A DNA stretch of 64,000 nucleotides from Mayamaea pseudoterrestris (Eukaryota): the NCBI GenBank assembly GCA_027923505.1, contig BROI01000027.1, forward strand, positions 62,001 through 126,000. The letters are read 5' to 3'. This document shows positions 1 through 64,000 of this stretch, in pieces; position 1 is the first letter of the stretch; the number at the start of each line of letters is the position of its first letter. A program made the position numbers and the translations under genes. The notes under the pieces are model-generated. The model was not told the DNA's origin. It searched no databases and worked only from the letters and a program-made list of their open reading frames with translations.

Positions 1-834
1 AGTCATGGATGAAGAGAAGGAAGAGTTTCAAGAGCAACAAATCTTCATGTACTCTGCGTTTCGCTTGATTACGGCTGTATGCTCAACATCGCTTGGATGG
101 TTATCGCTACAATAAGGAGACCTTTTGGGAATCCTAACATCAGCTTAACTAAAAATTGTGGCTTGTAAAGCTTGCAGTCTAGTCGTGTAGTAACTTTCTA
201 ATTCCGCGGCTATCCAGCATGCAATTAATGATTAAAGGCATCGTCCGCTTGCATTAGGACTCTCAATGAGCAATCGCCATCAAGGACCTGTCGCTCACTT
301 GACCTCGGCCAGCAATTTGCAGTTGATTAGGCAATTAAACTAAACACATACCAGGACTTTCGCATGTGCTTATAATGATTTGGTATTGAACGACATGCAC
401 TACATTTCTACTGCTGATAAGCCACCATGTTGTTACAAGCGTAGGTGCAAAGTCACTGTCAGATAACACAACCATGCCGTAAACTGGGCTTAGATGCGAC
501 GCGCTACTTAAGCAGAGGAAAACATTGGACTTCGAACACAATCTGGCTCAATACTGGCTGACAGTGAATGCCAATCCCGCGGGCATGCCAACAGGCAAAG
601 TATTGAGTTAAAAGAGGTAGCTACCTGATCAACACGCGGGCCATGCAATCCAACGGATGATTTGACACCGATGCGACACCAATCGGAACCATTCATCTTG
701 CCGGATCATCGAAAAGATGTTGCTGACCCGCCAACCTCAAATTGATCGGCTCTCTTGTCCCTCGACCTTCGCACAACCATCTCACTATCACAAAATCAAG
801 AGCGTTACTTCATCTCGCTAGCATACTTTTCAGC

Positions 835-1998
835 ATGACGTTCTTTCCTCGCTCTAGTCTCGCCGCAGCTCTCGTTGCCGCCGCTTGCGTCTCGTTCGTT
901 CCGTCCACGCTCGCCCAAGACACTTGCCAACTTTGCCCTTCCGGATCAACCATGAACAATGTCGACAAGCCCTTTTACGGAACCGGCGATAACGCGCCTG
1001 CAACCTGCGGAGGTTTCGATGAGTTGCTGGCGCTCATTCCGGCTGATTCCTGCGAGGCGACGCTCGAATCGCAGGGCGTGCTGAGTCCAGTGAACTTGCG
1101 CGTCTACTGCGAGTGCTCCGGCGTGGACGCTCCCAATGTGTGCGACTTGTGCAATGGCGGCGATCTCATTGCAGGGTCCGATGAGCCGTCGCAAATCTTG
1201 GCGGGCTACACGTGCAATCAAATCAATGACTTGTTTGCCAGTTCGACCGAGGCGGATAACTGCGGTGAAAACGACTTGTCGGCTGCTGCGGCACTATGCT
1301 GCGAGGGAGGAACTGGACTTAATATTACCTTTTCGGATGATGACGCCGTTACAGGAGGAAACATGACAGCCATGCCTGACTCCAACAGCACCATGGCTCC
1401 GACCTCGAATGGTGGCGACGAAAACGCGACTGCCATTTGCCAAATTTGCGCCGACGGAAGCGACCCTACCAACGACGCCACTATTCCTCTATTGGAAATG
1501 TCTTGCTCCGTCTTTCAAGCCTTTCCAATCCCTGTAGCAGTGTGCAGTGAACTCAAGTCGCAGATTGCGATTGGAGCGCTCTGTGGATGCGCCGGCGAGG
1601 AACCTCCCAATGCTTGTCCCTTGTGCGGCGACGGACAAGTTTCCAACTCGTCGGATCTTGTCAATGTACCAAACGGGGGCTCATTGACCTGCCAAGATGC
1701 TTTAATGTTGTCTATGTTTGCGGGTGAGAACCTTTGCAACTCGAGTGTCCAGGAGCTGGAGGCTGTTTGCTGCGTGGATGCTTCCGCAGCGACAGTAGCA
1801 CCTACTCCAGCCGAAGCGGATTCCCCTGTGGCGGCGCCAACGGCCGGAAGCGGCAGCGATACGTCGGAACCTACTGCTGCGCCAATTGGAGCTACCAATG
1901 AACAAGACTCTAGTACAAGTATGGCTGCCCAGCCGAATCACGGCTTGACGTCAATGGTCGGCGGATTTTTGATTGCCGTTGTGGCTGCAATGATGTAA
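835..1998 (+). CDS. Cys-rich secreted/cell-surface protein, probably GPI-anchored, with two copies of a Cys-rich module
   Basis: First ATG is at 835 (the ORF track starts at a non-ATG codon). Hydrophobic signal peptide ends ...STLA|Q. Two related modules (CQLC..TC..C..CEC..PNVCDLC..TC..C..CC and CQIC..SC..C..CGC..PNACPLC..TC..C..CC) are followed by an S/T/P/A-rich stalk with APT repeats and a hydrophobic C-terminal tail. Confidence 0.8.
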   Translation: MTFFPRSSLAAALVAAACVSFVPSTLAQDTCQLCPSGSTMNNVDKPFYGTGDNAPATCGGFDELLALIPADSCEATLESQGVLSPVNLRVYCECSGVDAPNVCDLCNGGDLIAGSDEPSQILAGYTCNQINDLFASSTEADNCGENDLSAAAALCCEGGTGLNITFSDDDAVTGGNMTAMPDSNSTMAPTSNGGDENATAICQICADGSDPTNDATIPLLEMSCSVFQAFPIPVAVCSELKSQIAIGALCGCAGEEPPNACPLCGDGQVSNSSDLVNVPNGGSLTCQDALMLSMFAGENLCNSSVQELEAVCCVDASAATVAPTPAEADSPVAAPTAGSGSDTSEPTAAPIGATNEQDSSTSMAAQPNHGLTSMVGGFLIAVVAAMM

Positions 1999-2362
1999 AT
2001 GGTTTTCCCGGCGGATGAAGTATGATTTTGTGGTTGTTTGTGCGGAAGACGGTATTTGCGATTCGTATTGAGCGATAGCAGCGGAGAGCTATTTATGGTT
2101 AACTTTAGCTTCTCTGTTACTCGTATACCGGAGTTGATTGTAGTGTATCAACCCTATCCAGACGTGGTACTTGTAGTAGCAAGCAGTCGATGATGATGCA
2201 TATCAATATGAAGCCCGAGTTTGAACGTCATATACAATTTATCTACGTCTACACCTTCAGCGTTTCGCGCGTATACGTGCACAAGAGCGGGTTTATGTTC
2301 ATGCTATTCCTAACCCCTGTTGTTTTGTGTGTTCTCTTTTAACTGATCTTTGTATAATTTTA

Positions 2363-4111
2363 TCAATCAAACGACTTGCAGCTATGATTCGATCGTCCCA
2401 AACTCTGCTGCGAGTCATGTCGATTTATGCCGCGCATGGGATGCTGCAAATGGTACTTGGCCGCGCTTGACGACCGTCTGACTGGAACAGCCCGACCATT
2501 CGACGACTCGTTGTCCATCAAACTTCTCGAAGAGTTTTGACTATGCATCGAGTTGGTCCGACCAACGCCGCTGCGAGCTGCTGATTGACCCGTTGACAAG
2601 CTCCGATTGGAAAGTTGCTTGACAAAGTTGCGGCTCATGGCGGACCGACGCATGCTTTCGCATAGTTGCGACATGGCTTCGTTTAATTGAGGGGCACCGC
2701 CACCAGCCGGAACAGCTCCCGCGGATAAGACTGGCATGACCAAATTGCCGGACGGCATGGCGTGAAAGGAGGTGCCGCGTCGTTGCATACTTGCAGGGTC
2801 GTGCAAGGACTGACTCAGCGATTGGTTCATCGCGGAACGCGATTGGAACGGTTGACGTTGAGTTTGGTGTTTGTAGGGGTTTCCATGAAGTGAGTGCGAA
2901 AGGGAACTATTGTTCGCTGCACGCATTATGATGGAAGCATCTTGGTCGAGCCCTTGCGAAAATGGTGGAGCTTGTTGGTTCTGCATAAGAACAGTCCTCA
3001 TTTGCGATAACTGACTCATACTGGCTGAGCTTTGAGGAACGTACGCTCTTCCTCCAGGGGAGATTCGAACGGATCCAGGGATTGCTTGATTGTATACAAT
3101 CGGAGCAGGAGCAAGAGCATAAGATTGCTGCTGCATGGGCTGCTGCTGCACAAACTGCTGCTGAGGCTCCAATGATGTCGACGCCATGTACTGCTGCTGC
3201 TGCTGCAGCTGCTGCATCGAGTTGCTATATTGATTTGTCTGGCCTCCTTGATTCATGGTCGCTTGCTGCTGTTGTTGCTGCTGCATTTGCATCAACTGCA
3301 AGGTCTGCATGTCGTTGAACTGCTGCGACGTTGGCATTTGAGGAGGCATGCCAATGGGAGCTGGTTCAAACTGCCGATGCATCTGAGATGTTTGCTGCAT
3401 GTAACTGGCCGGCTGCTGCTGATGCGTTTGCTGATGATGCTGGCCAAGTAAGCTATCATTTGCCATATACGCTTGCATCGCCGGCTGAAGCGCCTGATTT
3501 GTATTGTAGCTGTTGTATCCATTCATATTTTGATGATCACTAGACACCATCATGGGAGAAGCCTTCGCCATTCTTCCAGTCGGAATGTTCAGTTGCGACA
3601 CCGAAGGTCCTAGGAATTGAAAGTCCTCGGTTGAAGGCTCCGGAGTCGCGCCATCGTTTGCGAAGGAATCAACCGTTTCCGGACTGCTATTCGTGTTCAT
3701 GCTCGTATTCATGGCACTTGAAGCTGCCATTGGAGTCTTCATGACATTACTGTCCCCGATAGAATTGTATGGGCTATAGCGCTGATAATTACTGCTCGAC
3801 CTTGGAGAGAAGTCTTCATTCGTATCGCGACACGAGGGGAGCGAGTCGTCCTGAAACGTTCCAAATGAGAGTTCGTTCGTGAAACTCTCCTGATACTTGT
3901 CATACAGCGGCAAATTAAGCAGCGCAATGGGATCGAAATCGTCATTCATGCTGCCACCAAGAGCTTCTTCCATCGCGGAGCTCTTCAAGCCTCGCTCCAC
4001 GGCAGCGGCCGCTTCTGCCGACAATTCTTTCTCATCCTTCATCGAGTTGCTTGTAGATTCTTCCTCTACTGATGTATGGAGAGAAGCCTCGAGGCCAACC
4101 ATGGTATTCAT
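2363..4111 (-). CDS. Q/S/M-rich low-complexity protein of unknown function
   Basis: Open frame of ~580 codons with poly-Q tracts and no recognisable domain. First in-frame ATG is at 4111; an upstream exon is possible. Confidence 0.7.
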   Translation of the reverse strand: MNTMVGLEASLHTSVEEESTSNSMKDEKELSAEAAAAVERGLKSSAMEEALGGSMNDDFDPIALLNLPLYDKYQESFTNELSFGTFQDDSLPSCRDTNEDFSPRSSSNYQRYSPYNSIGDSNVMKTPMAASSAMNTSMNTNSSPETVDSFANDGATPEPSTEDFQFLGPSVSQLNIPTGRMAKASPMMVSSDHQNMNGYNSYNTNQALQPAMQAYMANDSLLGQHHQQTHQQQPASYMQQTSQMHRQFEPAPIGMPPQMPTSQQFNDMQTLQLMQMQQQQQQQATMNQGGQTNQYSNSMQQLQQQQQYMASTSLEPQQQFVQQQPMQQQSYALAPAPIVYNQAIPGSVRISPGGRAYVPQSSASMSQLSQMRTVLMQNQQAPPFSQGLDQDASIIMRAANNSSLSHSLHGNPYKHQTQRQPFQSRSAMNQSLSQSLHDPASMQRRGTSFHAMPSGNLVMPVLSAGAVPAGGGAPQLNEAMSQLCESMRRSAMSRNFVKQLSNRSLSTGQSAARSGVGRTNSMHSQNSSRSLMDNESSNGRAVPVRRSSSAAKYHLQHPMRGINRHDSQQSLGRSNHSCKSFD

Positions 4112-4543
4112 ATTACCGATGTCCACGGAACGTATCTAATAGTCGAATGAAGTGAAGGAAAATGGCCGAGTCGTTTGCTCTCACCTCTCCGGCTGTCGGA
4201 GATCAGAGTGAGGCAGCCTCAAGACGTTCCGCCGCGCTCACGTAAGCTCAGTACCGTTAGCTACATGCCAAGACCTGCACGCGCACTAACATGTGCCTAC
4301 TCGTAGAATGCCGAACGACGCCCACCATAGTCGTACACCATAAATGGAAGGCAGTCAGTCATGCTTCAACGTCATTGCCCCCGAACAGCTGACTTGTGCG
4401 TCAACAATGCTATGTACTGTACAGGGGGGAACAATAACAGCAGGTTGCAAACGAAAAACAGCAACTGCAGCGGTACCTTTACTTGTCATAGTGCATGGTG
4501 CCTTGTATGCAGGAAATAGTAAACATGCAGACAAGAAAGAAGC

Positions 4544-4604
4544 AGCATGATTAGAGTGATATAACCAGTTATCCTCGGTTTGATTCCGAGGCATGCTACT
4601 TTTT
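4544..4604 (+). pseudogene. tRNA-like remnant (acceptor stem + T-arm/B-box + oligo-T), lacking an intact D/anticodon arm
   Basis: CTCGG-TTTGATT-CCGAG forms a 5-bp stem with a 7-nt loop and matches the B-box GGTTCGATTCC except one C>T. AGCATG (4544) can pair with CATGCT (4592-4597). TTTTT follows at 4600-4604. At ~55 nt it is too short for a full tRNA. Confidence 0.25.
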
Positions 4605-4729
4605 AGGGGATAGTGTGACTACATTTCATTGCATACCTGTTAATAATGACGTCAATGCTATACTGTCCTCTACCCATCTATTCTATTGACAACTAACTTT
4701 GATCTCAACTTAGGATTCATACAAACATT

Positions 4730-5100
4730 GTATGTGGGTTGCAATGGCATGCTTAAAACCATGTTGGCAAGGTTGAACCATCATACAAATCCCAACTGAA
4801 AATGAGCTGCATTTGGCCACTTGGAGGAATCTAATTGTCTCCATCTACCATGGCAACTAACTGAATGGCTGCTGTTTTCAATATCAGTGAGGGTTGTGGA
4901 GAAAAGTTCCGGATATGATGGCAAGGTAGGATCAGTTCACAAATCCCATCTGATAGTTTGGAGTGTTTGACCTTTTGGAGGAAAACTTACTTACCATAAT
5001 CATATTTACTGACTGATTTTCAAACATCTTATCATTAGAGCTATACATACACCTTATGAGAAATGCAATGGCATGCTCAGAATCATGTTGGTAAGATTGA
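4730..5100 (+). repeat. Diverged copy of satellite family E (369-bp unit)
   Basis: Shares tgcaatggcatgct...caaggttgaa...cccaactgaaa and aatcccatctgatagtttg...actgactgat with 25885-26611 and 38582-39322. Confidence 0.75.
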
Positions 5101-5154
5101 ACAAAGTTCAGGCGGTCCTAGTGGCAGAGTTGGGTTGGGATACTGAATGGGCTT

Positions 5155-5430
5155 GAAATGAAAGCATTGCACTTTCTACATCATGATACACTGCCTATCA
5201 ACTGCCAGCCATCAATGTATATAACATTGGCATTTTGAGTGGGTCATGGTAGCCTGCTACTATGGACAAGCCAGATGGTCCTACTGGCATGACTTAGGAA
5301 CAAGGTAGGCTAGAGATGAATGCATTGCACTTTCTACATCATGAAACAATGCCTGTCAGCTGCCAGCCATCAATGTATACAACATTGGCCGTTGGAGGGG
5401 GTCATGGCAGCCTGCTATTATGGACAAGTT
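5155..5430 (+). repeat. Two-copy direct repeat, period ~158 bp (family X)
   Basis: cattgcactttctacatcatga...ctgccagccatcaatgtat...tatggacaag occurs at ~5165 and ~5323. Confidence 0.85.
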
Positions 5431-5464
5431 TGGGGCCACAAAATTCAGCCAGTCCAAATGGCAG

Positions 5465-6452
5465 AACATCCATAGCTGACTACTAGCAGCCGCTGTATGG
5501 GAGGGCACTTCAGACATCCACACAGGAACCAGCACCATGGTGCTACCGGTACAGTGCATGGCCTTCCAAATCTACTCCCAATTTTTCTCCATCAATCCTG
5601 TTTGGCTATGCTTGGGGACATGCCTGCGGTGAGATTGGTGAAAAAAATCATCCATAGCGGATTCCTAGCAGCTACGGTATGGGAGGGCAGTTCAGACATT
5701 TACACAGGAACCAGCACCATGGCGCTACAGTGCATGGCATTCAAACCTTACCCCAATTGTAGTCTTGCTCCATCAATTCCATTTGGCTATGCTTGATAAC
5801 ATGCTTGCAGTGAGATTGGTAAAAATTATCCATAGCTGTTTCCAAGCAGCTATGGTATGGGAGGGCAGTTCAGACATTTACACAGGAGCCAGCACCATGG
5901 CGCTACAGTGCATGGCATTCAAACCTTACCCCAATTGTAGTCTTGCTCCATCAATTCCATTTGGCTATGCTTGATAACATGCTTGCAGTGAGATTGGTAA
6001 AAAAACATCCATAGCTGTTTCCAAGCAGCTATGGTATGGGAGGGCAGTTCAGACATTTACACAAGAACCAGCACCATGGCGCTACAGTGCATGGCATTCA
6101 AACCTTATCCCAATTGTATTCTTGCTCCATCAATTCCATTTGGCTATGCTTGATATCATGCTTGCAGTGAGATTGGTAAAAAACATCCATAGCTGTTTCC
6201 AAGCAGCTATGGTATGGGTGGACAATTCAGACATCCACACATGAACCAGCTCCAAGTGCATGGCCTAATTGTAGTATTGCTCATCAATCCTGTATTGCTA
6301 TGCTTGGGGACATGCTTGCGGTGAGATTGGTGCAAAAAATTCATCCATAGTGAATTTCTAGCAGCTATGGTATGGGAGGGCAATCCAGACATCCACACAG
6401 GTACTGCAATATGGTGCTACAGTGCATGGCCTTCCAAACCTACCCCCAATTG
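5465..6452 (+). repeat. Satellite family A, ~179-bp monomer, ~5.5 copies
   Basis: Anchor gtatggg recurs at 5495, 5677, 5855, 6034, 6212 and 6370. Confidence 0.95.
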
Positions 6453-6454
6453 TC

Positions 6455-9400
6455 ATGTATACATTGTGTAAAGGTGGCAATGGCTGAAAAGGCAATAAGG
6501 GCCATAGTTTGACTGGTTCGGATTCATAGACTGCGCTTATGTTCTATCTGGCCCATTTACTCCCACAGCCTTTCCAAAACTTGAGCTTGCCAGATTCGTT
6601 TGTGTTTGTTGGCCTCATTGATAGCTTGGCCAATGGTGGCAATGTTGGTAAGTGATGGGGATGCCCAGCGGACCTGGTGGTGTGATGTGGCGACATACGG
6701 GATACTTAGCTATGTGGAAGCTAGCATGTCTACTCACAAAACTAAACGGATTTGCATAACCGCCAAGGTTGTAGAGGTTGATTGACCTTACCAAAAGCTT
6801 TTTGAAAGGTGGGAATGCTTCCAATGAGGGGGACGGCCTAAGTTCTGTGGGTGCTGCCACTGCTGCTGCGGGACATACGGTCGCACAAAATACAGCGTAT
6901 CTACTCCTGTTTTGCCAGGAACACATAAGTTGTCCAACATTGTATGTGTCATAGTACCTCATGTATACCCTGTTGAAAGGTGGCAATGGCTAAAAAGACA
7001 ATCACAGCCATAGTTTGATTGGTTCGGATTCATAGACTGCGGCCAGATTCGTTTGTGTTTGTTGGCCTAATTGATAGCTTGGCCAATGGTGGCAATGTTG
7101 GTAAGTGATGGGGATGCCCAGCGGACCTGGTGGTGTGATGTGGCGACATACGGGATACTTAGCTATGTGGAAGCTAGCATGTCTACTCACAAAACTAAAC
7201 GGATTTGCATAACCGCCAAGGTTGTAGAGGTTGATTGACCTTACCAAAAGCTTTTTGAAAGGTGGGAATGCTTCCAATGAGGGGGACGGCCTAAGTTCTG
7301 TGGGTGCTGCCACTGCTGCTGCGGGACATACGGTCGCACAAAATACAGCGTATCTACTCCTGTTTTGCCAGGAACACATAAGTTGTCCAACATTGTATGT
7401 GTCATAGTACCTCATGTATACCCTGTTGAAAGGTGGCAATGGCTAAAAAGACAATCACAGCCATAGTTTGATTGGTTCGGATTCATAGACTGCGCTGTTG
7501 TTCTATTTGGCCCATCTACTCCCACAGCTTTCCCAAAACTTGAGCTTGCCAGGTTTATTTGTCTTTGTAGGCCTCATGGATAGCTTCGCTGATGGTGGCA
7601 ATGTTGGTAATTGATGGGGATGCCCAGTGGACCTGGTGGTGTAGTGTGGTGACATACGGGATACTTAGCTATGTGGAAGCAAGCATGTCTACTCCCAAAT
7701 CTTGAAGGATTTGCATGACCACCAAGGTTGTAGTGGATGATTGACTTTATAAAAAGTTTTTTGAAAGGTGGGAATGCTTCACATGATGGGGATGGCCAAT
7801 TTATGCAGGTGCTGCCGCTGCTGCTGTGTGACATACAGTCGCACAAAATACAGTATATCTACTCCTGTTTTGCCAGGAACACATGAGTTGTCCAACATTG
7901 AATGAGTCATAGCTGCTCACGTATATCTTGTTGAAAGGTGGCATTGGCTAAAATGACAGTCAGAGCCATAGTTTGATTGGTTTGGATTCATAGACTGCGC
8001 TGTTGTTCTATTTGGCCCATCTACTCCCACAACTTTCCCAAAACTGGAGCTTGCCAGGTTTGTTTGGTTTTGTTGGCCTCATTGATTGCTTGGCCAATGG
8101 TGGCAATGTTGGTAATTGATGGGGATGCCCAGCGGACCTGGTGGTGTGATGTGGCGACATACGGGATACTTAGCTATGTGGAAGCTAGCATGTCTACTCA
8201 CAAAACATAAAGGATTTGCATAACCGCCAAGGTTGTAGAGGTTGATTGACCTTACCAAAAGCTTTTTGAAAGGTGGGAATGCTTCAAATGACGGGGACGA
8301 CCTAAGTTCTGTGGGTGCTGCCGCTGCTGCTGCGGGGCATATGGTCGCACAAAATACAGCGTATCTACTCCTGTTTTGCCAGGAACCCATAAGTTGTCCA
8401 ACATTGTATGTGTCATAGTACCTCATGTATACCCTGTTGAAAGGTGGCAATGGCTAAAAAGACAATCACAGCCATAGTTTGATTGGTTCGGACTCATAGA
8501 CTGCGCTGTTGTTCTATTTGGTCCATCTACTCCCACAGCTTTCCCAAAACTTGAGCTTGCCAGGTTTGTTTGTCTTTGTTGGCCTCATTGATAGCTTGGC
8601 CAATGGTGGCAATGTTGGTAATTGATGGGGATGCCCAGTTCACCCAGCAGACCTGGTGGTGTGATGTGGCGACATACGGGATACTTAGCTATGTGGAAGC
8701 TAGCATATCTACTCACAAAACTTAAAAGATTTGCATAACCGCCAAGATTGTAAAGGTTGATTGACCTTACCAAAACCTTTTGAAAGGTGGGAATGATTCA
8801 AATGAGGGGGACGGCCTAGTTCTGTGGGTGCTGCCGCTGCTGCTGCGGGACATACGGTCGCCCAAAATACAGCGTATCTACTCCTGTTTTGCCAGGAACA
8901 CATAAGTTGTCCAACATTGTATGTGTCATAGTACCTCATGTATACCCTGTTGAAAGGTGGCAATGGCTAAAAAGACAATCACAGCCATAGTTTGATTGGT
9001 TCGGATTCATAGACTGCGCTGTTGTTCTATTTGGCCCATCTACTCCCACAGCTTTCCCAAAACTTGAGCTTGCCAGGTTTGTTTGTCTTTGTAGGCCTCA
9101 TGGATAGCTTGGCCGATGGTGGCAATGTTGGTAATTGATGGGGATGCCCAGCGGACCTGGTGGTGTAGTGTGGTGACATACGGGATACTTAGCTATGTGG
9201 AAGCAAGCATGTCTACTCCCAAATCTTGAAGGATTTGCATGACCACCAAGGTTGTAGTGGATGATTGACTTTATAAAAAGTTTTTTGAAAGGTGGGAATG
9301 CTTCACATGATGGGGATGGCCAAAGTTTTGCAGGTGCTGCCGCTGCTGCTGTGTGACATACAGTCGCACAAAATACAGTATATCTACTCCTGTTTTGCCA

Positions 9401-10320
9401 GGAACACATGAGTTGACCAACATTGAATGAGTCATAGTTGCTCACGTATATCTTGTTGAAAGGTGGCATTTGCTAAAATGACAGTCAGAGCCATAGTTTG
9501 ATTGGTTTGGATTCATAGACTGCGCTGTTGTTCTATTTGGCCTATCTACTCCCACAGCTTTCCCAAAACTTGAGTTTGCCAGGTTTGTTTGTCTTTGTAG
9601 GCCTCATTGATAGCTTGGCCAATGGTGGCAATGTTGGTAATTGATGGGGATGCCCAGCGGACCTGGTGGTGTGATGTGGCGACATACGGGATACTTAGCT
9701 ATGTGGAAGCTAGCATGTCTACTCACAAAACATAAAGGATTTGCATGACCGCCAAGGTTGAAGTGGATGATTGACTTTATAAAAAGCTTTTTGAAAGGTG
9801 GGAATGCTTCACATGATGGGGATGGCCAAAGTTTTGCGGGTGCTGCCGCTGCTGCTGTGTGACATACAGTCGCACAAAATACAGTATATCTACTCCTGTT
9901 TTGCCAGGAACACATGAGTTGACCAACATTGAATGAGTAATAGTTGCTCACGTATATCTTGTTGAAAGGTGGCATTTGCTATAATGACAGTCAGAGCCAC
10001 AGTTTGATTGGTTTGGATTCATAGACTGCGCTGTTGTTCTATTTGGCCCATCTACTCCCACAGCTTTTTCAAAACTTGAGCTTGCCAGATTTGTTTGGTT
10101 TTGTTGGCCTCATTATGGTGGGGGGGCATGTTGGTGATTGGGGGATGCCCAGCGGACCTGGGTGTGTGCGTTGGCCTCATTGATAGCTTGGCCAATGGTG
10201 GCAATGTTGGTAATTGATGGGGATGCCCAGCGGACCTGGTGGTGTGATGTGGCGACATACGGGATACTTAGCTATGTGGAAGCTAGCATGTCTACTCACA
10301 AAACTTAAGGGATTTGCATA
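6455..10320 (+). repeat. Satellite family B, ~506-bp unit (trimer of diverged 162/173/171-bp subunits), ~7.5 copies
   Basis: aaggtggca anchor near 6471, 6977, 7430, 7935, 8441, 8954, 9460 and 9966. The internal motifs ggtgg(c/g)aatg and tctactc recur at 162/173/171-bp spacing. Confidence 0.95.
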
Positions 10321-10321
10321 A

Positions 10322-11388
10322 CTTATGGAATCATACTACTACAATGCCCCGTGCCCTGATCACCCAACAACCCAATGAGTCATGCAAAACATGTCCAGGG
10401 TGTGCCATTGACATGAGGATGGTCTGGCATGGTGCAAAACGGACTGCCTTGAGGCCTACAGCATGGAATGATCTGCAAGATGGGTGTGGCCAACACCCCA
10501 AATTATGGAACCATACCACTACAATGCCCCATGCCCTGGCCAACCAACAACCCAAGGAGTCAGGCAAAACATGTCCAGGGTGTGCCATTGACATGAGGAT
10601 GGTCTGAAATGGTGCAAAAGAGACTGCCTGGAGGCCTACACCCTCTGCAAATTGGGTGTGGCCAACACCCCAAATTATGGAATCGTACCACTACAATGCC
10701 CCATGCCCTGATAACCCAACAACCCAATGAGTCATGCAAAACATGTCCAGGGTGTGCCATTGACATGAGGATGTTCTGACATGGTGCAAAACAGTCTGCC
10801 TAGAGGCCTACAGCATGGAATGGTCTGCAAGATGGGTGTGGCCAACACCCCAAATTATGGAATCATACCACTACAATGCCCCATGCCCTGGAAACCCAAC
10901 AACCCAATGAGTCATGCAAAACATGTCCAGGGTGTGCCATTGACATGAGGATGGTCTGACATGGTGCAAAACGGACTGCCTGGAGGCCTACAGCATGAAA
11001 TGGTCTGCAAGATGGGTGTGGCCAACACCCCAAATAATGGAATCATACCACTACAATGCCCCATGCCCTGGCCACCCAACAACCCAATGAGTCAGGCAAA
11101 ACATGTTCAGGGTGTGCCATTGACATGAGGATGGTCTGACATGGTGCCAAACGGACTGCCTGGAGGCCTACACCATCTGCAAAATGGGTGTGGCCAACAC
11201 CCAAATTATGGAATCATACCACTACAATGCCCTGTGCCCTGATCACCCAACAACCCAATGAGTCATGCAAAACATGTCAAGGGGGTGATTTGACATGAGG
11301 ATGGTCTGACATGGTGCAAAACGGACTGCCTGGAGGCCTACAGCATGGAATGGTCTGCAAGATGGGTGTGGCCAACACCCTAAATTAT
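10322..11388 (+). repeat. Satellite family C, ~180-bp monomer (172-bp deletion variants), ~6 copies
   Basis: ttatggaatcataccactacaatgcccc recurs every 171-180 bp. Confidence 0.95.
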
Positions 11389-14300
11389 GAGACTGGTGAC
11401 AAGTTGTCACCAAATACATTGCCATCCCCTGAGACACCAGCCAAGCCTACCATCTTGTAGCGCAGCCTGAATAAGGATGTTGGCACCATTCTGGTGTATT
11501 TTGGGCACCTACAGCGCTTGCTGTAGGGGTGTATGATTGTCATGGTGTTTGTGGGCTGAGACTGGTGACAAGTTGTCACCAAATACATTGCCATCCCTTG
11601 AGACACCAGCCAAGCCTACCATCTTGTAGCGCAGCCTGAATGATGATGTTGGCACTATTCTGGTGTATTTTGGGCACCTACAGGGCTTGCTGTAGGGGCA
11701 TTTGAATGTCATGGCATCTGCGGGCTGAGACTGGTGACAAGTTGTCACCAAATACATTGCCATGCCCTGAGACACCAGCCAAGCCTACCATCTTGTAGCG
11801 CAGCCTCAATAAGGATGGTGGCACCATTCTGGTGAATTTTGGGCACCTACTGGGCTTGCTGTAGGAGCGTTTGAATGTCACAGCATCTGCAGGCTGAGAT
11901 TGGTGACAAGTTGTCACCAAATACATTGCCATCCCCTGAGACGCCAGCCAAGCCTACCATCTTGTAGCGCAGCCTGAATTATGATGTTGGCACCATTCTG
12001 GTGTATTTTGGGCACCTACAGGGCTTGCTGTAGGGGCGTTTGAATGTCACAGCATCTGCGGGCTGAGACTGGTGACAAGTTGTCACCAAATACATTGCCA
12101 TCCCCTGAGACACCAGCCAAGCCTACCATCTTGTAGCGCAGCCTGAATAATGATGTTGGCACCATTCTGGTGTATTGTGGGCACCTACAGGGCTTGCTGT
12201 AGGGGCATTTGAATGTCACGGCATCGGCGGGCTGAGACTGGTGACAAGTTGTCACCAAATACATTGCCATGCCCTGAGACACCCGTCAATCCAACCATCT
12301 TGTAGCGCAGCCTGAATTATGATGTTGGCACCATTCTGGTGTATTTTGGGCACCTACAGGGCTTGCTGTAGGGGTGTATGATTGTCATGGTGTTTGTGGG
12401 CTGAGACTGGTGACAAGTTGTCACCAAATACATTGCCATCCCTTGAGACACCAGCCAAGCCTACCATCTTGTAGCGCAGCCTGAATAAGGATGTTGGCAC
12501 TATTTTGGTGTATTTTGGGCACCTACAGGGCTTGCTGTAGGGGCATTTGAATGTCATGGCATCTGCGGGCTGAGACTGGTGACAAGTTGTCACCAAATAC
12601 ATTGCCATCCTGTGAGACACCAGCCAAGCCTACCATCTTGTAGCGCAGCCTGAATAATGATGTTGGCACCATTCTGGTGTATTTTGGGCACCTACAGGGC
12701 TTGCTGTAGGGGCGTTTGAATGTCACGGCATCTGCGGGCTGAGACTGGTGACAAGTTGTCACCAAATACATTGCCATCCCCTGAGACAACAGTCAAGCCT
12801 TCCATTTTGTAGCGCAGCCTGAATAATGATGTTGGCACCATTCTGGTGTATTTTGGGCACCTACAGGGCTTGCTGTAGGGGCGTTTGAATGTCACGGCAT
12901 TCGCGGGCTGAGACTGGTGACAAGTTGTCACCAAATACATTGCCATCCCCTGAGACACCAGCCAAGCCTACCATTTTGTAGCGCAGGCTAAATATTGATG
13001 TTGTCACCATTCTGGTGTATTTTGGGCACCTACAGGGCTTGCTGTAGGGGCGTTTGAATGTCACAGCATTTGCGGGCTGAGACTGGTGACAAGTTGTCAC
13101 CAAATGCATTGCCATCCTGTGAGACACCAGCCAAGCCTACCATCTTGTAGCGCAGCCTGAATAATGATGTTGACACCATTCTGGTGTAATTTGGGCACCT
13201 ACAGGGCTTGCTGTAGGGGGGTTGAATGTCACGGCATTTGCGGGCTGAGACTGGTGACAAGTTGTCACCAAATACATTGCCATCCCCTGAGACACCAGCC
13301 AAGCCTACCATCTTGTAGCGCAGCCTGAATAATGATGTTGGCACCATTCTGGTGTATTTTGGGCACCTACAGGGCTTGCTGGAGGGGCGTTTGAATGTCA
13401 CGGCATCTGCGGGCTGAGACTGGTGACAAGTTGTCACCAAATACATTGCCATCCCCTGAGACACCAGCCAAGCCTACCATCTTGTAGCGCAGCCTGAATA
13501 ATGATGTTGGCACCATTCTGGTGTATTTTGGGCACCTACAGGGCTTGCTGTAGGGGCGTTTGAATGTCACGGCATTCGCGGGCTGAGACTGGTGACAAGT
13601 TGTCACCAAATACATTGCCATCCCCTGAGACACCAGCCAAGCCTACCATCTTGTAGCGCAGCCTGAATAATGATGTTGGCACCATTCTGGTGTATTTTGG
13701 GCACCTACAGGGCTTGCTGTAGGGGCGTTTGAATGTCACAGCATTTGCGGGCTGAGACTGGTGACAAGTTGTCACCAAATACATTGCCATCCCCTGAGAC
13801 ACCAGCCAAGCCTACCATCTTGTAGCGCAGCCTGAATAATGATGTTGGCACCATTCTGGTGTATTTTGGGCACCTACAGGGCTTGCTGTAGGGGCGTTTG
13901 AATGTCACAGCATTTGCGGGCTGAGACTGGTGACAAGTTGTCACCAAATGCATTGCCATCCTGTGAGACACCAGCCAAGCCTACCATCTTGTAGCGCAGC
14001 CTGAATAATGATGTTGGCACCATTCTGGTGTATTTTGGGCACCTACAGGGCTTGCTGTAGGGGCGTTTGAATGTCACGGCATTTGCGGGCTGAGACTGGT
14101 GACAAGTTGTCACCAAATACATTGCCATCCCCTGAGACACCAGCCAAGCCTACCATCTTGTAGCGCAGCCTGAATAATGAGGTTGGCACCATTCTGGTGT
14201 ATTTTGGGCACCTACAGGGCTTGCTGTAGGGGCGTTTGAATGTCACGGCATCTGCGGGCTGAGACTGGTGACAAGTTGTCACCAAATACATTGCCATCCC

Positions 14301-17300
14301 CTGAGACACCAGCCAAGCCTACCATTTTGTAGCGCAGCCTGAATAATGATGTTGGCACCATTCTGGTGTATTTTGGGCACCTACAGGGCTTGCTGTAGGG
14401 GCGTTTGAATGTCACAGCATTTGCGGGCTGAGACTGGTGACAAGTTGTCACCAAATACATTGCCATCCCCTGAGACACCAGCCAAGCCTACCATCTTGTA
14501 GCGCAGCCTGAATAATGATGTTGGCACCATTCTGGTGTATTTTGGGCACCTACAGGGCTTGCTGTAGGGGCGTTTGAATGTCACGGCATTTGCGGGCTGA
14601 GACTGGTGACAAGTTGTCACCAAATACATTGCCATCCCCTGAGACACCAGCCAAGCCTACCATCTTGTAGCGCAGCCTGAATAATGATGTTGGCACCATT
14701 CTGGTGTATTTTGGGCACCTACAGGGCTTGCTGTAGGGGCGTTTGAATGTCACAGCATTTGCGGGCTGAGACTGGTGACAAGTTGTCACCAAATACATTG
14801 CCATCCCCTGAGACACCAGCCAAGCCTACCATTTTGTAGCGCAGCCTGAATAATGATGTTGGCACCATTCTGGTGTATTTTGGGCACCTACAGGGCTTGC
14901 TGTAGGGGCGTTTGAATGTCACGGCATCTGCGGGCTGAGACTGGTGACAAGTTGTCACCAAATACATTGCCATCCCCTGAGACACCAGCCAAGCCTACCA
15001 TCTTGTAGCGCAGCCTGAATAATGATGTTGGCACCATTCTGGTGTATTTTGGGCACCTACAGGGCTTGCTGTAGGGCGTTTGAATGTTACAGCATAGCGG
15101 GCTGAGACTGGTGACAAGTTGTCACCAAATACATTGCCATCCCCTGAGACACCAGCCAAGCCTACCATCTTGTAGCGCAGCCTGAAATGGGTGGGCACCA
15201 TTCTGGTGTATTTTGGGCACCTACAGGTCTTGCTGTAGGGGCGTTTGAATGTCACGGCATCTGCGGGCTGAGACTGGTGACAAGTTGTCACCAAATACAT
15301 TGCCATCCCCTGAGACACCAGTCAAGCCTACCATTTGTAGCGCAGCCTCAATAATGATGGTGGCACCATTCTGATGTAATTTGGGCACCTACAGGGCTTG
15401 CTGTAGGGGCGTTTGAATGTCACGGCATCTGGGGGCTGAGACTGGTGACAAGTTGTCACCAAATACATTGCCATCCCCTGAGACACCAGCCAAGCCTGCC
15501 ATCTTGTAGCGCAGCCTGATTAATGATGTTGGAACCATTCTGGTGTATTTTGGGCACCTACAGGGCTTGCTGTAGGGGCGTTTGAATGTCACAGCATTTG
15601 CGGGCTGAGACTGGTGACAAGTTGTCACCAAATACATTGCCATCCCCTGAGACACCAGCCAAGCCTACCATCTTGTAGCGCAGCCTGAATAATGATGTTG
15701 GCACCATTCTGGTGTATTTTGGGCACCTACAGGGCTTGCTGTAGGGGCGTTTGAATGTCACGGCATCCGCGGGCTGAGACTGGTGACAAGTTGTCACCAA
15801 ATACATTGCCATCCCCTGAGACACCAGCCAAGCCTACCATCTTGTAGCGCAGCCTGAATAATGATGTTGGCACCATTCTGGTGTATTTTGGGCACCTACA
15901 GGGCTTGCTGTAGGGGCGTTTGAATGTCACGGCATCTGCGGGCTGAGACTGGTGACAAGTTGTCACCAAATACATTGCCATCCCCTGAGACACCAGCCAA
16001 GCCTACCATCTTGTAGCGCAGCCTGAATAATGATGTTGGCACCATTCTGGTGTATTTTGGGCACCTACAGGGCTTGCTGGAGGGGCGTTTGAATGTCACA
16101 GCATTTGCGGGCTGAGACTGGTGACAAGTTGTCACCAAATACATTGCCATCCCCTGAGACACCAGCCAAGCCTACCATCTTGTAGCGCAGCCTGAATAAT
16201 GATGTTGGCACCATTCTGGTGTATTTTGGGCACCTACAGGGCTTGCTGTAGGGGCGTTTGAATGTCACGGCATTTGCGGGCTGAGACTGGTGACAAGTTG
16301 TCACCAAATACATTGCCATCCCCTGAGACACCAGCCAAGCCTACCATCTTGTAGCGCAGCCTGAATAATGATGTTGGCACCATTCTGGTGTATTTTGGGC
16401 ACCTACAGGGCTTGCTGTAGGGGCGTTTGAATGTCACAGCATCTGCGGGCTGAGACTGGTGACAAGTTGTCACCAAATACATTGCCAACCCTGAGACACC
16501 AGCCAAGCCTACCATTTTGTAGCGCAGCCTGAATAATGATGTTGGCACCATTCTGGTGTATTTTGGGCACCTACAGGGCTTGCTGTAGGGGCGTTTGAAT
16601 GTCACGGCATTCGCGGGCTGAGACTGGTGACAAGTTGTCACCAAATACATTGCCATCCCCTGAGACACCAGCCAAGCCTACCATTTTGGAGCGCAGGCTG
16701 GATATTGATGTTGTCACCAATCTGGTGTATTTTGGGCACCTACAGGGCTTGCTGTAGGGGCGTTTGAATGTCACGGCATCTGCGGGCTGAGACTGGTGAC
16801 AAGTTGTCACCAAATACATTGCCATCCCCTGAGACACCAGCCAAGCCTACCATCTTGTAGCGCAGCCTGAATAATGATGTTGGCACCATTCTGGTGTATT
16901 TTGGGCACCTACAGGGCTTGCTGTAGGGGCGTTTGAATGTCACAGCATCTGCGGGCTGAGACTGGTGACAAGTTGTCACCAAATACATTGCCATCCCCTG
17001 AGACACCAGCCAAGCCTACCATCTTGTAGCGCAGCCTGAAGAATGATGTTGGCACCATTCTGGTGTATTTTGGGCACCTACAGGGCTTGCTGTAGGGGCG
17101 TTTGAATGTCACAGCATCTGCGGGCTGAGACTGGTGACAAGTTGTCACCAAATACATTGCCATCCCCTGAGACACCAGCCAAGCCTACCATCTTGTAGCG
17201 CAGCCTGAATAATGATGTTGGCACCATTCTGGTGTATTTTGGGCACCTACAGGGCTTGCTGGAGGGGCGTTTGAATGTCACAGCATTTGCGGGCTGAGAC

Positions 17301-20300
17301 TGGTGACAAGTTGTCACCAAATACATTGCCATCCCCTGAGACACCAGCCAAGCCTACCATTTTGTAGAGCAGCCTGAATAATGAGGTTGGCACAATTCTG
17401 GTGTATTTTGGGCACCTATAGGGCTTGCTGGAGGGGCGTTTGAATGTCACAGCATTTGCGGGCTGAGACTGGTGACAAGTTGTCACCAAATACATTGCCA
17501 TCCCCTGAGACACCAGCCAAGCCTACCATCTTGTAGCGCAGCCTGAATAATGATGTTGGCACCATTCTGGTGTATTTTGGGCACCTACAGGGCTTGCTGT
17601 AGGGGCGTTTGAATGTCACGGCATTTGCGGGCTGAGACTGGTGACAAGTTGTCACCAAATACATTGCCATCCCCTGAGACACCAGCCAAGCCTACCATCT
17701 TGTAGCGCAGCCTGAATAATGATGTTGGCACCATTCTGGTGTATTTTGGGCACCTACAGGGCTTGCTGTAGGGGCGTTTGAATGTCACAGCATCCGCGGG
17801 CTGAGACTGGTGACAAGTTGTCACCAAATACATTGCCATCCCCTGAGACACCAGCCAAGCCTACCATCTTGTAGCGCAGCCTGAATAATGATGTTGGCAC
17901 CATTCTGGTGTATTTTGGGCACCTACAGGGCTTGCTGTAGGGGCGTTTGAATGTCACGGCATCTGCGGGCTGAGACTGGTGACAAGTTGTCACCAAATAC
18001 ATTGCCATCCCCTGAGACACCAGCCAAGCCTACCATTTTGTAGCGCAGCCTGAATAATGATGTTGGCACCATTCTGGTGTATTTTGGGCACCTACAGGGC
18101 TTGCTGTAGGGGCGTTTGAATGTCACGGCATTGCGCTGGGCTGAGACTGGTGACAAGTTGTCACCAAATACATTGCCATCCCCTGAGACACCAGCCAAGC
18201 CTACCATCTTGTAGCGCAGCCTGAATAATGATGTTGGCACCATTCTGGTGTATTTTGGGCACCTACAGGGCTTGCTGTAGGGGCGTTTGAATGTCACGGC
18301 ATCTGCGGGCTGAGACTGGTGACAAGTTGTCACCAAATACATTGCCATCCCCTGAGACACCAGCCAAGCCTACCATCTTGTAGCGCAGCCTGAATAATGA
18401 TGTTGGCACCATTCTGGTGTATTTTGGGCACCTACAGGGCTTGCTGTAGGGGCGTTTGAATGTCACGGCATCTGCGGGCTGAGACTGGTGACAAGTTGTC
18501 ACCAAATACATTGCCATCCCCTGAGACACCAGCCAAGCCTACCATCTTGTAGCGCAGCCTGAATAATGATGTTGGCACCATTCTGGTGTATTTTGGGCAC
18601 CTACAGGGCTTGCTGTAGGGGCGTTTGAATGTCACTGCGGGCTGAGACTGGTGACAAGTTGTCACCAAATACATTGCCATCCCCTGAGACACCAGCCAAG
18701 CCTACCATCTTGTAGCGCAGCCTGAATAATGATGTTGGCACCATTCTGGTGTATTTTGGGCACCTACAGGGCTTGCTGGAGGGGCGTTTGAATGTCACAG
18801 CATTTGCGGGCTGAGACTGGTGACAAGTTGTCACCAAATACATTGCCATCCCCTGAGACACCAGCCAAGCCTACCATCTTGTAGCGCAGCCTGAATAATG
18901 ATGTTGGCACCATTCTGGTGTATTTTGGGCACCTACAGGGCTTGCTGTAGGGGCGTTTGAATGTCACGGCATCTGCGGGCTGAGACTGGTGACAAGTTGT
19001 CACCAAATACATTGCCATCCCCTGAGACACCAGCCAAGCCTACCATCTTGTAGCGCAGCCTGAATAATGATGTTGGCACCATTCTGGTGTATTTTGGGCA
19101 CCTACAGGGCTTGCTGGAGGGGCGTTTGAATGTCACGGCATCTGCGGGCTGAGACTGGTGACAAGTTGTCACCAAATACATTGCCATCCCCTGAGACACC
19201 AGCCAAGCCTACCATCTTGTAGCGCAGCCTGAATAATGATGTTGGCACCATTCTGGTGTATTTTGGGCACCTACAGGGCTTGCTGTAGGGGCGTTTGAAT
19301 GTCACGGCATCCGCGGGCTGAGACTGGTGACAAGTTGTCACCAAATACATTGCCATCCCCTGAGACACCAGCCAAGCCTACCATCTTGTAGCGCAGCCTG
19401 AATAATGATGTTGGCACCATTCTGGTGTATTTTGGGCACCTACAGGGCTTGCTGTAGGGGCGTTTGAATGTCACGGCATCCGCGGGCTGAGACTGGTGAC
19501 AAGTTGTCACCAAATACATTGCCATCCCCTGAGACACCAGCCAAGCCTACCATTTTGTAGCGCAGCCTGAATAATGATGTTGGCACCATTCTGGTGTATT
19601 TTGGGCACCTACAGGGCTTGCTGGAGGGGTGTTTGAATGTCACGGCATCCGCGGGCTGAGACTGGTGACAAGTTGTCACCAAATACATTGCCATCCCCTG
19701 AGACACCAGCCAAGCCTACCATCTTGTAGCGCAGCCTGAATAATGATGTTGGCACCATTCTGGTGTATTTTGGGCACCTACAGGGCTTGCTGTAGGGCGT
19801 TTGAATGTCACGGCATCTGCGGGCTGAGACTGGTGACAAGTTGTCACCAAATACATTGCCATCCCCTGAGACACCAGCCAAGCCTACCATCTTGTAGCGC
19901 AGCCTGAATAATGATGTTGGCACCATTCTGGTGTATTTTGGGCACCTACAGGGCTTGCTGTAGGGGCGTTTGAATGTCACGGCATCTGCGGGCTGAGACT
20001 GGTGACAAGTTGTCACCAAATACATTGCCATCCCCTGAGACACCAGCCAAGCCTAACATTTCGTAACGCAGCCTGATTTATGATGTTGGCGCCATTCTGG
20101 TGTATTTTGGGCACCTACAGGGCTTGCTGTGGGGGGGCGTTTGAATGTCACGGCATCTGCAGGCTGAGACTGGTGACAAGTTGTCACCAAATACATTGCC
20201 ATCCCCTGAGACACCAGCCAAGCCTACCATCTTGTAGCGCAGCCTGAATAATGATGTTGGCACCATTCTGGTGTATTTTGGGCACCTACAGGGCTTGCTG

Positions 20301-23300
20301 TAGGGGCGTTTGAATGTCACGGCATCCGCGGGCTGAGACTGGTGACAAGTTGTCACCAAATACATTGCCATCCTGTGAGACACCAGCCAAGCCTACCATC
20401 TTGTAGCACAGCCTGCATAATGATGTTGGCACCATTTCGTGTGTATTTTGGGACCTACAGGGCTTGCTGTAGGGGCGTTTGAATGTCACAGCATCTGCGG
20501 GCTGAGGCTGGTGACAAGTTGTCACCAAATACATTGCCATCCCCGAGACACCAGCCAAGCCTACCATCTTGTAGCGCAGCCTGAATAATGATGTTGGCAC
20601 CATTCTGGTGTATTTTGGGCACCTACAGGGCTTGCTGTAGGGGCGTTTGAATGTCACGGCATCTGCGGGCTGAGACTGGTGACAAGTTGTCACCAAATAC
20701 ATTGCCATCCCCTGAGACACCAGCCAAGCCTACCATCTTGTAGCGCAGCCTGAATAATGATGTTGGCACCATTCTGGTGTATTTTGGGCACCTACAGGGC
20801 TTGCTGTAGGGGCGTTTGAATGTCACGGCATCCGCAGGCTGAGACTGGTGACAAGTTGTCACCAAATACATTGCCATCCCCTGAGACACCAGCCAAGCCT
20901 ACCATCTTGTAGCGCAGCCTGAATAATGATGTTGGCACCATTCTGGTGTATTTTGGGCACCTACAGGGCTTGCTGGAGGAGCGTTTGAATGTCACGGCAT
21001 CCGCGGGCTGAGACTGGTGACAAGTTGTCACCAAATACATTGCCTTCCCCTGAGACACCAGCCAAGCCTACCATCTTGTAGCGGAGCCTGAATAATGAGG
21101 TTGCCACCATTTCTGGTGTATTTTGAGCATCTACAGGGCTTGCTGTAGGAGCGTTTGAATGTCACGGCATCCACGGGCTGAGACTGGTGACAAGTTGTCA
21201 CCAAATACATTGCCATCCCCTGAGACACCAGCCAAGCCTACCATCATGTAGCGCAGCCTCAATATTGATGGTGGCACCTTTCTGGTGTATTTTGGGCATC
21301 TACAGGGCTTGCTGTAGGAGCGTTTGAATGTCACGGCATCCGCAGGCTGAGACTGGTGACAAGTTGTCACCAAATACATTGCCATCCCCTGATACACCAG
21401 CCAAGCCTACCATCTTGTCGCGCAGCCTCAATAATGATGGTGGCACCATTCTGGTGTATTTTAGGCACCTACAGGGCTTGCTGTAGGGGCGTTTGAATGT
21501 CACGGCATCCGCGGGCTGAGACTGGTGACAAGTTGTCACCAAATACATTGCCATCCCCTGAGACACCAGCCAAGCCTACCATCTTGTAGCGCAGCCTGAA
21601 TAATGATGTTGGCACCATTCTGGTGTATTTTGGGCACCTACAGGGCTTGCTGGAGGAGCGTTTGAATGTCACGGCATCCGCGGGCTGAGACTGGTGACAA
21701 GTTGTCACCAAATACATTGCCATCCCCTGATACACCAGCCAAGCCTACCATCTTGTAGCGCAGCCTGAATAATGATGTTGGCACCATTCTGGTGTATTTT
21801 GGGCACCTACAGGGCTTGCTGTAGGAGCGTTTGAATGTCACGGCATCCACGGGCTGAGACTGGTGACAAGTTGTCACCAAATGCATATCCTCCCTGAGAC
21901 ACCAGCCAAGCCTACCATCTTGTAGCGCAGCCTGCATAATGATGTTGGCATCATTCTTGGTGTATTTTGGGCACCTACAGGGCTTGCTGGAGGGTGTTTG
22001 AATGTCAAGGGATCTGCGGGCTGAGACTGGTGACAAGTTGTCACCAAATACATTGCCATCCCCTGAGACACCAGCCAAGCCTACCATTTTGTAGCGCAGC
22101 CTGATAATGATGTTGGCACCATTCTGGTGTATTTTGGGCACCTACAGGGCTTTGCTGGAGGGCGTTTGAATGTCACACGGCATCGCGGGCTGAGACTGGT
22201 GACAAGTTGTCACCAAATACATTGCCATCCCCTGAGACACCAGCCAAGCCTACCATCTTGTAGCGCAGCCTGAATAATGATGTTGGCACCATTCTGGTGT
22301 ATTTTGGGCACCTACAGGGCTTGCTGGAGGGGCGTTTGAATGTCACAGCATCTGCGGGCTGAGACTGGTGACAAGTTGTCACCAAATACATTGCCATCCC
22401 CTGAGACACCAGCCAAGCCTACCATCTTGTCGCGCAGCCTGAATAATGATGTTGGCACCATTCTGGTGTATTTTGGGCACCTACAGGGCTTGCTGGAGGG
22501 GCGTTTGAATGTCACGGCATCTGCGGGCTGAGACTGGTGACAAGTTGTCACCAAATACATTGCCATCCCCTGAGACACCAGCCAAGCCTACCATCTTGTA
22601 GCGCAGCCTGAATAATGATGTTGGCATCATTCTGGTGTATTTTGGACACCTACAGGGCTTGCTGTAGGGACATTTGAATGTCACGGCATCCGCGGGCTGA
22701 GACTGGTGACAAGTTGTCACCAAATACATTGCCATCCCCTGAGACACCAGCCAAGCCTACCATCCTGTAGAGCAGCCTGCATAATGATGTTGGCACCATT
22801 CTGGTGTATTTTGGGCACCTACAGGGCTTGCTGGAGGGGCGTTTGAATGTCACGGCATCTGCGGGCTGAGACTGGTGACAAGTTGTCACCAAATACATTG
22901 CCATCCCCTGAGACACCAGCCAAGCCTACCATCTTGTAGCGCAGCCTGAATAATGATGTTGGCACCATTCTGGTGTATTTTGGGCACCTACAGGGCTTGC
23001 TGTAGGGGCGTTTGAATGTCATGGCATCTGCAGGCTGAGACTGGTGACAAGTTGTCACCAAATACATTGCCATCCCCTGAGACACCAGCCAAGCCTACCA
23101 TCTTGTAGCGCAGCCTGAATAATGATGTTGGCACCATTCTGGTGTATTTTGGGCACCTACAGGGCTTGCTGTAGGGGCGTTTGAATGTCACGGCATCTGC
23201 GGGCTGAGACTGGTGACAAGTTGTCACCAAATACATTGCCATCCCCTGATACACCAGCCAAGCCTACCATCTTGTAGCGCAGCCTGAAAAATGATGTTGG

Positions 23301-25712
23301 CACCATTCTGGTGTATTTTGGGCACCTACAGGGCTTGCTGGAGGGGCGTTTGAATGTCACAGCATTTGCGGGCTGAGACTGGTGACAAGTTGTCACCAAA
23401 TACATTGCCATCCCCTGAGACACCAGCCAAGCCTACCATCTTGTAGCGCAGCCTGAATAATGATGTTGGCACCATTCTGGTGTATTTTGGGCACCTACAG
23501 GGCTTGCTGTAGGGGCGTTTGAATGTCACGGCATCTGCGGGCTGAGACTGGTGACAAGTTGTCACCAAATACATTGCCATCCCCTGAGACACCAGCCAAG
23601 CCTACCATCTTGTAGCGCAGCCTGAAAAATGATGTTGGCACCATTCTGGTGTATTTTGGGCACCTACAGGGCTTGCTGGAGGAGCATTTGAATGTCATGG
23701 CATCCGCTGGCTGAGACTGGTGACAAGTTGTCACCAAATACATTGCCTTCCCCTGAGACACCAGCCAAGCCTACCATCTTGTAGCGGAGCCTGAATAATG
23801 AGGTTGCCACCATTTCTGGTGTATTTTGAGCATCTACAGGGCTTGCTGTAGGAGCGTTTGAATGTCATGGCATCTGCGGGCTGAGACTGGTGACAAGTTG
23901 TCACCAAATGCATTGCCATCCCCTGAGACACCTGCCAAGCCTACCATCTTGTAGCGCAGCCTGAATAATGATGTTGGCACCATTCTGGTGTATTTTGGGC
24001 ACCTACAGGGCTTGCTGGAGGGGCGTTTGAATGTCATGGCATCTGCGGGATGAGACTGGTGACAAGTTGTCACCAAATACATTGCCATCCCCTGAGACAC
24101 CAGCCAACCTACCATTTTGTAGCGCAGCCTGAAAAATGATGTTGGCACCATCCTGGTGTATTTTGGGCACCTACAGGGCTTGCTGAAGGGGTGTTTGAAT
24201 GTCACAGCATTTGCGGGCTGAGACTGGTGACAAGTTGTCACCAAATACATTGCCATCCCCTGAGACACCAGCCAAGCCTACCATCTTGTAGCGCAGCCTG
24301 AATAATGATGTTGGCACCATTCTGGTGTATTTTGGGCACCTACAGGGCTTGCTGGAGGGGCGTTTGAATGTCATGGCATCTGCGGGATGAGACTGGTGAC
24401 AAGTTGTCACCAAATACATTGCCATCCCCTGAGACACCAGCCAACCTACCATTTTGTAGCGCAGCCTGAAAAATGATGTTGGCACCATCCTGGTGTATTT
24501 TGGGCACCTACAGGGCTTGCTGAAGGGGTGTTTGAATGTCACAGCATTTGCGGGCTGAGACTGGTGACAAGTTGTCACCAAATACATTGCCATCCCCTGA
24601 GACACCAGCCAACCTACTATTTTGTAGCGCAGTCTGAATAATGATGTTGGCACCATTCTGGTGTATTTTGGGCACCTACAGGGCTTGCTGGAGGGGCATT
24701 TGAATGTCACGGCATCCGTGGGCTGAGACTGGTGACAAGTTGTCACCAAATACATTGTCATCCCCTAAGACACCAGCCAAGCCTACCATTTGTAGCGCAG
24801 CCTAAACAATGATGTTGGCACCATTCTGGTGTATTTTGGGCACCTACAGGGCTTGCTGGAGGGGTGTTTGAATGTCATGGCATCCGCGGGCTGAGACTGG
24901 TGACAAGTTGTCACCAAATACATTGCCATCCCCTGAGACACCAGCCAAGCCTACCATCTTGTAGTGCAGCCTGAATAATGATGATAACACCATTCTGGTG
25001 TATTTTGGGCACCTACAGGGCTTGCTGGGAGGGGCGTTTGAATGTCACAGCATTTGGGGGCTGAGACTGGTGACAAGTTGTCACCAAATACATTGCCATC
25101 CCCTGAGACACCAGCCAAGCCTACCATCATGTAGCGCAGCCTGAATAATGATGTTGGCACCATTCTGGTGTATTTTGGGCACCTACAGGGCTTGCTGGAG
25201 GGGCGTTTGAATGTCACAGCATTTGCAGCCTGAGACTGGTGACAAGTTGTCACCAAATACATTGCCATCCCCTGAGACACCAGCCAAGCCTACCATCTTG
25301 TAGCGCAGCCTCAATAATGATGTTGGCACCATTCTGGTGTATTTTGGGCACCTACAGGGCGTGCTGTAGGGGCGTTTGAATGTCATGGCATCTGCGGGCT
25401 GAGACTGGTGACAAGTTGTCACCAAATACATTGCCATCCCCTGAGACACCAGCCAAGCCTACCATCTTATAGCGCAGTCTGAAGAATGATGTTGGCACCA
25501 TTCTGGTGTATTTTGGGCACCTACAGGGCATGCTGGAGGGGGGTTTGAATGTCATGGCATCCGCAGGCTGAGACTGGTGACAAGTTGTCGCCTAATACAT
25601 TGTCGTCCCCTGAGACACCAGCCAAGTCTACCATCTTGTAGCGCAGCTTGAATAATGATGTTGGCACCATTCTAGTGTATTTTGGGCACCTACAGGGCTT
25701 GCTGTAGGGGCG
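11388..25712 (+). repeat. Satellite family D, 169-bp monomer, ~85 highly similar copies
   Basis: gagactggtgacaagttgtcaccaaatacattgccatcc... recurs every 169 bp, and the ORF track is staggered by 169 bp. Confidence 0.99.
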
Positions 25713-25713
25713 A

Positions 25714-25860
25714 CACCATGGAATGGTCTGCAGGCTGGGTGTGGTGACAAGTTATGGAGTCATACCACCAATGCCCCAACGGCCATCCAACAATCCAATG
25801 AGTCACGGCAATGCCGTTGCCATTGTGCAGAACAAGTGCAGGTCTGCCTGGGGCTGACAT
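25714..25860 (+). repeat. Degenerate single copy of family C on the right side of array D
   Basis: catggaatggtctgca..gggtgtgg..ttatggagtcataccac..aatgcccc..ccaacaatccaatgagtca aligns by eye with the family C monomer. Confidence 0.8.
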
Positions 25861-25884
25861 GGGTTACGGCCCCAGCTGTGGGTG

Positions 25885-26611
25885 TTGGATCATTACATAA
25901 ATCCCATCTGAAAGTTTGATGTGGTTGACCACTTGAAGGAACCTACTTGCTACAATCACGCACATCCACTGACTGATGTGCTTCCTTTTTGGACCATCTC
26001 AGCCTTTGACTTTGTCAAACAACTTATGCTGATTGCAATGGCATGCTCAGAATAATGCTAGCAAGGTTGAATTGTCACACTAAACCCAACTGAAAGTTTG
26101 CTGTGTTTGCCACATGGTAAAGCCTACTTGTCTCAGTCTCGGTTGCACTGCAGCCACTGACTGAACTGCTGCCGTTTTCAAAGATCCAAGCTTGGACCTC
26201 GTCAAGTACCGTCTGCAGATTGCAGTTGCAAGTTCGGATTCATGGTGACAAGTTTGGATCATTTCATAAATCCCATCTGAAAGTTTGATGTGGTTGACCA
26301 CTTGAAGGAACCTACTTGCTACAATCACGCACATCCACTGACTGATGTGCTTCCATTTTGGACCATCTCAGCCTTTGACTTTGTCAAACAACTTTTTCTG
26401 ATTGCAATGGCATGCTCAGAATAATGCTAGCAAGGTTGGATTATCACACTAAACTCAACTGAAAGTTTGATGTGTTTGCCACATGGTAAAGCCTACTTGT
26501 CTCAGTCTCGGTTGCACCACAGCCACTGACTGAACTGCTGCCGTTTTCAAAGATCCAAGCCTTGGACCTTGTCAAGTATCAACTGCAGATTGCAGTTGCA
26601 GGTTTGGATTC
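25885..26611 (+). repeat. Satellite family E, 369-bp unit (dimer of diverged ~185-bp halves), 2 copies
   Basis: tcccatctgaaagtttg occurs at 25902 and 26271. The halves share aatcccatctgaaagtttgatgtggttgaccac and aaacccaactgaaagtttgctgtgtttgccac. Confidence 0.9.
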
Positions 26612-29600
26612 ACCTGCTAAGCCATCCAACCCCTTTCCACTAATGTTTGTTGATATTTTGGTCCAATGCTGGGGTGACTATCACCCCAATATCCACCAGC
26701 CTGGCTGCCATGGTGAGACTCAGCAGATCCAATAACTTGTTGGATCTGCCAGCGGTGCACCTCAGCTGGTACACAGACAGCCAGGATGGCCTGCAGACCC
26801 AAGAATATCAAAACCAAAATACATATGATACAATTGGACCAATAGTCATATCAATTGTGGTGTGGAACGCAGCATTGTGCCATGAGGCTGCGCACATTCA
26901 ACAAGTTGTTGAATGTGCTAGCAGTGAACCATGCTTTAACTACAGGATCATCAATCTTGCCTGCTAAGCCATCCAACTTGTTTCCTATGATGTTGGTTGA
27001 TATTTTGGTCCAATGCTGGGGTAACTATCACCCCAATATCCACCAGCCTGGCTGCCATGGTGAGACTCAGCAGATCCAATAAGTTGTTGGATCTGCCAGT
27101 GGTGCACCTCAGCTGGTACACAGACAGCCAGAATGGCCTGCAGACCCAAGAATATCATAACCAAAATACATATGATACAATTGGACCAATAGGCATGTCA
27201 ATTGTGGTGTGGAACGCAGCATTGTGCCATGAGACTGCGCACATTCAACAAGTTGTTGAATGTGCTAGCAGTGCACCCATTTTGGCTTTAGGATCATCAG
27301 CCTTGCCTGCTAAGCCATCCAACCCCTTTCCATTATTGTTTGTTGACATTTTGAGCCAATGCTGGGGTGACTATCACCCCAATATCCACCAGCCTGGCTG
27401 CCATGGTGAGACTCAGCAGATCCAATAAGTTGTTGGATCTGCCAGTGGTGCACCTCAGCTGGTACACAGACAGCCAGAATGGCCTGCAGACCAAAGAATA
27501 TCAAAACCAAAATACATATGATACAATTGGACCAATAGTCATGTCAATTGTGGTGTGGAACGCAGCATTGTGCCATGAGACTGCGCACATTCAACAAGTT
27601 GTTGAATGTGCTAGCAGTGAACCATGCTTTAACTACAGGATCATCAATCTTGCCTGCTAAGCCATCCAACCTGTTTCCTATGATGTTGGTTGATATTTTG
27701 ATCCAATGCTGGGGTGACTATCACCCCAATATCCACCAGCCTGGCTGCCATGGTGAGACTCAGCAGATCCAATAAGTTGTTGGATCTGCCAGTGGTGCAC
27801 CTCAGCTGGTACACAGACAGCCAGAATGGCCTGCAGACCCAAGCATATCATAACCAAAATACATATGATACAATTGGACCAATAGGCATGTCAATTGTGG
27901 TGTGGAACGCAGCATTGTGCCATGAGACTGCGCACATTCAACAAGTTGTTGAATGTGCTAGCAGTGCACCCTTTTTGGCTTTAGGATCATCAGCCTTGCC
28001 CGCTAAGCCATCCAACCCCTTTCCATTAATGTTTGTTGACATTTTGAGCCAATGCTGGGGTGACTATCACCCCAATATCCACCAGCCTGGCTGCCATGGT
28101 GAGACTCGGCAGATCCAATAAGTTGTTGGATCTGCCAGTGGTGCACCTCAGCTGGTACACAGACAGCCAGGATGGCCTGCAGACCAAAGAATATCAAAAC
28201 CAAAATACATATGATACAATTGGACCAATAGTCATGTCAATTGTGGTGTGGAACGCAGCATTGTGCCATGAGACTGCGCACATTCAACAAGTTGTTGAAT
28301 GTGCTAGCAGTGCACCATGCTTTAACTACAGGATCATCAGTCTTGCCTGCTAAGCCATCTAACCCCTTTCCACTAATGTTGGTTAATATTTTGATCCAAT
28401 GCTGGGGTGACTAACACCCCAATATCCACCAGCCTGTCTGCCATGGTGGGACTGAGCACCTCCAACAACTTGTTGGATATGCCAGTGGTGCACCTCAGGT
28501 GGCAACCAGACTGCCAGAATGGCCTGCAGACCCAAGAATATCATAACCAAAATACATATGATACAATTGGACCAATAGTCATGTCAATTTTGGTGTGGAA
28601 CGCAGCATTGTGCCATGAGACTGCGCACATTCAACAAGTTGTTGAATGTGCTAGCAGTGCACCCTTTTTGGCTATAGGATCATCAGCCTTGCCTGCTAAG
28701 CCATCCAACCCCTTTCCACTAATGTTTGTTGACATTTTGATCCAATGCTGGGGTGACTATCACCCCAATATCCACCAGCCTGGCTGCCATGGTGAGACTC
28801 GGCAGATCCAATAAGTTGTTGGATCTGCCAGTGGTGCACCTCAGCTGGTACACAGACAGCCAGGATGGCCTGCAGACCAAAGAATATCAAAACCAAAATA
28901 CATATGATACAATTGGACCAATAGTCATGTCAATTTTGGTGTGGAACGCAGCATTGTGCCATGAGACTGCGCACATTCAACAAGTCGTTGAATGTGCTAG
29001 CAGTGAGCCATGCTTTAACTACGGGATCATCAGCCTTACCTGCTAAGCCATTCAACCTGTTTCCTATGATGTTTGTTGACATTTTGAGCCAATGCTGGGG
29101 TGACTATCACCCCAATATCCACCAGCCTGGCTGCCATGGTGAGACTTGGCAGATCAAATAAGTTGTTGGATCTGCCAGCGGTGCACCTCAGCTGGTACAC
29201 AGACTGCCAGGATGGCAACCAAAGAATATCATAACCAAAATACATATGATACAATTGGACCAATAGTCATGTCAATTTTGGTGTGGAACGCAGCATTGTG
29301 CCATGAGACTGCGCACATTCAACAACTTGTTGAATGTGCTAGCAGTGCATCCTTTTTGGCTATAGGATCATCAGCCTTGCCTGCTAAGCCTTCCAACCCC
29401 TTTCCACTAATGTTTGTTGACATTTTGAGCCAATGCTGGGGTGACTATCACCCCAATATCCACCAGCCTGGCTGCCATGGTGAGACTCGGCAGATCCAAT
29501 AAGTTGTTGGATCTGCCAGTGGTGCACCTCAGCTGGTACACAGACAGCCAGAATGGCCTGCAGACCAAAGAATATCATAACCAAAATACATATGATACAA

Positions 29601-32600
29601 TTGGACCAATAGTCATGTCAATTTTGGTGTGGAACGCAGCATTGTGCCATGAGACTGCGCACATTCAACAAGTTGTTGAATGTGCTAGCAGTGCACCCTT
29701 TTTGGCTATAGGATCATCAGCCTTGCCTGCTAAGCCATCCAACCCCTTTCCACTAATGTTTGTTGACATTTTGAGCCAATGCTGGGGTGACTATCACCCC
29801 AATATCCACCAGCCTGGCTGCCATGGTGAGACTCAGCAGATCCAATAAGTTGTTGGATCTGCCAGTGGTGCACCTCAGCTGGTACACAGACAGCCAGAAT
29901 GGCCTGCAGACCAAAGAATATTAAAACCAAAATACATATGATACAATTGGACCAATAGTCATGTCAATTTTGGTGTGGAACGCAGCATTGTGCCATGAGA
30001 CTGCGCACATTCAACAAGTTGTTGAATGTGCTAGCAGTGCACCCTTTTTGGCTTTAGGATCATCAGCCTTGCCTGCTAAGCCATCCAACCCCTTTCCACT
30101 AACCTGCTAAGCCATCCAACCCCTTTCCACTAATGTTTGTTGATATTTTGGTCCAATGCTGGGGTGACTATCACCCCAATATCCACCAGCCTGGCTGCCA
30201 TGGTGAGACTCAGCAGATCCAATAACTTGTTGGATCTGCCAGCGGTGCACCTCAGCTGGTACACAGACAGCCAGGATGGCCTGCAGACCCAAGAATATCA
30301 AAACCAAAATACATATGATACAATTGGACCAATAGTCATATCAATTGTGGTGTGGAACGCAGCATTGTGCCATGAGGCTGCGCACATTCAACAAGTTGTT
30401 GAATGTGCTAGCAGTGAACCATGCTTTAACTACAGGATCATCAATCTTGCCTGCTAAGCCATCCAACTTGTTTCCTATGATGTTGGTTGATATTTTGGTC
30501 CAATGCTGGGGTAACTATCACCCCAATATCCACCAGCCTGGCTGCCATGGTGAGACTCAGCAGATCCAATAAGTTGTTGGATCTGCCAGTGGTGCACCTC
30601 AGCTGGTACACAGACAGCCAGAATGGCCTGCAGACCCAAGAATATCATAACCAAAATACATATGATACAATTGGACCAATAGGCATGTCAATTGTGGTGT
30701 GGAACGCAGCATTGTGCCATGAGACTGCGCACATTCAACAAGTTGTTGAATGTGCTAGCAGTGCACCCATTTTGGCTTTAGGATCATCAGCCTTGCCTGC
30801 TAAGCCATCCAACCCCTTTCCATTATTGTTTGTTGACATTTTGAGCCAATGCTGGGGTGACTATCACCCCAATATCCACCAGCCTGGCTGCCATGGTGAG
30901 ACTCAGCAGATCCAATAAGTTGTTGGATCTGCCAGTGGTGCACCTCAGCTGGTACACAGACAGCCAGAATGGCCTGCAGACCAAAGAATATCAAAACCAA
31001 AATACATATGATACAATTGGACCAATAGTCATGTCAATTGTGGTGTGGAACGCAGCATTGTGCCATGAGACTGCGCACATTCAACAAGTTGTTGAATGTG
31101 CTAGCAGTGAACCATGCTTTAACTACAGGATCATCAATCTTGCCTGCTAAGCCATCCAACCTGTTTCCTATGATGTTGGTTGATATTTTGATCCAATGCT
31201 GGGGTGACTATCACCCCAATATCCACCAGCCTGGCTGCCATGGTGAGACTCAGCAGATCCAATAAGTTGTTGGATCTGCCAGTGGTGCACCTCAGCTGGT
31301 ACACAGACAGCCAGAATGGCCTGCAGACCCAAGCATATCATAACCAAAATACATATGATACAATTGGACCAATAGGCATGTCAATTGTGGTGTGGAACGC
31401 AGCATTGTGCCATGAGACTGCGCACATTCAACAAGTTGTTGAATGTGCTAGCAGTGCACCCTTTTTGGCTTTAGGATCATCAGCCTTGCCCGCTAAGCCA
31501 TCCAACCCCTTTCCATTAATGTTTGTTGACATTTTGAGCCAATGCTGGGGTGACTATCACCCCAATATCCACCAGCCTGGCTGCCATGGTGAGACTCGGC
31601 AGATCCAATAAGTTGTTGGATCTGCCAGTGGTGCACCTCAGCTGGTACACAGACAGCCAGGATGGCCTGCAGACCAAAGAATATCAAAACCAAAATACAT
31701 ATGATACAATTGGACCAATAGTCATGTCAATTGTGGTGTGGAACGCAGCATTGTGCCATGAGACTGCGCACATTCAACAAGTTGTTGAATGTGCTAGCAG
31801 TGCACCATGCTTTAACTACAGGATCATCAGTCTTGCCTGCTAAGCCATCTAACCCCTTTCCACTAATGTTGGTTAATATTTTGATCCAATGCTGGGGTGA
31901 CTAACACCCCAATATCCACCAGCCTGTCTGCCATGGTGGGACTGAGCACCTCCAACAACTTGTTGGATATGCCAGTGGTGCACCTCAGGTGGCAACCAGA
32001 CTGCCAGAATGGCCTGCAGACCCAAGAATATCATAACCAAAATACATATGATACAATTGGACCAATAGTCATGTCAATTTTGGTGTGGAACGCAGCATTG
32101 TGCCATGAGACTGCGCACATTCAACAAGTTGTTGAATGTGCTAGCAGTGCACCCTTTTTGGCTATAGGATCATCAGCCTTGCCTGCTAAGCCATCCAACC
32201 CCTTTCCACTAATGTTTGTTGACATTTTGATCCAATGCTGGGGTGACTATCACCCCAATATCCACCAGCCTGGCTGCCATGGTGAGACTCGGCAGATCCA
32301 ATAAGTTGTTGGATCTGCCAGTGGTGCACCTCAGCTGGTACACAGACAGCCAGGATGGCCTGCAGACCAAAGAATATCAAAACCAAAATACATATGATAC
32401 AATTGGACCAATAGTCATGTCAATTTTGGTGTGGAACGCAGCATTGTGCCATGAGACTGCGCACATTCAACAAGTCGTTGAATGTGCTAGCAGTGAGCCA
32501 TGCTTTAACTACGGGATCATCAGCCTTACCTGCTAAGCCATTCAACCTGTTTCCTATGATGTTTGTTGACATTTTGAGCCAATGCTGGGGTGACTATCAC

Positions 32601-33591
32601 CCCAATATCCACCAGCCTGGCTGCCATGGTGAGACTTGGCAGATCAAATAAGTTGTTGGATCTGCCAGCGGTGCACCTCAGCTGGTACACAGACTGCCAG
32701 GATGGCAACCAAAGAATATCATAACCAAAATACATATGATACAATTGGACCAATAGTCATGTCAATTTTGGTGTGGAACGCAGCATTGTGCCATGAGACT
32801 GCGCACATTCAACAACTTGTTGAATGTGCTAGCAGTGCATCCTTTTTGGCTATAGGATCATCAGCCTTGCCTGCTAAGCCTTCCAACCCCTTTCCACTAA
32901 TGTTTGTTGACATTTTGAGCCAATGCTGGGGTGACTATCACCCCAATATCCACCAGCCTGGCTGCCATGGTGAGACTCGGCAGATCCAATAAGTTGTTGG
33001 ATCTGCCAGTGGTGCACCTCAGCTGGTACACAGACAGCCAGAATGGCCTGCAGACCAAAGAATATCATAACCAAAATACATATGATACAATTGGACCAAT
33101 AGTCATGTCAATTTTGGTGTGGAACGCAGCATTGTGCCATGAGACTGCGCACATTCAACAAGTTGTTGAATGTGCTAGCAGTGCACCCTTTTTGGCTATA
33201 GGATCATCAGCCTTGCCTGCTAAGCCATCCAACCCCTTTCCACTAATGTTTGTTGACATTTTGAGCCAATGCTGGGGTGACTATCACCCCAATATCCACC
33301 AGCCTGGCTGCCATGGTGAGACTCAGCAGATCCAATAAGTTGTTGGATCTGCCAGTGGTGCACCTCAGCTGGTACACAGACAGCCAGAATGGCCTGCAGA
33401 CCAAAGAATATTAAAACCAAAATACATATGATACAATTGGACCAATAGTCATGTCAATTTTGGTGTGGAACACAGCATTGTGCCATGAGACTGCGCACAT
33501 TCAACAAGTTGTTGAATGTGCTAGCAGTGCACCCTTTTTGGCTTTAGGATCATCAGCCTTGCCTGCTAAGCCATCCAACCCCTTTCCACTA
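26612..33591 (+). repeat. Near-perfect 3490-bp tandem duplication inside array F (26612-30101 vs 30102-33591)
   Basis: All ORF-track entries and rare variants recur at +3490. I noticed one difference: cgcagc at 29981 vs cacagc at 33471. Confidence 0.9.
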
Positions 33592-36500
33592 ATGTTTGTT
33601 GACATTATGAGCCAATGCTGGGGTGACTATCACCCCAATATCCACCAGCCTGGCTGCCATGGTGAGACTCAGCAGATCCAATAAGTTGTTGGATCTGCCA
33701 GTAGTGCACCTCCGCTGGTACACAGACTGCCAGAATGGCCTGCAGACCCAAGAATAACCAAAACCAAAATACATTTGGACCAATAGTCATGTCAATTGTG
33801 GTGTGGAACGCAGCATTGTGCCATGAGACTGCGCACATTCAACAAGTTGTTGAATGTGCTAGCAGTGCACCCTTTTGGCTATAGGATCATCAGCCTTGCC
33901 TGCTAAGCCATCCAAGCCCTTTCCAGGCATGCTGGGGTGACTATCACCCCAATATCTACCAGCCTGGCTGCCATGGTGAGACTCAGCAGATCCAATAAGT
34001 TGTTGGATCTGCCAGTGCTGCACCTCAGCTGGTACACAGACAGCCAGAATGGCCTGCAGACCCAAGAATATCATAACCAAAATACATATGATACAATTGG
34101 ACCAATAGTCATGTCAATTTTGGTGTGGAACGCAGCATTGTGCCATGAGACTGCGCACATTCAACAAGTTGTTGAATGTGCTAGCAGTGCACCCTTTTTG
34201 GCTATAGGATCATCAGCCTTGCCTGCTAAGCCATCCAACCCCTTTCCACTAATGTTGGTTGATATTTTGGTCCAATGCTGGGGTGACTATCACACCAATA
34301 TCCACCAGCCTGGCTGCCATGGTGAGCCTCAGCAGATCCAATAAGTTGTTGGATCTGCCAGTGGTGCACCTCAGCTGGTACACAGACAGCCAGAATGGCC
34401 TGCAGACCCAAGAATATCAAAACCAAAATACATATGATACAATTGGACCAATAGTCATGTCAATTTTGGTGTGGAACGCAGCATTGTGCCATGAGACTCT
34501 GCACATTCAACAAGTTGTTGAATGTGCTAGCAGTGCACCCTTTTTGGCTATAGGATCATCAGCCTTGCCTGCTAAGCCATCCAACCCCTTTCCACTTAAT
34601 GTTGTTGACATGATGGTGACTATCACCCCAATATCCACCAGCCTGGCTGCCATGGTGAGACTCAGCAGATCCAATAAGTTGTTGGATCTGCCAGTGGTGC
34701 ACCTCAGCTGGTACACAGACAGCCAGAATGGCCTGCAGACCCAAGAATATCATAACCAAAATACATATGATACAATTGGACCAATAGTCATGTCAATTTT
34801 GGTGTGGAACGCAGCATTGTGCCATGAGACTGCGCACATTCAACAAGTTGTTGAATGTGCTAGCAGTGCACCCTTTTTGGCTATAGGATCATCAGCCTTG
34901 CCTGCTAAGCCATCCAACCTGTTTCCTATGATGTTGGTTGATATTTTGATCCAATGCTGGGGTGACTATCACCCCAATATCCACCAGCCTGGCTGCCATG
35001 GTGAGACTCGGCAGATCCAATAAGTTGTTGGATCTGCCAGTGGTGCACCTCAGCTGGTACACAGACAGCCAGAATGGCCTGCAGACCCAAGAATATCATA
35101 ACCAAAATACATATGATACAATTGGACCAATAGTCATGTCAATTTTGGTGTGGAACGCAGCATTGTGCCATGAGACTGCGCACATTCAACAAGTTGTTGA
35201 ATGTGCTAGCAGTGCATCCTTTTTGGCTATAGGATCATCAGCCTTGCCTGCTAAGCCATCCAACCCCTTTCCATTAATGTTTGTTGACATTATGAGCCAT
35301 TGCTGGGGTGACTATCACCCCAATATCCACCAGCCTGGCTGCCATGGTGAGACTCAGCAGATCCAATAAGTTGTTGGATCTGCCAGTAGTGCACCTCCGC
35401 TGGTACACAGACAGCCAGAATGGCCTGCAGACCCAAGAATATCATAACCAAAATACACATGATACAATTGGACCAATAGTCATGTCAATTTTGGTGTGGA
35501 ACGCAGCATTGTGCCATGAGACTGCGCACATTCAACAAGTTGTTGAATGTGCTAGCAGTGCACCCTTTTTGGCTATAGGATCATCAGCCTTGCCTGCTAA
35601 GCCTTCCAACCCCTTTCCACTAATGTTTGTTGACATTTTGAGCCAATGCTGGGGTGACTATCACCCCAATATCTACCAGCCTGGCTGCCATGGTGAGACT
35701 CGGCAGATCCAATAAGTTTTTGGATCTGCCAGTGGTGCACCTCAGCTGGTACACAGACAGCCAGGATGGCCTGCAGACCAAAGAATATCAAAACCAAAAT
35801 ACATATGAAACAATTGGACCAATAGTCATGTCAATTTTGGTGTGGAACGCAGCATTGTGCCATGAGACTGCGCACATTCAACAAGTTGTTGAATGTGCTA
35901 GCAGTGCATCCTTTTTGGCTATAGGATCATCAGCCTTGCCTGCTAAGCCTTCCAACCCCTTTCCACTAATGTTTGTTGACATTTTGAGCCAATGCTGGGG
36001 TGACTATCACCCCAATATCTACCAGCCTGGCTGCCATGGTGAGACTCAGCAGATCCAATAAGTTGTTGGATCTGCCAGTGCTGCACCTCAGCTGGTACAC
36101 AGACAGCCAGAATGGCCTGCAGACCCAAGAATATCAAAACCAAAATACATTTGATACAATTGGACCAATAGTCATGTCAATTGTGGTGTGGAACGCAGCA
36201 TTGTGCCATGAGACTGCGCACATTCAACAAGTTGTTGAACGTGCTAGCAGTGAACCATGCTTTAACTACAGGATCATCAATCTTGCCTGCTAAGCCATCC
36301 AACCTGTTTCCTATGATGTTGGTTGATATTTTGATCCAATGCTGGGGTGACTATCACCCCAATATCCACCAGCCTGGCTGCCATGGTGAGACTCGGCAGA
36401 TCCAATAAGTTGTTGGATCTGCCAGTGGTGCACCTCAGCTGGTACACAGACAGCCAGAATGGCCTGCAGACCCAAGAATATCAAAACCAAAATACATATG

Positions 36501-38580
36501 ATACAATTGGACCAATAGTCATGTCAATTTTGGTGTGGAACGCAGCATTGTGCCATGAGACTGCGCACATTCAACAAGTTGTTGAATGTGCTAGCAGTGA
36601 GCCATGCTTTAACTACAGGATCATCAGCCTTGCCTGCTAAGCCATCCAACCCCTTTCCACTAATGTTTGTTGATATTTTCATCCAATGCTGGGGGTGACT
36701 ATCACCCCAATATCCACCAGCCTGGCTGCCATGTTGAGACTCGGCAGATCCAATAACTTGTTGGATCTGCCAGCGGTGCACCTCAGCTGGTACACAGACC
36801 GCCAGAATGGCCTGCAGACCAAAGAATATCATAACCAAAATACATATGATACAATTGGACCAATAGTCATGTCAATTGTGGTGTGAAACGCAGCATTGTG
36901 CCATGAGACTGCGCACATTCAACAAGTTGTTGAATGTGCTAGCAGTGCATCCTTTTTGGCTATAGGATCATCAGCCTTGCCTGCTAAGCCATCCCACCTG
37001 TCTCCTATGATGTTGGTTGATATTTTGATCCAATGCTGGGGTGACTATCACCCCAATATCCACCAGCCTGACTGCCATGGTGAGACTCAGCAGATCCAAT
37101 AAGTTGTTGGATCTGCCAGTGGTGCACCTCAGCTGGTACACAGACAGCCAGAATGGCCTGCAGACCAAAGAATATCAAAACCAAAATACATATGATACTA
37201 TTGGACCATAAGACATGTCAATTTTGGTGTGGAACGCAGCATTGTGCCATGAGACTCTGCACTTTCAACAAGTTGTTGAATGTGCTAGCAGTGAGCCATG
37301 CTTTAACTACAGGATCATCAGCCTTGCCTGCTAAGCCATCCAACCCCTTTCCACTAATGTTTGTTGATATTTTGATCCAATGCTGGGGGTGACTATCACC
37401 CCAATATCCACCAGCCTGGCTGCCATGGTGAGACTCGGCAGATCCAATAACTTGTTGGATCTGCCAGTGGTGCACCTCAGCTGGTACACAGACAGCCAGA
37501 ATGGCCTGCAGACCAAAGAATTTAAAAACCAAAATAGATTTGATACAATTGGACCAATAGTCATGTCAATTGTGGTGTGGAACGCAGCATTGTGCCATGA
37601 GACTGCGCACATTCAACAAGTTGTTGAATGTGCTAGCAGTGCACCCTTTTTGGCTATAGGATCATCAGCCTTGCCTGCTAAGCCTTCCAATCCCTTTCCA
37701 CTAATGTTTGTTGACATTTTGAGCCAATGCTGGGGTGACTATCACCCCAATATCCACCAGCCTGGCTGCCATGGTGAAACTTGGCAGATCAAATAACTTG
37801 TTGGATCTGCCAGTGGTGCACCTCAGCTGGTACACAGACCACCAGGATGGCCTGCAGACCCAAGAATATCATAACCAAAATAGATTTGATACAATTGGAC
37901 CAATAGTCATGTCAATTGTGGTGTGGAACGCAGCATTGTGCCATGAAACTGCGCACATTCAACAAGTTGTTGAATGTGCTAGCAGTGCACCCTTTTTGGC
38001 TATAGGATCATCAGCCTTGCCTGCTAAGCCTTCCAATCCCTTTCCACTAATGTTTGTTGACATTTTGAGACAATGCTGGGGTGACTATCACCCCAATATC
38101 CACCAGCCTGGCTGCCGTGGTGAGACTCGGCAGATCCAATAAGTTGTTGGATCTGCCAGTGGTGCACCTCAGCTGGTACACAGACTGCCAGAATGGCCTG
38201 CAGACCCAAGAATATCATAACCAAATTACACATGATACAATTGGACCAATAGTCATGTCAATTTTGGTGTGGAACGCAGCATTGTGCCATGAGACTGCGC
38301 ACATTCAACAAGTTGTTGAATGTGTTAGCAGTGCACCCTTTTTGGCTATAGGATCATCAGCCTTGCCTGCTAAGCCATCCAACCTGTTTCCTATGATGTT
38401 GGTTGATATTTTGATCCAATGCTGGGGTGACTATCACCCCAATATCCACCAGCCTGGCTGCCATGGTGAGCTCGGGTCATAAGTTGTTGGATCTGCCAGT
38501 GCACCTCAGCGGTACACGAGAGATGGCCTGCACCGACAAAACCAAAATACATATGATACAATTGGACCAATAGTCATGTA
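26612..38580 (+). repeat. Satellite family F, 346/347-bp unit (dimer of 169+177-bp halves), ~34-35 copies
   Basis: The unit recurs every 346-347 bp. The halves share aagttgttg(g/a)at(c/g)tgc..gtgcacc, with dyad centres at 27083, 27252 and 27429. Confidence 0.99.
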
Positions 38581-38581
38581 A

Positions 38582-39322
38582 ATGGTGACAAGGTTGGATC
38601 ATTTCATTAATCCCATCTGATAGTTTGATGTGGTTGACCACTTGGAGGAACCTACTTGCTACAATCATGCACATCCACTGACTGATGTGCTTCCTTTTTG
38701 GACCATCTCAGCCTTTGACTTTGTCAAACAACTTACGCTGATTGCAATGGCATGCTCAGAATAATGCTAGCAAGGTTGGATTGTCACATTAAACCCAACT
38801 GAAAGTTTGCTGTGTTTGCCACATGGTAAAGCCTACTTGTCTCAGTCTCGGTTGCACCGCAGCCACTGACTGAACTGCTGCCGTTTTCAAAGATCCAAGC
38901 CTTGGACCTTGTCAAGTACCATCTGCAGATTGCAGTTGCAGGTTTGGATTCATGGTGACAAGGTTGGTTCATTACATAAATCTTATCTGAAATATTGATG
39001 TGGTTGACCACTTGGAGGAATCTACTTGCTACAATCATGCACATCCACTGACTGATGTGCTTCCTTTTTGGACCATCTCAGCCTTTGACTTTGTCAAACA
39101 ACTTATGCTGATTGCAATGGCATGCTCAGAATAATGCTAGCAAGGTTATATTATCACACTAAACCCAACTGAAAGATTGCTGTGTCTGCCACATGGTAAA
39201 CCCTACTTGTCTCAGTCTCAGTTGCACAGCAGCCATTGACTGAATTGCTGCTGTTTTTAGAGATCCAAGCCTTGGACCTTGTCAAGCACCGTCTGCAAAT
39301 TACAGTTGCAGGTTTGGATTCA
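38582..39322 (+). repeat. Satellite family E, 2 further copies, same orientation as 25885-26611
   Basis: Near-identical to the E units on the left of array F. Confidence 0.92.
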
Positions 39323-39324
39323 TA

Positions 39325-40030
39325 GACTCAACGTCCCAACAACTTGTTGGATCTGCTAGCAGTGCACCTCAAGTGGCACTTCAGACTGCCAGAATGGCCT
39401 ATCAATTCTGTAATACAAAAACATTGTGTTTCAAATTGAATGGGACTCAAAGGCTTGTCATCTTGGGTGTGGAACCCATCCCTTTGCCATGAGACTCCGC
39501 ACATTCAACCAATGGTTGAATGTGCCAGCGGTGCACCCTTTTTGGCTACAGGAATCATCAGTGCTGCGTTCTAAGCCCTGAAAGCCTTTCCAATTCAAGT
39601 ATGGTGTCATGATGGGCCAATGATTTGGTCAGTTGCACCCATTCCAGTCTCCACCACCATGTATGCCATGGTGAGACTCAGCTTGCAGATCCAAAAACTT
39701 GTTGGATCTGCTAGCAGTGCACCTCAAGTGGCACTTCAGACTGCCTGCATGGCCTGCCAATACTGGAATACAATGAGCATTGTGGTTTTCATTCATTAAG
39801 GACTCAAAGGCTTTGCTTGTCACATTAGGTATGGAACCCATCCCTTGGCCATGAGACTTTGCACATTCAACCAATAGTTGAATGTGCCAGCGGTGCACCA
39901 TTTTTGGCTACAGGGATCTTCAGTGCAGCCTTCTGAGCCCTGAAATCCTTTCCAATTCATGTGTGTGTCATGATGAGCCAATGATTTGGTCAGTTGCACC
40001 CATTCCAGTCTCCACCACCATGTATGCCAT
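39325..40030 (+). repeat. Family G: diverged relative of F, ~355-bp unit, 2 copies
   Basis: aacttgttggatctgctagcagtgcacctc occurs at 39341 and 39696. The gccatgagact..gcacattcaac..gttgaatgtgc..gtgcacc segment is retained. Confidence 0.88.
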
Positions 40031-40034
40031 TGTG

Positions 40035-40875
40035 AAATGTCCATACCTTGAGCCATGTGTATGCCCAGATCAAGCTTGAATGGTGCTAACATCCTTATTT
40101 CAGATGAGCTACAAGATAAGTGGCCTGGCTGGCCCCTCGGTAGACTGCAATGTGACTGGTGTGAAATTCTCACCAGTCTCAGCCAGCAGATGTCGAAATT
40201 TTCAAATGTCCATACCTGAGCCATGTGTATGCCCAAATCAAGCCAGAATATTGCTAACATCCTTATTTCAGATGCGCTACAAGATGTTTTGCCTGGCTGG
40301 TCCCTCAAGGGATTGCAATGTGACTGGTGAGAAGTTCTCACCAGTCTCAGCCAGCAGATGCTGTTATATTTGAAATTCCCCCATACCTTGAGCCATGTGT
40401 ATGCCCAAATCAAGCCAGAATGGTGCTAACATTTTTATTTCAGATGCGCTACAAGATGGTTTGCCTGGCTGGTCCCTTGGTAGACTGCAATGTGATTGGT
40501 GGCAACTTGTCACCAGTCTCAGCCAGCAGATGCCGTAATTTTCAAATGTCCACACCGTGAGCCATGTGTATGCCCAAATCAAGCCAGAATGGTGCTAACA
40601 TCCTTATTTCAGATGCGCTACAAGTCAACTTTACAGGATAGTGTCTCCGTGGACTGAAATGTGATTGGTGACAACTTGTCACCAGTCGCAGCCAGCAGAT
40701 GCCATGCCCATACCTTGAGCCATGTCTATGCCCAAACCAAGCCAGAATGGTGCTAACATTCTTATTTTCGGTGCACTAAAATTGGATTGCCTGGCTGGTC
40801 CCTCGGTAGACTGCAATGTGACTGGTGAGAAGTTCTCACCAGTCTCAGCCAGCAGATGCCGTAATTTTTAAATGT
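40035..40875 (-). repeat. Family H: diverged, inverted copies of family D (~170 bp), ~5 copies
   Basis: ccagaatggtgctaacatccttatttcagatgcgctacaagatgg..caacttgtcaccagtctcagccagcagatgccg aligns with the reverse complement of the D monomer. Confidence 0.9.
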
Positions 40876-40876
40876 G

Positions 40877-41768
40877 TCAATCCTGTTTGGCTATGCTTGG
40901 AAACATGCTTGCGGTGAGATTGATGCATAAAAAATATCCATAGCTGATTTTTAGCAGCTACGGTATGGGAGGGCAGTTCCTACATTTACACAGGAACCAG
41001 CTCCATGGTGCTACAGTGCATGGCCTTTCAAACCTACCCTCAATTATAGTCTTGCTCCATCAATCCTGTTTGGCTATGCTTGGGGGCATGCTTGCAATGA
41101 GATTGGTGCAAAAAAGTTATCCATAGCGGATTCCTAGCAGCTACAGTATGGGAGGGCAGTTCAGACTACATACAGGAACCAGCTCCATGGTGCTACAGTG
41201 CATGGCCTTCCAAACCTATCCCCAATTGTAGTCTTGCTCCATCAATCCTGTTTGGCTATGCTTGAGGATATGCTTGCAATGAGATTGGTGCAAAAAAATT
41301 ATCCATAGCAGATTCCTAGCAGCTACAGTATGGGAGGGCAGGGCAGACATCCACACAGGAACCAGTTCCATGGTGCTACAGTGCATGGCCTTTCAAACCT
41401 ACCCTCAATTATAGTCTTGCTCCATCAATCCTGTTTGGCTATGCTTGGGGACATGCTTGCGGTGATCCATAGCATATTCCTAGCAGCTACAATTTGGGAG
41501 GGGCAGGGCAGACATCCACACAGGAACCAGCTCCATGGTGCTACAGTGCATGGCCTTTGCAAACATCAGATCTGTTGCGCTATGCTTGGTGACATGTTTG
41601 CAGTGAGATTGGTGCCAAAAAAAGTTTAGCTGACTTCAAGCAGCCATTGTATGGGAGGGCAGGGCAGACATCTCCACAGGAACCAGCTTCATGGTGCTAC
41701 ATTGCATGGCCTTCGCAAACATCGGATCTGTGTGGCTATGGTTGGGGATTTGTTTGCAGTGAGATTGG
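40877..41768 (+). repeat. Satellite family A, ~5 copies, same orientation as 5465-6452
   Basis: Same monomer as the left A block: tcaatcctgtttggctatgcttgg..gagattgg..gtatgggagggcag..caggaaccagctccatggtgctacagtgcatggcc. Confidence 0.93.
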
Positions 41769-41855
41769 TTACAGTAGTAAACTCCTACGAAGTCAATGAA
41801 ATTACTCCACATCAACCTTCGGCCATTATATTTATGCTACTTGAGTTTTAATTGA

Positions 41856-42943
41856 CTAGTTAAAGACAGCCATGGCAGCGGCTGCCCACCACTCTTCTGG
41901 CCGAAAAAAACGGTAGTTGTAATTTAAGCGTGCAATTGCCTCCATGTCCTCATCCTCCAACGTTAGTTTGCTTGCATTCCAGTTGTCTTGTTGATGCTCG
42001 ACTAAAGTGCTCTTGACGACGATGCTGGTTCCGCGCTGCAAAGCCCAGGCAATGCAAATTTGCGCCGGTGTTGCCTTGTATTTGCTCGCCAAGTTAATGA
42101 TGGCAGCATCCTGCAAAAGCAAGACGGATTCCTCACTGCTAGGTGATGCTCCCAAAGGAATGTAGGCTTGAAAGTGGATATTTCGATGGTTGCAGTAGGC
42201 CATGAGCTTTGTATTCTGCAAGTATGGGTGGGCTTCGCACTGGTTAATGACTGGCAAAGGTTCCTTGCCTTGACTCAGTAGCTCATGCAGCAACATGACT
42301 GGAAAATTCGAAACGCCAATATGCCGGACGAGTCCCTTGCGTACCAGTTCCTGCATGCTTGCCCTACGGTATGGAAGGAATGATTGCGTTTGAGAAGGGT
42401 GCAATACGGATGCATAGCGTAGGCTCGCCGTTCGTCGTCGCTGTAACGGACAGTCGCTCACCATGTTTCATGTATGCTCACTGTCGGATCAATCCTGCTC
42501 CCGTTTGCACTGTCATCAATGTCTTCATTATCATAACCTCTCTTGTCAAACTGAACCATTCCTTCCTTGTAGTAGAATGCGACTGGCCAATGAATAAGGT
42601 ACAAGTCCAAATACTCCAGTCTCAAGTCGCTCAGAGTCTTTTTTACAGCCAGTTCCACATGCCGATGCATTGGACAAGGAAGCTTGCTGACAATGAACAA
42701 ATCTTGGCGTGAAACAATCCCTTCCTGAATGGCTTCCAGTAAGGCATCACCGACTGCGTCTTCGTTAAAGTAAACGGGTGCCGTGTCGATTCGTCGATAG
42801 CCAATCTCAAGAGCCGATCGAATGGCAGACCGTACTTGAGACTTTTCCATCAGATACGTTCCTAGTCCAATTTGGTGGGCGGGATTGTTGAACACGGCGT
42901 TACAAGATGCAGCAGGTGCCGCGACCGAAGTATTGGACGACAT
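41856..42943 (-). CDS. Aldo-keto reductase (2 exons; intron 42364-42461; ~329 aa)
   Basis: AKR motifs IGLGT, IDTAPVY (catalytic D/Y), SKL, LDLYLIHWP and IGVSNF. A 98-nt GT-AG intron joins the two ORFs in frame (HETW-ASMQE). Confidence 0.93.
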
Positions 42944-43290
42944 GCTCGCTGCGGACGAATATACGAAGTTAAGTAATGACAATGGGGCTAGAAATTTGTG
43001 TTTTTTGGTACTCGGAAGTGGAATCATCTGATAAGGATGTCGTCGGGCTAGCCAGAGACATCCATGTTGCGTTTTGTGTCGGCAAATCTTCATGGTGACA
43101 CGCGAAGGAAAGCAGCCGCGCCGTTTCTTTCCAAGCAGTGTCGTAGCGGTGTTCGCGTATGAATCAAAGAGTACGAGCGACTCCGCGTGACAAGGTGCGC
43201 CGCTCCGCCATCTTTCGCAGCGGCAGCAGCAGCAGCGCATCACTATGTTCCAAGTTGGGAGAATAGACACACCCAATTGGATCCAGCATA

Positions 43291-46200
43291 ATGTTTACAG
43301 GTCTTTTAAAGACTACAAACTCCTCGGTCCGTAGCGGCGTCGACATGGCGGCTCCACCGCCTCCTTCGCAGGACTTGGAGGATACGAATAGTCCGCCATC
43401 AGCCGAAGGCTTGAACATTCACCTCAAAGTCATCACTCCAGTCCTCCAAGACTTTCATGGAGCGCAACTAATCGACAAGACGGAAGAATTGATCCAAAGT
43501 ACTAGTGTATTGATTTTTGGAAGAAGCTGGTGTCCTCTTTACAAGGATGCAGTGGAACTCTTGACGCAAGCCTTGACGATTGATACCAGTGTCATTCTCC
43601 TGGATGAAATGGAGCATCGACAAGCCAAGTTAATTTTGAATTACCTGAAGAAACGAGTCGATAAATTCAAGTCGACTCCAGTCATATTCATTCGCGGCAA
43701 TTGCATTGGCGGCTGCCGCGAGCTCTTTGATCTTTACACGTCAAATCATTTGGAGCGCTACACGCTGCGCGGACTCTTTCAGCGCGTCCGGGCGCTGCAT
43801 ACGGAGCGAGTGGAAACATCCAAGCTGCTTCCAAAGTATCGCGGCAAGGCGGTTCTCTTGCCAGCGTGGTTTCCGGCCCATGTCAATGACTATGAGGTTC
43901 GACTTTCGTCGGCAGTTTTGGCATGTTTGAGTCTTGTGGCGGCGGCCATGGTGTTTACAAATATTGACTCGGCGCGATGGATTGTGTTCGTCATGGCGCT
44001 TGATCAGTTTGCCTGCGCGCTTGCTGGACCGTCTATTTCACCGTTTGGATCGATTGCAATGGCATTTGTGGCGCGTAAGAAACCTGATTTGTATCCGGGT
44101 GCATGTAAGCAGGTGACGGCAATCGCTGGCTGCGCCTTGGCTAGTGTTGCATGTATCGTATTCTTTCTTGGCCATAAAAATGAGGCGAGTAGTCCAGAAG
44201 CGTCGGTCGGGGCAGTCGGCTACTTTGGGTGTGGTGTTATGATTATTTTGGCAGTCATGTGGGGTCTTGAAGCTTCTTCGGGAGTCGAAGTTGGAAAGCG
44301 TGTTTTGAACATTGGTTTTCGCATCGGCCTTCTCCCTGACAAGCTGTATCGAACGCATTTGCTGACTCACAAGGAAGCTCTCGATACGTGGTTGTACCGC
44401 TTCACTCTTTCCGATTCACCCAAGCCGATTCTCGGGCAACCAAATCGTTATAACCCGCTTGCGTTAAAGTATAAGAAGAAGTCAGAGGAGTGGGGTAAGG
44501 ACGACTTTGATCCTATACGCCACATGCGCATCACATACTTTGTAATGCCGGCGTCGATTGCTGGTTTGGCTCTTGTTTACAAGATTGGTGGCTCGCTCAA
44601 CACAAGCAAACTAATTCCTGTTTCGGACGACACGTTGACGATTCTTCGGATTCAGGATGCTTGGTTCCAAGCCTTCTCTTCTGTTGCTGCCTTTATCTTC
44701 ATCTTCATGATGTTCATGTATTTTACCAAGGCACTAATCTTTGTCGACAAGGTTAAAAAAGAGTGGTACTGTCCTGAGCAAGCCACATCGTTTAGCTACA
44801 TTTTCATTTCCTGCATAATTTTTGGATTTCTGCTTTACGGCAACGGTGACGCGAACGTGGATCCCAATCACGACTCTTCTACTCAAGTTCTAGGCCGTGT
44901 CTTGTATTGGGTCGGCTCTCTCGCGCATGTCATCTTTTCTATAATGAAATTGGCAGAATGGATCGGTCGCCGCTTGGAGCTTGACCATATTCATGCCAAC
45001 TGGGCCCTTCTTCCCATTGGACTGGCATTGGCTGGATTTTGCACTCCGATTGTTGGCGCTTTGTCACACCATGGGCCATTCAACAACGGAAACGCATGGC
45101 TCGGTCGATTTTATCTGGCGTTTGCGCAAATCATTTTCACACCAATCTATGTCATTACGCTATACAGGGCATTTACAAGCCACAACAGCGACTTTCGTGA
45201 GCGACATGGAATGTGGTTGTGGGTTGCCGCTCAGTGTATGCTTGGCTTGTCTGACTACACCATTTGCGAATATGACTACAGCAATCGAGTTAGTGACTCG
45301 GCCCTTGGAACTCCGGGATCGGCTCCGTTGAACCCGCTCCTCTGCGGGGATCGCCCAGTAAGAACAGTCGCTGGCGGCGTCTTTCTCTTTCTGGTCTTGT
45401 GTTGGGCCACGCTTCCAAGAAATGGTTTTTTCTTTCGTGAAGAATTCCACATGGGGTACTGGACGATTTGTTTCGCTCTCAATATACTGTCCGCCGCCGC
45501 AACATTTTTCTACACGACGAATGGATGGTATCTTGGCCTGATTGCCGAAATGATAACCATCGTTTGTTCTGCCTTTGCCCACGTTGTTGTCTTTATGCAT
45601 ACGGTAACCGGTTTGATTCGAAAGCATGGTGTATGCACGTCGGCTGATAGATATGGTCCGCTCAGCATTATAAGGTACACACATTCTGCCATGCGAGAAT
45701 CTCGGGAGAAATTGGAGTACTTTCTTTTGACAATAGATCTTGACGACGAGTCGCCAGAGAGTCGTGATAATCTTGGCATCTTTGCGGCGCATTTTAATCA
45801 CTTCCGCATTGTTCACGAGGAGCACATGCTGCACGACCAGATTCTCATCAATGCGGTTCGTGAACTCTTTCCACGACGTGGGAGAAGGTGCGACGATGAC
45901 CATCGAGATTTGGAGGCAGCGGTTGTCGAGTTTAGCGCGTTGATCAACATGGTGCTAGATCCAGATGTTGCTTTAGACCAGCGCAAGGATATAGTAGCGC
46001 AGCTGCAGCTACAGCTTCCGTCATTTTTTCACCGGCACGAACGGCATTTAATGAGCGAAGAATTCGACGTGCTTCCAGTTGGCGAAAAGTACTTGTCGCT
46101 TTCAATGACTGTTGAGCTGGTGCGGGAAATGTGGAAGGTGACTCCGCCGGAGAAGTGGGACGGTAAGTTGATGATATTAACAACGAGTGGATATGCTCCC

Positions 46201-46455
46201 ATCCTAATCTTACAGTACTGACCATTGCCTTTTCCAATCTCCTCAGTGATCATTGACTTCACTTTGAACAACTTGCCTCGTCACACGCAACGAGTTCGGT
46301 TTTTAAAGGTGCTCATCTGGTGCATGCCGGAAAGATCGCAACAAATTGGTTCCATGGCCTATCGAAACGTTGACGCAATCATGTGGGAGCGATTGCGTTG
46401 TGACGTTCCGGCGATTGTCCCTCGTGGGCTGCCGCACTGGAGACGCGACTACTAG
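43291..46455 (+). CDS. Multi-domain membrane protein: glutaredoxin-like + DUF4395-like + SLAC1/TDT anion-channel-like + hemerythrin-like (2 exons; intron 46163-46246; ~1026 aa)
   Basis: Grx: IFGRSWCPLY..STPVIFIRGNCIGGCREL. DUF4395-like: VNDYEVR..SPFG..PGACKQVTAIAG..LEASSGVEVG. TDT-like ~10-TM block: RHMRITYFVMPASIAGL, KVKKEWYCPEQATSF, FHMGYWTICFAL. Hemerythrin-like: HSAMR, HEEHMLHD, DDDH, HERHLMSEE. An 84-nt GT-AG intron joins the C-terminal ORF in frame. Confidence 0.78.
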
Positions 46456-46508
46456 TTTCGCGCATTCTAATGATGAATAATATTATGCATGTTGTATGTT
46501 TGCTTATT

Positions 46509-47351
46509 CTATGTTTGTGAAACAATTAGTTGGCGAGCCTTTTCAATCTCAGTCGGCGGAACAATCTTCAAGTACTGCTGCATGGCATTCACAGCTTGCT
46601 GCGAATACTTGTACAAGTCGTCCTTTGATTCCTCAGAGTGTGCAATTAAATAGTCGATTTCGGCTTGCATTGCCTCGACGGCAGTGAGAAAATCGTTTCG
46701 GAGTAAATACGCCAGTGACTGACTGCTATTTGGAACTGCTCCTCCTGCCAAGTAGACATTGGCTCGGTCTGGATCCGAAAAGTAGATATTGTCGGCAAAA
46801 GAGTTGAAAACTTTCTTCATTTGAATCTTTTCGTATTTTGGCTGCAACAAAATCCGTTGCGCCTCTGATAGCTGCGGTTCCTCCTTGTGGACTAGCGCAT
46901 CAATCTTTTGCATGTCGTCAACCATGAATAGAATGGGTACAAGAAGCTTGGCATACTGTTCGGCGCTGGATAATTTGGCATCTCCACGTTCCAATTCGCC
47001 ACCATACTTTACTTGGTCAGCTTCCGCTTGGTTCCATATTCGAAACTGCTCCAGCACCGAGTTCGTCAATGGATTGGCTCGAAAGAGACGGTCGTCGGCA
47101 GCGCACGAGGAGCGTGGAAGCGATACAGTCAAACCAAGCGCTAGACAAGCTCCCTTTATAAGATTTCGACGATGAGGAATATTGAATGCATCGTTGTGGT
47201 CTTGCGCGTGTAAATTATCATTCGAGGCTTTAGCTGCTAAGAATGTTTTGGAAGCGTGACCGCAAGTGGAAAACCGTGGTCCAGCGATTAGTGCGGATGC
47301 GAACGGCAAAAGGTTCAGCATTCCAAATGCAATTGCGCTAGTAATTCTCAT
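46509..47351 (-). CDS. Nuclear-encoded plastid protein, probably thylakoid lumen (Tat), helical, function unknown
   Basis: Signal peptide ends ASA|L (ASAFAP-like), followed by a transit region, then a twin-arginine HRRNLI, a hydrophobic stretch and an SCAA cleavage-like site. Confidence 0.8.
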   Translation of the reverse strand: MRITSAIAFGMLNLLPFASALIAGPRFSTCGHASKTFLAAKASNDNLHAQDHNDAFNIPHRRNLIKGACLALGLTVSLPRSSCAADDRLFRANPLTNSVLEQFRIWNQAEADQVKYGGELERGDAKLSSAEQYAKLLVPILFMVDDMQKIDALVHKEEPQLSEAQRILLQPKYEKIQMKKVFNSFADNIYFSDPDRANVYLAGGAVPNSSQSLAYLLRNDFLTAVEAMQAEIDYLIAHSEESKDDLYKYSQQAVNAMQQYLKIVPPTEIEKARQLIVSQT

Positions 47352-47784
47352 TCTAAGCTTCTGTCTAATGCCAATGCTGATTACCAGGAGCTCCAGCGAG
47401 GTGATGGCGATTGACTAAAACAAACCGACAATTTCGTGCATCAAGACACGGACGTTCGTTCCTGCCGCGCTGATGGCATGAGTCAGTATCCAAGTACCGC
47501 TACGACTTTACGTAGTTGGGCGACGTTGGCAGCACCTCCCGCCCCAAGTTCGCAAAGGTAAGCACTACCCGTACCTCTCGAGATAGAAAGCGAACAAGAG
47601 TGCATGCTTGTGCCTTGACAAATTGCTCGTTGTCCCGCCGAAGCTTGAATAGCAGTCATCAGGGACGGTTCTTGGATGAAGGCAAAGACTACCTATTGGA
47701 AATAATACGCATCGACGCAACTTATACCGCTGTATCACCAAAACTTTCAGTCATTAATATATGTATGTTAAAGCTCAACCCAAC

Positions 47785-49946
47785 TTAAAGAAACTTTGTT
47801 GCCTTCTTCTGGAGAATGAAGAGACCCAACAGGCGGAAGAAGAGAAACAAGCAGCAGAGAACGATCCAATACCACCAGGTATCATCCGGTTCGGCTCCAA
47901 CTTGGTCCAACAATTGATCACACGCCAAGCTCGCCTCCAAATCCTTTGTCGCCGCACCGCAATTCTCAAACTCGGCCACCAAAATGATGCGCAGCGAATA
48001 GGTGAGAGTGCACAAGTACTGCGGCCAACGCAGCCACACTGGAATCAAGTCTGGCGCAACGAAAAAGCCAGCAAACAACATTTGCGGCACAAACAGCAGC
48101 GGCACCAATTCTTGACCAAGCTTGGGATCACCCACCGAGCAGCCCAGACAGACGGCCAACGCAGTGCTTGCCATGCCCAACATGTAGACGCTGACAAAGA
48201 ACATGCCGAACGATGTTTGGAATCCAATCATAAAGTAGGCAATGATGCACTGGACCAATACTTGAGCCGCAGTAATGGCCGCTTCCACAATGAACTTGGA
48301 AATAAAGTACGAAATGACGGAATAGTGGGACGTTGAGTATTCACGAAGAAAGACCGGACGCTCGGCGGGAAAAGCAAGAAGGGTTGGTTGGGCCTGATAA
48401 AAGTAGAAGAGGATAGTGTGAACAACGAGTTGGCATATCGGCACCTGCCGTCGTAACCTTTGACTCGCAATTAATGCAACGTACCGTTCCGAACATGGCC
48501 ATGAGCATAGTCATGATCAGCGCTCCAAAATGACTCTGCAAGTTGGTCGGCTTCAAAGGATCCGTCTCTCCAACGTTCAGAAATAACGTTCCCACCAAGG
48601 TTGCTAGGAAAATGGTAATGGAGAAGCGCGCAATGAGCGCCACAGTGTCGCGCGTCAAATTCTTGAACTCGCGCTCAAACAACATGATTGTCTGCGTCAC
48701 AACGCCTGGCGGTGGGGCATCCGTTCCGGGGCTCGTGCCGCCCGCCATGCTGCGACGCTTAGTAATGGTCATGCCGAGGGCATTCTTGGAGCTGTCGGCT
48801 TCAAACGGTTCCTCAATGTCGCGGTCGTCCGCTGGAAAGAAGTCGGCCTTGTTCAATTCCTCCAAAGGTACGGACTGGGCCACATTCATGATCCAATCAG
48901 CCGGATTGTAGTGGGGAGGACAAGGCTGTCCTCTGGCACCAAAGTAATCAGGTACACCTCCGACGGATCCCTGGTACATGCAGCGACCCTTGTTCAACAA
49001 AATTAGGTGATCAAATGAGTTGAAAATTTCAGACGACGGCTGATGAATGGTGAACAAAACACTAGCGCCAGCGTTCGCCACCTTCTTCAGCACCTGACAG
49101 AGCTGAACCGCGCTGAACGAATCCAAACCTGCAGAAGGAAATGAGCAGGTGATGAGACGACAGTAGTGATTATCGTTAAACCATACAATGATTGCCAACA
49201 TAACGTACCACTCGTCGGCTCATCCAAAAAGACTAGCGCTGGCTTGGTCACCAACTCGACTCCAACACTAGTACGCTTGCGTTCACCGCCCGAAATACCC
49301 TTGATGAGTGCGCCTCCGACAATGGTATCGGCGCAGCTTGTCAGACCAAGCTCGGTCAACATGCGACTCGTCAACTTGTCCAGCTGCGAGTTCTTCGTTG
49401 TTCGTGGCAGCCGCAGCTTGGCCGAGAAGCGAATCGCTTCACGAGGTGTCGCCGTGACTTGGAGTGAGTCATCCTGCGCGACGAAGGCAATGTACTGACG
49501 AACCTCAATGTTGGTGGGGTCGACCGAGTAGTTGTTCAGGCGAATGTCCGATGAAATGGAGAGGCGACCGCGGGAACTGGCGCGTCCGGCAAGAATGTTC
49601 AACAGCGACGATTTTCCTGTAAAAGGATTGATTATAATGAGAATCATTTTGTGTAGATATAACCAGCTCATTGCATATTCTGTAGCTTACCTGCCCCAGA
49701 AGGACCCATGATGGCCGTCGTTTCCTTGGCGGGAACCTCTCCCCAAACATTGTCCAACAAGACGCGCTCCTTCTCCTTGCCAGAGGCGGCTAGCTTCATG
49801 TTAACATTGCGCCAAACAAGTGTTTTGCCCTCGCGAGGGGCAAAGGGATCCGTGGATCGTTCAAGCATGCTTTCGTTCCGACGAAATCCCTTGCCTCCGC
49901 CCTCAGCGTCATCAAGATTCTTGTTCATGTCAATGTTGGGAGACAT
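47785..49946 (-). CDS. ABCG (White-like) half-size ABC transporter (4 exons; introns 49617-49690, 49129-49208, 48394-48484; ~638 aa)
   Basis: Walker A GPSGAGKS, signature ISGGERKR, Walker B FLDEPTSGLDS, H-loop TIHQP, NPADW, and a C-terminal TMD with ERPVFLRE. Three GT-AG introns restore one frame. Confidence 0.95.
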
Positions 49947-50068
49947 TTATACAGTCTTGTTTTGTTCCTCTTCTTCTGACTACCTGTGAATTGTGAGTTT
50001 GGCCAGAAATTGCTTTGATGGCCAAGGAGGATGTTCGTTGGCAGGAACAATCAGGAACGCGGACGTGG

Positions 50069-50092
50069 TCATCATCATCATCATCATCATCA
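50069..50092. repeat. (TCA)8 microsatellite upstream of the ABCG gene
   Basis: A tcatcatca... run is directly visible. Confidence 0.85.
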
Positions 50093-50604
50093 CACATCAG
50101 GCAATGAAGAGAAAGTCGCTGCGGTACTCGGTACGACACTAGCTATGTATCGCTAAAGCTATCCATCACAATGGGATTGACAACGTCGGTTGCAGTAGTA
50201 CATTTCACTATTTGCCATCAATCTTAGTTTATATATGTGCATACTATATATGAATATTACTGATTGCAGCTATGTGCAGCAAAAGACAGGTCTTCTGCGA
50301 ATGACGACTCAAAGAACTGCAAATTCAGTGATTGGCTTATCAACAACTCCACAAGATTTACATGCTCTATTTGCCGCCAGTATAAGATCCGCTACCATGT
50401 GACAAACTGCACGAGAGAGAACATAGTGTATCATTATACTGTGGACACCATCCGTTGACTCTCGCCAAGCTGTCTCGCTCGGACTCGCGGCGCCTTGCGC
50501 CTCCTTCTAACTGTTTGACTGCGAAATAGAACAGCACGATGAAAGGCGCATAAGAATGAGCCAATTGAATATATAAAACCTGTATATAAACGGCATGATT
50601 TGAC

Positions 50605-52294
50605 TTACCTTCGACAAAGAATCGATTGACAACCAGGTTCCACTACTGGCGGTTTGGCGCCACCTCCAGTCGCCTTTGGCTTTGCCTTGCAGACCCCAGC
50701 TTGGCAGGTCAAGCCGCTGCAGCAGTTTAGGTTGCGGACGCAAGTTGCTCCTGTAAATTTGCAAGCTGGCGCAGTACTCGAGCATTTGCCTACTGTTTTG
50801 TTAGTAGATTTGACGCACTGTGAAACTCCGCAACATTCAAATGACTCCCGACAGGTTGCACTGGATGACTTGCACTTCCATGGACTAGCTAATCGAAACT
50901 GCTCGTAAATAGCCAGCATGCGCAAGTTTTGACCGGGTGTAAATTCGCCATGCTCCTCCCAGCATTTGGGTGGGACAAAGTTCATGTCTATAATCAGGCA
51001 GCGTAAAGGTGAGGTGAGAGGCTCGTTTCAAGCGCGCTATGGTATATGACACCACCGTTCAGTACTTACAGTTCGTCACAGGATCATTTCCTGGATCAAT
51101 TAGTGGATTCTTCACGTCGTCACAAGTGTCAATCGTAACATTTTGCCAGCACGTATCCATTCCCGATACTATATCCGAGGTTTGCGTTGCATGAGCCGGC
51201 GTATCCTGCACTCCATCCCCGTCGCTGACCACCATGTTTTCAAACACTCGCTCTTTACTTGTGCAGCCACCAGCATATGTATGCAATAGTCCCATCCAGT
51301 GACCTGCCTCGTGAATGGTATACTGCTGCGTTCCAACCGGGCCGTAGTACTTTGGATGAGGAATGACCAAGCCGTCGACAACATTATTGGCGTTTGTCGG
51401 CCAGGAACTAAAACCTTGCGACTCAACGGCGGCACCATTGGTAGTCACGTACGTGGGACGACAGTAGAAAATGTTAAGTGCATTTGATCCGCTCACGTAC
51501 AAGGGAGTTTTCCATTCGTTTTGGTTGTTGACGGTGCAATTGTGCCAAAAGGCTCCAGTCCGTCGCTGAATGCCCTGCAAAACAAATTGAAAGTTTGTTT
51601 GGTTATAGGCACTATTCATGAGTCGTAGAATTTTCGTTAACTGAACATCTGCCATGGTTCCTTCCGTTTCAGAGAGTGCAAGAACATTGAAAAAGACTGG
51701 AATAATGTAGCGTTTGCTGGTCGATGCCAGGTATCGAAGCAGGCGAACGTTATTGGCGGATGAAGTATTCGAAGCATCAGTTACATTCTCGTCAATGGAA
51801 GGAATATCACTACTGTTGCTCGTCATGTTGATCAAAGCCCAAGTATTGTTCGTTGCCCAATCTTCGACTTCAAAGCTCATTATCCTGAGATCCATTTCAC
51901 TGGGATCATGCGTTCCGCAACTTCTATGAAAGTGAGCCAGACGATGCGGCTTGATTTGACTCGTCGTTGATGTAGTAGTAGAGAAAGGCGGTTCTACAAG
52001 TGCTGTGCTTGATTGATTCCAGGCGAAGGAGGAGGGAGGTGCCGTTGCAATCGCTGATGCATTGGGTTGAGGGGTGGCGAATGATGTGTTCAATTGGTTC
52101 ACAGAGGCAAAAGCATTACTTGCATTAAACGTCGCATTGGATGAAGGATTGAAAACTGTAGTGTTGGTTTGGTCCAATGAGGTGGAGGATAAAGAAATCG
52201 TTCCATTCGTGCTACTAGTATTCAGAAACTCGCCAGCTGCGCTGATTCGAGCAATAAGAGTTGCAGCCAGCAAGCAAACCTCTAGTTGTCTCAT
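50605..52294 (-). CDS. Secreted M43 (pappalysin/ulilysin-like) zinc metalloprotease with Cys-rich C-terminus (intron 50988-51069; a further small 3' exon is possible)
   Basis: Signal peptide, N/S/T-rich region, pro-domain CGT motif, HEAGHWMGLLH, DGVQDTP. The Met-turn NY-MN is restored by an 82-nt intron. The stop codon overlaps a GTAAGT donor. Confidence 0.88.
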
Positions 52295-52975
52295 TGCAGT
52301 AGCAGGGAAGTGGTTATGCAGTAGGAGATCAAGCTATCGACGGCTTGTTGGTTGTCTAAATCGCCTGGTGCCCGGCCAATTTTGTGCAAGACTTTGCGTT
52401 GCGCTCGGTCATTTTCGGCTGTGCGGGGCCGAGATGAGTCATCGAAAAAACCATTCGTGTCAAACAAGACTGCCGAAATGACTCTTAAAGCGCTCGGAGT
52501 GAATCACCATTATCTACACCCCAATCCTTAGCGTTCCGCGACGCACCACTGAAGTGATAGTTAGAGCGAGAGCCTGTAAATGATAGCAAGCTGAACCATG
52601 AGTTTTGGGGTGCTATGACGACCCCATGGTTGGTGAACGACAAGGAGCTCAGGGCGTGACAATATGGTTCTGCAAAGAGGTGCGGGTGCCGCTTTCATTT
52701 AACGCCTATTGACGCCTCTTTATAGGAAGACAACACAACATCGAAGACTTGATTTGATCGCAGGGAGTTGTAATGCAGGAATCGCTTGACTGTGAAAACC
52801 GATGCCAGTTCCTCCTAGCTGTACTGCGAATGACCATGCGTTCGAGCTCGACGTTTGACACGATCGATTTCGAAATTCTGCGCGACCAATCGTCACCATG
52901 AATGAGACTGTCATTACGCCGGCACTTCTATACCAGTGTCGCTTACTTCACAAACATTTTCAACAGAGCAAAACC

Positions 52976-54265
52976 ATGTGTAGGCAAGTTGTTCTTTCAT
53001 GCCTGCTATTCGCCGTGCTCGCAAGAGAATGCTGGAGCCACGAACATCATAACAAGTTTCACGAGCGTCACAAACATGACGGACCGCGCAGCTCGGACGC
53101 TGCTTGCGGAACGCACGATCCTTTGGACTTTGACATGATGCTTATGAATGCACAGGAACAAGCATGGGAGCAAAATAATGCAAATGTGATGGATGACGGA
53201 CAAAGAAACCTTGCAGCGAAACGGGGCTACGTGATTCCAGTCTTTTTCCACGTACTCGCGCAATCTGACAGTCTCGGTACCATGACGAATAAAGGGCTGA
53301 AATTATACATCAAAAACTTGAATCACATATACCGAAATTCCAACTTTCAATTCCAGTTTCAAGGGGTCCAGCGCCGCACAGGAAGTGGTTGGCATTCGTG
53401 CGACTACGATGATCGAGCAAGGTGGATGAGTCGGCTGCATATTTCAGGCACAAATGCGTTGAACATTTACATTTGCAAACCATTCTACACGGCTCCTAAT
53501 GAAAACTACAAGGAATTGTACGGTTTTAGTTCGTGGCCCACCAACGCTGACGAAACCATTGACGGAGTCGCCATTCCGCACGAATACTACTATGGCCGCA
53601 ACGAAAGCATTCAATTTTTGGCGCATGAACTTGGCCACTACTTTGGCTTGCTTCACACATTTGCCAACGGTTGCTCATCGCGACCGCTTGTCTTTGAGGA
53701 CATGCCAATCTCGGATGGAGATGGAGTGCAGGATACGCCGGCGCAAGCGGCTGCAACATGGGAGTATGCTGGATTTGCAACGTGCTGGCAAGCGTCGCAA
53801 CTGGATACTTGCAATGATACATTAATTGATATTGATCCTGGATTGGACCCGGTTTCGAATTACATGAACTATGTCGATCCGGTCTGTTGGGCCAACTACG
53901 GTGAATTTACCAGGGGTCAGAATCGTCGAATGCTGGCCATGTTTGAGCAGTTTCGTTTGTCAAGCCCTTGGACTTGCACGAACGTCGGGGAAAAGTGTCG
54001 CGACTCCTTTGAATGCTGCAGCCCAAGAACTGTTAGCTGCGTCAAGGCGCCTGGAAGGAGAAAGGGCAAGTGCGTAAAAAACTGCGCGAGTGCTGGAGAC
54101 CGCTGCCGGCGTAATTTGGATTGCTGCGGAGAGTTCGTATGTAGCTCTGGAACTTGCGTTCGGTCCGTGAAGCGGGTTAACGACAACAATGGTGGTGGTG
54201 CTGGGGCTGTTGGCGGCGCTGATGATGATGGATGTTTCTCTGTGCTCTGCAATAAAGGCTGGTGA
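52976..54265 (+). CDS. Secreted M43 zinc metalloprotease paralog with Cys-rich C-terminus (a small 3' exon is possible)
   Basis: Signal peptide from the ATG at 52976, CGTHDP, HELGHYFGLLH, DGVQDTP, NYMNY and two C-C-CC-C modules. The stop codon overlaps a GTGAGT donor. Confidence 0.9.
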   Translation: MCRQVVLSCLLFAVLARECWSHEHHNKFHERHKHDGPRSSDAACGTHDPLDFDMMLMNAQEQAWEQNNANVMDDGQRNLAAKRGYVIPVFFHVLAQSDSLGTMTNKGLKLYIKNLNHIYRNSNFQFQFQGVQRRTGSGWHSCDYDDRARWMSRLHISGTNALNIYICKPFYTAPNENYKELYGFSSWPTNADETIDGVAIPHEYYYGRNESIQFLAHELGHYFGLLHTFANGCSSRPLVFEDMPISDGDGVQDTPAQAAATWEYAGFATCWQASQLDTCNDTLIDIDPGLDPVSNYMNYVDPVCWANYGEFTRGQNRRMLAMFEQFRLSSPWTCTNVGEKCRDSFECCSPRTVSCVKAPGRRKGKCVKNCASAGDRCRRNLDCCGEFVCSSGTCVRSVKRVNDNNGGGAGAVGGADDDGCFSVLCNKGW

Positions 54266-54791
54266 GTATTGTCGCCATGCATCATCGGGTTGAATTTATT
54301 GGGCCGACAACGACAGACACTGGCACATCGCACACCAAGCTTCTCTCACATGCTTTTTAAGACAGATGAGACAGATGACTTTAAGAATCATCCCAACGTA
54401 TGTTGCAGTGACAACCAGCTGCGATGTGCCGTCATTGGTGTGTTTGCTAATGCCCTGCAGCTGAGTACTCTCTGAGGTATTTCACGATCGGAAAATTGAA
54501 ACTAGACCAGACCTTTGTGATTTGATATTAAAGTAGCTATATCGTTGATGCTTCGTACACGTATTAGTGAAAGTGATGTAGTGGCTGGAATATCGAGCCG
54601 GCAAGGTGCCTTCAAACATTGAGGTATTGCTCAGTCCATTCGGCGACCTATCTTAATTAGCATCAACTCGTGGCGCGGCGTCATGCAAAGATGTTCTTTC
54701 TTGCTCGAGAAAGCAGCGCCTATCATTCAAAGGCTTTATATCTCAGTCGGTACAAACGCTACTGGGTTGTACAACATTTATTAATAAGGCA

Positions 54792-56486
54792 TTAGAGCGA
54801 AAAGCCAAATGTGAAGGCAGCGTCCTCTTTGGCATTCGTCATGATGCTCTTCGATCCCAATTGTTCTGCGCCAACAATGTTCAGCCCATTATTCTCATTC
54901 TCGCCGACCTCGACGACTTTGTCTCTCCATGCATCGCATGCCCACGCGTCGTTCTGCAGCGCCTCGTCAATCAGTTTCGGATACTTCTTTTTCAACTCAT
55001 CAACAAACTCGTCGTACAAGTGCTCTGGCTTGATACTTTCCGGGCGATCGCGGCAGCCCGATACCTGGTCGTTTCGTTCGCGAATAAATTTCAAAACACT
55101 CGACAAGTTGCTGCCACTACAGTAATTGTGCGTCACGGCAATGTTCGTCTCGTCCAAGTTGATTACCAAGTGCCAGTATCCGTGTGGAACAAAGACCACG
55201 TCTCCAGGAAAGGCAGTGAACTCAATAGGCCGCTTGTCTAATGGAGCATTCGTTAGTCGCTTCACGTGTTCATCATAAAACTGGAGCAACCATTCACCCA
55301 ATGAAAGTGGCAATGTAACTTCATCTCCATCATCGCTCGGCATGACACCAGGTGGCGTGACTCCGGGCGGGTAAAAGATCCAACGCTTCCTGCCAACAAT
55401 GGTTGCATTCCAAGCGTGCGTCGCGTTCGGGTCAATGTGAAAGACGGATCCACTTCGGCGCGGCCCGCAAATGAGCCACGTGTGATCCGGTCTACGTCCC
55501 TCTCCAAGCACTTTGAACAAGTCATGAGTCGTATCAGTGCGTTCTGGATCCCAGTATGGACAATCTCTTTGCAAGTCGAGCATGTAATCCTTCCAAAGCA
55601 CTGATCGAGGTTGTAGCGCGGTGCGATCAAACAAGTATACGGGTCCTTCCTCGAGCGATTCAGATCTGCAGTATTCTTGATAGGCTTGAAACGTAAAGTT
55701 GGCCGAAAGCGGCGCCGTTCCACTGGTTGCTCGAAAGGTTCGACCATTGGTTTTTTGGAGCAAGTAGTCTTGGTCAGTCCATCGTTTAAATGCGCGCCAC
55801 GACTTGCAGCCCCCTTGGATGACGACTGGGCGATTCTTTGCCTCGTACTCGCGTTCAAATCTTTCAATCGTCATGCTTTTATAATGCACCCGATCAATTA
55901 AAGCGTTATTTAGATTTTCTGAATCGTTTTGCTCAAGCCATTGTTGCGGAATGGAAAAGCTGCGGCAAGCGTGCAGTCGATGAAGGTAATCGCTGTAAAT
56001 TCCTCGCACGCGCAGAGGTTTATGCAAGACAAAATGTTTTTGATTCTGCATACCAACGTAACAATCCTTCCAGGTAGGTCCTGCTTTCGTAATGACTTGA
56101 TTGATTCGTAACACCAAGTCTCTCCACAGCGATGGCTCGTGCGAAACGACGTAAAAGTATTTGCATGATTGTCCGACGCGAGCCAAGGAAGCGCCGTCGC
56201 AATATTCCAAGGCGTTATACCAGCATTCATCCGATAGTAGCTGATTTGGGGATGAGAAATCCTTACTCTCCGCAGCTGCTTGATCAAACAAACGATTCCC
56301 CGATGGCAAGACTCCGTACAGATGAGGTTGAATGGTGCAAAAGTCTGTCGAGGAAACAAAAGCCTTTCGCTTCTTCTTTGTGGCAATAGAAGCGTTTGAA
56401 AATCGAGCCTTTTTCATTGGAGATTTCGACACGGACGAACATTCCATAGTTTCGCTACTGCAGTGCAGACTAGTGATGGTTGGCAT
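54792..56486 (-). CDS. F-box + JmjC (JMJD6-like) 2-oxoglutarate/Fe(II) oxygenase
   Basis: F-box-like LLSDECWYNALEYCDGASLARVGQSCKYFY..LWR. JmjC motifs NRPVVI, YLFD, GPRRSGSVFHIDPNATHAWN..GRKRW and PGDVVFVPHGYWHLVINL (HxD...H triad). Confidence 0.92.
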   Translation of the reverse strand: MPTITSLHCSSETMECSSVSKSPMKKARFSNASIATKKKRKAFVSSTDFCTIQPHLYGVLPSGNRLFDQAAAESKDFSSPNQLLSDECWYNALEYCDGASLARVGQSCKYFYVVSHEPSLWRDLVLRINQVITKAGPTWKDCYVGMQNQKHFVLHKPLRVRGIYSDYLHRLHACRSFSIPQQWLEQNDSENLNNALIDRVHYKSMTIERFEREYEAKNRPVVIQGGCKSWRAFKRWTDQDYLLQKTNGRTFRATSGTAPLSANFTFQAYQEYCRSESLEEGPVYLFDRTALQPRSVLWKDYMLDLQRDCPYWDPERTDTTHDLFKVLGEGRRPDHTWLICGPRRSGSVFHIDPNATHAWNATIVGRKRWIFYPPGVTPPGVMPSDDGDEVTLPLSLGEWLLQFYDEHVKRLTNAPLDKRPIEFTAFPGDVVFVPHGYWHLVINLDETNIAVTHNYCSGSNLSSVLKFIRERNDQVSGCRDRPESIKPEHLYDEFVDELKKKYPKLIDEALQNDAWACDAWRDKVVEVGENENNGLNIVGAEQLGSKSIMTNAKEDAAFTFGFSL

Positions 56487-56944
56487 GTTTGACGCAACAA
56501 AGGAGGCGGAGGTGATGTATGCACAATCAAGCTCACTTTTTCTTTCGCACCCGGTTCGTTTCGTGGTCCTTGTTGAAACGCGTCAGTTGCGATGCGACAT
56601 ATGGCTAAATGAAGGCCTTGAAGGCCATGGTACTGTGCCAACGTAAATCCAAAATCCACTACATACAGCCAATTTATGCATACGAGAGGACCCAATGCTT
56701 TATGCCTTTATTGAAAACATTTAGCAACAAGCCTTATGGAGCGGAGCTAGCTAACAACTCTGTGAAGTCGCCAATCTTTGGAAGTCGATGTGGCACTGCC
56801 GGCTCGTCAATGACGTCACAAAGTTTCCGTGCAAGATCGCGGCGCGGTGGGAATTCGAGGCGGAAGGCTCACACCTAGACCAAAACTGTTGGTCGCTCTC
56901 GGTACCCTCTCAAGTTGCCTGGTCCATCCATTGCAACAACCAAG

Positions 56945-57898
56945 ATGAAGCGCTTCCTCAAGAATCTTACTGGAAAGTCTGATGGCAGCAAGAATGGTAA
57001 TCACAAGCATCCGCAATACCCGTCTCAGCAGAACTATCATCAGCCACAGAATTCACACCAGCAGCAGCAGTCTCCTCCTCGAAGTTACGGAGCATCGCAG
57101 GGTCAGCAGGAGCAGCAGACCGAAGAAAACATTACATATCTCTATCCAAATCATATTGCTCCAGCAGTACTACAAGCGCAGCAGCAACAGCCTCTGCCGC
57201 CGCCACAGTCACAACCCTCGCCTCCTCGGGCCTCTCCTCCCCGACCAACCAATGGAAGCAAGAGTCGCGTCGTCACCACGACGGTTCAGCGCGTGCCTCC
57301 ACCGCCGAAGCAAACGTCCCTTGTTGCTGCGAACGATGCATCATCACCCTCACGAGCAGTGACAAACTACCAGCATACGAATACTCCAACGACTCCAAAC
57401 TCTGCAGCCACACCAGAACAGCAACAACAAGAAGATTCTCCATTCAACGATTCTACTCGCAACTTGGTCAAGCGCTTCATTGCCGACGTGTGGAACCGGG
57501 GCGAGATTGACGTCATTCCCGACGTTTGTAGTCCGCAGTTGCGCTTCAACGGCAACGCCGGTTTCGATCGCATTGGTCACGATGGATTGGCGCGCATGGT
57601 GGCCACCATTCGCGGCGCGCTCGATGACTATCACTGCGAGATTCATAGCATGGTGGTGGAGCATAACAAGGCCTTTTGTCGATTGAGGTTTACTGGCAAG
57701 CATGTTGGAACATTGCTTGGCTATGAGCCAACGCGCAAGGTGGTGGCGTGGATGGGAGCGACTGAGTTTACGTGCTTGAATGGCAAGATTTTAAAGGTTT
57801 GGGAGCTTGGCGATATGAAGAGTTTGGAGGAGCAGCTCATGCCGGATCATGATCGAGATGCGAGGAATGGGACGGGTGCGGATGGAATGGAAATTTGA
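56945..57898 (+). CDS. SnoaL-like/ester cyclase (NTF2-fold) domain protein with a long Q/P-rich N-terminus
   Basis: C-terminal RNLVKRFIADVWNRG..GHDGL..FTGKHVGTLLGYEPTRKVVAWMG..NGKI pattern. First ATG is at 56945. Confidence 0.85.
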   Translation: MKRFLKNLTGKSDGSKNGNHKHPQYPSQQNYHQPQNSHQQQQSPPRSYGASQGQQEQQTEENITYLYPNHIAPAVLQAQQQQPLPPPQSQPSPPRASPPRPTNGSKSRVVTTTVQRVPPPPKQTSLVAANDASSPSRAVTNYQHTNTPTTPNSAATPEQQQQEDSPFNDSTRNLVKRFIADVWNRGEIDVIPDVCSPQLRFNGNAGFDRIGHDGLARMVATIRGALDDYHCEIHSMVVEHNKAFCRLRFTGKHVGTLLGYEPTRKVVAWMGATEFTCLNGKILKVWELGDMKSLEEQLMPDHDRDARNGTGADGMEI

Positions 57899-58761
57899 AA
57901 CGGCACAGAAACCCATGTACAAGTAAATGTTAATTATGTAGCATTAATCCCTTTACCATATTTGTCACTAAACTATTTGTTATCGCTTAACTCAAGGTGA
58001 TATGTAACGCATTGTTTGTCGCTGCTTACCAAATGCAGTCGGTAAAATGTGTCATCTGTGTGTGACATGTACTCGAAGCACATGCAGGCGACTTGCCTTG
58101 CCTTGCCTTGGGGAAACACTTGTACTCTTTCGACTCCGTCTATGTGCACTGGCGCTTATGATCGTGTGCGCCTTTAGATGCGTTTACCTTGCAGCAGTGA
58201 CAAAGCTCCCTTCAAAGTTGTCTTCCACATTTCACAGCCGGTATTGCCGCGAGCTGGTGGCACCCTTGCTGTGTGCTGGCGAATGACCTAAAGTCTTCTC
58301 AGTTTCGTTGTCCTTATGAAAGTGATAAGCTTGTCCACTGACGGATGGCGAAACTTTAGACTCCTTCGATGGAATTCTTGAACCGCATCGACACCACACA
58401 CCACGCGTGCTCCGCCATTGAAACAATCTTGGTTTCCAAACATCATTGCCAAATCGTTTGCGAATTTCCCAGGTAGGGCGATCAACTGAAGAAAAAGCTA
58501 GTGTTCGTTGGCGTGAATGGTTTGGGTGGACGAGGAGGCATTGTTGTCAAGGCGTCGGTCCAGATCCGCTCCGAGCCTGACGAAATGAGCAACACTTTAT
58601 CGACCCTATGAAGCGTTTGCTGGAATAAAATGACGCACGACGCTATCACTCGCCGCCCCTGCATGTACATGATACAAAGGAAACAACGCATCTCTCAATA
58701 TTCCTGCTTGAAGGCTGGCAAGATGCGGAAGATGAAGATTCGACTCGTGTAACAATCGTGT

Positions 58762-58958
58762 GAAACGAGTGCCAGTGAAAACCTCGTCACCAGGCAATAG
58801 TACGAAACGAGTGCCAGTGATAACTACGTCAGAAGGCCATAGTACGAAACGGGTGCCAGTGATAACTACGTCAGAAGGCTATAGTACGAAACGGGTGCCA
58901 GTGAGAACTACGTCACAAGGCAATAGCACGAAACGGGTGCCAGTGAAAACTACGTCAC
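58762..58958. repeat. 42-bp minisatellite, ~4.7 copies
   Basis: gaaacg(a/g)gtgccagtga occurs at 58762, 58804, 58846, 58888 and 58930. Confidence 0.95.
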
Positions 58959-58978
58959 ACGCGTGCTCCGCGAGGCAC

Positions 58979-59141
58979 CACTGTTTGGGATATAGTGCCA
59001 ATAACGTTCAAATCAAAGTTTTTGTACTACTGTTTGAACCACAGTGCCAACAACTTTGGAAATAAAAGTTTTTTGTACTACTGTTTGAGTCACAGTGCTT
59101 TGAAAATCAAAGTTATTGGCAGTACTGTTTGGGACACAGTG
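58979..59141. repeat. ~45-50-bp degenerate repeat, ~4 copies
   Basis: actgtttg....(c/t)a(c/t)agtg occurs at ~58980, 59029, 59080 and 59124; three copies are preceded by aaagtt. Confidence 0.75.
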
Positions 59142-59306
59142 GGTTATTGACGACGTGAGTCGAAGCGACACGAGTGAGCGCTCGCGCTTCATCTCGACGC
59201 CAAGTCTCGACCATGACGATGGTGCCAACAAAGTTGCGCACATTACACTGTAATTTATAGCTGTATTATATACTTAATGTGCACATAAACAATCATCTTG
59301 TCATTC

Positions 59307-62300
59307 ATGAATCCAATAGCGTCTGATTACAAATTCGGCTACAGCAACCCACCATATTACTACGCTGAATCGCAGGGCGGTGCAGCAGCTGATGATGGAT
59401 ATGGTTACGAGCCGCCTTCGTATTACGATTCATCACTAAATTATCAGCAAGATCTGGAATGGAACGAAGCATCAGATCCTGCTATTAACATTGTCGCGGC
59501 AGACCCCGGCTACTTTACTCCAGTCACTTCGCTCCAGGCTTCCTTTGTCGGCGATCCAGTCACTGCAGTCGCCTACAGCGAAACGTACTCGGCAATCCAC
59601 TTGGCATCTGCCGCAAAACCAATGTCGACGAAGCGATTCAATGATCACAAAGCATCCATGCTCGTGACGCAATCGACAGATGATGGGTCCGTCTATAGCT
59701 CCGTGGCTGGACATCCGCAGGCGTCATCCAGTACGCTGGCGGCTGTTTATGATGCATTGTATGGAGCAGCAGTTTCGCCGTCGACGACATTGGCACCTGC
59801 AAGTCGAGCATCAATGACCATTCCGGCGCATGCGTATCGTCCCTACTATGGAGCCGCAGCTGCAGCGTCCCTAACGTTTGATGCAGCCAGTAGCAGCGCC
59901 AAGCAATACAACATTGGCATTCACACTTTGCTGGCGCACTTGCCACAAGCCTACGTGGCGTCTGTGTCTCCATCTGGCGTTCGACTCCATTCCCATGGTG
60001 GCTTTCAGGCGACGGATCGTCACTTGGAAGGCATGCTATGTGGAGCAACCCATCCAAACAGTATGGCGACGCATTTGACAGTGGGTGGAGTTGCTGGTTG
60101 TGAGCAAGGGCAGGCGAGTGGCTACAACATTAGTAAACACAATCAAAACAACTTGAACAATAATCATTTGCTGTGCATGGATATTTGGCAAGGCTTTAGG
60201 ACTGTCGCTTCGCATGATTTGAATCGAAATTCTAAAGCAGGTAATAACAACGACAAAATTGCCGTAACTGCGCTAGCAACGAGTGACACGAACAACAGTC
60301 TCTTGGCAGGCTGCTCGGACGGTCAAGTCCGCATGTTTGACGCGTCGCTACGGCCTTTGGCTACCATCAAGAGTCATGTTGGCGGCGTCACTGCCGTCAC
60401 CGTTTCCGATGATGGAACGCTCATTGCAACGACGGGCTACGGCGCTCGGGCGCGACGAACAACCAACTCGCCTCTGTACGCGTTTCCCGATCCAATGGTT
60501 TTGGTATATGATGTACGCTACTTGGGACGAGGAGGCATTTCGCATGCATTTGCAGCGTCGCGAGGTGGGCCCAGGCATGTCACGTTTCTGCCGAATGTCG
60601 AAGGACTGAGCTCCAATCGCTTGCTCGTGGCAAGTGGACAAGGAGGAGGAGGGATGCAGATTATCGATCCGTTTCAGGAAGCATCAGATCATTCAGCAAA
60701 TTTCATTTTGCCTCCTTTGGATCGGGATGCGATTACCAGTATGTGCACGGCAGATGACGGCCTTGCGCTTGGAACTTCATCGGGTATGGTTTTGCAGTAT
60801 CGCTTGGAAGGAGTTCATGCAACCTCGTCGCTTGGAAAGATACAAGGCGGTGTATTTCTGCCATCAAATTCCATGCAGGCCAGTACATCGTCGGGCACAA
60901 AGCCAGCAGCATTGTCGCCTGGTAAAACCAAAACGCCACTTGTCGCCCCTTCGCTTGTTCCTCCAGCGCCTGCGCTCTCGCTCGGGCCTGAGTTGCTGCA
61001 AAGTCACGACTCGAACATGCGTGTCGGAGCCGACGACAGGATGAGATCTATCTTTTCTGCCTACATTCTCTCTCACGACCCATCGGTCTCGTCGATGGGA
61101 AATCCAAGCAGCAAGCACCTCACGTCTTTTGGACACTTGGCCACTAATCCCCTGGTGGCTCCCTGTCGGCTGAATGTTTTGCCTCAATTCGTGGCGAAAG
61201 GGAGTCATGCAGTTGATTTTCTGCATACGATTGCGACGACGGAGCTGGGAGTAGACGTGTTGGATGATCATCGGCCAGATCAAGTGAAAGAACGAGTCGA
61301 CAATCATCGCGAACCGTTGCCTAACGCAAACAAACTCATGCACACAAGCAAACTGTTCCCTCTGGCTTATGAAGAAAGTCTCATCAGGACAAAAAAGATG
61401 GGGAAGAAGGGCAAAAAGGAGGGGCTTTTAGAGAGCAACGGCGAAGAAATACGTATTCCAGACCGTTATCGACTATTTCTTAGACAAACGCACAAGACAC
61501 CGGCGTCATTCAACCATAGTGCCTACAATGAGACAGGATTTGTTCCTGGTTGGGATTATGCGGCAACAATGCCCAACGCTTTTGTTCCTCCCGTTATAAT
61601 GTTGCTCTACTTCATTCCGGAGGTGAGGCAGATCGTGTCGTCATCGTTAATGATCACACAGGATCGACTCCAAGACGAGCACAGCCTCTTGCCGGAACTC
61701 GGATTTGTGATGGCGCGCATCGACAATATAGCTCGACTTGCCATGCTGTTTCCGCCATCAGCTGGCAGTTCCCCGTCTACGACCCGCGTGGGCGCATGGG
61801 CTCCTACGAACTTCATCTCGTGTTTGTCCGACTTGAAGGAAGCGGAACAATTACAGATTCTTGATGGATCACCTGCCGCAGTTGACTTGCCTCGTCGTCC
61901 GGAAGCATTCTATCGCTTCTTACTTCACCATGTTAACAAAGAGACGTCCACCGGCATGCCCAGGGACCGACTGGAAGATTCCGTCGGTGCCACGTTTCTA
62001 AGTGTAAATCAGTATATAAATGGGTCAGATCCGCCAACGCAGACATCGTCACGTCTCATGACGATTGACTTGTGCTATGACAATTTTCTAAATGCCAACA
62101 GGAAAAACGACAGTCTCCCGACTTTTGCCGACGTTTTGCAAAAGACCCTGTTTCGTGAAACTCGACTCCGAGCTTGGAGTTCCGGTTCGAAGGCGTATGA
62201 AACAATTACTCAACGTAAAGTCATGACGACGCTTCCCAAAATACTGTCCCTCTCGTGCGCCTGCGCTGGCCGCGATTCCGAGCAAGGTCTCAGCCTCTGG

Positions 62301-63689
62301 CGTACTGTTGCAGACCATGGTCACTTTCTGCCTGAATGGATTGAAATAGAACTGACCGAATCAGGCGCTGTCATTGTGCGCGAGCTGTTGAAGAATGAGC
62401 AAACTGGCGTTGAAACATGGAGTGAAACCAAGAGCAACGAAAACCTGCCTATTTCGATATCGGAAATACTTGTTAACTTTAAGAGGGAAGCAACAATTCG
62501 CAAACAGCGGTATAGACTAGACATTGTTTTGTCAGCGGTGAGAGATGATTTGGATAGCAGCAATGCCGAAATCATGGAGCTGATCGGTGATGGGCCCTTA
62601 GCGCATCATGTTGTGCACGCAAGGATTCCCAAGGGCCGCGAAATTCAAATATTTGAGAAGCAGTGTACCGCCTTGGAGGAGCTTCTTGATTTAAATCACC
62701 GAAGCAACCTCGCCATGTTATCCGCTCCCACATGTGAAGATCAGTTAAAACTCCGATTGAAAGCGGCTCAAGCCCGGCTTGCAGATCTTCAGGCGCAGGA
62801 ACCAAAGGACGACTGGGTCGCTATCAATGGTTTTATCGTTTCCAAAACAAATGTAGATGATGCTCGAGCTTTCCATATCAAGTTCAAAGAACCATCGCTA
62901 ATTATTTTCCGAGCCATGGACGAAACGGATTCACTACCCAGCTCTGAGCCCACTATGGATCATTCACTTGTTCCCATGGAAGTCATGCATACATTTTCAT
63001 TGTCGAATGGTTCTCCCTCCCTGTTGTTTACGAATCAATGGACATTGCCGCCTCCAGGAGATTTACTTGCGTTCGATGCCGAATTTGTTTCGGTTGGCGA
63101 TGAGGAATCAATCTTGACCGACAAGGGATCCAAGCTCGTGGTCCGCGAAATGCGGTACGCGGTCGCTCGCATTTCTGTCATCCACTGCCGGACCGGCGCC
63201 GTCGTCTTGGACGACTATGTGTTACCGCGCGAACCAATCGTTGACTATCTGACTCGCTTCAGCGGAATTGTAGCCAAGGATCTTGATCCAAAGTACAGTT
63301 CGCATCACTTGATCAGCACACGAGCTGCCTACTTGAAGTTGCGCTATCTCATGGAACGTGGATGCATATTCATTGGCCATGGACTGCAAATGGACTTTTG
63401 GACGCTCAACTTGACCATTCCCTCGCATCAAATTATTGATACAGTCGAAATATACCACAAGCCGGCGCAGCGCTACGTCTCACTGCGCTTTGCTACCAAC
63501 TTTGTGCTGAAGCGTGACATGCAAATGGACGTTCATGATTCCATTGAGGATGCGCTGGCGGCGTATCAACTGTACGAAACGGCGGTGGAGCTCAAGGCCA
63601 AGGGCGAGTTTGACAAGCTGCTTGACGATTTGTACGAGTTTGGATTCAAAAACGACTGGAAACTTGGTGTAGATGATACAGAGTTATAA
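59307..63689 (+). CDS. PAN2: PAN2 poly(A)-specific deadenylase catalytic subunit
   Basis: N-terminal WD40-like region (GCSDGQVRMFD, H.GGV, DPMVLVYDVRYL), central UCH-like region, and C-terminal DEDDh nuclease (AFDAEFV, DYLTRFSGI, IGHGLQMDF, IIDTV, HDSIEDA). First ATG is at 59307. Confidence 0.95.
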   Translation: MNPIASDYKFGYSNPPYYYAESQGGAAADDGYGYEPPSYYDSSLNYQQDLEWNEASDPAINIVAADPGYFTPVTSLQASFVGDPVTAVAYSETYSAIHLASAAKPMSTKRFNDHKASMLVTQSTDDGSVYSSVAGHPQASSSTLAAVYDALYGAAVSPSTTLAPASRASMTIPAHAYRPYYGAAAAASLTFDAASSSAKQYNIGIHTLLAHLPQAYVASVSPSGVRLHSHGGFQATDRHLEGMLCGATHPNSMATHLTVGGVAGCEQGQASGYNISKHNQNNLNNNHLLCMDIWQGFRTVASHDLNRNSKAGNNNDKIAVTALATSDTNNSLLAGCSDGQVRMFDASLRPLATIKSHVGGVTAVTVSDDGTLIATTGYGARARRTTNSPLYAFPDPMVLVYDVRYLGRGGISHAFAASRGGPRHVTFLPNVEGLSSNRLLVASGQGGGGMQIIDPFQEASDHSANFILPPLDRDAITSMCTADDGLALGTSSGMVLQYRLEGVHATSSLGKIQGGVFLPSNSMQASTSSGTKPAALSPGKTKTPLVAPSLVPPAPALSLGPELLQSHDSNMRVGADDRMRSIFSAYILSHDPSVSSMGNPSSKHLTSFGHLATNPLVAPCRLNVLPQFVAKGSHAVDFLHTIATTELGVDVLDDHRPDQVKERVDNHREPLPNANKLMHTSKLFPLAYEESLIRTKKMGKKGKKEGLLESNGEEIRIPDRYRLFLRQTHKTPASFNHSAYNETGFVPGWDYAATMPNAFVPPVIMLLYFIPEVRQIVSSSLMITQDRLQDEHSLLPELGFVMARIDNIARLAMLFPPSAGSSPSTTRVGAWAPTNFISCLSDLKEAEQLQILDGSPAAVDLPRRPEAFYRFLLHHVNKETSTGMPRDRLEDSVGATFLSVNQYINGSDPPTQTSSRLMTIDLCYDNFLNANRKNDSLPTFADVLQKTLFRETRLRAWSSGSKAYETITQRKVMTTLPKILSLSCACAGRDSEQGLSLWRTVADHGHFLPEWIEIELTESGAVIVRELLKNEQTGVETWSETKSNENLPISISEILVNFKREATIRKQRYRLDIVLSAVRDDLDSSNAEIMELIGDGPLAHHVVHARIPKGREIQIFEKQCTALEELLDLNHRSNLAMLSAPTCEDQLKLRLKAAQARLADLQAQEPKDDWVAINGFIVSKTNVDDARAFHIKFKEPSLIIFRAMDETDSLPSSEPTMDHSLVPMEVMHTFSLSNGSPSLLFTNQWTLPPPGDLLAFDAEFVSVGDEESILTDKGSKLVVREMRYAVARISVIHCRTGAVVLDDYVLPREPIVDYLTRFSGIVAKDLDPKYSSHHLISTRAAYLKLRYLMERGCIFIGHGLQMDFWTLNLTIPSHQIIDTVEIYHKPAQRYVSLRFATNFVLKRDMQMDVHDSIEDALAAYQLYETAVELKAKGEFDKLLDDLYEFGFKNDWKLGVDDTEL

Positions 63690-64000
63690 CAAAAGTGTAA
63701 GATGTGAACCTTTTCTTTGAATCCTGTTCAGCGCTTTTGCATTGCAAATGGAAACGGACATCGTTTTAGTATACTTAGTACCGGTACGATAGTTTGTGAC
63801 AAGGTCATCATCTTGCACGAGATTTTAAATCGACAGATCATGCTGCGGCTGTACAACTAGTGTTTGCATCATCGCACGTCCAAGCATTGCCTGGTGAACG
63901 CAAAACAATGAGACTCTTCACTCGTAGACGGAGATGGTCATTTACAATTTTGCTATTTGCAACATGCTTGGCACTTCACACTACACGGGCCGACGAGGCC

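Follow-up and report, generated by a model that had tools for sequence, protein, structure and literature searches.

A CpG-depleted 37-kb mosaic of satellite arrays between ordinary genes of Mayamaea pseudoterrestris, a candidate heterochromatic island

Introduction

Satellite-type regional centromeres include those of humans, with the 171-bp alpha satellite, and of Arabidopsis, with the 178-bp CEN repeat. In plants and animals, centromeres built of satellites likewise lack genes and are methylated, so that a heterochromatic state is compatible with a centromere, and as a rule of thumb the most abundant satellite of about 170 bp in a genome is often the centromeric one. Maize knob heterochromatin is made of a 180-bp knob repeat and the 350-bp TR-1 repeat.

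The centromeres of the diatom Phaeodactylum tricornutum were mapped as ChIP peaks of 2.4–5.6 kb which have a low GC content and which the relevant passages of that report state to be without repeats (10.1101/096016). The predicted centromeres of Fistulifera solaris are low-GC regions of 1.4–2 kb, again without repeats according to the section that deals with them (10.1101/2021.11.10.468027). The CG-methylated islands of diatoms consist, in the passages cited, of transposons and repeats and often lie near telomeres (PMC9998398). Among other stramenopiles, the satellites PpSat1/2 are described in Phytophthora parasitica (PMC7290008), while the account of Ectocarpus, in the part that concerns repeats, gives a 98-bp subtelomeric satellite containing telomere motifs, and LTR-marked centromeres (PMC11541908).

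In this paper we describe a block of tandem repeats found in a window of 64 kb (the whole stretch of DNA analysed) from Mayamaea pseudoterrestris.

Sequence organization

Tandem Repeats Finder (TRF) and BLAST resolved positions 4.5–41.8 kb of the window into an unbroken mosaic of tandem arrays, 37 kb in length, in which about seven unrelated repeat families lie head to tail between two ordinary genes (Table 1). Comparison of reference units with the window by BLAST gave the order E'-S-A1-X-C-D(x85)-C' fragment-E1-F(x35)-E2-G-H-A2. The same order had been proposed by a sequence-only reading of this DNA and is recovered here by TRF and BLAST, with its labels refined: its "X" corresponds to S (158 bp) and its "B" to X (about 506 bp). 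The G and H of that reading are present but are not separate families, G being a diverged F and H an inverted, diverged D. Its description of the central arrays as homogeneous and the peripheral ones as diverged holds roughly, TRF matches being 95% in D and 92% in F versus 70–90% in the short arrays.

Table 1. Features of the repeat block and its borders (positions in the window; TRF, period, copy number and range as called by Tandem Repeats Finder, with per cent matches where reported)
Feature	Position	Strand	TRF	Description
Left flanking ORF	2363..4126	-		587 aa, without Pfam family; CpG o/e normal
Left border zone	4196..4738	.		CpG density drops, last dense CpGs at ~4470; ~10–175x flank depth in read sets
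E'	4739..5099	+		Relic of family E, 65–72% identity; 1.0–1.35x flank depth in both read sets
S	5100..5464	+		158-bp unit x~2.2; ~650–800x flank depth in read sets
A1	5465..6451	+	178 bp x4.4, 5465–6254	178-bp unit x~5.5; direct partner of A2, 80% over 871 bp
X	6452..10322	+	453 bp x2.0, 6589–7494	~506-bp unit x7.6, one 453-bp variant; internal period ~171 bp
C	10323..11387	+	180 bp x6.0, 10323–11389	180-bp unit x6; 5,800–22,000x flank depth in X1
D	11388..25712	+	169 bp x84.9, 11388–25712, 95%	169-bp unit x85, without higher-order period
C' fragment and short spacer	25713..25883	+		~100 bp, 77% identity to C
E1	25884..26611	+	182 bp x3.3, 25884–26482, 70%	182-bp unit x~4; collinear with E2, 94% over 694 bp
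F	26612..38587	+	346 bp x34.7, 26613–38583, 92%	346-bp unit x35, dimer of 169- and 177-bp sub-units
E2	38588..39323	+	370 bp x2.0, 38582–39323	Second copy of E block, 370 bp x2
G	39324..40034	+		Diverged F, 70% over 576 bp; also a 135-bp repeat of part of G
H	40035..40876	-	169 bp x5.0, 40035–40875, 80%	169-bp unit x5; inverted diverged D, 74%
A2	40877..41769	+	183 bp x3.2, 40877–41460	183-bp unit x~5; direct partner of A1
CpG-depleted domain	4500..41800	.		1-kb windows, CpG o/e < 0.6
Right flanking aldo/keto-reductase gene	41856..43276	-		Two ORFs; 3' end ~86 bp from last A2 unit

A base period of about 158–185 bp is common to all families; the 346-bp unit of F comprises two such periods and the 506-bp unit of X three. 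The internal 171-bp period of X gave an autocorrelation of 0.348 versus 0.252 ± 0.022, and the 169- and 177-bp halves of F share 59% identity (z=6.6, reached by none of 300 shuffles). Between D and the halves of F there is no clear relatedness (z ≤ 2.5), and across families no BLAST match at E<1e-3 was obtained beyond the pairs A1/A2, E1/E2, C/C', E'/E, G/F and H/D.

Gene content

Twenty-five ORFs of the island were compared with Pfam; not one reached the curated cut-off, and no transposon domain was found among them; in the 22 kb of the right flank, nine of the ten long ORFs scanned carry Pfam domains. The earlier description of a gene-free block in gene-dense DNA is upheld. At the gathering score, Rfam returned no rRNA, tRNA or other family in the whole 64-kb window, and no dimer of CCCTAA or TTAGGG occurs anywhere in it. 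With the Pfam and Rfam scans empty, the block does not present itself as the interior of a known transposon, an outcome which the sequence-only reading had named as speaking against its proposal. Two further candidates were considered and rejected: sub-repeats of an rDNA spacer, there being no rRNA gene by Rfam in the 64 kb, and a subtelomeric satellite, there being no telomere dimer in the window and protein-coding genes on both sides.

CpG content

Each of the 12 island segments has a CpG o/e within the range 0.07–0.39, as compared with 0.83 for the left border zone and 1.04 and 1.06 for the two flanks. Values for GpC are normal, and TpG/CpA is raised (1.48–1.88 versus 1.23 in the flanks). 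When CpG o/e was followed in overlapping 1-kb windows, it fell below 0.6 in 74 of them, all contiguous over 4501–42000 with none elsewhere; the depleted domain matches the extent of the block exactly and has sharp borders at both flanking genes. Variants of the C>T or G>A type within the 85-unit D array are found at each of the eight CpG positions versus 34 of the 80 other C/G positions, which corresponds to 8.0 changes per site at CpG and 1.24 at other C/G.

Judged by base composition, the CpG depletion together with the CpG-biased variants of D is the mark of long-term cytosine methylation, and it records the past rather than the present state. The proposal that had been made for this locus was of a centromere or a heterochromatin domain, and it is the second half which gains from the coincidence of the depleted domain with the block and from the excess of D transitions at CpG. 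We infer that CG methylation and silencing of the island are probably of long standing, and that it may belong with the "isolated methylated islands" of diatoms, though built of satellites instead of transposons.

The D and F satellites

Identity of D units to their consensus is 84–91% at the edge of the array and 98–100% in its centre. No higher-order period was detected in D, identity being flat against lag, and the array contains no multi-unit self-match of at least 600 bp at 99% or more. The consensus sequences of D and F are both devoid of a 10-bp WW periodicity.

Each D unit contains a 19-bp palindrome, TGGTGACAAGTTGTCACCA, which is intact in 84 of the 85 copies. It is present exactly in one of the five H units and with one mismatch in another. 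A search of the protein database with an ORF from the D array gave one match, record P0046, which translates a different, divergent D-like array with a 339-nt period; the palindrome is kept there as well. This invariant element might be under constraint, as a protein-binding or cruciform element, or might be a site that amplification favours.

F possesses two palindromes centred on AAGTTG, and a palindrome with 13-bp arms in F is significant, being reached by none of 200 shuffles; the F palindromes are no better conserved than the remainder of F. The array also contains a tandem duplication (26612–30102 = 30102–33592) with one mismatch in 3491 bp (99.97%), which could be an assembly error and makes the array lengths uncertain. 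A protein-database search with an ORF from the F array ("shorter" lengths) gave no match among 590 candidates, which has no bearing on the abundance of F. A 9-mer, ACAAGTTGT, is common to D and F at the palindrome centres; by a rough estimate it is within chance, and it is noted as a lead only.

Abundance in read sets

Logan contigs of read sets were placed on positions 2300–11750 of the window, the left quarter of the block only. The contigs placed were 90,683 of 555,133 for read set X1 and 46,277 of 560,787 for read set X17, the two being from different studies. Summed contig depth is not copy number and serves for order of magnitude only, the library types of the runs being unrecorded. In X1 the flank bins have a mean depth of about 143, the C bins 0.83–3.2 million and the D bin 6.58 million; in X17 the flank stands at about 4–5 and the D bin at 555,209. 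The summed depths of C and D are thus about 10^4–10^5 times those of the flanking genes in two independent read sets, and D is the most abundant family over this stretch.

The 85 D units of the island could yield at most about 85 times the flank depth, and the island array contributes no more than about 0.2% of the D signal. Depths of the order found imply that the island holds well under 1% of the C and D copies; E', at 1.0–1.35 times the flank depth, is by the same measure locus-specific. Were all D to sit in islands like this 37-kb block, several hundred of them or more would be called for. The D depths point to far larger D arrays or many more loci elsewhere, the 14-kb array described here being a very small share. 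The main D arrays would lie elsewhere, possibly on the same chromosome, and with the depths read at face value D would be the dominant repeat of the genome, totalling on the order of 10 Mb. A large share of the genome seems to consist of the core families. An arrangement of one such island on each chromosome, which the sequence-only reading expected of a centromere, is a poor fit to these depths; one much larger array per chromosome is still compatible with them.

The left border (gene-E'-S) is covered by contigs of both independent studies (for example X1 record 4, 4765–5337; X17 records 11 and 13), so that the block, as checked over 2300–11750, is not peculiar to one assembly. In X2 and X3, which belong to the study of X1 and carry other organism labels, C and D reach about 0.3% and about 0.02% of the X1 depth with almost no cover of the flanks; conservation of C and D across species is not claimed from these sets, where it is inseparable from carry-over between libraries. 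A 21-base D motif was found in metagenome contigs at 57 loci, one match each, and BLAST of the family representatives found the motif alone there, and no satellite. Ten rhizosphere, soil, leaf-litter or plant metagenome runs contain 5–10% of the sampled words, which is no evidence of habitat.

Discussion

The block is probably a methylated satellite island of the constitutive-heterochromatin type in a nuclear genome resembling that of a raphid pennate diatom, and a small outpost of a genome-wide satellite compartment. Unequal exchange would have driven growth and turnover together with tandem duplication of segments, D and F being young arrays that expanded within older ones; remnants of the latter would now lie on either side (A...A, E...E, C...C'), with G and H as probable relics. 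Signs of turnover are the gradient of identity between the centre and the edge of D, the exact duplication in F, and the pairs A1/A2 (80%), E1/E2 (94%) and C/C' (77%). The island would be one small, fully assembled outpost, the bulk of its satellite families residing in much larger arrays elsewhere. Nothing at the locus singles the block out as a kinetochore site.

It is unlikely that the island is itself a functional satellite-type regional centromere or the immediate pericentromere, with CENH3 on D and/or F and the older arrays pushed outwards by layered expansion. The long, homogeneous, gene-free arrays of roughly nucleosome length (D, 169 bp x85; F, 346 bp x35), flanked by older diverged arrays in symmetric pairs, are what such a centromere would have. 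No family in the stretch covered by contigs is more abundant than D, which has a highly conserved dyad symmetry, F also has a significant palindrome, and there is no competing low-GC candidate of the Phaeodactylum type in the 64-kb window: none of its 639 100-bp boxes is at or below 32% GC (minimum 33%), and GC per 2-kb window is 0.454–0.523. The full-text literature, covered mostly outside subscription journals, contains no description of satellite arrays or satellite centromeres in any diatom, so the reading is not contradicted there. Against it stands the very small fraction of the D signal that this array represents, which places the main D arrays elsewhere. The GC content of the block (46–52%) is like that of its flanks, and the block consists entirely of tandem repeats, whereas the ChIP-mapped centromeres of P. 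tricornutum are short, low in GC and, in the passages cited, repeat-free (10.1101/096016), and those predicted in F. solaris have 36–42% GC and are described in the corresponding section as without highly repeated elements (10.1101/2021.11.10.468027). The view, moreover, is limited to 64 kb of a 423,632-bp contig.

Taken as a family, D may tentatively be considered as the centromeric satellite of this diatom lineage, with its palindrome acting as a CENP-B-box-like or cruciform element, a suggestion in which we place rather low confidence. Were it correct, regional centromeres based on satellites would be seen for the first time in diatoms and, to our knowledge, also in stramenopiles. The short AT-rich centromere of Phaeodactylum would then not be general for diatoms, and the island in our window would represent a small centromere or else an outpost, pericentromeric or ectopic.

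A satellite block that is knob-like or otherwise non-centromeric and has its own activity, such as a meiotic-drive neocentromere, a pairing site or a replication-timing element, would be consistent with the two long arrays of about 170-bp and 2x170-bp units, with the interstitial position between genes and away from any telomere repeat, and with the great abundance of the families genome-wide. The likeness to maize lies in unit length alone, however, and nothing sets the block apart from passive heterochromatin; we think such an activity very improbable.

We attach an equally slight probability to the size and internal order of the block being in part an artefact of assembly, in which satellite reads were collapsed, duplicated or misjoined. 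Families as abundant as C and D are prone to mis-joins, and F holds the 3,491-bp tandem duplicate with its single mismatch, but the block is interior to the 423,632-bp contig, contigs of two other data sets reproduce its left border (gene-E'-S), and an ordered gradient of divergence with sharp CpG borders at both genes is hard to obtain by mis-assembly. The interior or remnant of a mobile element (arrays in a Helitron or LTR element), or ribosomal-spacer-type sub-repeats, can be dismissed as extremely unlikely, for although A1 and A2 bracket the block as direct repeats (80% over 871 bp) and the border zone (4196–4738) is repeated 10–175x in the read sets, A1 and A2 are tandem arrays and not terminal repeats (LTRs or TIRs), the single-copy E' argues against the block as a whole being a multi-copy element, the 25 ORFs tested yielded no Pfam domain, of a transposon or otherwise, above the curated cut-off, and no rRNA, tRNA or other Rfam family is found in the whole window.

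The heterochromatic island that we favour offers a system for asking whether diatoms have evolved satellite heterochromatin and perhaps satellite centromeres as well, how DNMT5-type methylation handles satellites, and what binds the conserved D palindrome. It is also a warning for the design of episomes and artificial chromosomes, as the low-GC centromere rule may not extend to all diatoms.

Relationship to other systems

With the centromeres of humans and Arabidopsis the block has in common monomers of roughly nucleosome length, homogeneous arrays with older diverged flanks, absence of genes, methylation (here by its footprint) and dyad symmetries. It differs in that D lacks a higher-order period, in that seven unrelated families are contained in 37 kb, and in scale, the arrays measuring 12–14 kb here and hundreds of kb to Mb there. 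The maize knobs are likewise interstitial and combine satellites of about 170–180 bp and about 350 bp, an analogy of unit length only.

An intergenic position in a gene-dense pennate diatom genome is shared with the centromeres of P. tricornutum and F. solaris, as the cited passages describe them, while the 46–52% GC of the block and its make-up of repeats throughout are not. With the CG-methylated islands of diatoms the block shares the form of an isolated, sharp-edged repeat island in a CpG-normal, gene-dense genome, and it bears the mutational signature of CG methylation; relative to the published passages, the present block differs in being made of satellites only, in being interstitial and in having no transposon domain (PMC9998398). 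The satellites of Phytophthora and Ectocarpus, in the portions cited, are also abundant tandem families of a stramenopile genome with no role assigned. The window has no telomere repeat, unlike the Ectocarpus satellite (PMC11541908), and the centromeres of Ectocarpus and oomycetes are transposon-rich, unlike the satellite-only block. Model diatoms, finally, are characterized in the passages available by compact genomes, by tiny, repeat-free, AT-rich centromeres and by methylated islands of transposons (10.1101/096016, PMC9998398). In contrast to these, the locus described here is a layered, multi-family satellite block of the plant or animal type with a clear footprint of methylation.

Organization of the satellite block

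Tandem Repeats Finder placed nine arrays at 5.4–41.5 kb, the two dominant ones being those of family D (95% matches) and family F (92% matches; 26613–38583 by this program). Array order was resolved in two BLAST comparisons: a reference unit from each array was searched against the window, and the segments were compared all against all (see table). The satellite block and its array order, as proposed in the sequence-only reading, were borne out and refined by both programs: two labels differ in name only (its X and B are S and X here), G proved to be a diverged F and H an inverted, diverged D, and units of about 506 bp and 158 bp were assigned to X and S, respectively. Beyond these two relationships and the paired arrays, the all-against-all comparison detected no similarity between families, and D aligned with the halves of the F unit at z <= 2.5 only.

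Features of the satellite block and its flanks, with summed word depths of Logan contigs (survey limited to 2300–11750; summed depths are not copy numbers)
Feature	Position (strand)	Character	Depth, X1	Depth, X17	Depth relative to flank
Flank-gene bins			100–169 (mean ~143)	0–5.9	1x
Left flanking ORF	2363–4126 (-)				
Border stretch	4196–4738	between left flanking ORF and first recognisable satellite			10–175x (both read sets)
E'	4739–5099	first segment of block	193	4.8	1.0–1.35x, single copy
S	5100–5464	158-bp unit x2.2	93,834 (bin)	3,944 (bin)	
A1	5465–6451		630–5,876	47–218	
X	6452–10322	~506-bp unit x7.6, one 453-bp variant	619–15,877	66–1,753	
C	10323–11387		0.83–3.2 million (bins)	0.14–0.43 million (bins)	
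D	11388–25712	169-bp unit x84.9	6.58 million (bin)	555,209 (bin)	~4.6 x 10^4 (X1), ~10^5 (X17)
C' fragment	between D and E1				
E1	25884–26611				
F	26612–38587	346-bp unit x34.7			
E2	38588–39323				
G	39324–40034	70% diverged F			
H	40035–40876	inverted orientation, 74% diverged D			
A2	40877–41769	last segment of block			
Aldo/keto-reductase gene	41856–43276 (-)	overlapping ORFs 41856–42464 and 42458–43276			
M43-type metallopeptidase ORF	51059–52294 (-)				
M43-type metallopeptidase ORF	52898–54265 (+)				
Small tandem repeats	58762–59141	42 bp x4.7, 51 bp x2.1, 44 bp x2.0			
PAN2-like ORF	59298–63689				

The F unit is a dimer: its two halves (169 and 177 bp) are 59% identical in alignment, with a score (z=6.6) that none of 300 shuffles attained. 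The X unit has an internal period of 171 bp (circular autocorrelation 0.348 versus 0.252 ± 0.022), and two of its three thirds align with each other at z=6.1. All seven families thus fall on a 158–185-bp period, so that the "nucleosome-sized units" remarked on earlier, judged by unit length alone, are general to the block. No 10-bp WW periodicity was present in the D or F consensus.

Dyad symmetry

The D unit contains a perfect 19-bp palindrome with 9-bp arms, TGGTGACAAGTTGTCACCA, a symmetry reached by 1 of 200 shuffles. Of the 85 units, 84 keep it intact; non-consensus letters number 0.11 per column here, the mean for the array being 2.39, and of 169 windows it ranks within the 8 that vary least. 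In H it recurs exactly in one unit and with one mismatch in a second. The F unit possesses a palindrome with 13-bp arms (0/200 shuffles); the F palindromes show no special conservation. In the short families no palindrome beyond chance was detected. The central 9-mer ACAAGTTGT is common to D and F; this is a lead only, since by a rough estimate such sharing is within chance for these lengths.

The D array also matches a database protein, P0046 (208 aa), which is a three-frame translation of another D-like array, one whose period is 339 nt. In tblastn, 119 of 130 segments fell on D, the best being 75% identical over 207 aa, and the residues encoding the D palindrome repeat in all four of its units. 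D-family satellite arrays have therefore been annotated as proteins in some source.

Gene content and flanking regions

The block's non-redundant parts contain 63 stop-to-stop ORFs of at least 60 aa; 25 of these were scanned, and none of the 25 reached a curated Pfam cut-off; two sub-threshold matches were rejected as spurious. Both flanks are ordinary and rich in genes, in agreement with the earlier description of a gene-free block in gene-dense DNA. The right 22 kb encodes an aldo/keto reductase, a SLAC1-type channel, an ABC-2 transporter, two M43 peptidases, and JmjC/F-box, SnoaL and PAN2-like proteins. The PAN2-like ORF, on a contig of 423,632 bp, has its nearest matches among proteins of raphid pennates (Amphora coffeaeformis, 47%; Seminavis robusta, 43%; Nitzschia inconspicua, 42%), and directly upstream of it lie small tandem repeats unrelated to the island families. 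The aldo/keto-reductase gene beside the island is divided between two overlapping ORFs in different frames, which could reflect a short intron or a frameshift. The M43 ORFs stand head to head, probably through local gene duplication.

CpG depletion

The observed/expected CpG ratio is 1.04 and 1.06 in the flanks and 0.07–0.39 in all 12 island segments. GpC is normal in the island, and TpG/CpA is raised to 1.48–1.88 as against 1.23 in the flanks. The 74 overlapping 1-kb windows with a ratio below 0.6 form one unbroken run from 4501 to ~42000, no such window occurring elsewhere in the 64 kb, and its borders lie within a few hundred bases of both flanking genes. C>T or G>A changes affected 8/8 CpG positions and 34/80 other C/G positions across the 85 D units, giving 8.0 versus 1.24 changes per site, counted as sequences and not as events. 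Such a pattern is classically left by deamination of 5-methylcytosine. This mutational footprint, an addition to the original observation, has borders matching the block and supports the proposal of a heterochromatin domain.

Age structure and proposed turnover

As had been noticed, long homogeneous arrays are central (D 95%, F 92%) and short diverged ones peripheral, with 70–90% matches in Tandem Repeats Finder. Within D, central units are 98–100% and edge units 84–91% identical to the consensus; mean identity is 95.0–95.5% at all lags from 1 to 20, revealing no higher-order period. F shows a weak alternation (91.5% identity at lag 2 versus 90.0% at lag 1). By BLAST, the long arrays are surrounded by direct pairs: A1/A2 (80%), E1/E2 (94% over 694 collinear bp) and C/C' (77%). 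These paired, diverged short arrays are consistent with young arrays having expanded within older ones.

Ten F units (~3,490 bp) are exactly duplicated in tandem, 26612–30102 and 30102–33592 differing by 1 mismatch in 3491 bp; this is a very recent event or else an error of assembly. The first copy begins precisely where E1 meets F, and the junction (30072–30133) is occupied by two copies of a 31-bp repeat. Turnover of the island would proceed by unequal exchange and tandem duplication.

Genome-wide abundance

Among the matches listed, read sets X1 and X17, from different studies, each contained at least half of the words sampled. Logan contigs of these and of X2 and X3 were aligned to 2300–11750, the left quarter of the block, and word depths were summed; F, E1/E2, G, H and A2 lie outside this survey. 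In X1 90,683 of 555,133 contigs and in X17 46,277 of 560,787 were placed, counts inflated by sequencing-error variants. Since the 85 island units explain at most ~85 times flank depth, D exceeds what they supply by a factor of several hundred or more in each of two independent data sets. The depths, read literally, would give D a genome-wide extent on the order of 10 Mb. The abundance of the island families across the genome is likewise a new result.

The border stretch, itself raised in depth, showed neither tandem structure nor a Pfam match and may be a dispersed repeat or transposon fragment. X2 and X3, from the study of X1 under other organism labels, contained C and D contigs at ~0.3% and 0.02% of X1 depth (10200–11750) and almost no flank cover, apart from one 151-nt X2 contig identical to a flank gene (depth 3). 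This looks like carry-over between libraries, not shared satellites.

Nature of the island

The island is probably long-methylated, gene-free satellite heterochromatin, a small assembled outpost of genome-dominating satellite families, with turnover through unequal exchange and tandem duplication. That it is a centromere or pericentromere is unlikely. In favour of such a role, D is the dominant repeat of ~170 bp and its dyad is conserved; the depth data, however, make the 14-kb array a tiny part of its family. A single 37-kb island on each chromosome does not agree with these depths, and the main D arrays must be elsewhere, perhaps further along the same chromosome, outside the 64-kb window. 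A knob-like block with an activity of its own is very improbable, and a substantial assembly artefact, to which the F duplication might belong, equally so. Least credible is an origin from a transposon or rDNA spacer; Rfam gave no match in the whole window.

In the passages searched, an atlas preprint of 325 species (10.64898/2026.09.17.752431) makes no reference to stramenopiles or diatoms. Satellite islands of this kind are known from plants and animals; for diatoms, the full-text literature searched (few subscription journals, no supplements) yielded no description of a satellite centromere or satellite arrays. In the other stramenopiles studied, Ectocarpus (PMC11541908) and Phytophthora sojae (PMC7082073), centromeres are transposon-marked. 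Against this background a satellite centromere would be a novelty. In the relevant passages, Phaeodactylum tricornutum centromeres are low-GC ChIP peaks, 2.4–5.6 kb long, that "lack repeats" (10.1101/096016), and the centromeres predicted for F. solaris measure 1.4–2 kb, have a GC content of 36–42% and contain no highly repeated elements (10.1101/2021.11.10.468027). Unlike the Phaeodactylum type, the present block is not low in GC (46–52%; 0 of 639 100-bp boxes in the whole window at or below 32%) and consists wholly of repeats. If methylated, it would resemble the CG-methylated repeat and transposon islands of diatom genomes (PMC9998398), from which it differs in consisting of satellites.

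Follow-up and report, generated by a model that had tools for sequence, protein, structure and literature searches.

In Meloidogyne holocentromeres, CenH3-bound tandem repeats carry a conserved 19-bp box (PMC8097292), and the satellites of M. chitwoodi and M. fallax contain Box 1, which marks junctions (PMC3694981). Kasinathan and Henikoff (2018) reported dyad symmetries in centromeric satellites; in the accessible part of that study these are <10 bp long and act as structure (PMC5889037). Rhynchospora has repeat-based holocentromeres built on Tyba (PMC10984392; bioRxiv 10.64898/2026.01.17.700053), and in the main text of the Tyba preprint the words "dyad" and "palindrom" are absent. The diatom centromeres described for P. 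tricornutum (bioRxiv 10.1101/096016) and F. solaris (bioRxiv 10.1101/2021.11.10.468027) are, in the accessible parts of those preprints, short, low in GC and without highly repeated elements. A search mainly of openly accessible literature found no diatom repeat-based holocentromere in print.

A compound satellite island and its place in the genome

The window, a 64,000-nt stretch of the Mayamaea pseudoterrestris genome (contig BROI01000027.1, positions 62,001 to 126,000), holds one compound satellite island, within which the order is old E-like, X, A, B, C, D, C-like, E, F, E, F', inverted D' and A'. Its main parts, in window coordinates, are:

4739..41760, no strand assigned: compound satellite island, 37 kb, with ordinary diatom genes on both sides (flanking ORFs)
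5465..11389, + strand: arrays A (178 bp), B (~500 bp) and C (180 bp)
11388..25712, + strand: array D, 169-bp monomer, 84.9 copies, CpG o/e 0.32
25884..26612, + strand: E dimer, 370 bp, with a second occurrence at 38582-39323
26613..38583, + strand: array F, 346-bp dimer, 34.7 copies, CpG o/e 0.15
39324..40035, + strand: F' diverged dimers
40035..40875, - strand: D' array, inverted, ~75% identity to D

D and F are not the island's only CpG-depleted satellites. Both are nucleosome-length, with non-coding monomers arranged head-to-tail in many arrays, and the loss of CpG presumably reflects methylation. The halves of the F dimer are distantly related to each other (z 8.2), and one 10-dimer block is duplicated within the array. 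A coding role for F was dropped because the single long ORF inside it has no Pfam match, as was a strand-specific RNA hairpin, since variation lacks strand asymmetry and an Rfam search of the satellites returned no match.

D fills ~5% of the 30-Mb genome in ~9,500 copies. It was found at at least 96 sites on 34 of the 41 contigs, with 2-6 sites on 24 of them, in a sample that is incomplete (Chao2 estimate, ~127 sites). The sampled map is uneven, with apparent gaps of up to 0.9-1.6 Mb, and the exact D dyad does not occur in the first 609 kb of contig C1. Telomere repeats were present at 0 of the 20 contig ends examined, so the contigs cannot be treated as whole chromosomes.

As far as the accessible parts of the cited reports describe those systems, D comes close to Tyba in its dimensions: a monomer of 169 bp vs. 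172 bp, an array of 14 kb in the window vs. 15-25 kb, and a mean spacing of ~240-320 kb vs. 300-400 kb. D shares with Tyba a monomer of ~170 bp and an organization in which each chromosome has many arrays, tens of kb in size, and in both systems the arrays contain LTR-like inserts and differ in content between paired loci. Differences from Tyba lie in islands that combine several families, in the unevenness of the sampled map, and in contigs that stop short of telomere-to-telomere assembly. With the Meloidogyne repeats, the arrays share monomers that contain a short box of strong conservation and dyad potential, and a mosaic of different families set in unrelated sequence. The Meloidogyne box is common to several families, however, whereas D and F have 4 bases per arm in common and the other families lack the box; junctions here, unlike those at Box 1, are not clustered at the dyad; and CenH3 binding has been shown in Meloidogyne, whereas D and F are known here from sequence alone. 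Like the satellites of Kasinathan and Henikoff (PMC5889037), those studied here have dyads above a composition-matched background, and F2, one of the two main F dyads, has a predicted stable fold. The arms here are longer, at 9-13 bp, and D, seen so far only as sequence, differs in being constrained in its bases while folding no better than shuffles. The likeness to P. tricornutum and F. solaris is that of a diatom with a CenH3-like histone; unlike the centromeres described from those species, the arrays have 47-52% GC, are highly repeated and occur several per contig.

Sequence constraint at the D dyad

Each D monomer contains one palindrome, for which a second hairpin in the same monomer served as an internal control:

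12070..12088, no strand assigned: example of the D dyad, TGGTGACAA-G-TTGTCACCA, one per monomer
11677..11696, no strand assigned: second D hairpin, CCTACAG-N6-CTGTAGG, 7-bp arms and 6-nt loop
40322-40346, in the inverted D' array: D' dyad, 12-bp arms, one mirrored pair relative to D

The example sequence is present at this position and, as the original prediction had it, the dyad is nearly invariant in the array, being exact at 83 of ~85 dyad positions; the final copy (~25575) has two substitutions. Counting just the copies in the window, invariant positions number 17 of 19 in the dyad vs. 61 of 150 elsewhere (Fisher p 5e-5). Two of the checks proposed with the prediction came out in its favor: the dyad beats 100 dinucleotide shuffles of the consensus (p ~0.02), and in the monomer profile it is conserved above other non-CpG positions. 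No other 19-mer of the monomer is as conserved (rank 1 of 169 windows), a rank repeated in three sets of 909, 1,547, and 790 monomers, the first drawn from loci chosen irrespective of dyad variants and the last from new loci. Over 2,337 pooled monomers, after leaving out those with <85% identity (196 of 2,533), divergence was 0.90% in the dyad vs. 5.36% in the rest, with 15.8 vs. 36.1 events and 0.11 vs. 3.9 high-frequency variants per position; trinucleotide-matched events in the dyad numbered 174, with 387 expected. The second hairpin is unconserved (22.6 events per position vs. 22.3 background). Among the listed differences of public-run contigs (40 of 74) there was no dyad variant at ≥3%; runs X7 and X13 contributed just 1 and 18 contigs here, which is insufficient for judging conservation in other populations.

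Loci L061-L080 and L101-L132 were picked at sites carrying dyad variants, so that pooled dyad variation is inflated, making the comparison conservative, and the pooled counts at G84, T85, and C91 are uninterpretable; centre positions were therefore taken from the unselected set. In that set A83, which would lie in the hairpin loop, is constrained like the arms. Subfamily-diagnostic variants begin 2 bases past the dyad (positions 95-97), giving a sharp edge at 94-95. Low variation runs leftward from the dyad to approximately position 66 and T85 varies at background level, and the footprint is thus imperfectly symmetric.

Changes within the dyad comprised 230 single-arm events vs. 3 mirrored doubles, two of which represent an old subfamily pair (monomers with <88% identity left out), whereas unbiased arm-to-arm copying predicts 29-146 mirrored doubles; the unbiased model of ongoing arm-to-arm correction in D is accordingly rejected. 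Across the genome, 15 copies carried doubles at two pairs, with at most 2 mirrored events. Full multi-base extension of mismatched outer arms was seen in none of 1,940 monomers. The D stem showed no strand asymmetry, no significant wobble tolerance and no significant transition excess, and the G-to-C excess at the centre was not significant (8/38 vs. 13.5%; p 0.16). In the D dyad the sequence itself is held, not merely its symmetry, and the data support a sequence-read site over self-copying as the better fit to this pattern.

Dyads in F and in the other families

The F dimer contains two long dyads and a shorter third one:

27070..27096, no strand assigned: F1 dyad, right arm conserved, left arm decaying, centre G or C
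27239..27265, no strand assigned: F2 dyad, 13-bp arms, the most conserved 27-mer of the dimer
27363..27381, no strand assigned: third F dyad, TGGGGTGACTATCACCCCA, 8-bp arms, 27 exact copies, missing from the diverged F subfamily
39499-39525, in F': F2-type dyad with a mirrored change at ±2 and core ACCA-A-TGGT

Both long example sequences are present where listed. The recurrence of roughly 170 bp noted at the outset holds, with F dyad centres alternating 169 and 177 bp apart and a D period of 169 bp, and F too beats 100 dinucleotide shuffles of its consensus (p ~0.01). F2 ranks first of 346 windows for conservation. Its outer arms are ~1.5% divergent, its centre and ±2 positions differ between subfamilies, and 25 of its 26 arm bases are identical between subfamilies that are 72% identical elsewhere (p 0.002). 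The reported switching of the F centre between G and C was also found, with C in 7 of 34 F1 and 2 of 34 F2 copies; exact F2 copies number 27 with centre G and 2 with centre C, and as both of the latter lie within the duplicated 10-dimer block they probably stem from one event. F2, whose centre varies more freely than its conserved outer arms, would be a site of its own, used by a spaced dimer or forming a hairpin stem. Mirrored changes do occur in D' and in the F subfamilies.

The third F dyad, which like the second D hairpin was absent from the original prediction, is unconserved, and F also carries non-palindromic conserved blocks of 12-16 bp. That the most conserved block is the dyad in every family is false for A, B, C, and E: the A and B dyads are no more conserved than the remaining monomer, the short palindrome of E is unconserved, and in A, C, and E conservation peaks in blocks other than the dyad.

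Selection, structure, turnover and the centromere question

The D palindrome is likely kept by selection for reading by a putative protein dimer, with a core shared with F that is likely coincidental, an explanation to which we give an even chance. The selected property would be recognition of the double-stranded palindrome by a DNA-binding protein dimer, with one site in each nucleosome-length unit. The low variation would then reflect selection acting either at the level of the cell or among monomers whose amplification benefits from being bound, and the few mirrored differences between subfamilies would date from old template-switch or two-step events. Non-singletons make up 45 of 187 variants at the D dyad vs. 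1,004 of 2,199, but singletons include assembly errors, so this skew alone does not tell selection apart from reduced mutation. The subfamilies were all compared within one genome, where conversion can link them. Selection on a stem would likewise leave few singles, rare mirrored doubles and a freer centre.

It is unlikely that structure is what is selected, with dyads extruding as hairpins or cruciforms needed by a structure-reading protein or by the amplification machinery. F2 and F1 each fold better than 200 of 200 shuffles (z -4.95 and -2.90), the F2 centre varies while the outer arms hold, D and D', F1 and F2, and F2 and F2' differ by mirrored changes, and a precedent exists in PMC5889037; the D hairpin, however, is weak (z -0.73, equalled by 45 of 200 shuffles), its stem is without significant transition excess or strand bias, mismatched states are fixed in entire F subfamilies (ATAA in F1; ACAACTGGT in 27 diverged F2 copies), and the other hairpins of D, F, A, B, and E are unconserved. 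The cruciform-forming element suggested for both arrays thus keeps a strong predicted potential in F2 but loses it in D. The dyad might owe nothing to selection if it mutated less or homogenised faster. This could come about by error-free lesion bypass templated on the opposite arm, by a conversion hotspot or by nucleosome-phased repair. Short inverted repeats are homogenised by template switching and are reported, in the accessible part of the source, to be more conserved than their surroundings (PMC8604942); F centres switch between G and C; and an assembly-error floor of ~0.4% per base would be expected to reproduce the singleton skew. We nonetheless consider this account unlikely, because unbiased arm copying cannot lower divergence and mirrored doubles fall far below its expectation, the D centre lacks a significant G-to-C excess, the outer arms of D are not perfected, and the edge at 94-95 is sharp. 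Directional lesion bypass and nucleosome phasing may still be at work.

The original prediction also held that D and F, otherwise unlike each other, share ACAA-N-TTGT as one kind of site. Their dissimilarity was confirmed, with local-alignment z ≤1.2 for D or D' against F1 or F2 and no homology detectable by alignment, but the shared site was not supported: the core is present in F2, whereas the left core of F1 reads ATAA in 32 of 34 window copies, the core is the variable part of the F dyads, and its match is near chance. A single factor reading this core in both satellites, as a Meloidogyne-like shared box, would fit its occurrence in D, main F2 (90 of ~103 copies) and diverged F1 (49 of ~65), a TGAGACT 4-11 bases upstream of all three cores, an F1-to-F2 spacing equal to the D period, and 22 8-mers common to D and F vs. 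7.8 ± 5.1 in shuffles. It is improbable given that the core is altered in main F1 and diverged F2, that the half-sites have the 4 bases ACAA alone in common (p ~0.006 per pair, ~0.05 over 9 possible dyad pairs), and that words common to the nine satellite families are at chance level, for which reason a universal box was rejected. Because D-F homology is undetectable and the core match near chance, the two are probably separately constrained palindromes, and the 4-base core is likely a coincidence. Another reading makes the dyad a junction left by a transposon or recombinase, whether as joined terminal repeats or an integrase-like site, that drives array spread. In a first sample 17 of 30 junctions were near a dyad, some junctions recur on several contigs, and LTR-like inserts in arrays start TGACAAGT or end GTGTCA, resembling the D core. 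A replication set beforehand, in which 32 of the 38 planned loci were used, failed, with 4 of 32 junctions near a dyad (p 0.98) and 0 of 7 satellite-satellite ones, leaving 21 of 62 overall (p 0.09); the dyad centre is not where arrays end, and the dyad has no flanking target-site duplication. A junction or insertion hotspot at the dyad is rejected on these counts, and the junction reading is largely refuted and highly improbable.

TALE-type homeodomains, a lead suggested by their preference for TGACA, have 5 matches in the genome; D' and F lack TGACA, and so these form a candidate list at most. A search for a CENP-B-like protein through its Tc5-type DNA-binding domain (PF03221) gave 0 matches, as did its controls, and is uninformative. 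The CENP-B box is an imperfect palindrome that depends on two CpGs. Its nine-base motif is matched at best 7/9 in D, outside the dyad and without either CpG, and 6/9 in F, so that with nine essential bases and two CpGs neither satellite carries the box. A divergent H3 gene at G000:C2:130344 has Q68, F84, and T107 substitutions, which we take to be CenH3 marks, making it a candidate CenH3 gene. D resembles the CENP-B box as a periodic conserved box in a satellite of ~170 bp (PMC5889037, PMC8097292) and differs from it in having a dyad without CpG.

Holocentric or polycentric chromosomes, in which the >100 D islands would be centromere units and the palindrome, read by a dimeric factor at every nucleosome, would seed CenH3, are a decidedly doubtful extension of this analysis. 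If true, this would add a genetically specified centromere of the Tyba kind to a group in which the centromeres described so far are low in GC and poor in repeats; short of CenH3 enrichment on the islands, the dyad would be a conserved box in a heterochromatin-like satellite, a feature of a known kind though new to this lineage. It has long been asked whether the cell reads satellite sequence or whether that sequence just drifts, and satellite dyads have mostly been predicted. The D copies of this diatom amount to a natural mutational scan of a 19-bp palindrome, one that tells sequence constraint from symmetry maintenance and defines oligos for binding tests.

The tandem-array island and its palindromes

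The genome searched was the 30.6-Mb, 41-contig assembly of Mayamaea pseudoterrestris, a eukaryote; the named relatives of one protein flanking the island are diatom proteins (Seminavis, Amphora, Nitzschia, and others). The island of tandem arrays spans ~4.7 to 41.8 kb of the window, with units of 169–185 bp or multiples, and an Rfam search of the satellite sequence returned no matches. Its two largest arrays and their dyads are as follows.

Arrays and dyads (window positions)
11388–25712: array D, 169-bp monomers
26613–38583: array F, 346-bp dimers
12070–12088: D dyad, example copy, 19 bp with 9-bp arms
27070–27096: F1 dyad
27239–27265: F2 dyad, 13-bp arms
27363–27381: third F dyad

The sequences and coordinates originally predicted for the D, F1, and F2 dyads were all correct, and the near-invariance claimed for the D dyad was borne out by exact copies at 83 of ~85 positions of the window array. 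The F2 dyad is exact in 27 plus 2 of ~34 window copies, and the described G/C switch appears as a C centre in 7 of 34 F1 and 2 of 34 F2 copies. Palindromes in D (p ~0.02) and F (p ~0.01) are better than in shuffled controls; monomers of families A and B likewise hold better palindromes than shuffles, and those of families C, E, and X do not. The CpG observed/expected ratio is 0.32 in D and 0.15 in F vs. 0.96 on the right side of the window, and D diverges by 13–16% at its CpG positions vs. 4–5% elsewhere; this depletion and divergence suggest CpG methylation.

Ten F dimers form a block that is tandemly duplicated with matching private variants (window 26613–33561), a recent higher-order repeat. 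A 976-aa ORF with DUF4395 and SLAC1 matches adjoins the island (window 43291–46221), and the right island edge directly borders an aldo-keto reductase gene. The left flank (window 545–7040) has a 94% identical counterpart on contig C34 (about 45750–52150; loci L001–L006), which then runs into an island of other content, with a short D and a third F subfamily. Because the fetched C34 stretch contains nothing that matches the unique right flank and window 43300–43900 is single-copy in the genome, synteny between C34 and the window's contig, C27, breaks at the island.

Constraint on the D dyad

The exact D dyad occurs 7,799 times genome-wide, and an estimate corrected for inexact copies puts D at ~9,500 monomers, 5% of the assembly. 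In a set of 909 monomers whose loci had been chosen without regard to dyad variants, no other of the 169 windows varied as little as the dyad, whether scored on raw divergence or on independent array-level events (its rank by singletons was 5th), in keeping with the prediction that it is conserved while neighbouring positions vary. Low variation recurred in 1,547 monomers, where a trinucleotide-matched control expected 387 events against 174 observed and conservation held with homopolymers excluded, and in 790 monomers of 32 new loci. In the pooled profile (2,337 of 2,533 monomers), divergence was 0.90% in the dyad vs. 5.36% outside, with 0.11 vs. 3.9 high-frequency variants per position. The monomer's second hairpin varies at the background rate, and gaps show no clear depletion at the dyad. 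The low-variation stretch reaches leftwards to ~position 66, and subfamily markers start at positions 95–97. For public-run contigs, 40 of 74 differences were shown, and these included no dyad variant of ≥3%. Of the double changes at dyad positions 91–92 and 76–77, many are adjacent CC-to-TT (7 copies; contigs C6, C13, C18, C26, and C27), a signature of UV damage, and the genome-wide search also found one GG-to-AA double.

Template switching at short inverted repeats is described as homogenising arms and inverting spacers (PMC8604942). Unbiased arm copying cannot lower divergence, because mutations are erased and doubled equally; its model expects ~146 mirrored doubles per 230 singles, and 29 even at weak depletion. 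The D dyad shows 3 against 230 singles, two of them an old subfamily pair, and a genome-wide search at two base pairs gave 15 double-changed copies, mostly same-arm, with at most two mirrored events. There is no significant G-to-C excess at the centre in fetched monomers; across the genome, C accounts for 37 of the 85 centre variants, and in fetched loci most C-centre copies bear the older flank. The mismatched outer arms are extended in full in 0 of 1,940 monomers (older flank in 3), the dyad has no strand bias, and wobble tolerance is not significant. With so few mirrored doubles, no extension, and neither strand bias nor significant wobble tolerance, the dyad acts as expected of a site recognised through its double-stranded sequence, and we give roughly even weight to its being a box recognised in this way by a protein. 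The D data contradict a self-correcting palindrome as the source of its low divergence. Selection on a stem would leave a similar pattern, and the low variation may also come from directional lesion bypass or from nucleosome-phased repair.

The closest known system to such a box is the conserved 19-bp box described in CenH3-bound Meloidogyne repeats (PMC8097292), together with Box 1 (PMC3694981). Unlike these, the D dyad proved on testing neither common to several families nor located at junctions: no words common to nine satellite families exceeded chance, and although 17 of 30 array junctions lay near the dyad in a first sample, a test fixed beforehand found no such clustering on new loci (4 of 32). 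By the D data, a module common to every family is illusory. The CENP-B box has no match in D or F.

F dyads and the shared core

Across 161 dimers from 12 sources, the F2 dyad is the most conserved 27-mer of the F dimer (rank 1 of 346). Its outer arms are ~1.5% divergent vs. 15.7%, and subfamilies that are 72% identical elsewhere agree at 25 of 26 arm bases. Its core is variable, diverged copies reading ACAACTGGT (n = 27, mismatched state) or ACCAATGGT (n = 13, mirrored state). In the main family F1 reads ATAA and its right arm alone is held (13/13 vs. 10/13); the third dyad is without conservation. Predicted folding is far better than in shuffles for F2 but not for D, and the dyad model described in PMC5889037 suits F2 better than D.

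D and F are indeed unlike each other, with no alignment (z at most 1.2). They share somewhat more 8-mers than shuffles do, and a 4-base arm match has p ~0.006, or ~0.05 over nine dyad pairs. Given the variable core in F, the lack of D–F homology, and this near-chance match, two separately constrained palindromes fit better than the single ACAA-N-TTGT site originally predicted, which we consider unlikely.

Dispersal of the islands

D sites number at least 96 on 34 of 41 contigs, including all of C1–C23 (rare-variant samples plus direct matches), and a Chao2 estimate gives ~127, one per 240–320 kb. The genome encodes a CenH3-like divergent histone H3 (locus L045; contig C2, 130344–130610) whose substitutions we take to be CenH3 hallmarks. 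Telomere repeats were found at 0 of 20 contig ends. The CenH3-occupied Tyba arrays are described as having 172-bp units, lengths of 15–25 kb, and spacings of 300–400 kb (PMC10984392); by comparison, D coverage looks uneven, with apparent gaps of up to 1.6 Mb among the sampled sites and the initial 609 kb of C1 devoid of exact dyads. Diatom centromeres are described as low-GC and without repeats (10.1101/096016; 10.1101/2021.11.10.468027), and in the portions of the literature covered by our searches on diatom satellites or holocentricity no account of such a satellite or of holocentric diatoms was found. A repeat-based holocentromere built on D islands is possible but improbable, and dispersed methylated heterochromatin would explain the D map equally well.

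Some D arrays contain LTR-like inserts (L018:7957–8351, L124 about 1008–1394, L107, L123, and C34 loci) starting TGACAAGT, or TGACAAGTTGT in one copy, and others bounded TGACAC...GTGTCA; both types resemble the D core, with no longer homology to D seen. At a break within the D array of L025 (about 4787–4807; contig C13 about 160790) lie two telomere-type CCCTAA units, which may reflect healing of the break or an artefact of assembly.

Identical C–D, D–C′, D–C-like, and A–D junctions recur on different contigs (window 11388 and 25712; L018, L026, L016, L118, L123, C16, C34, L017, and L022), which suggests that islands spread partly as multi-family blocks copied together. The D and F palindromes are real, constrained, and part of a dispersed diatom satellite.
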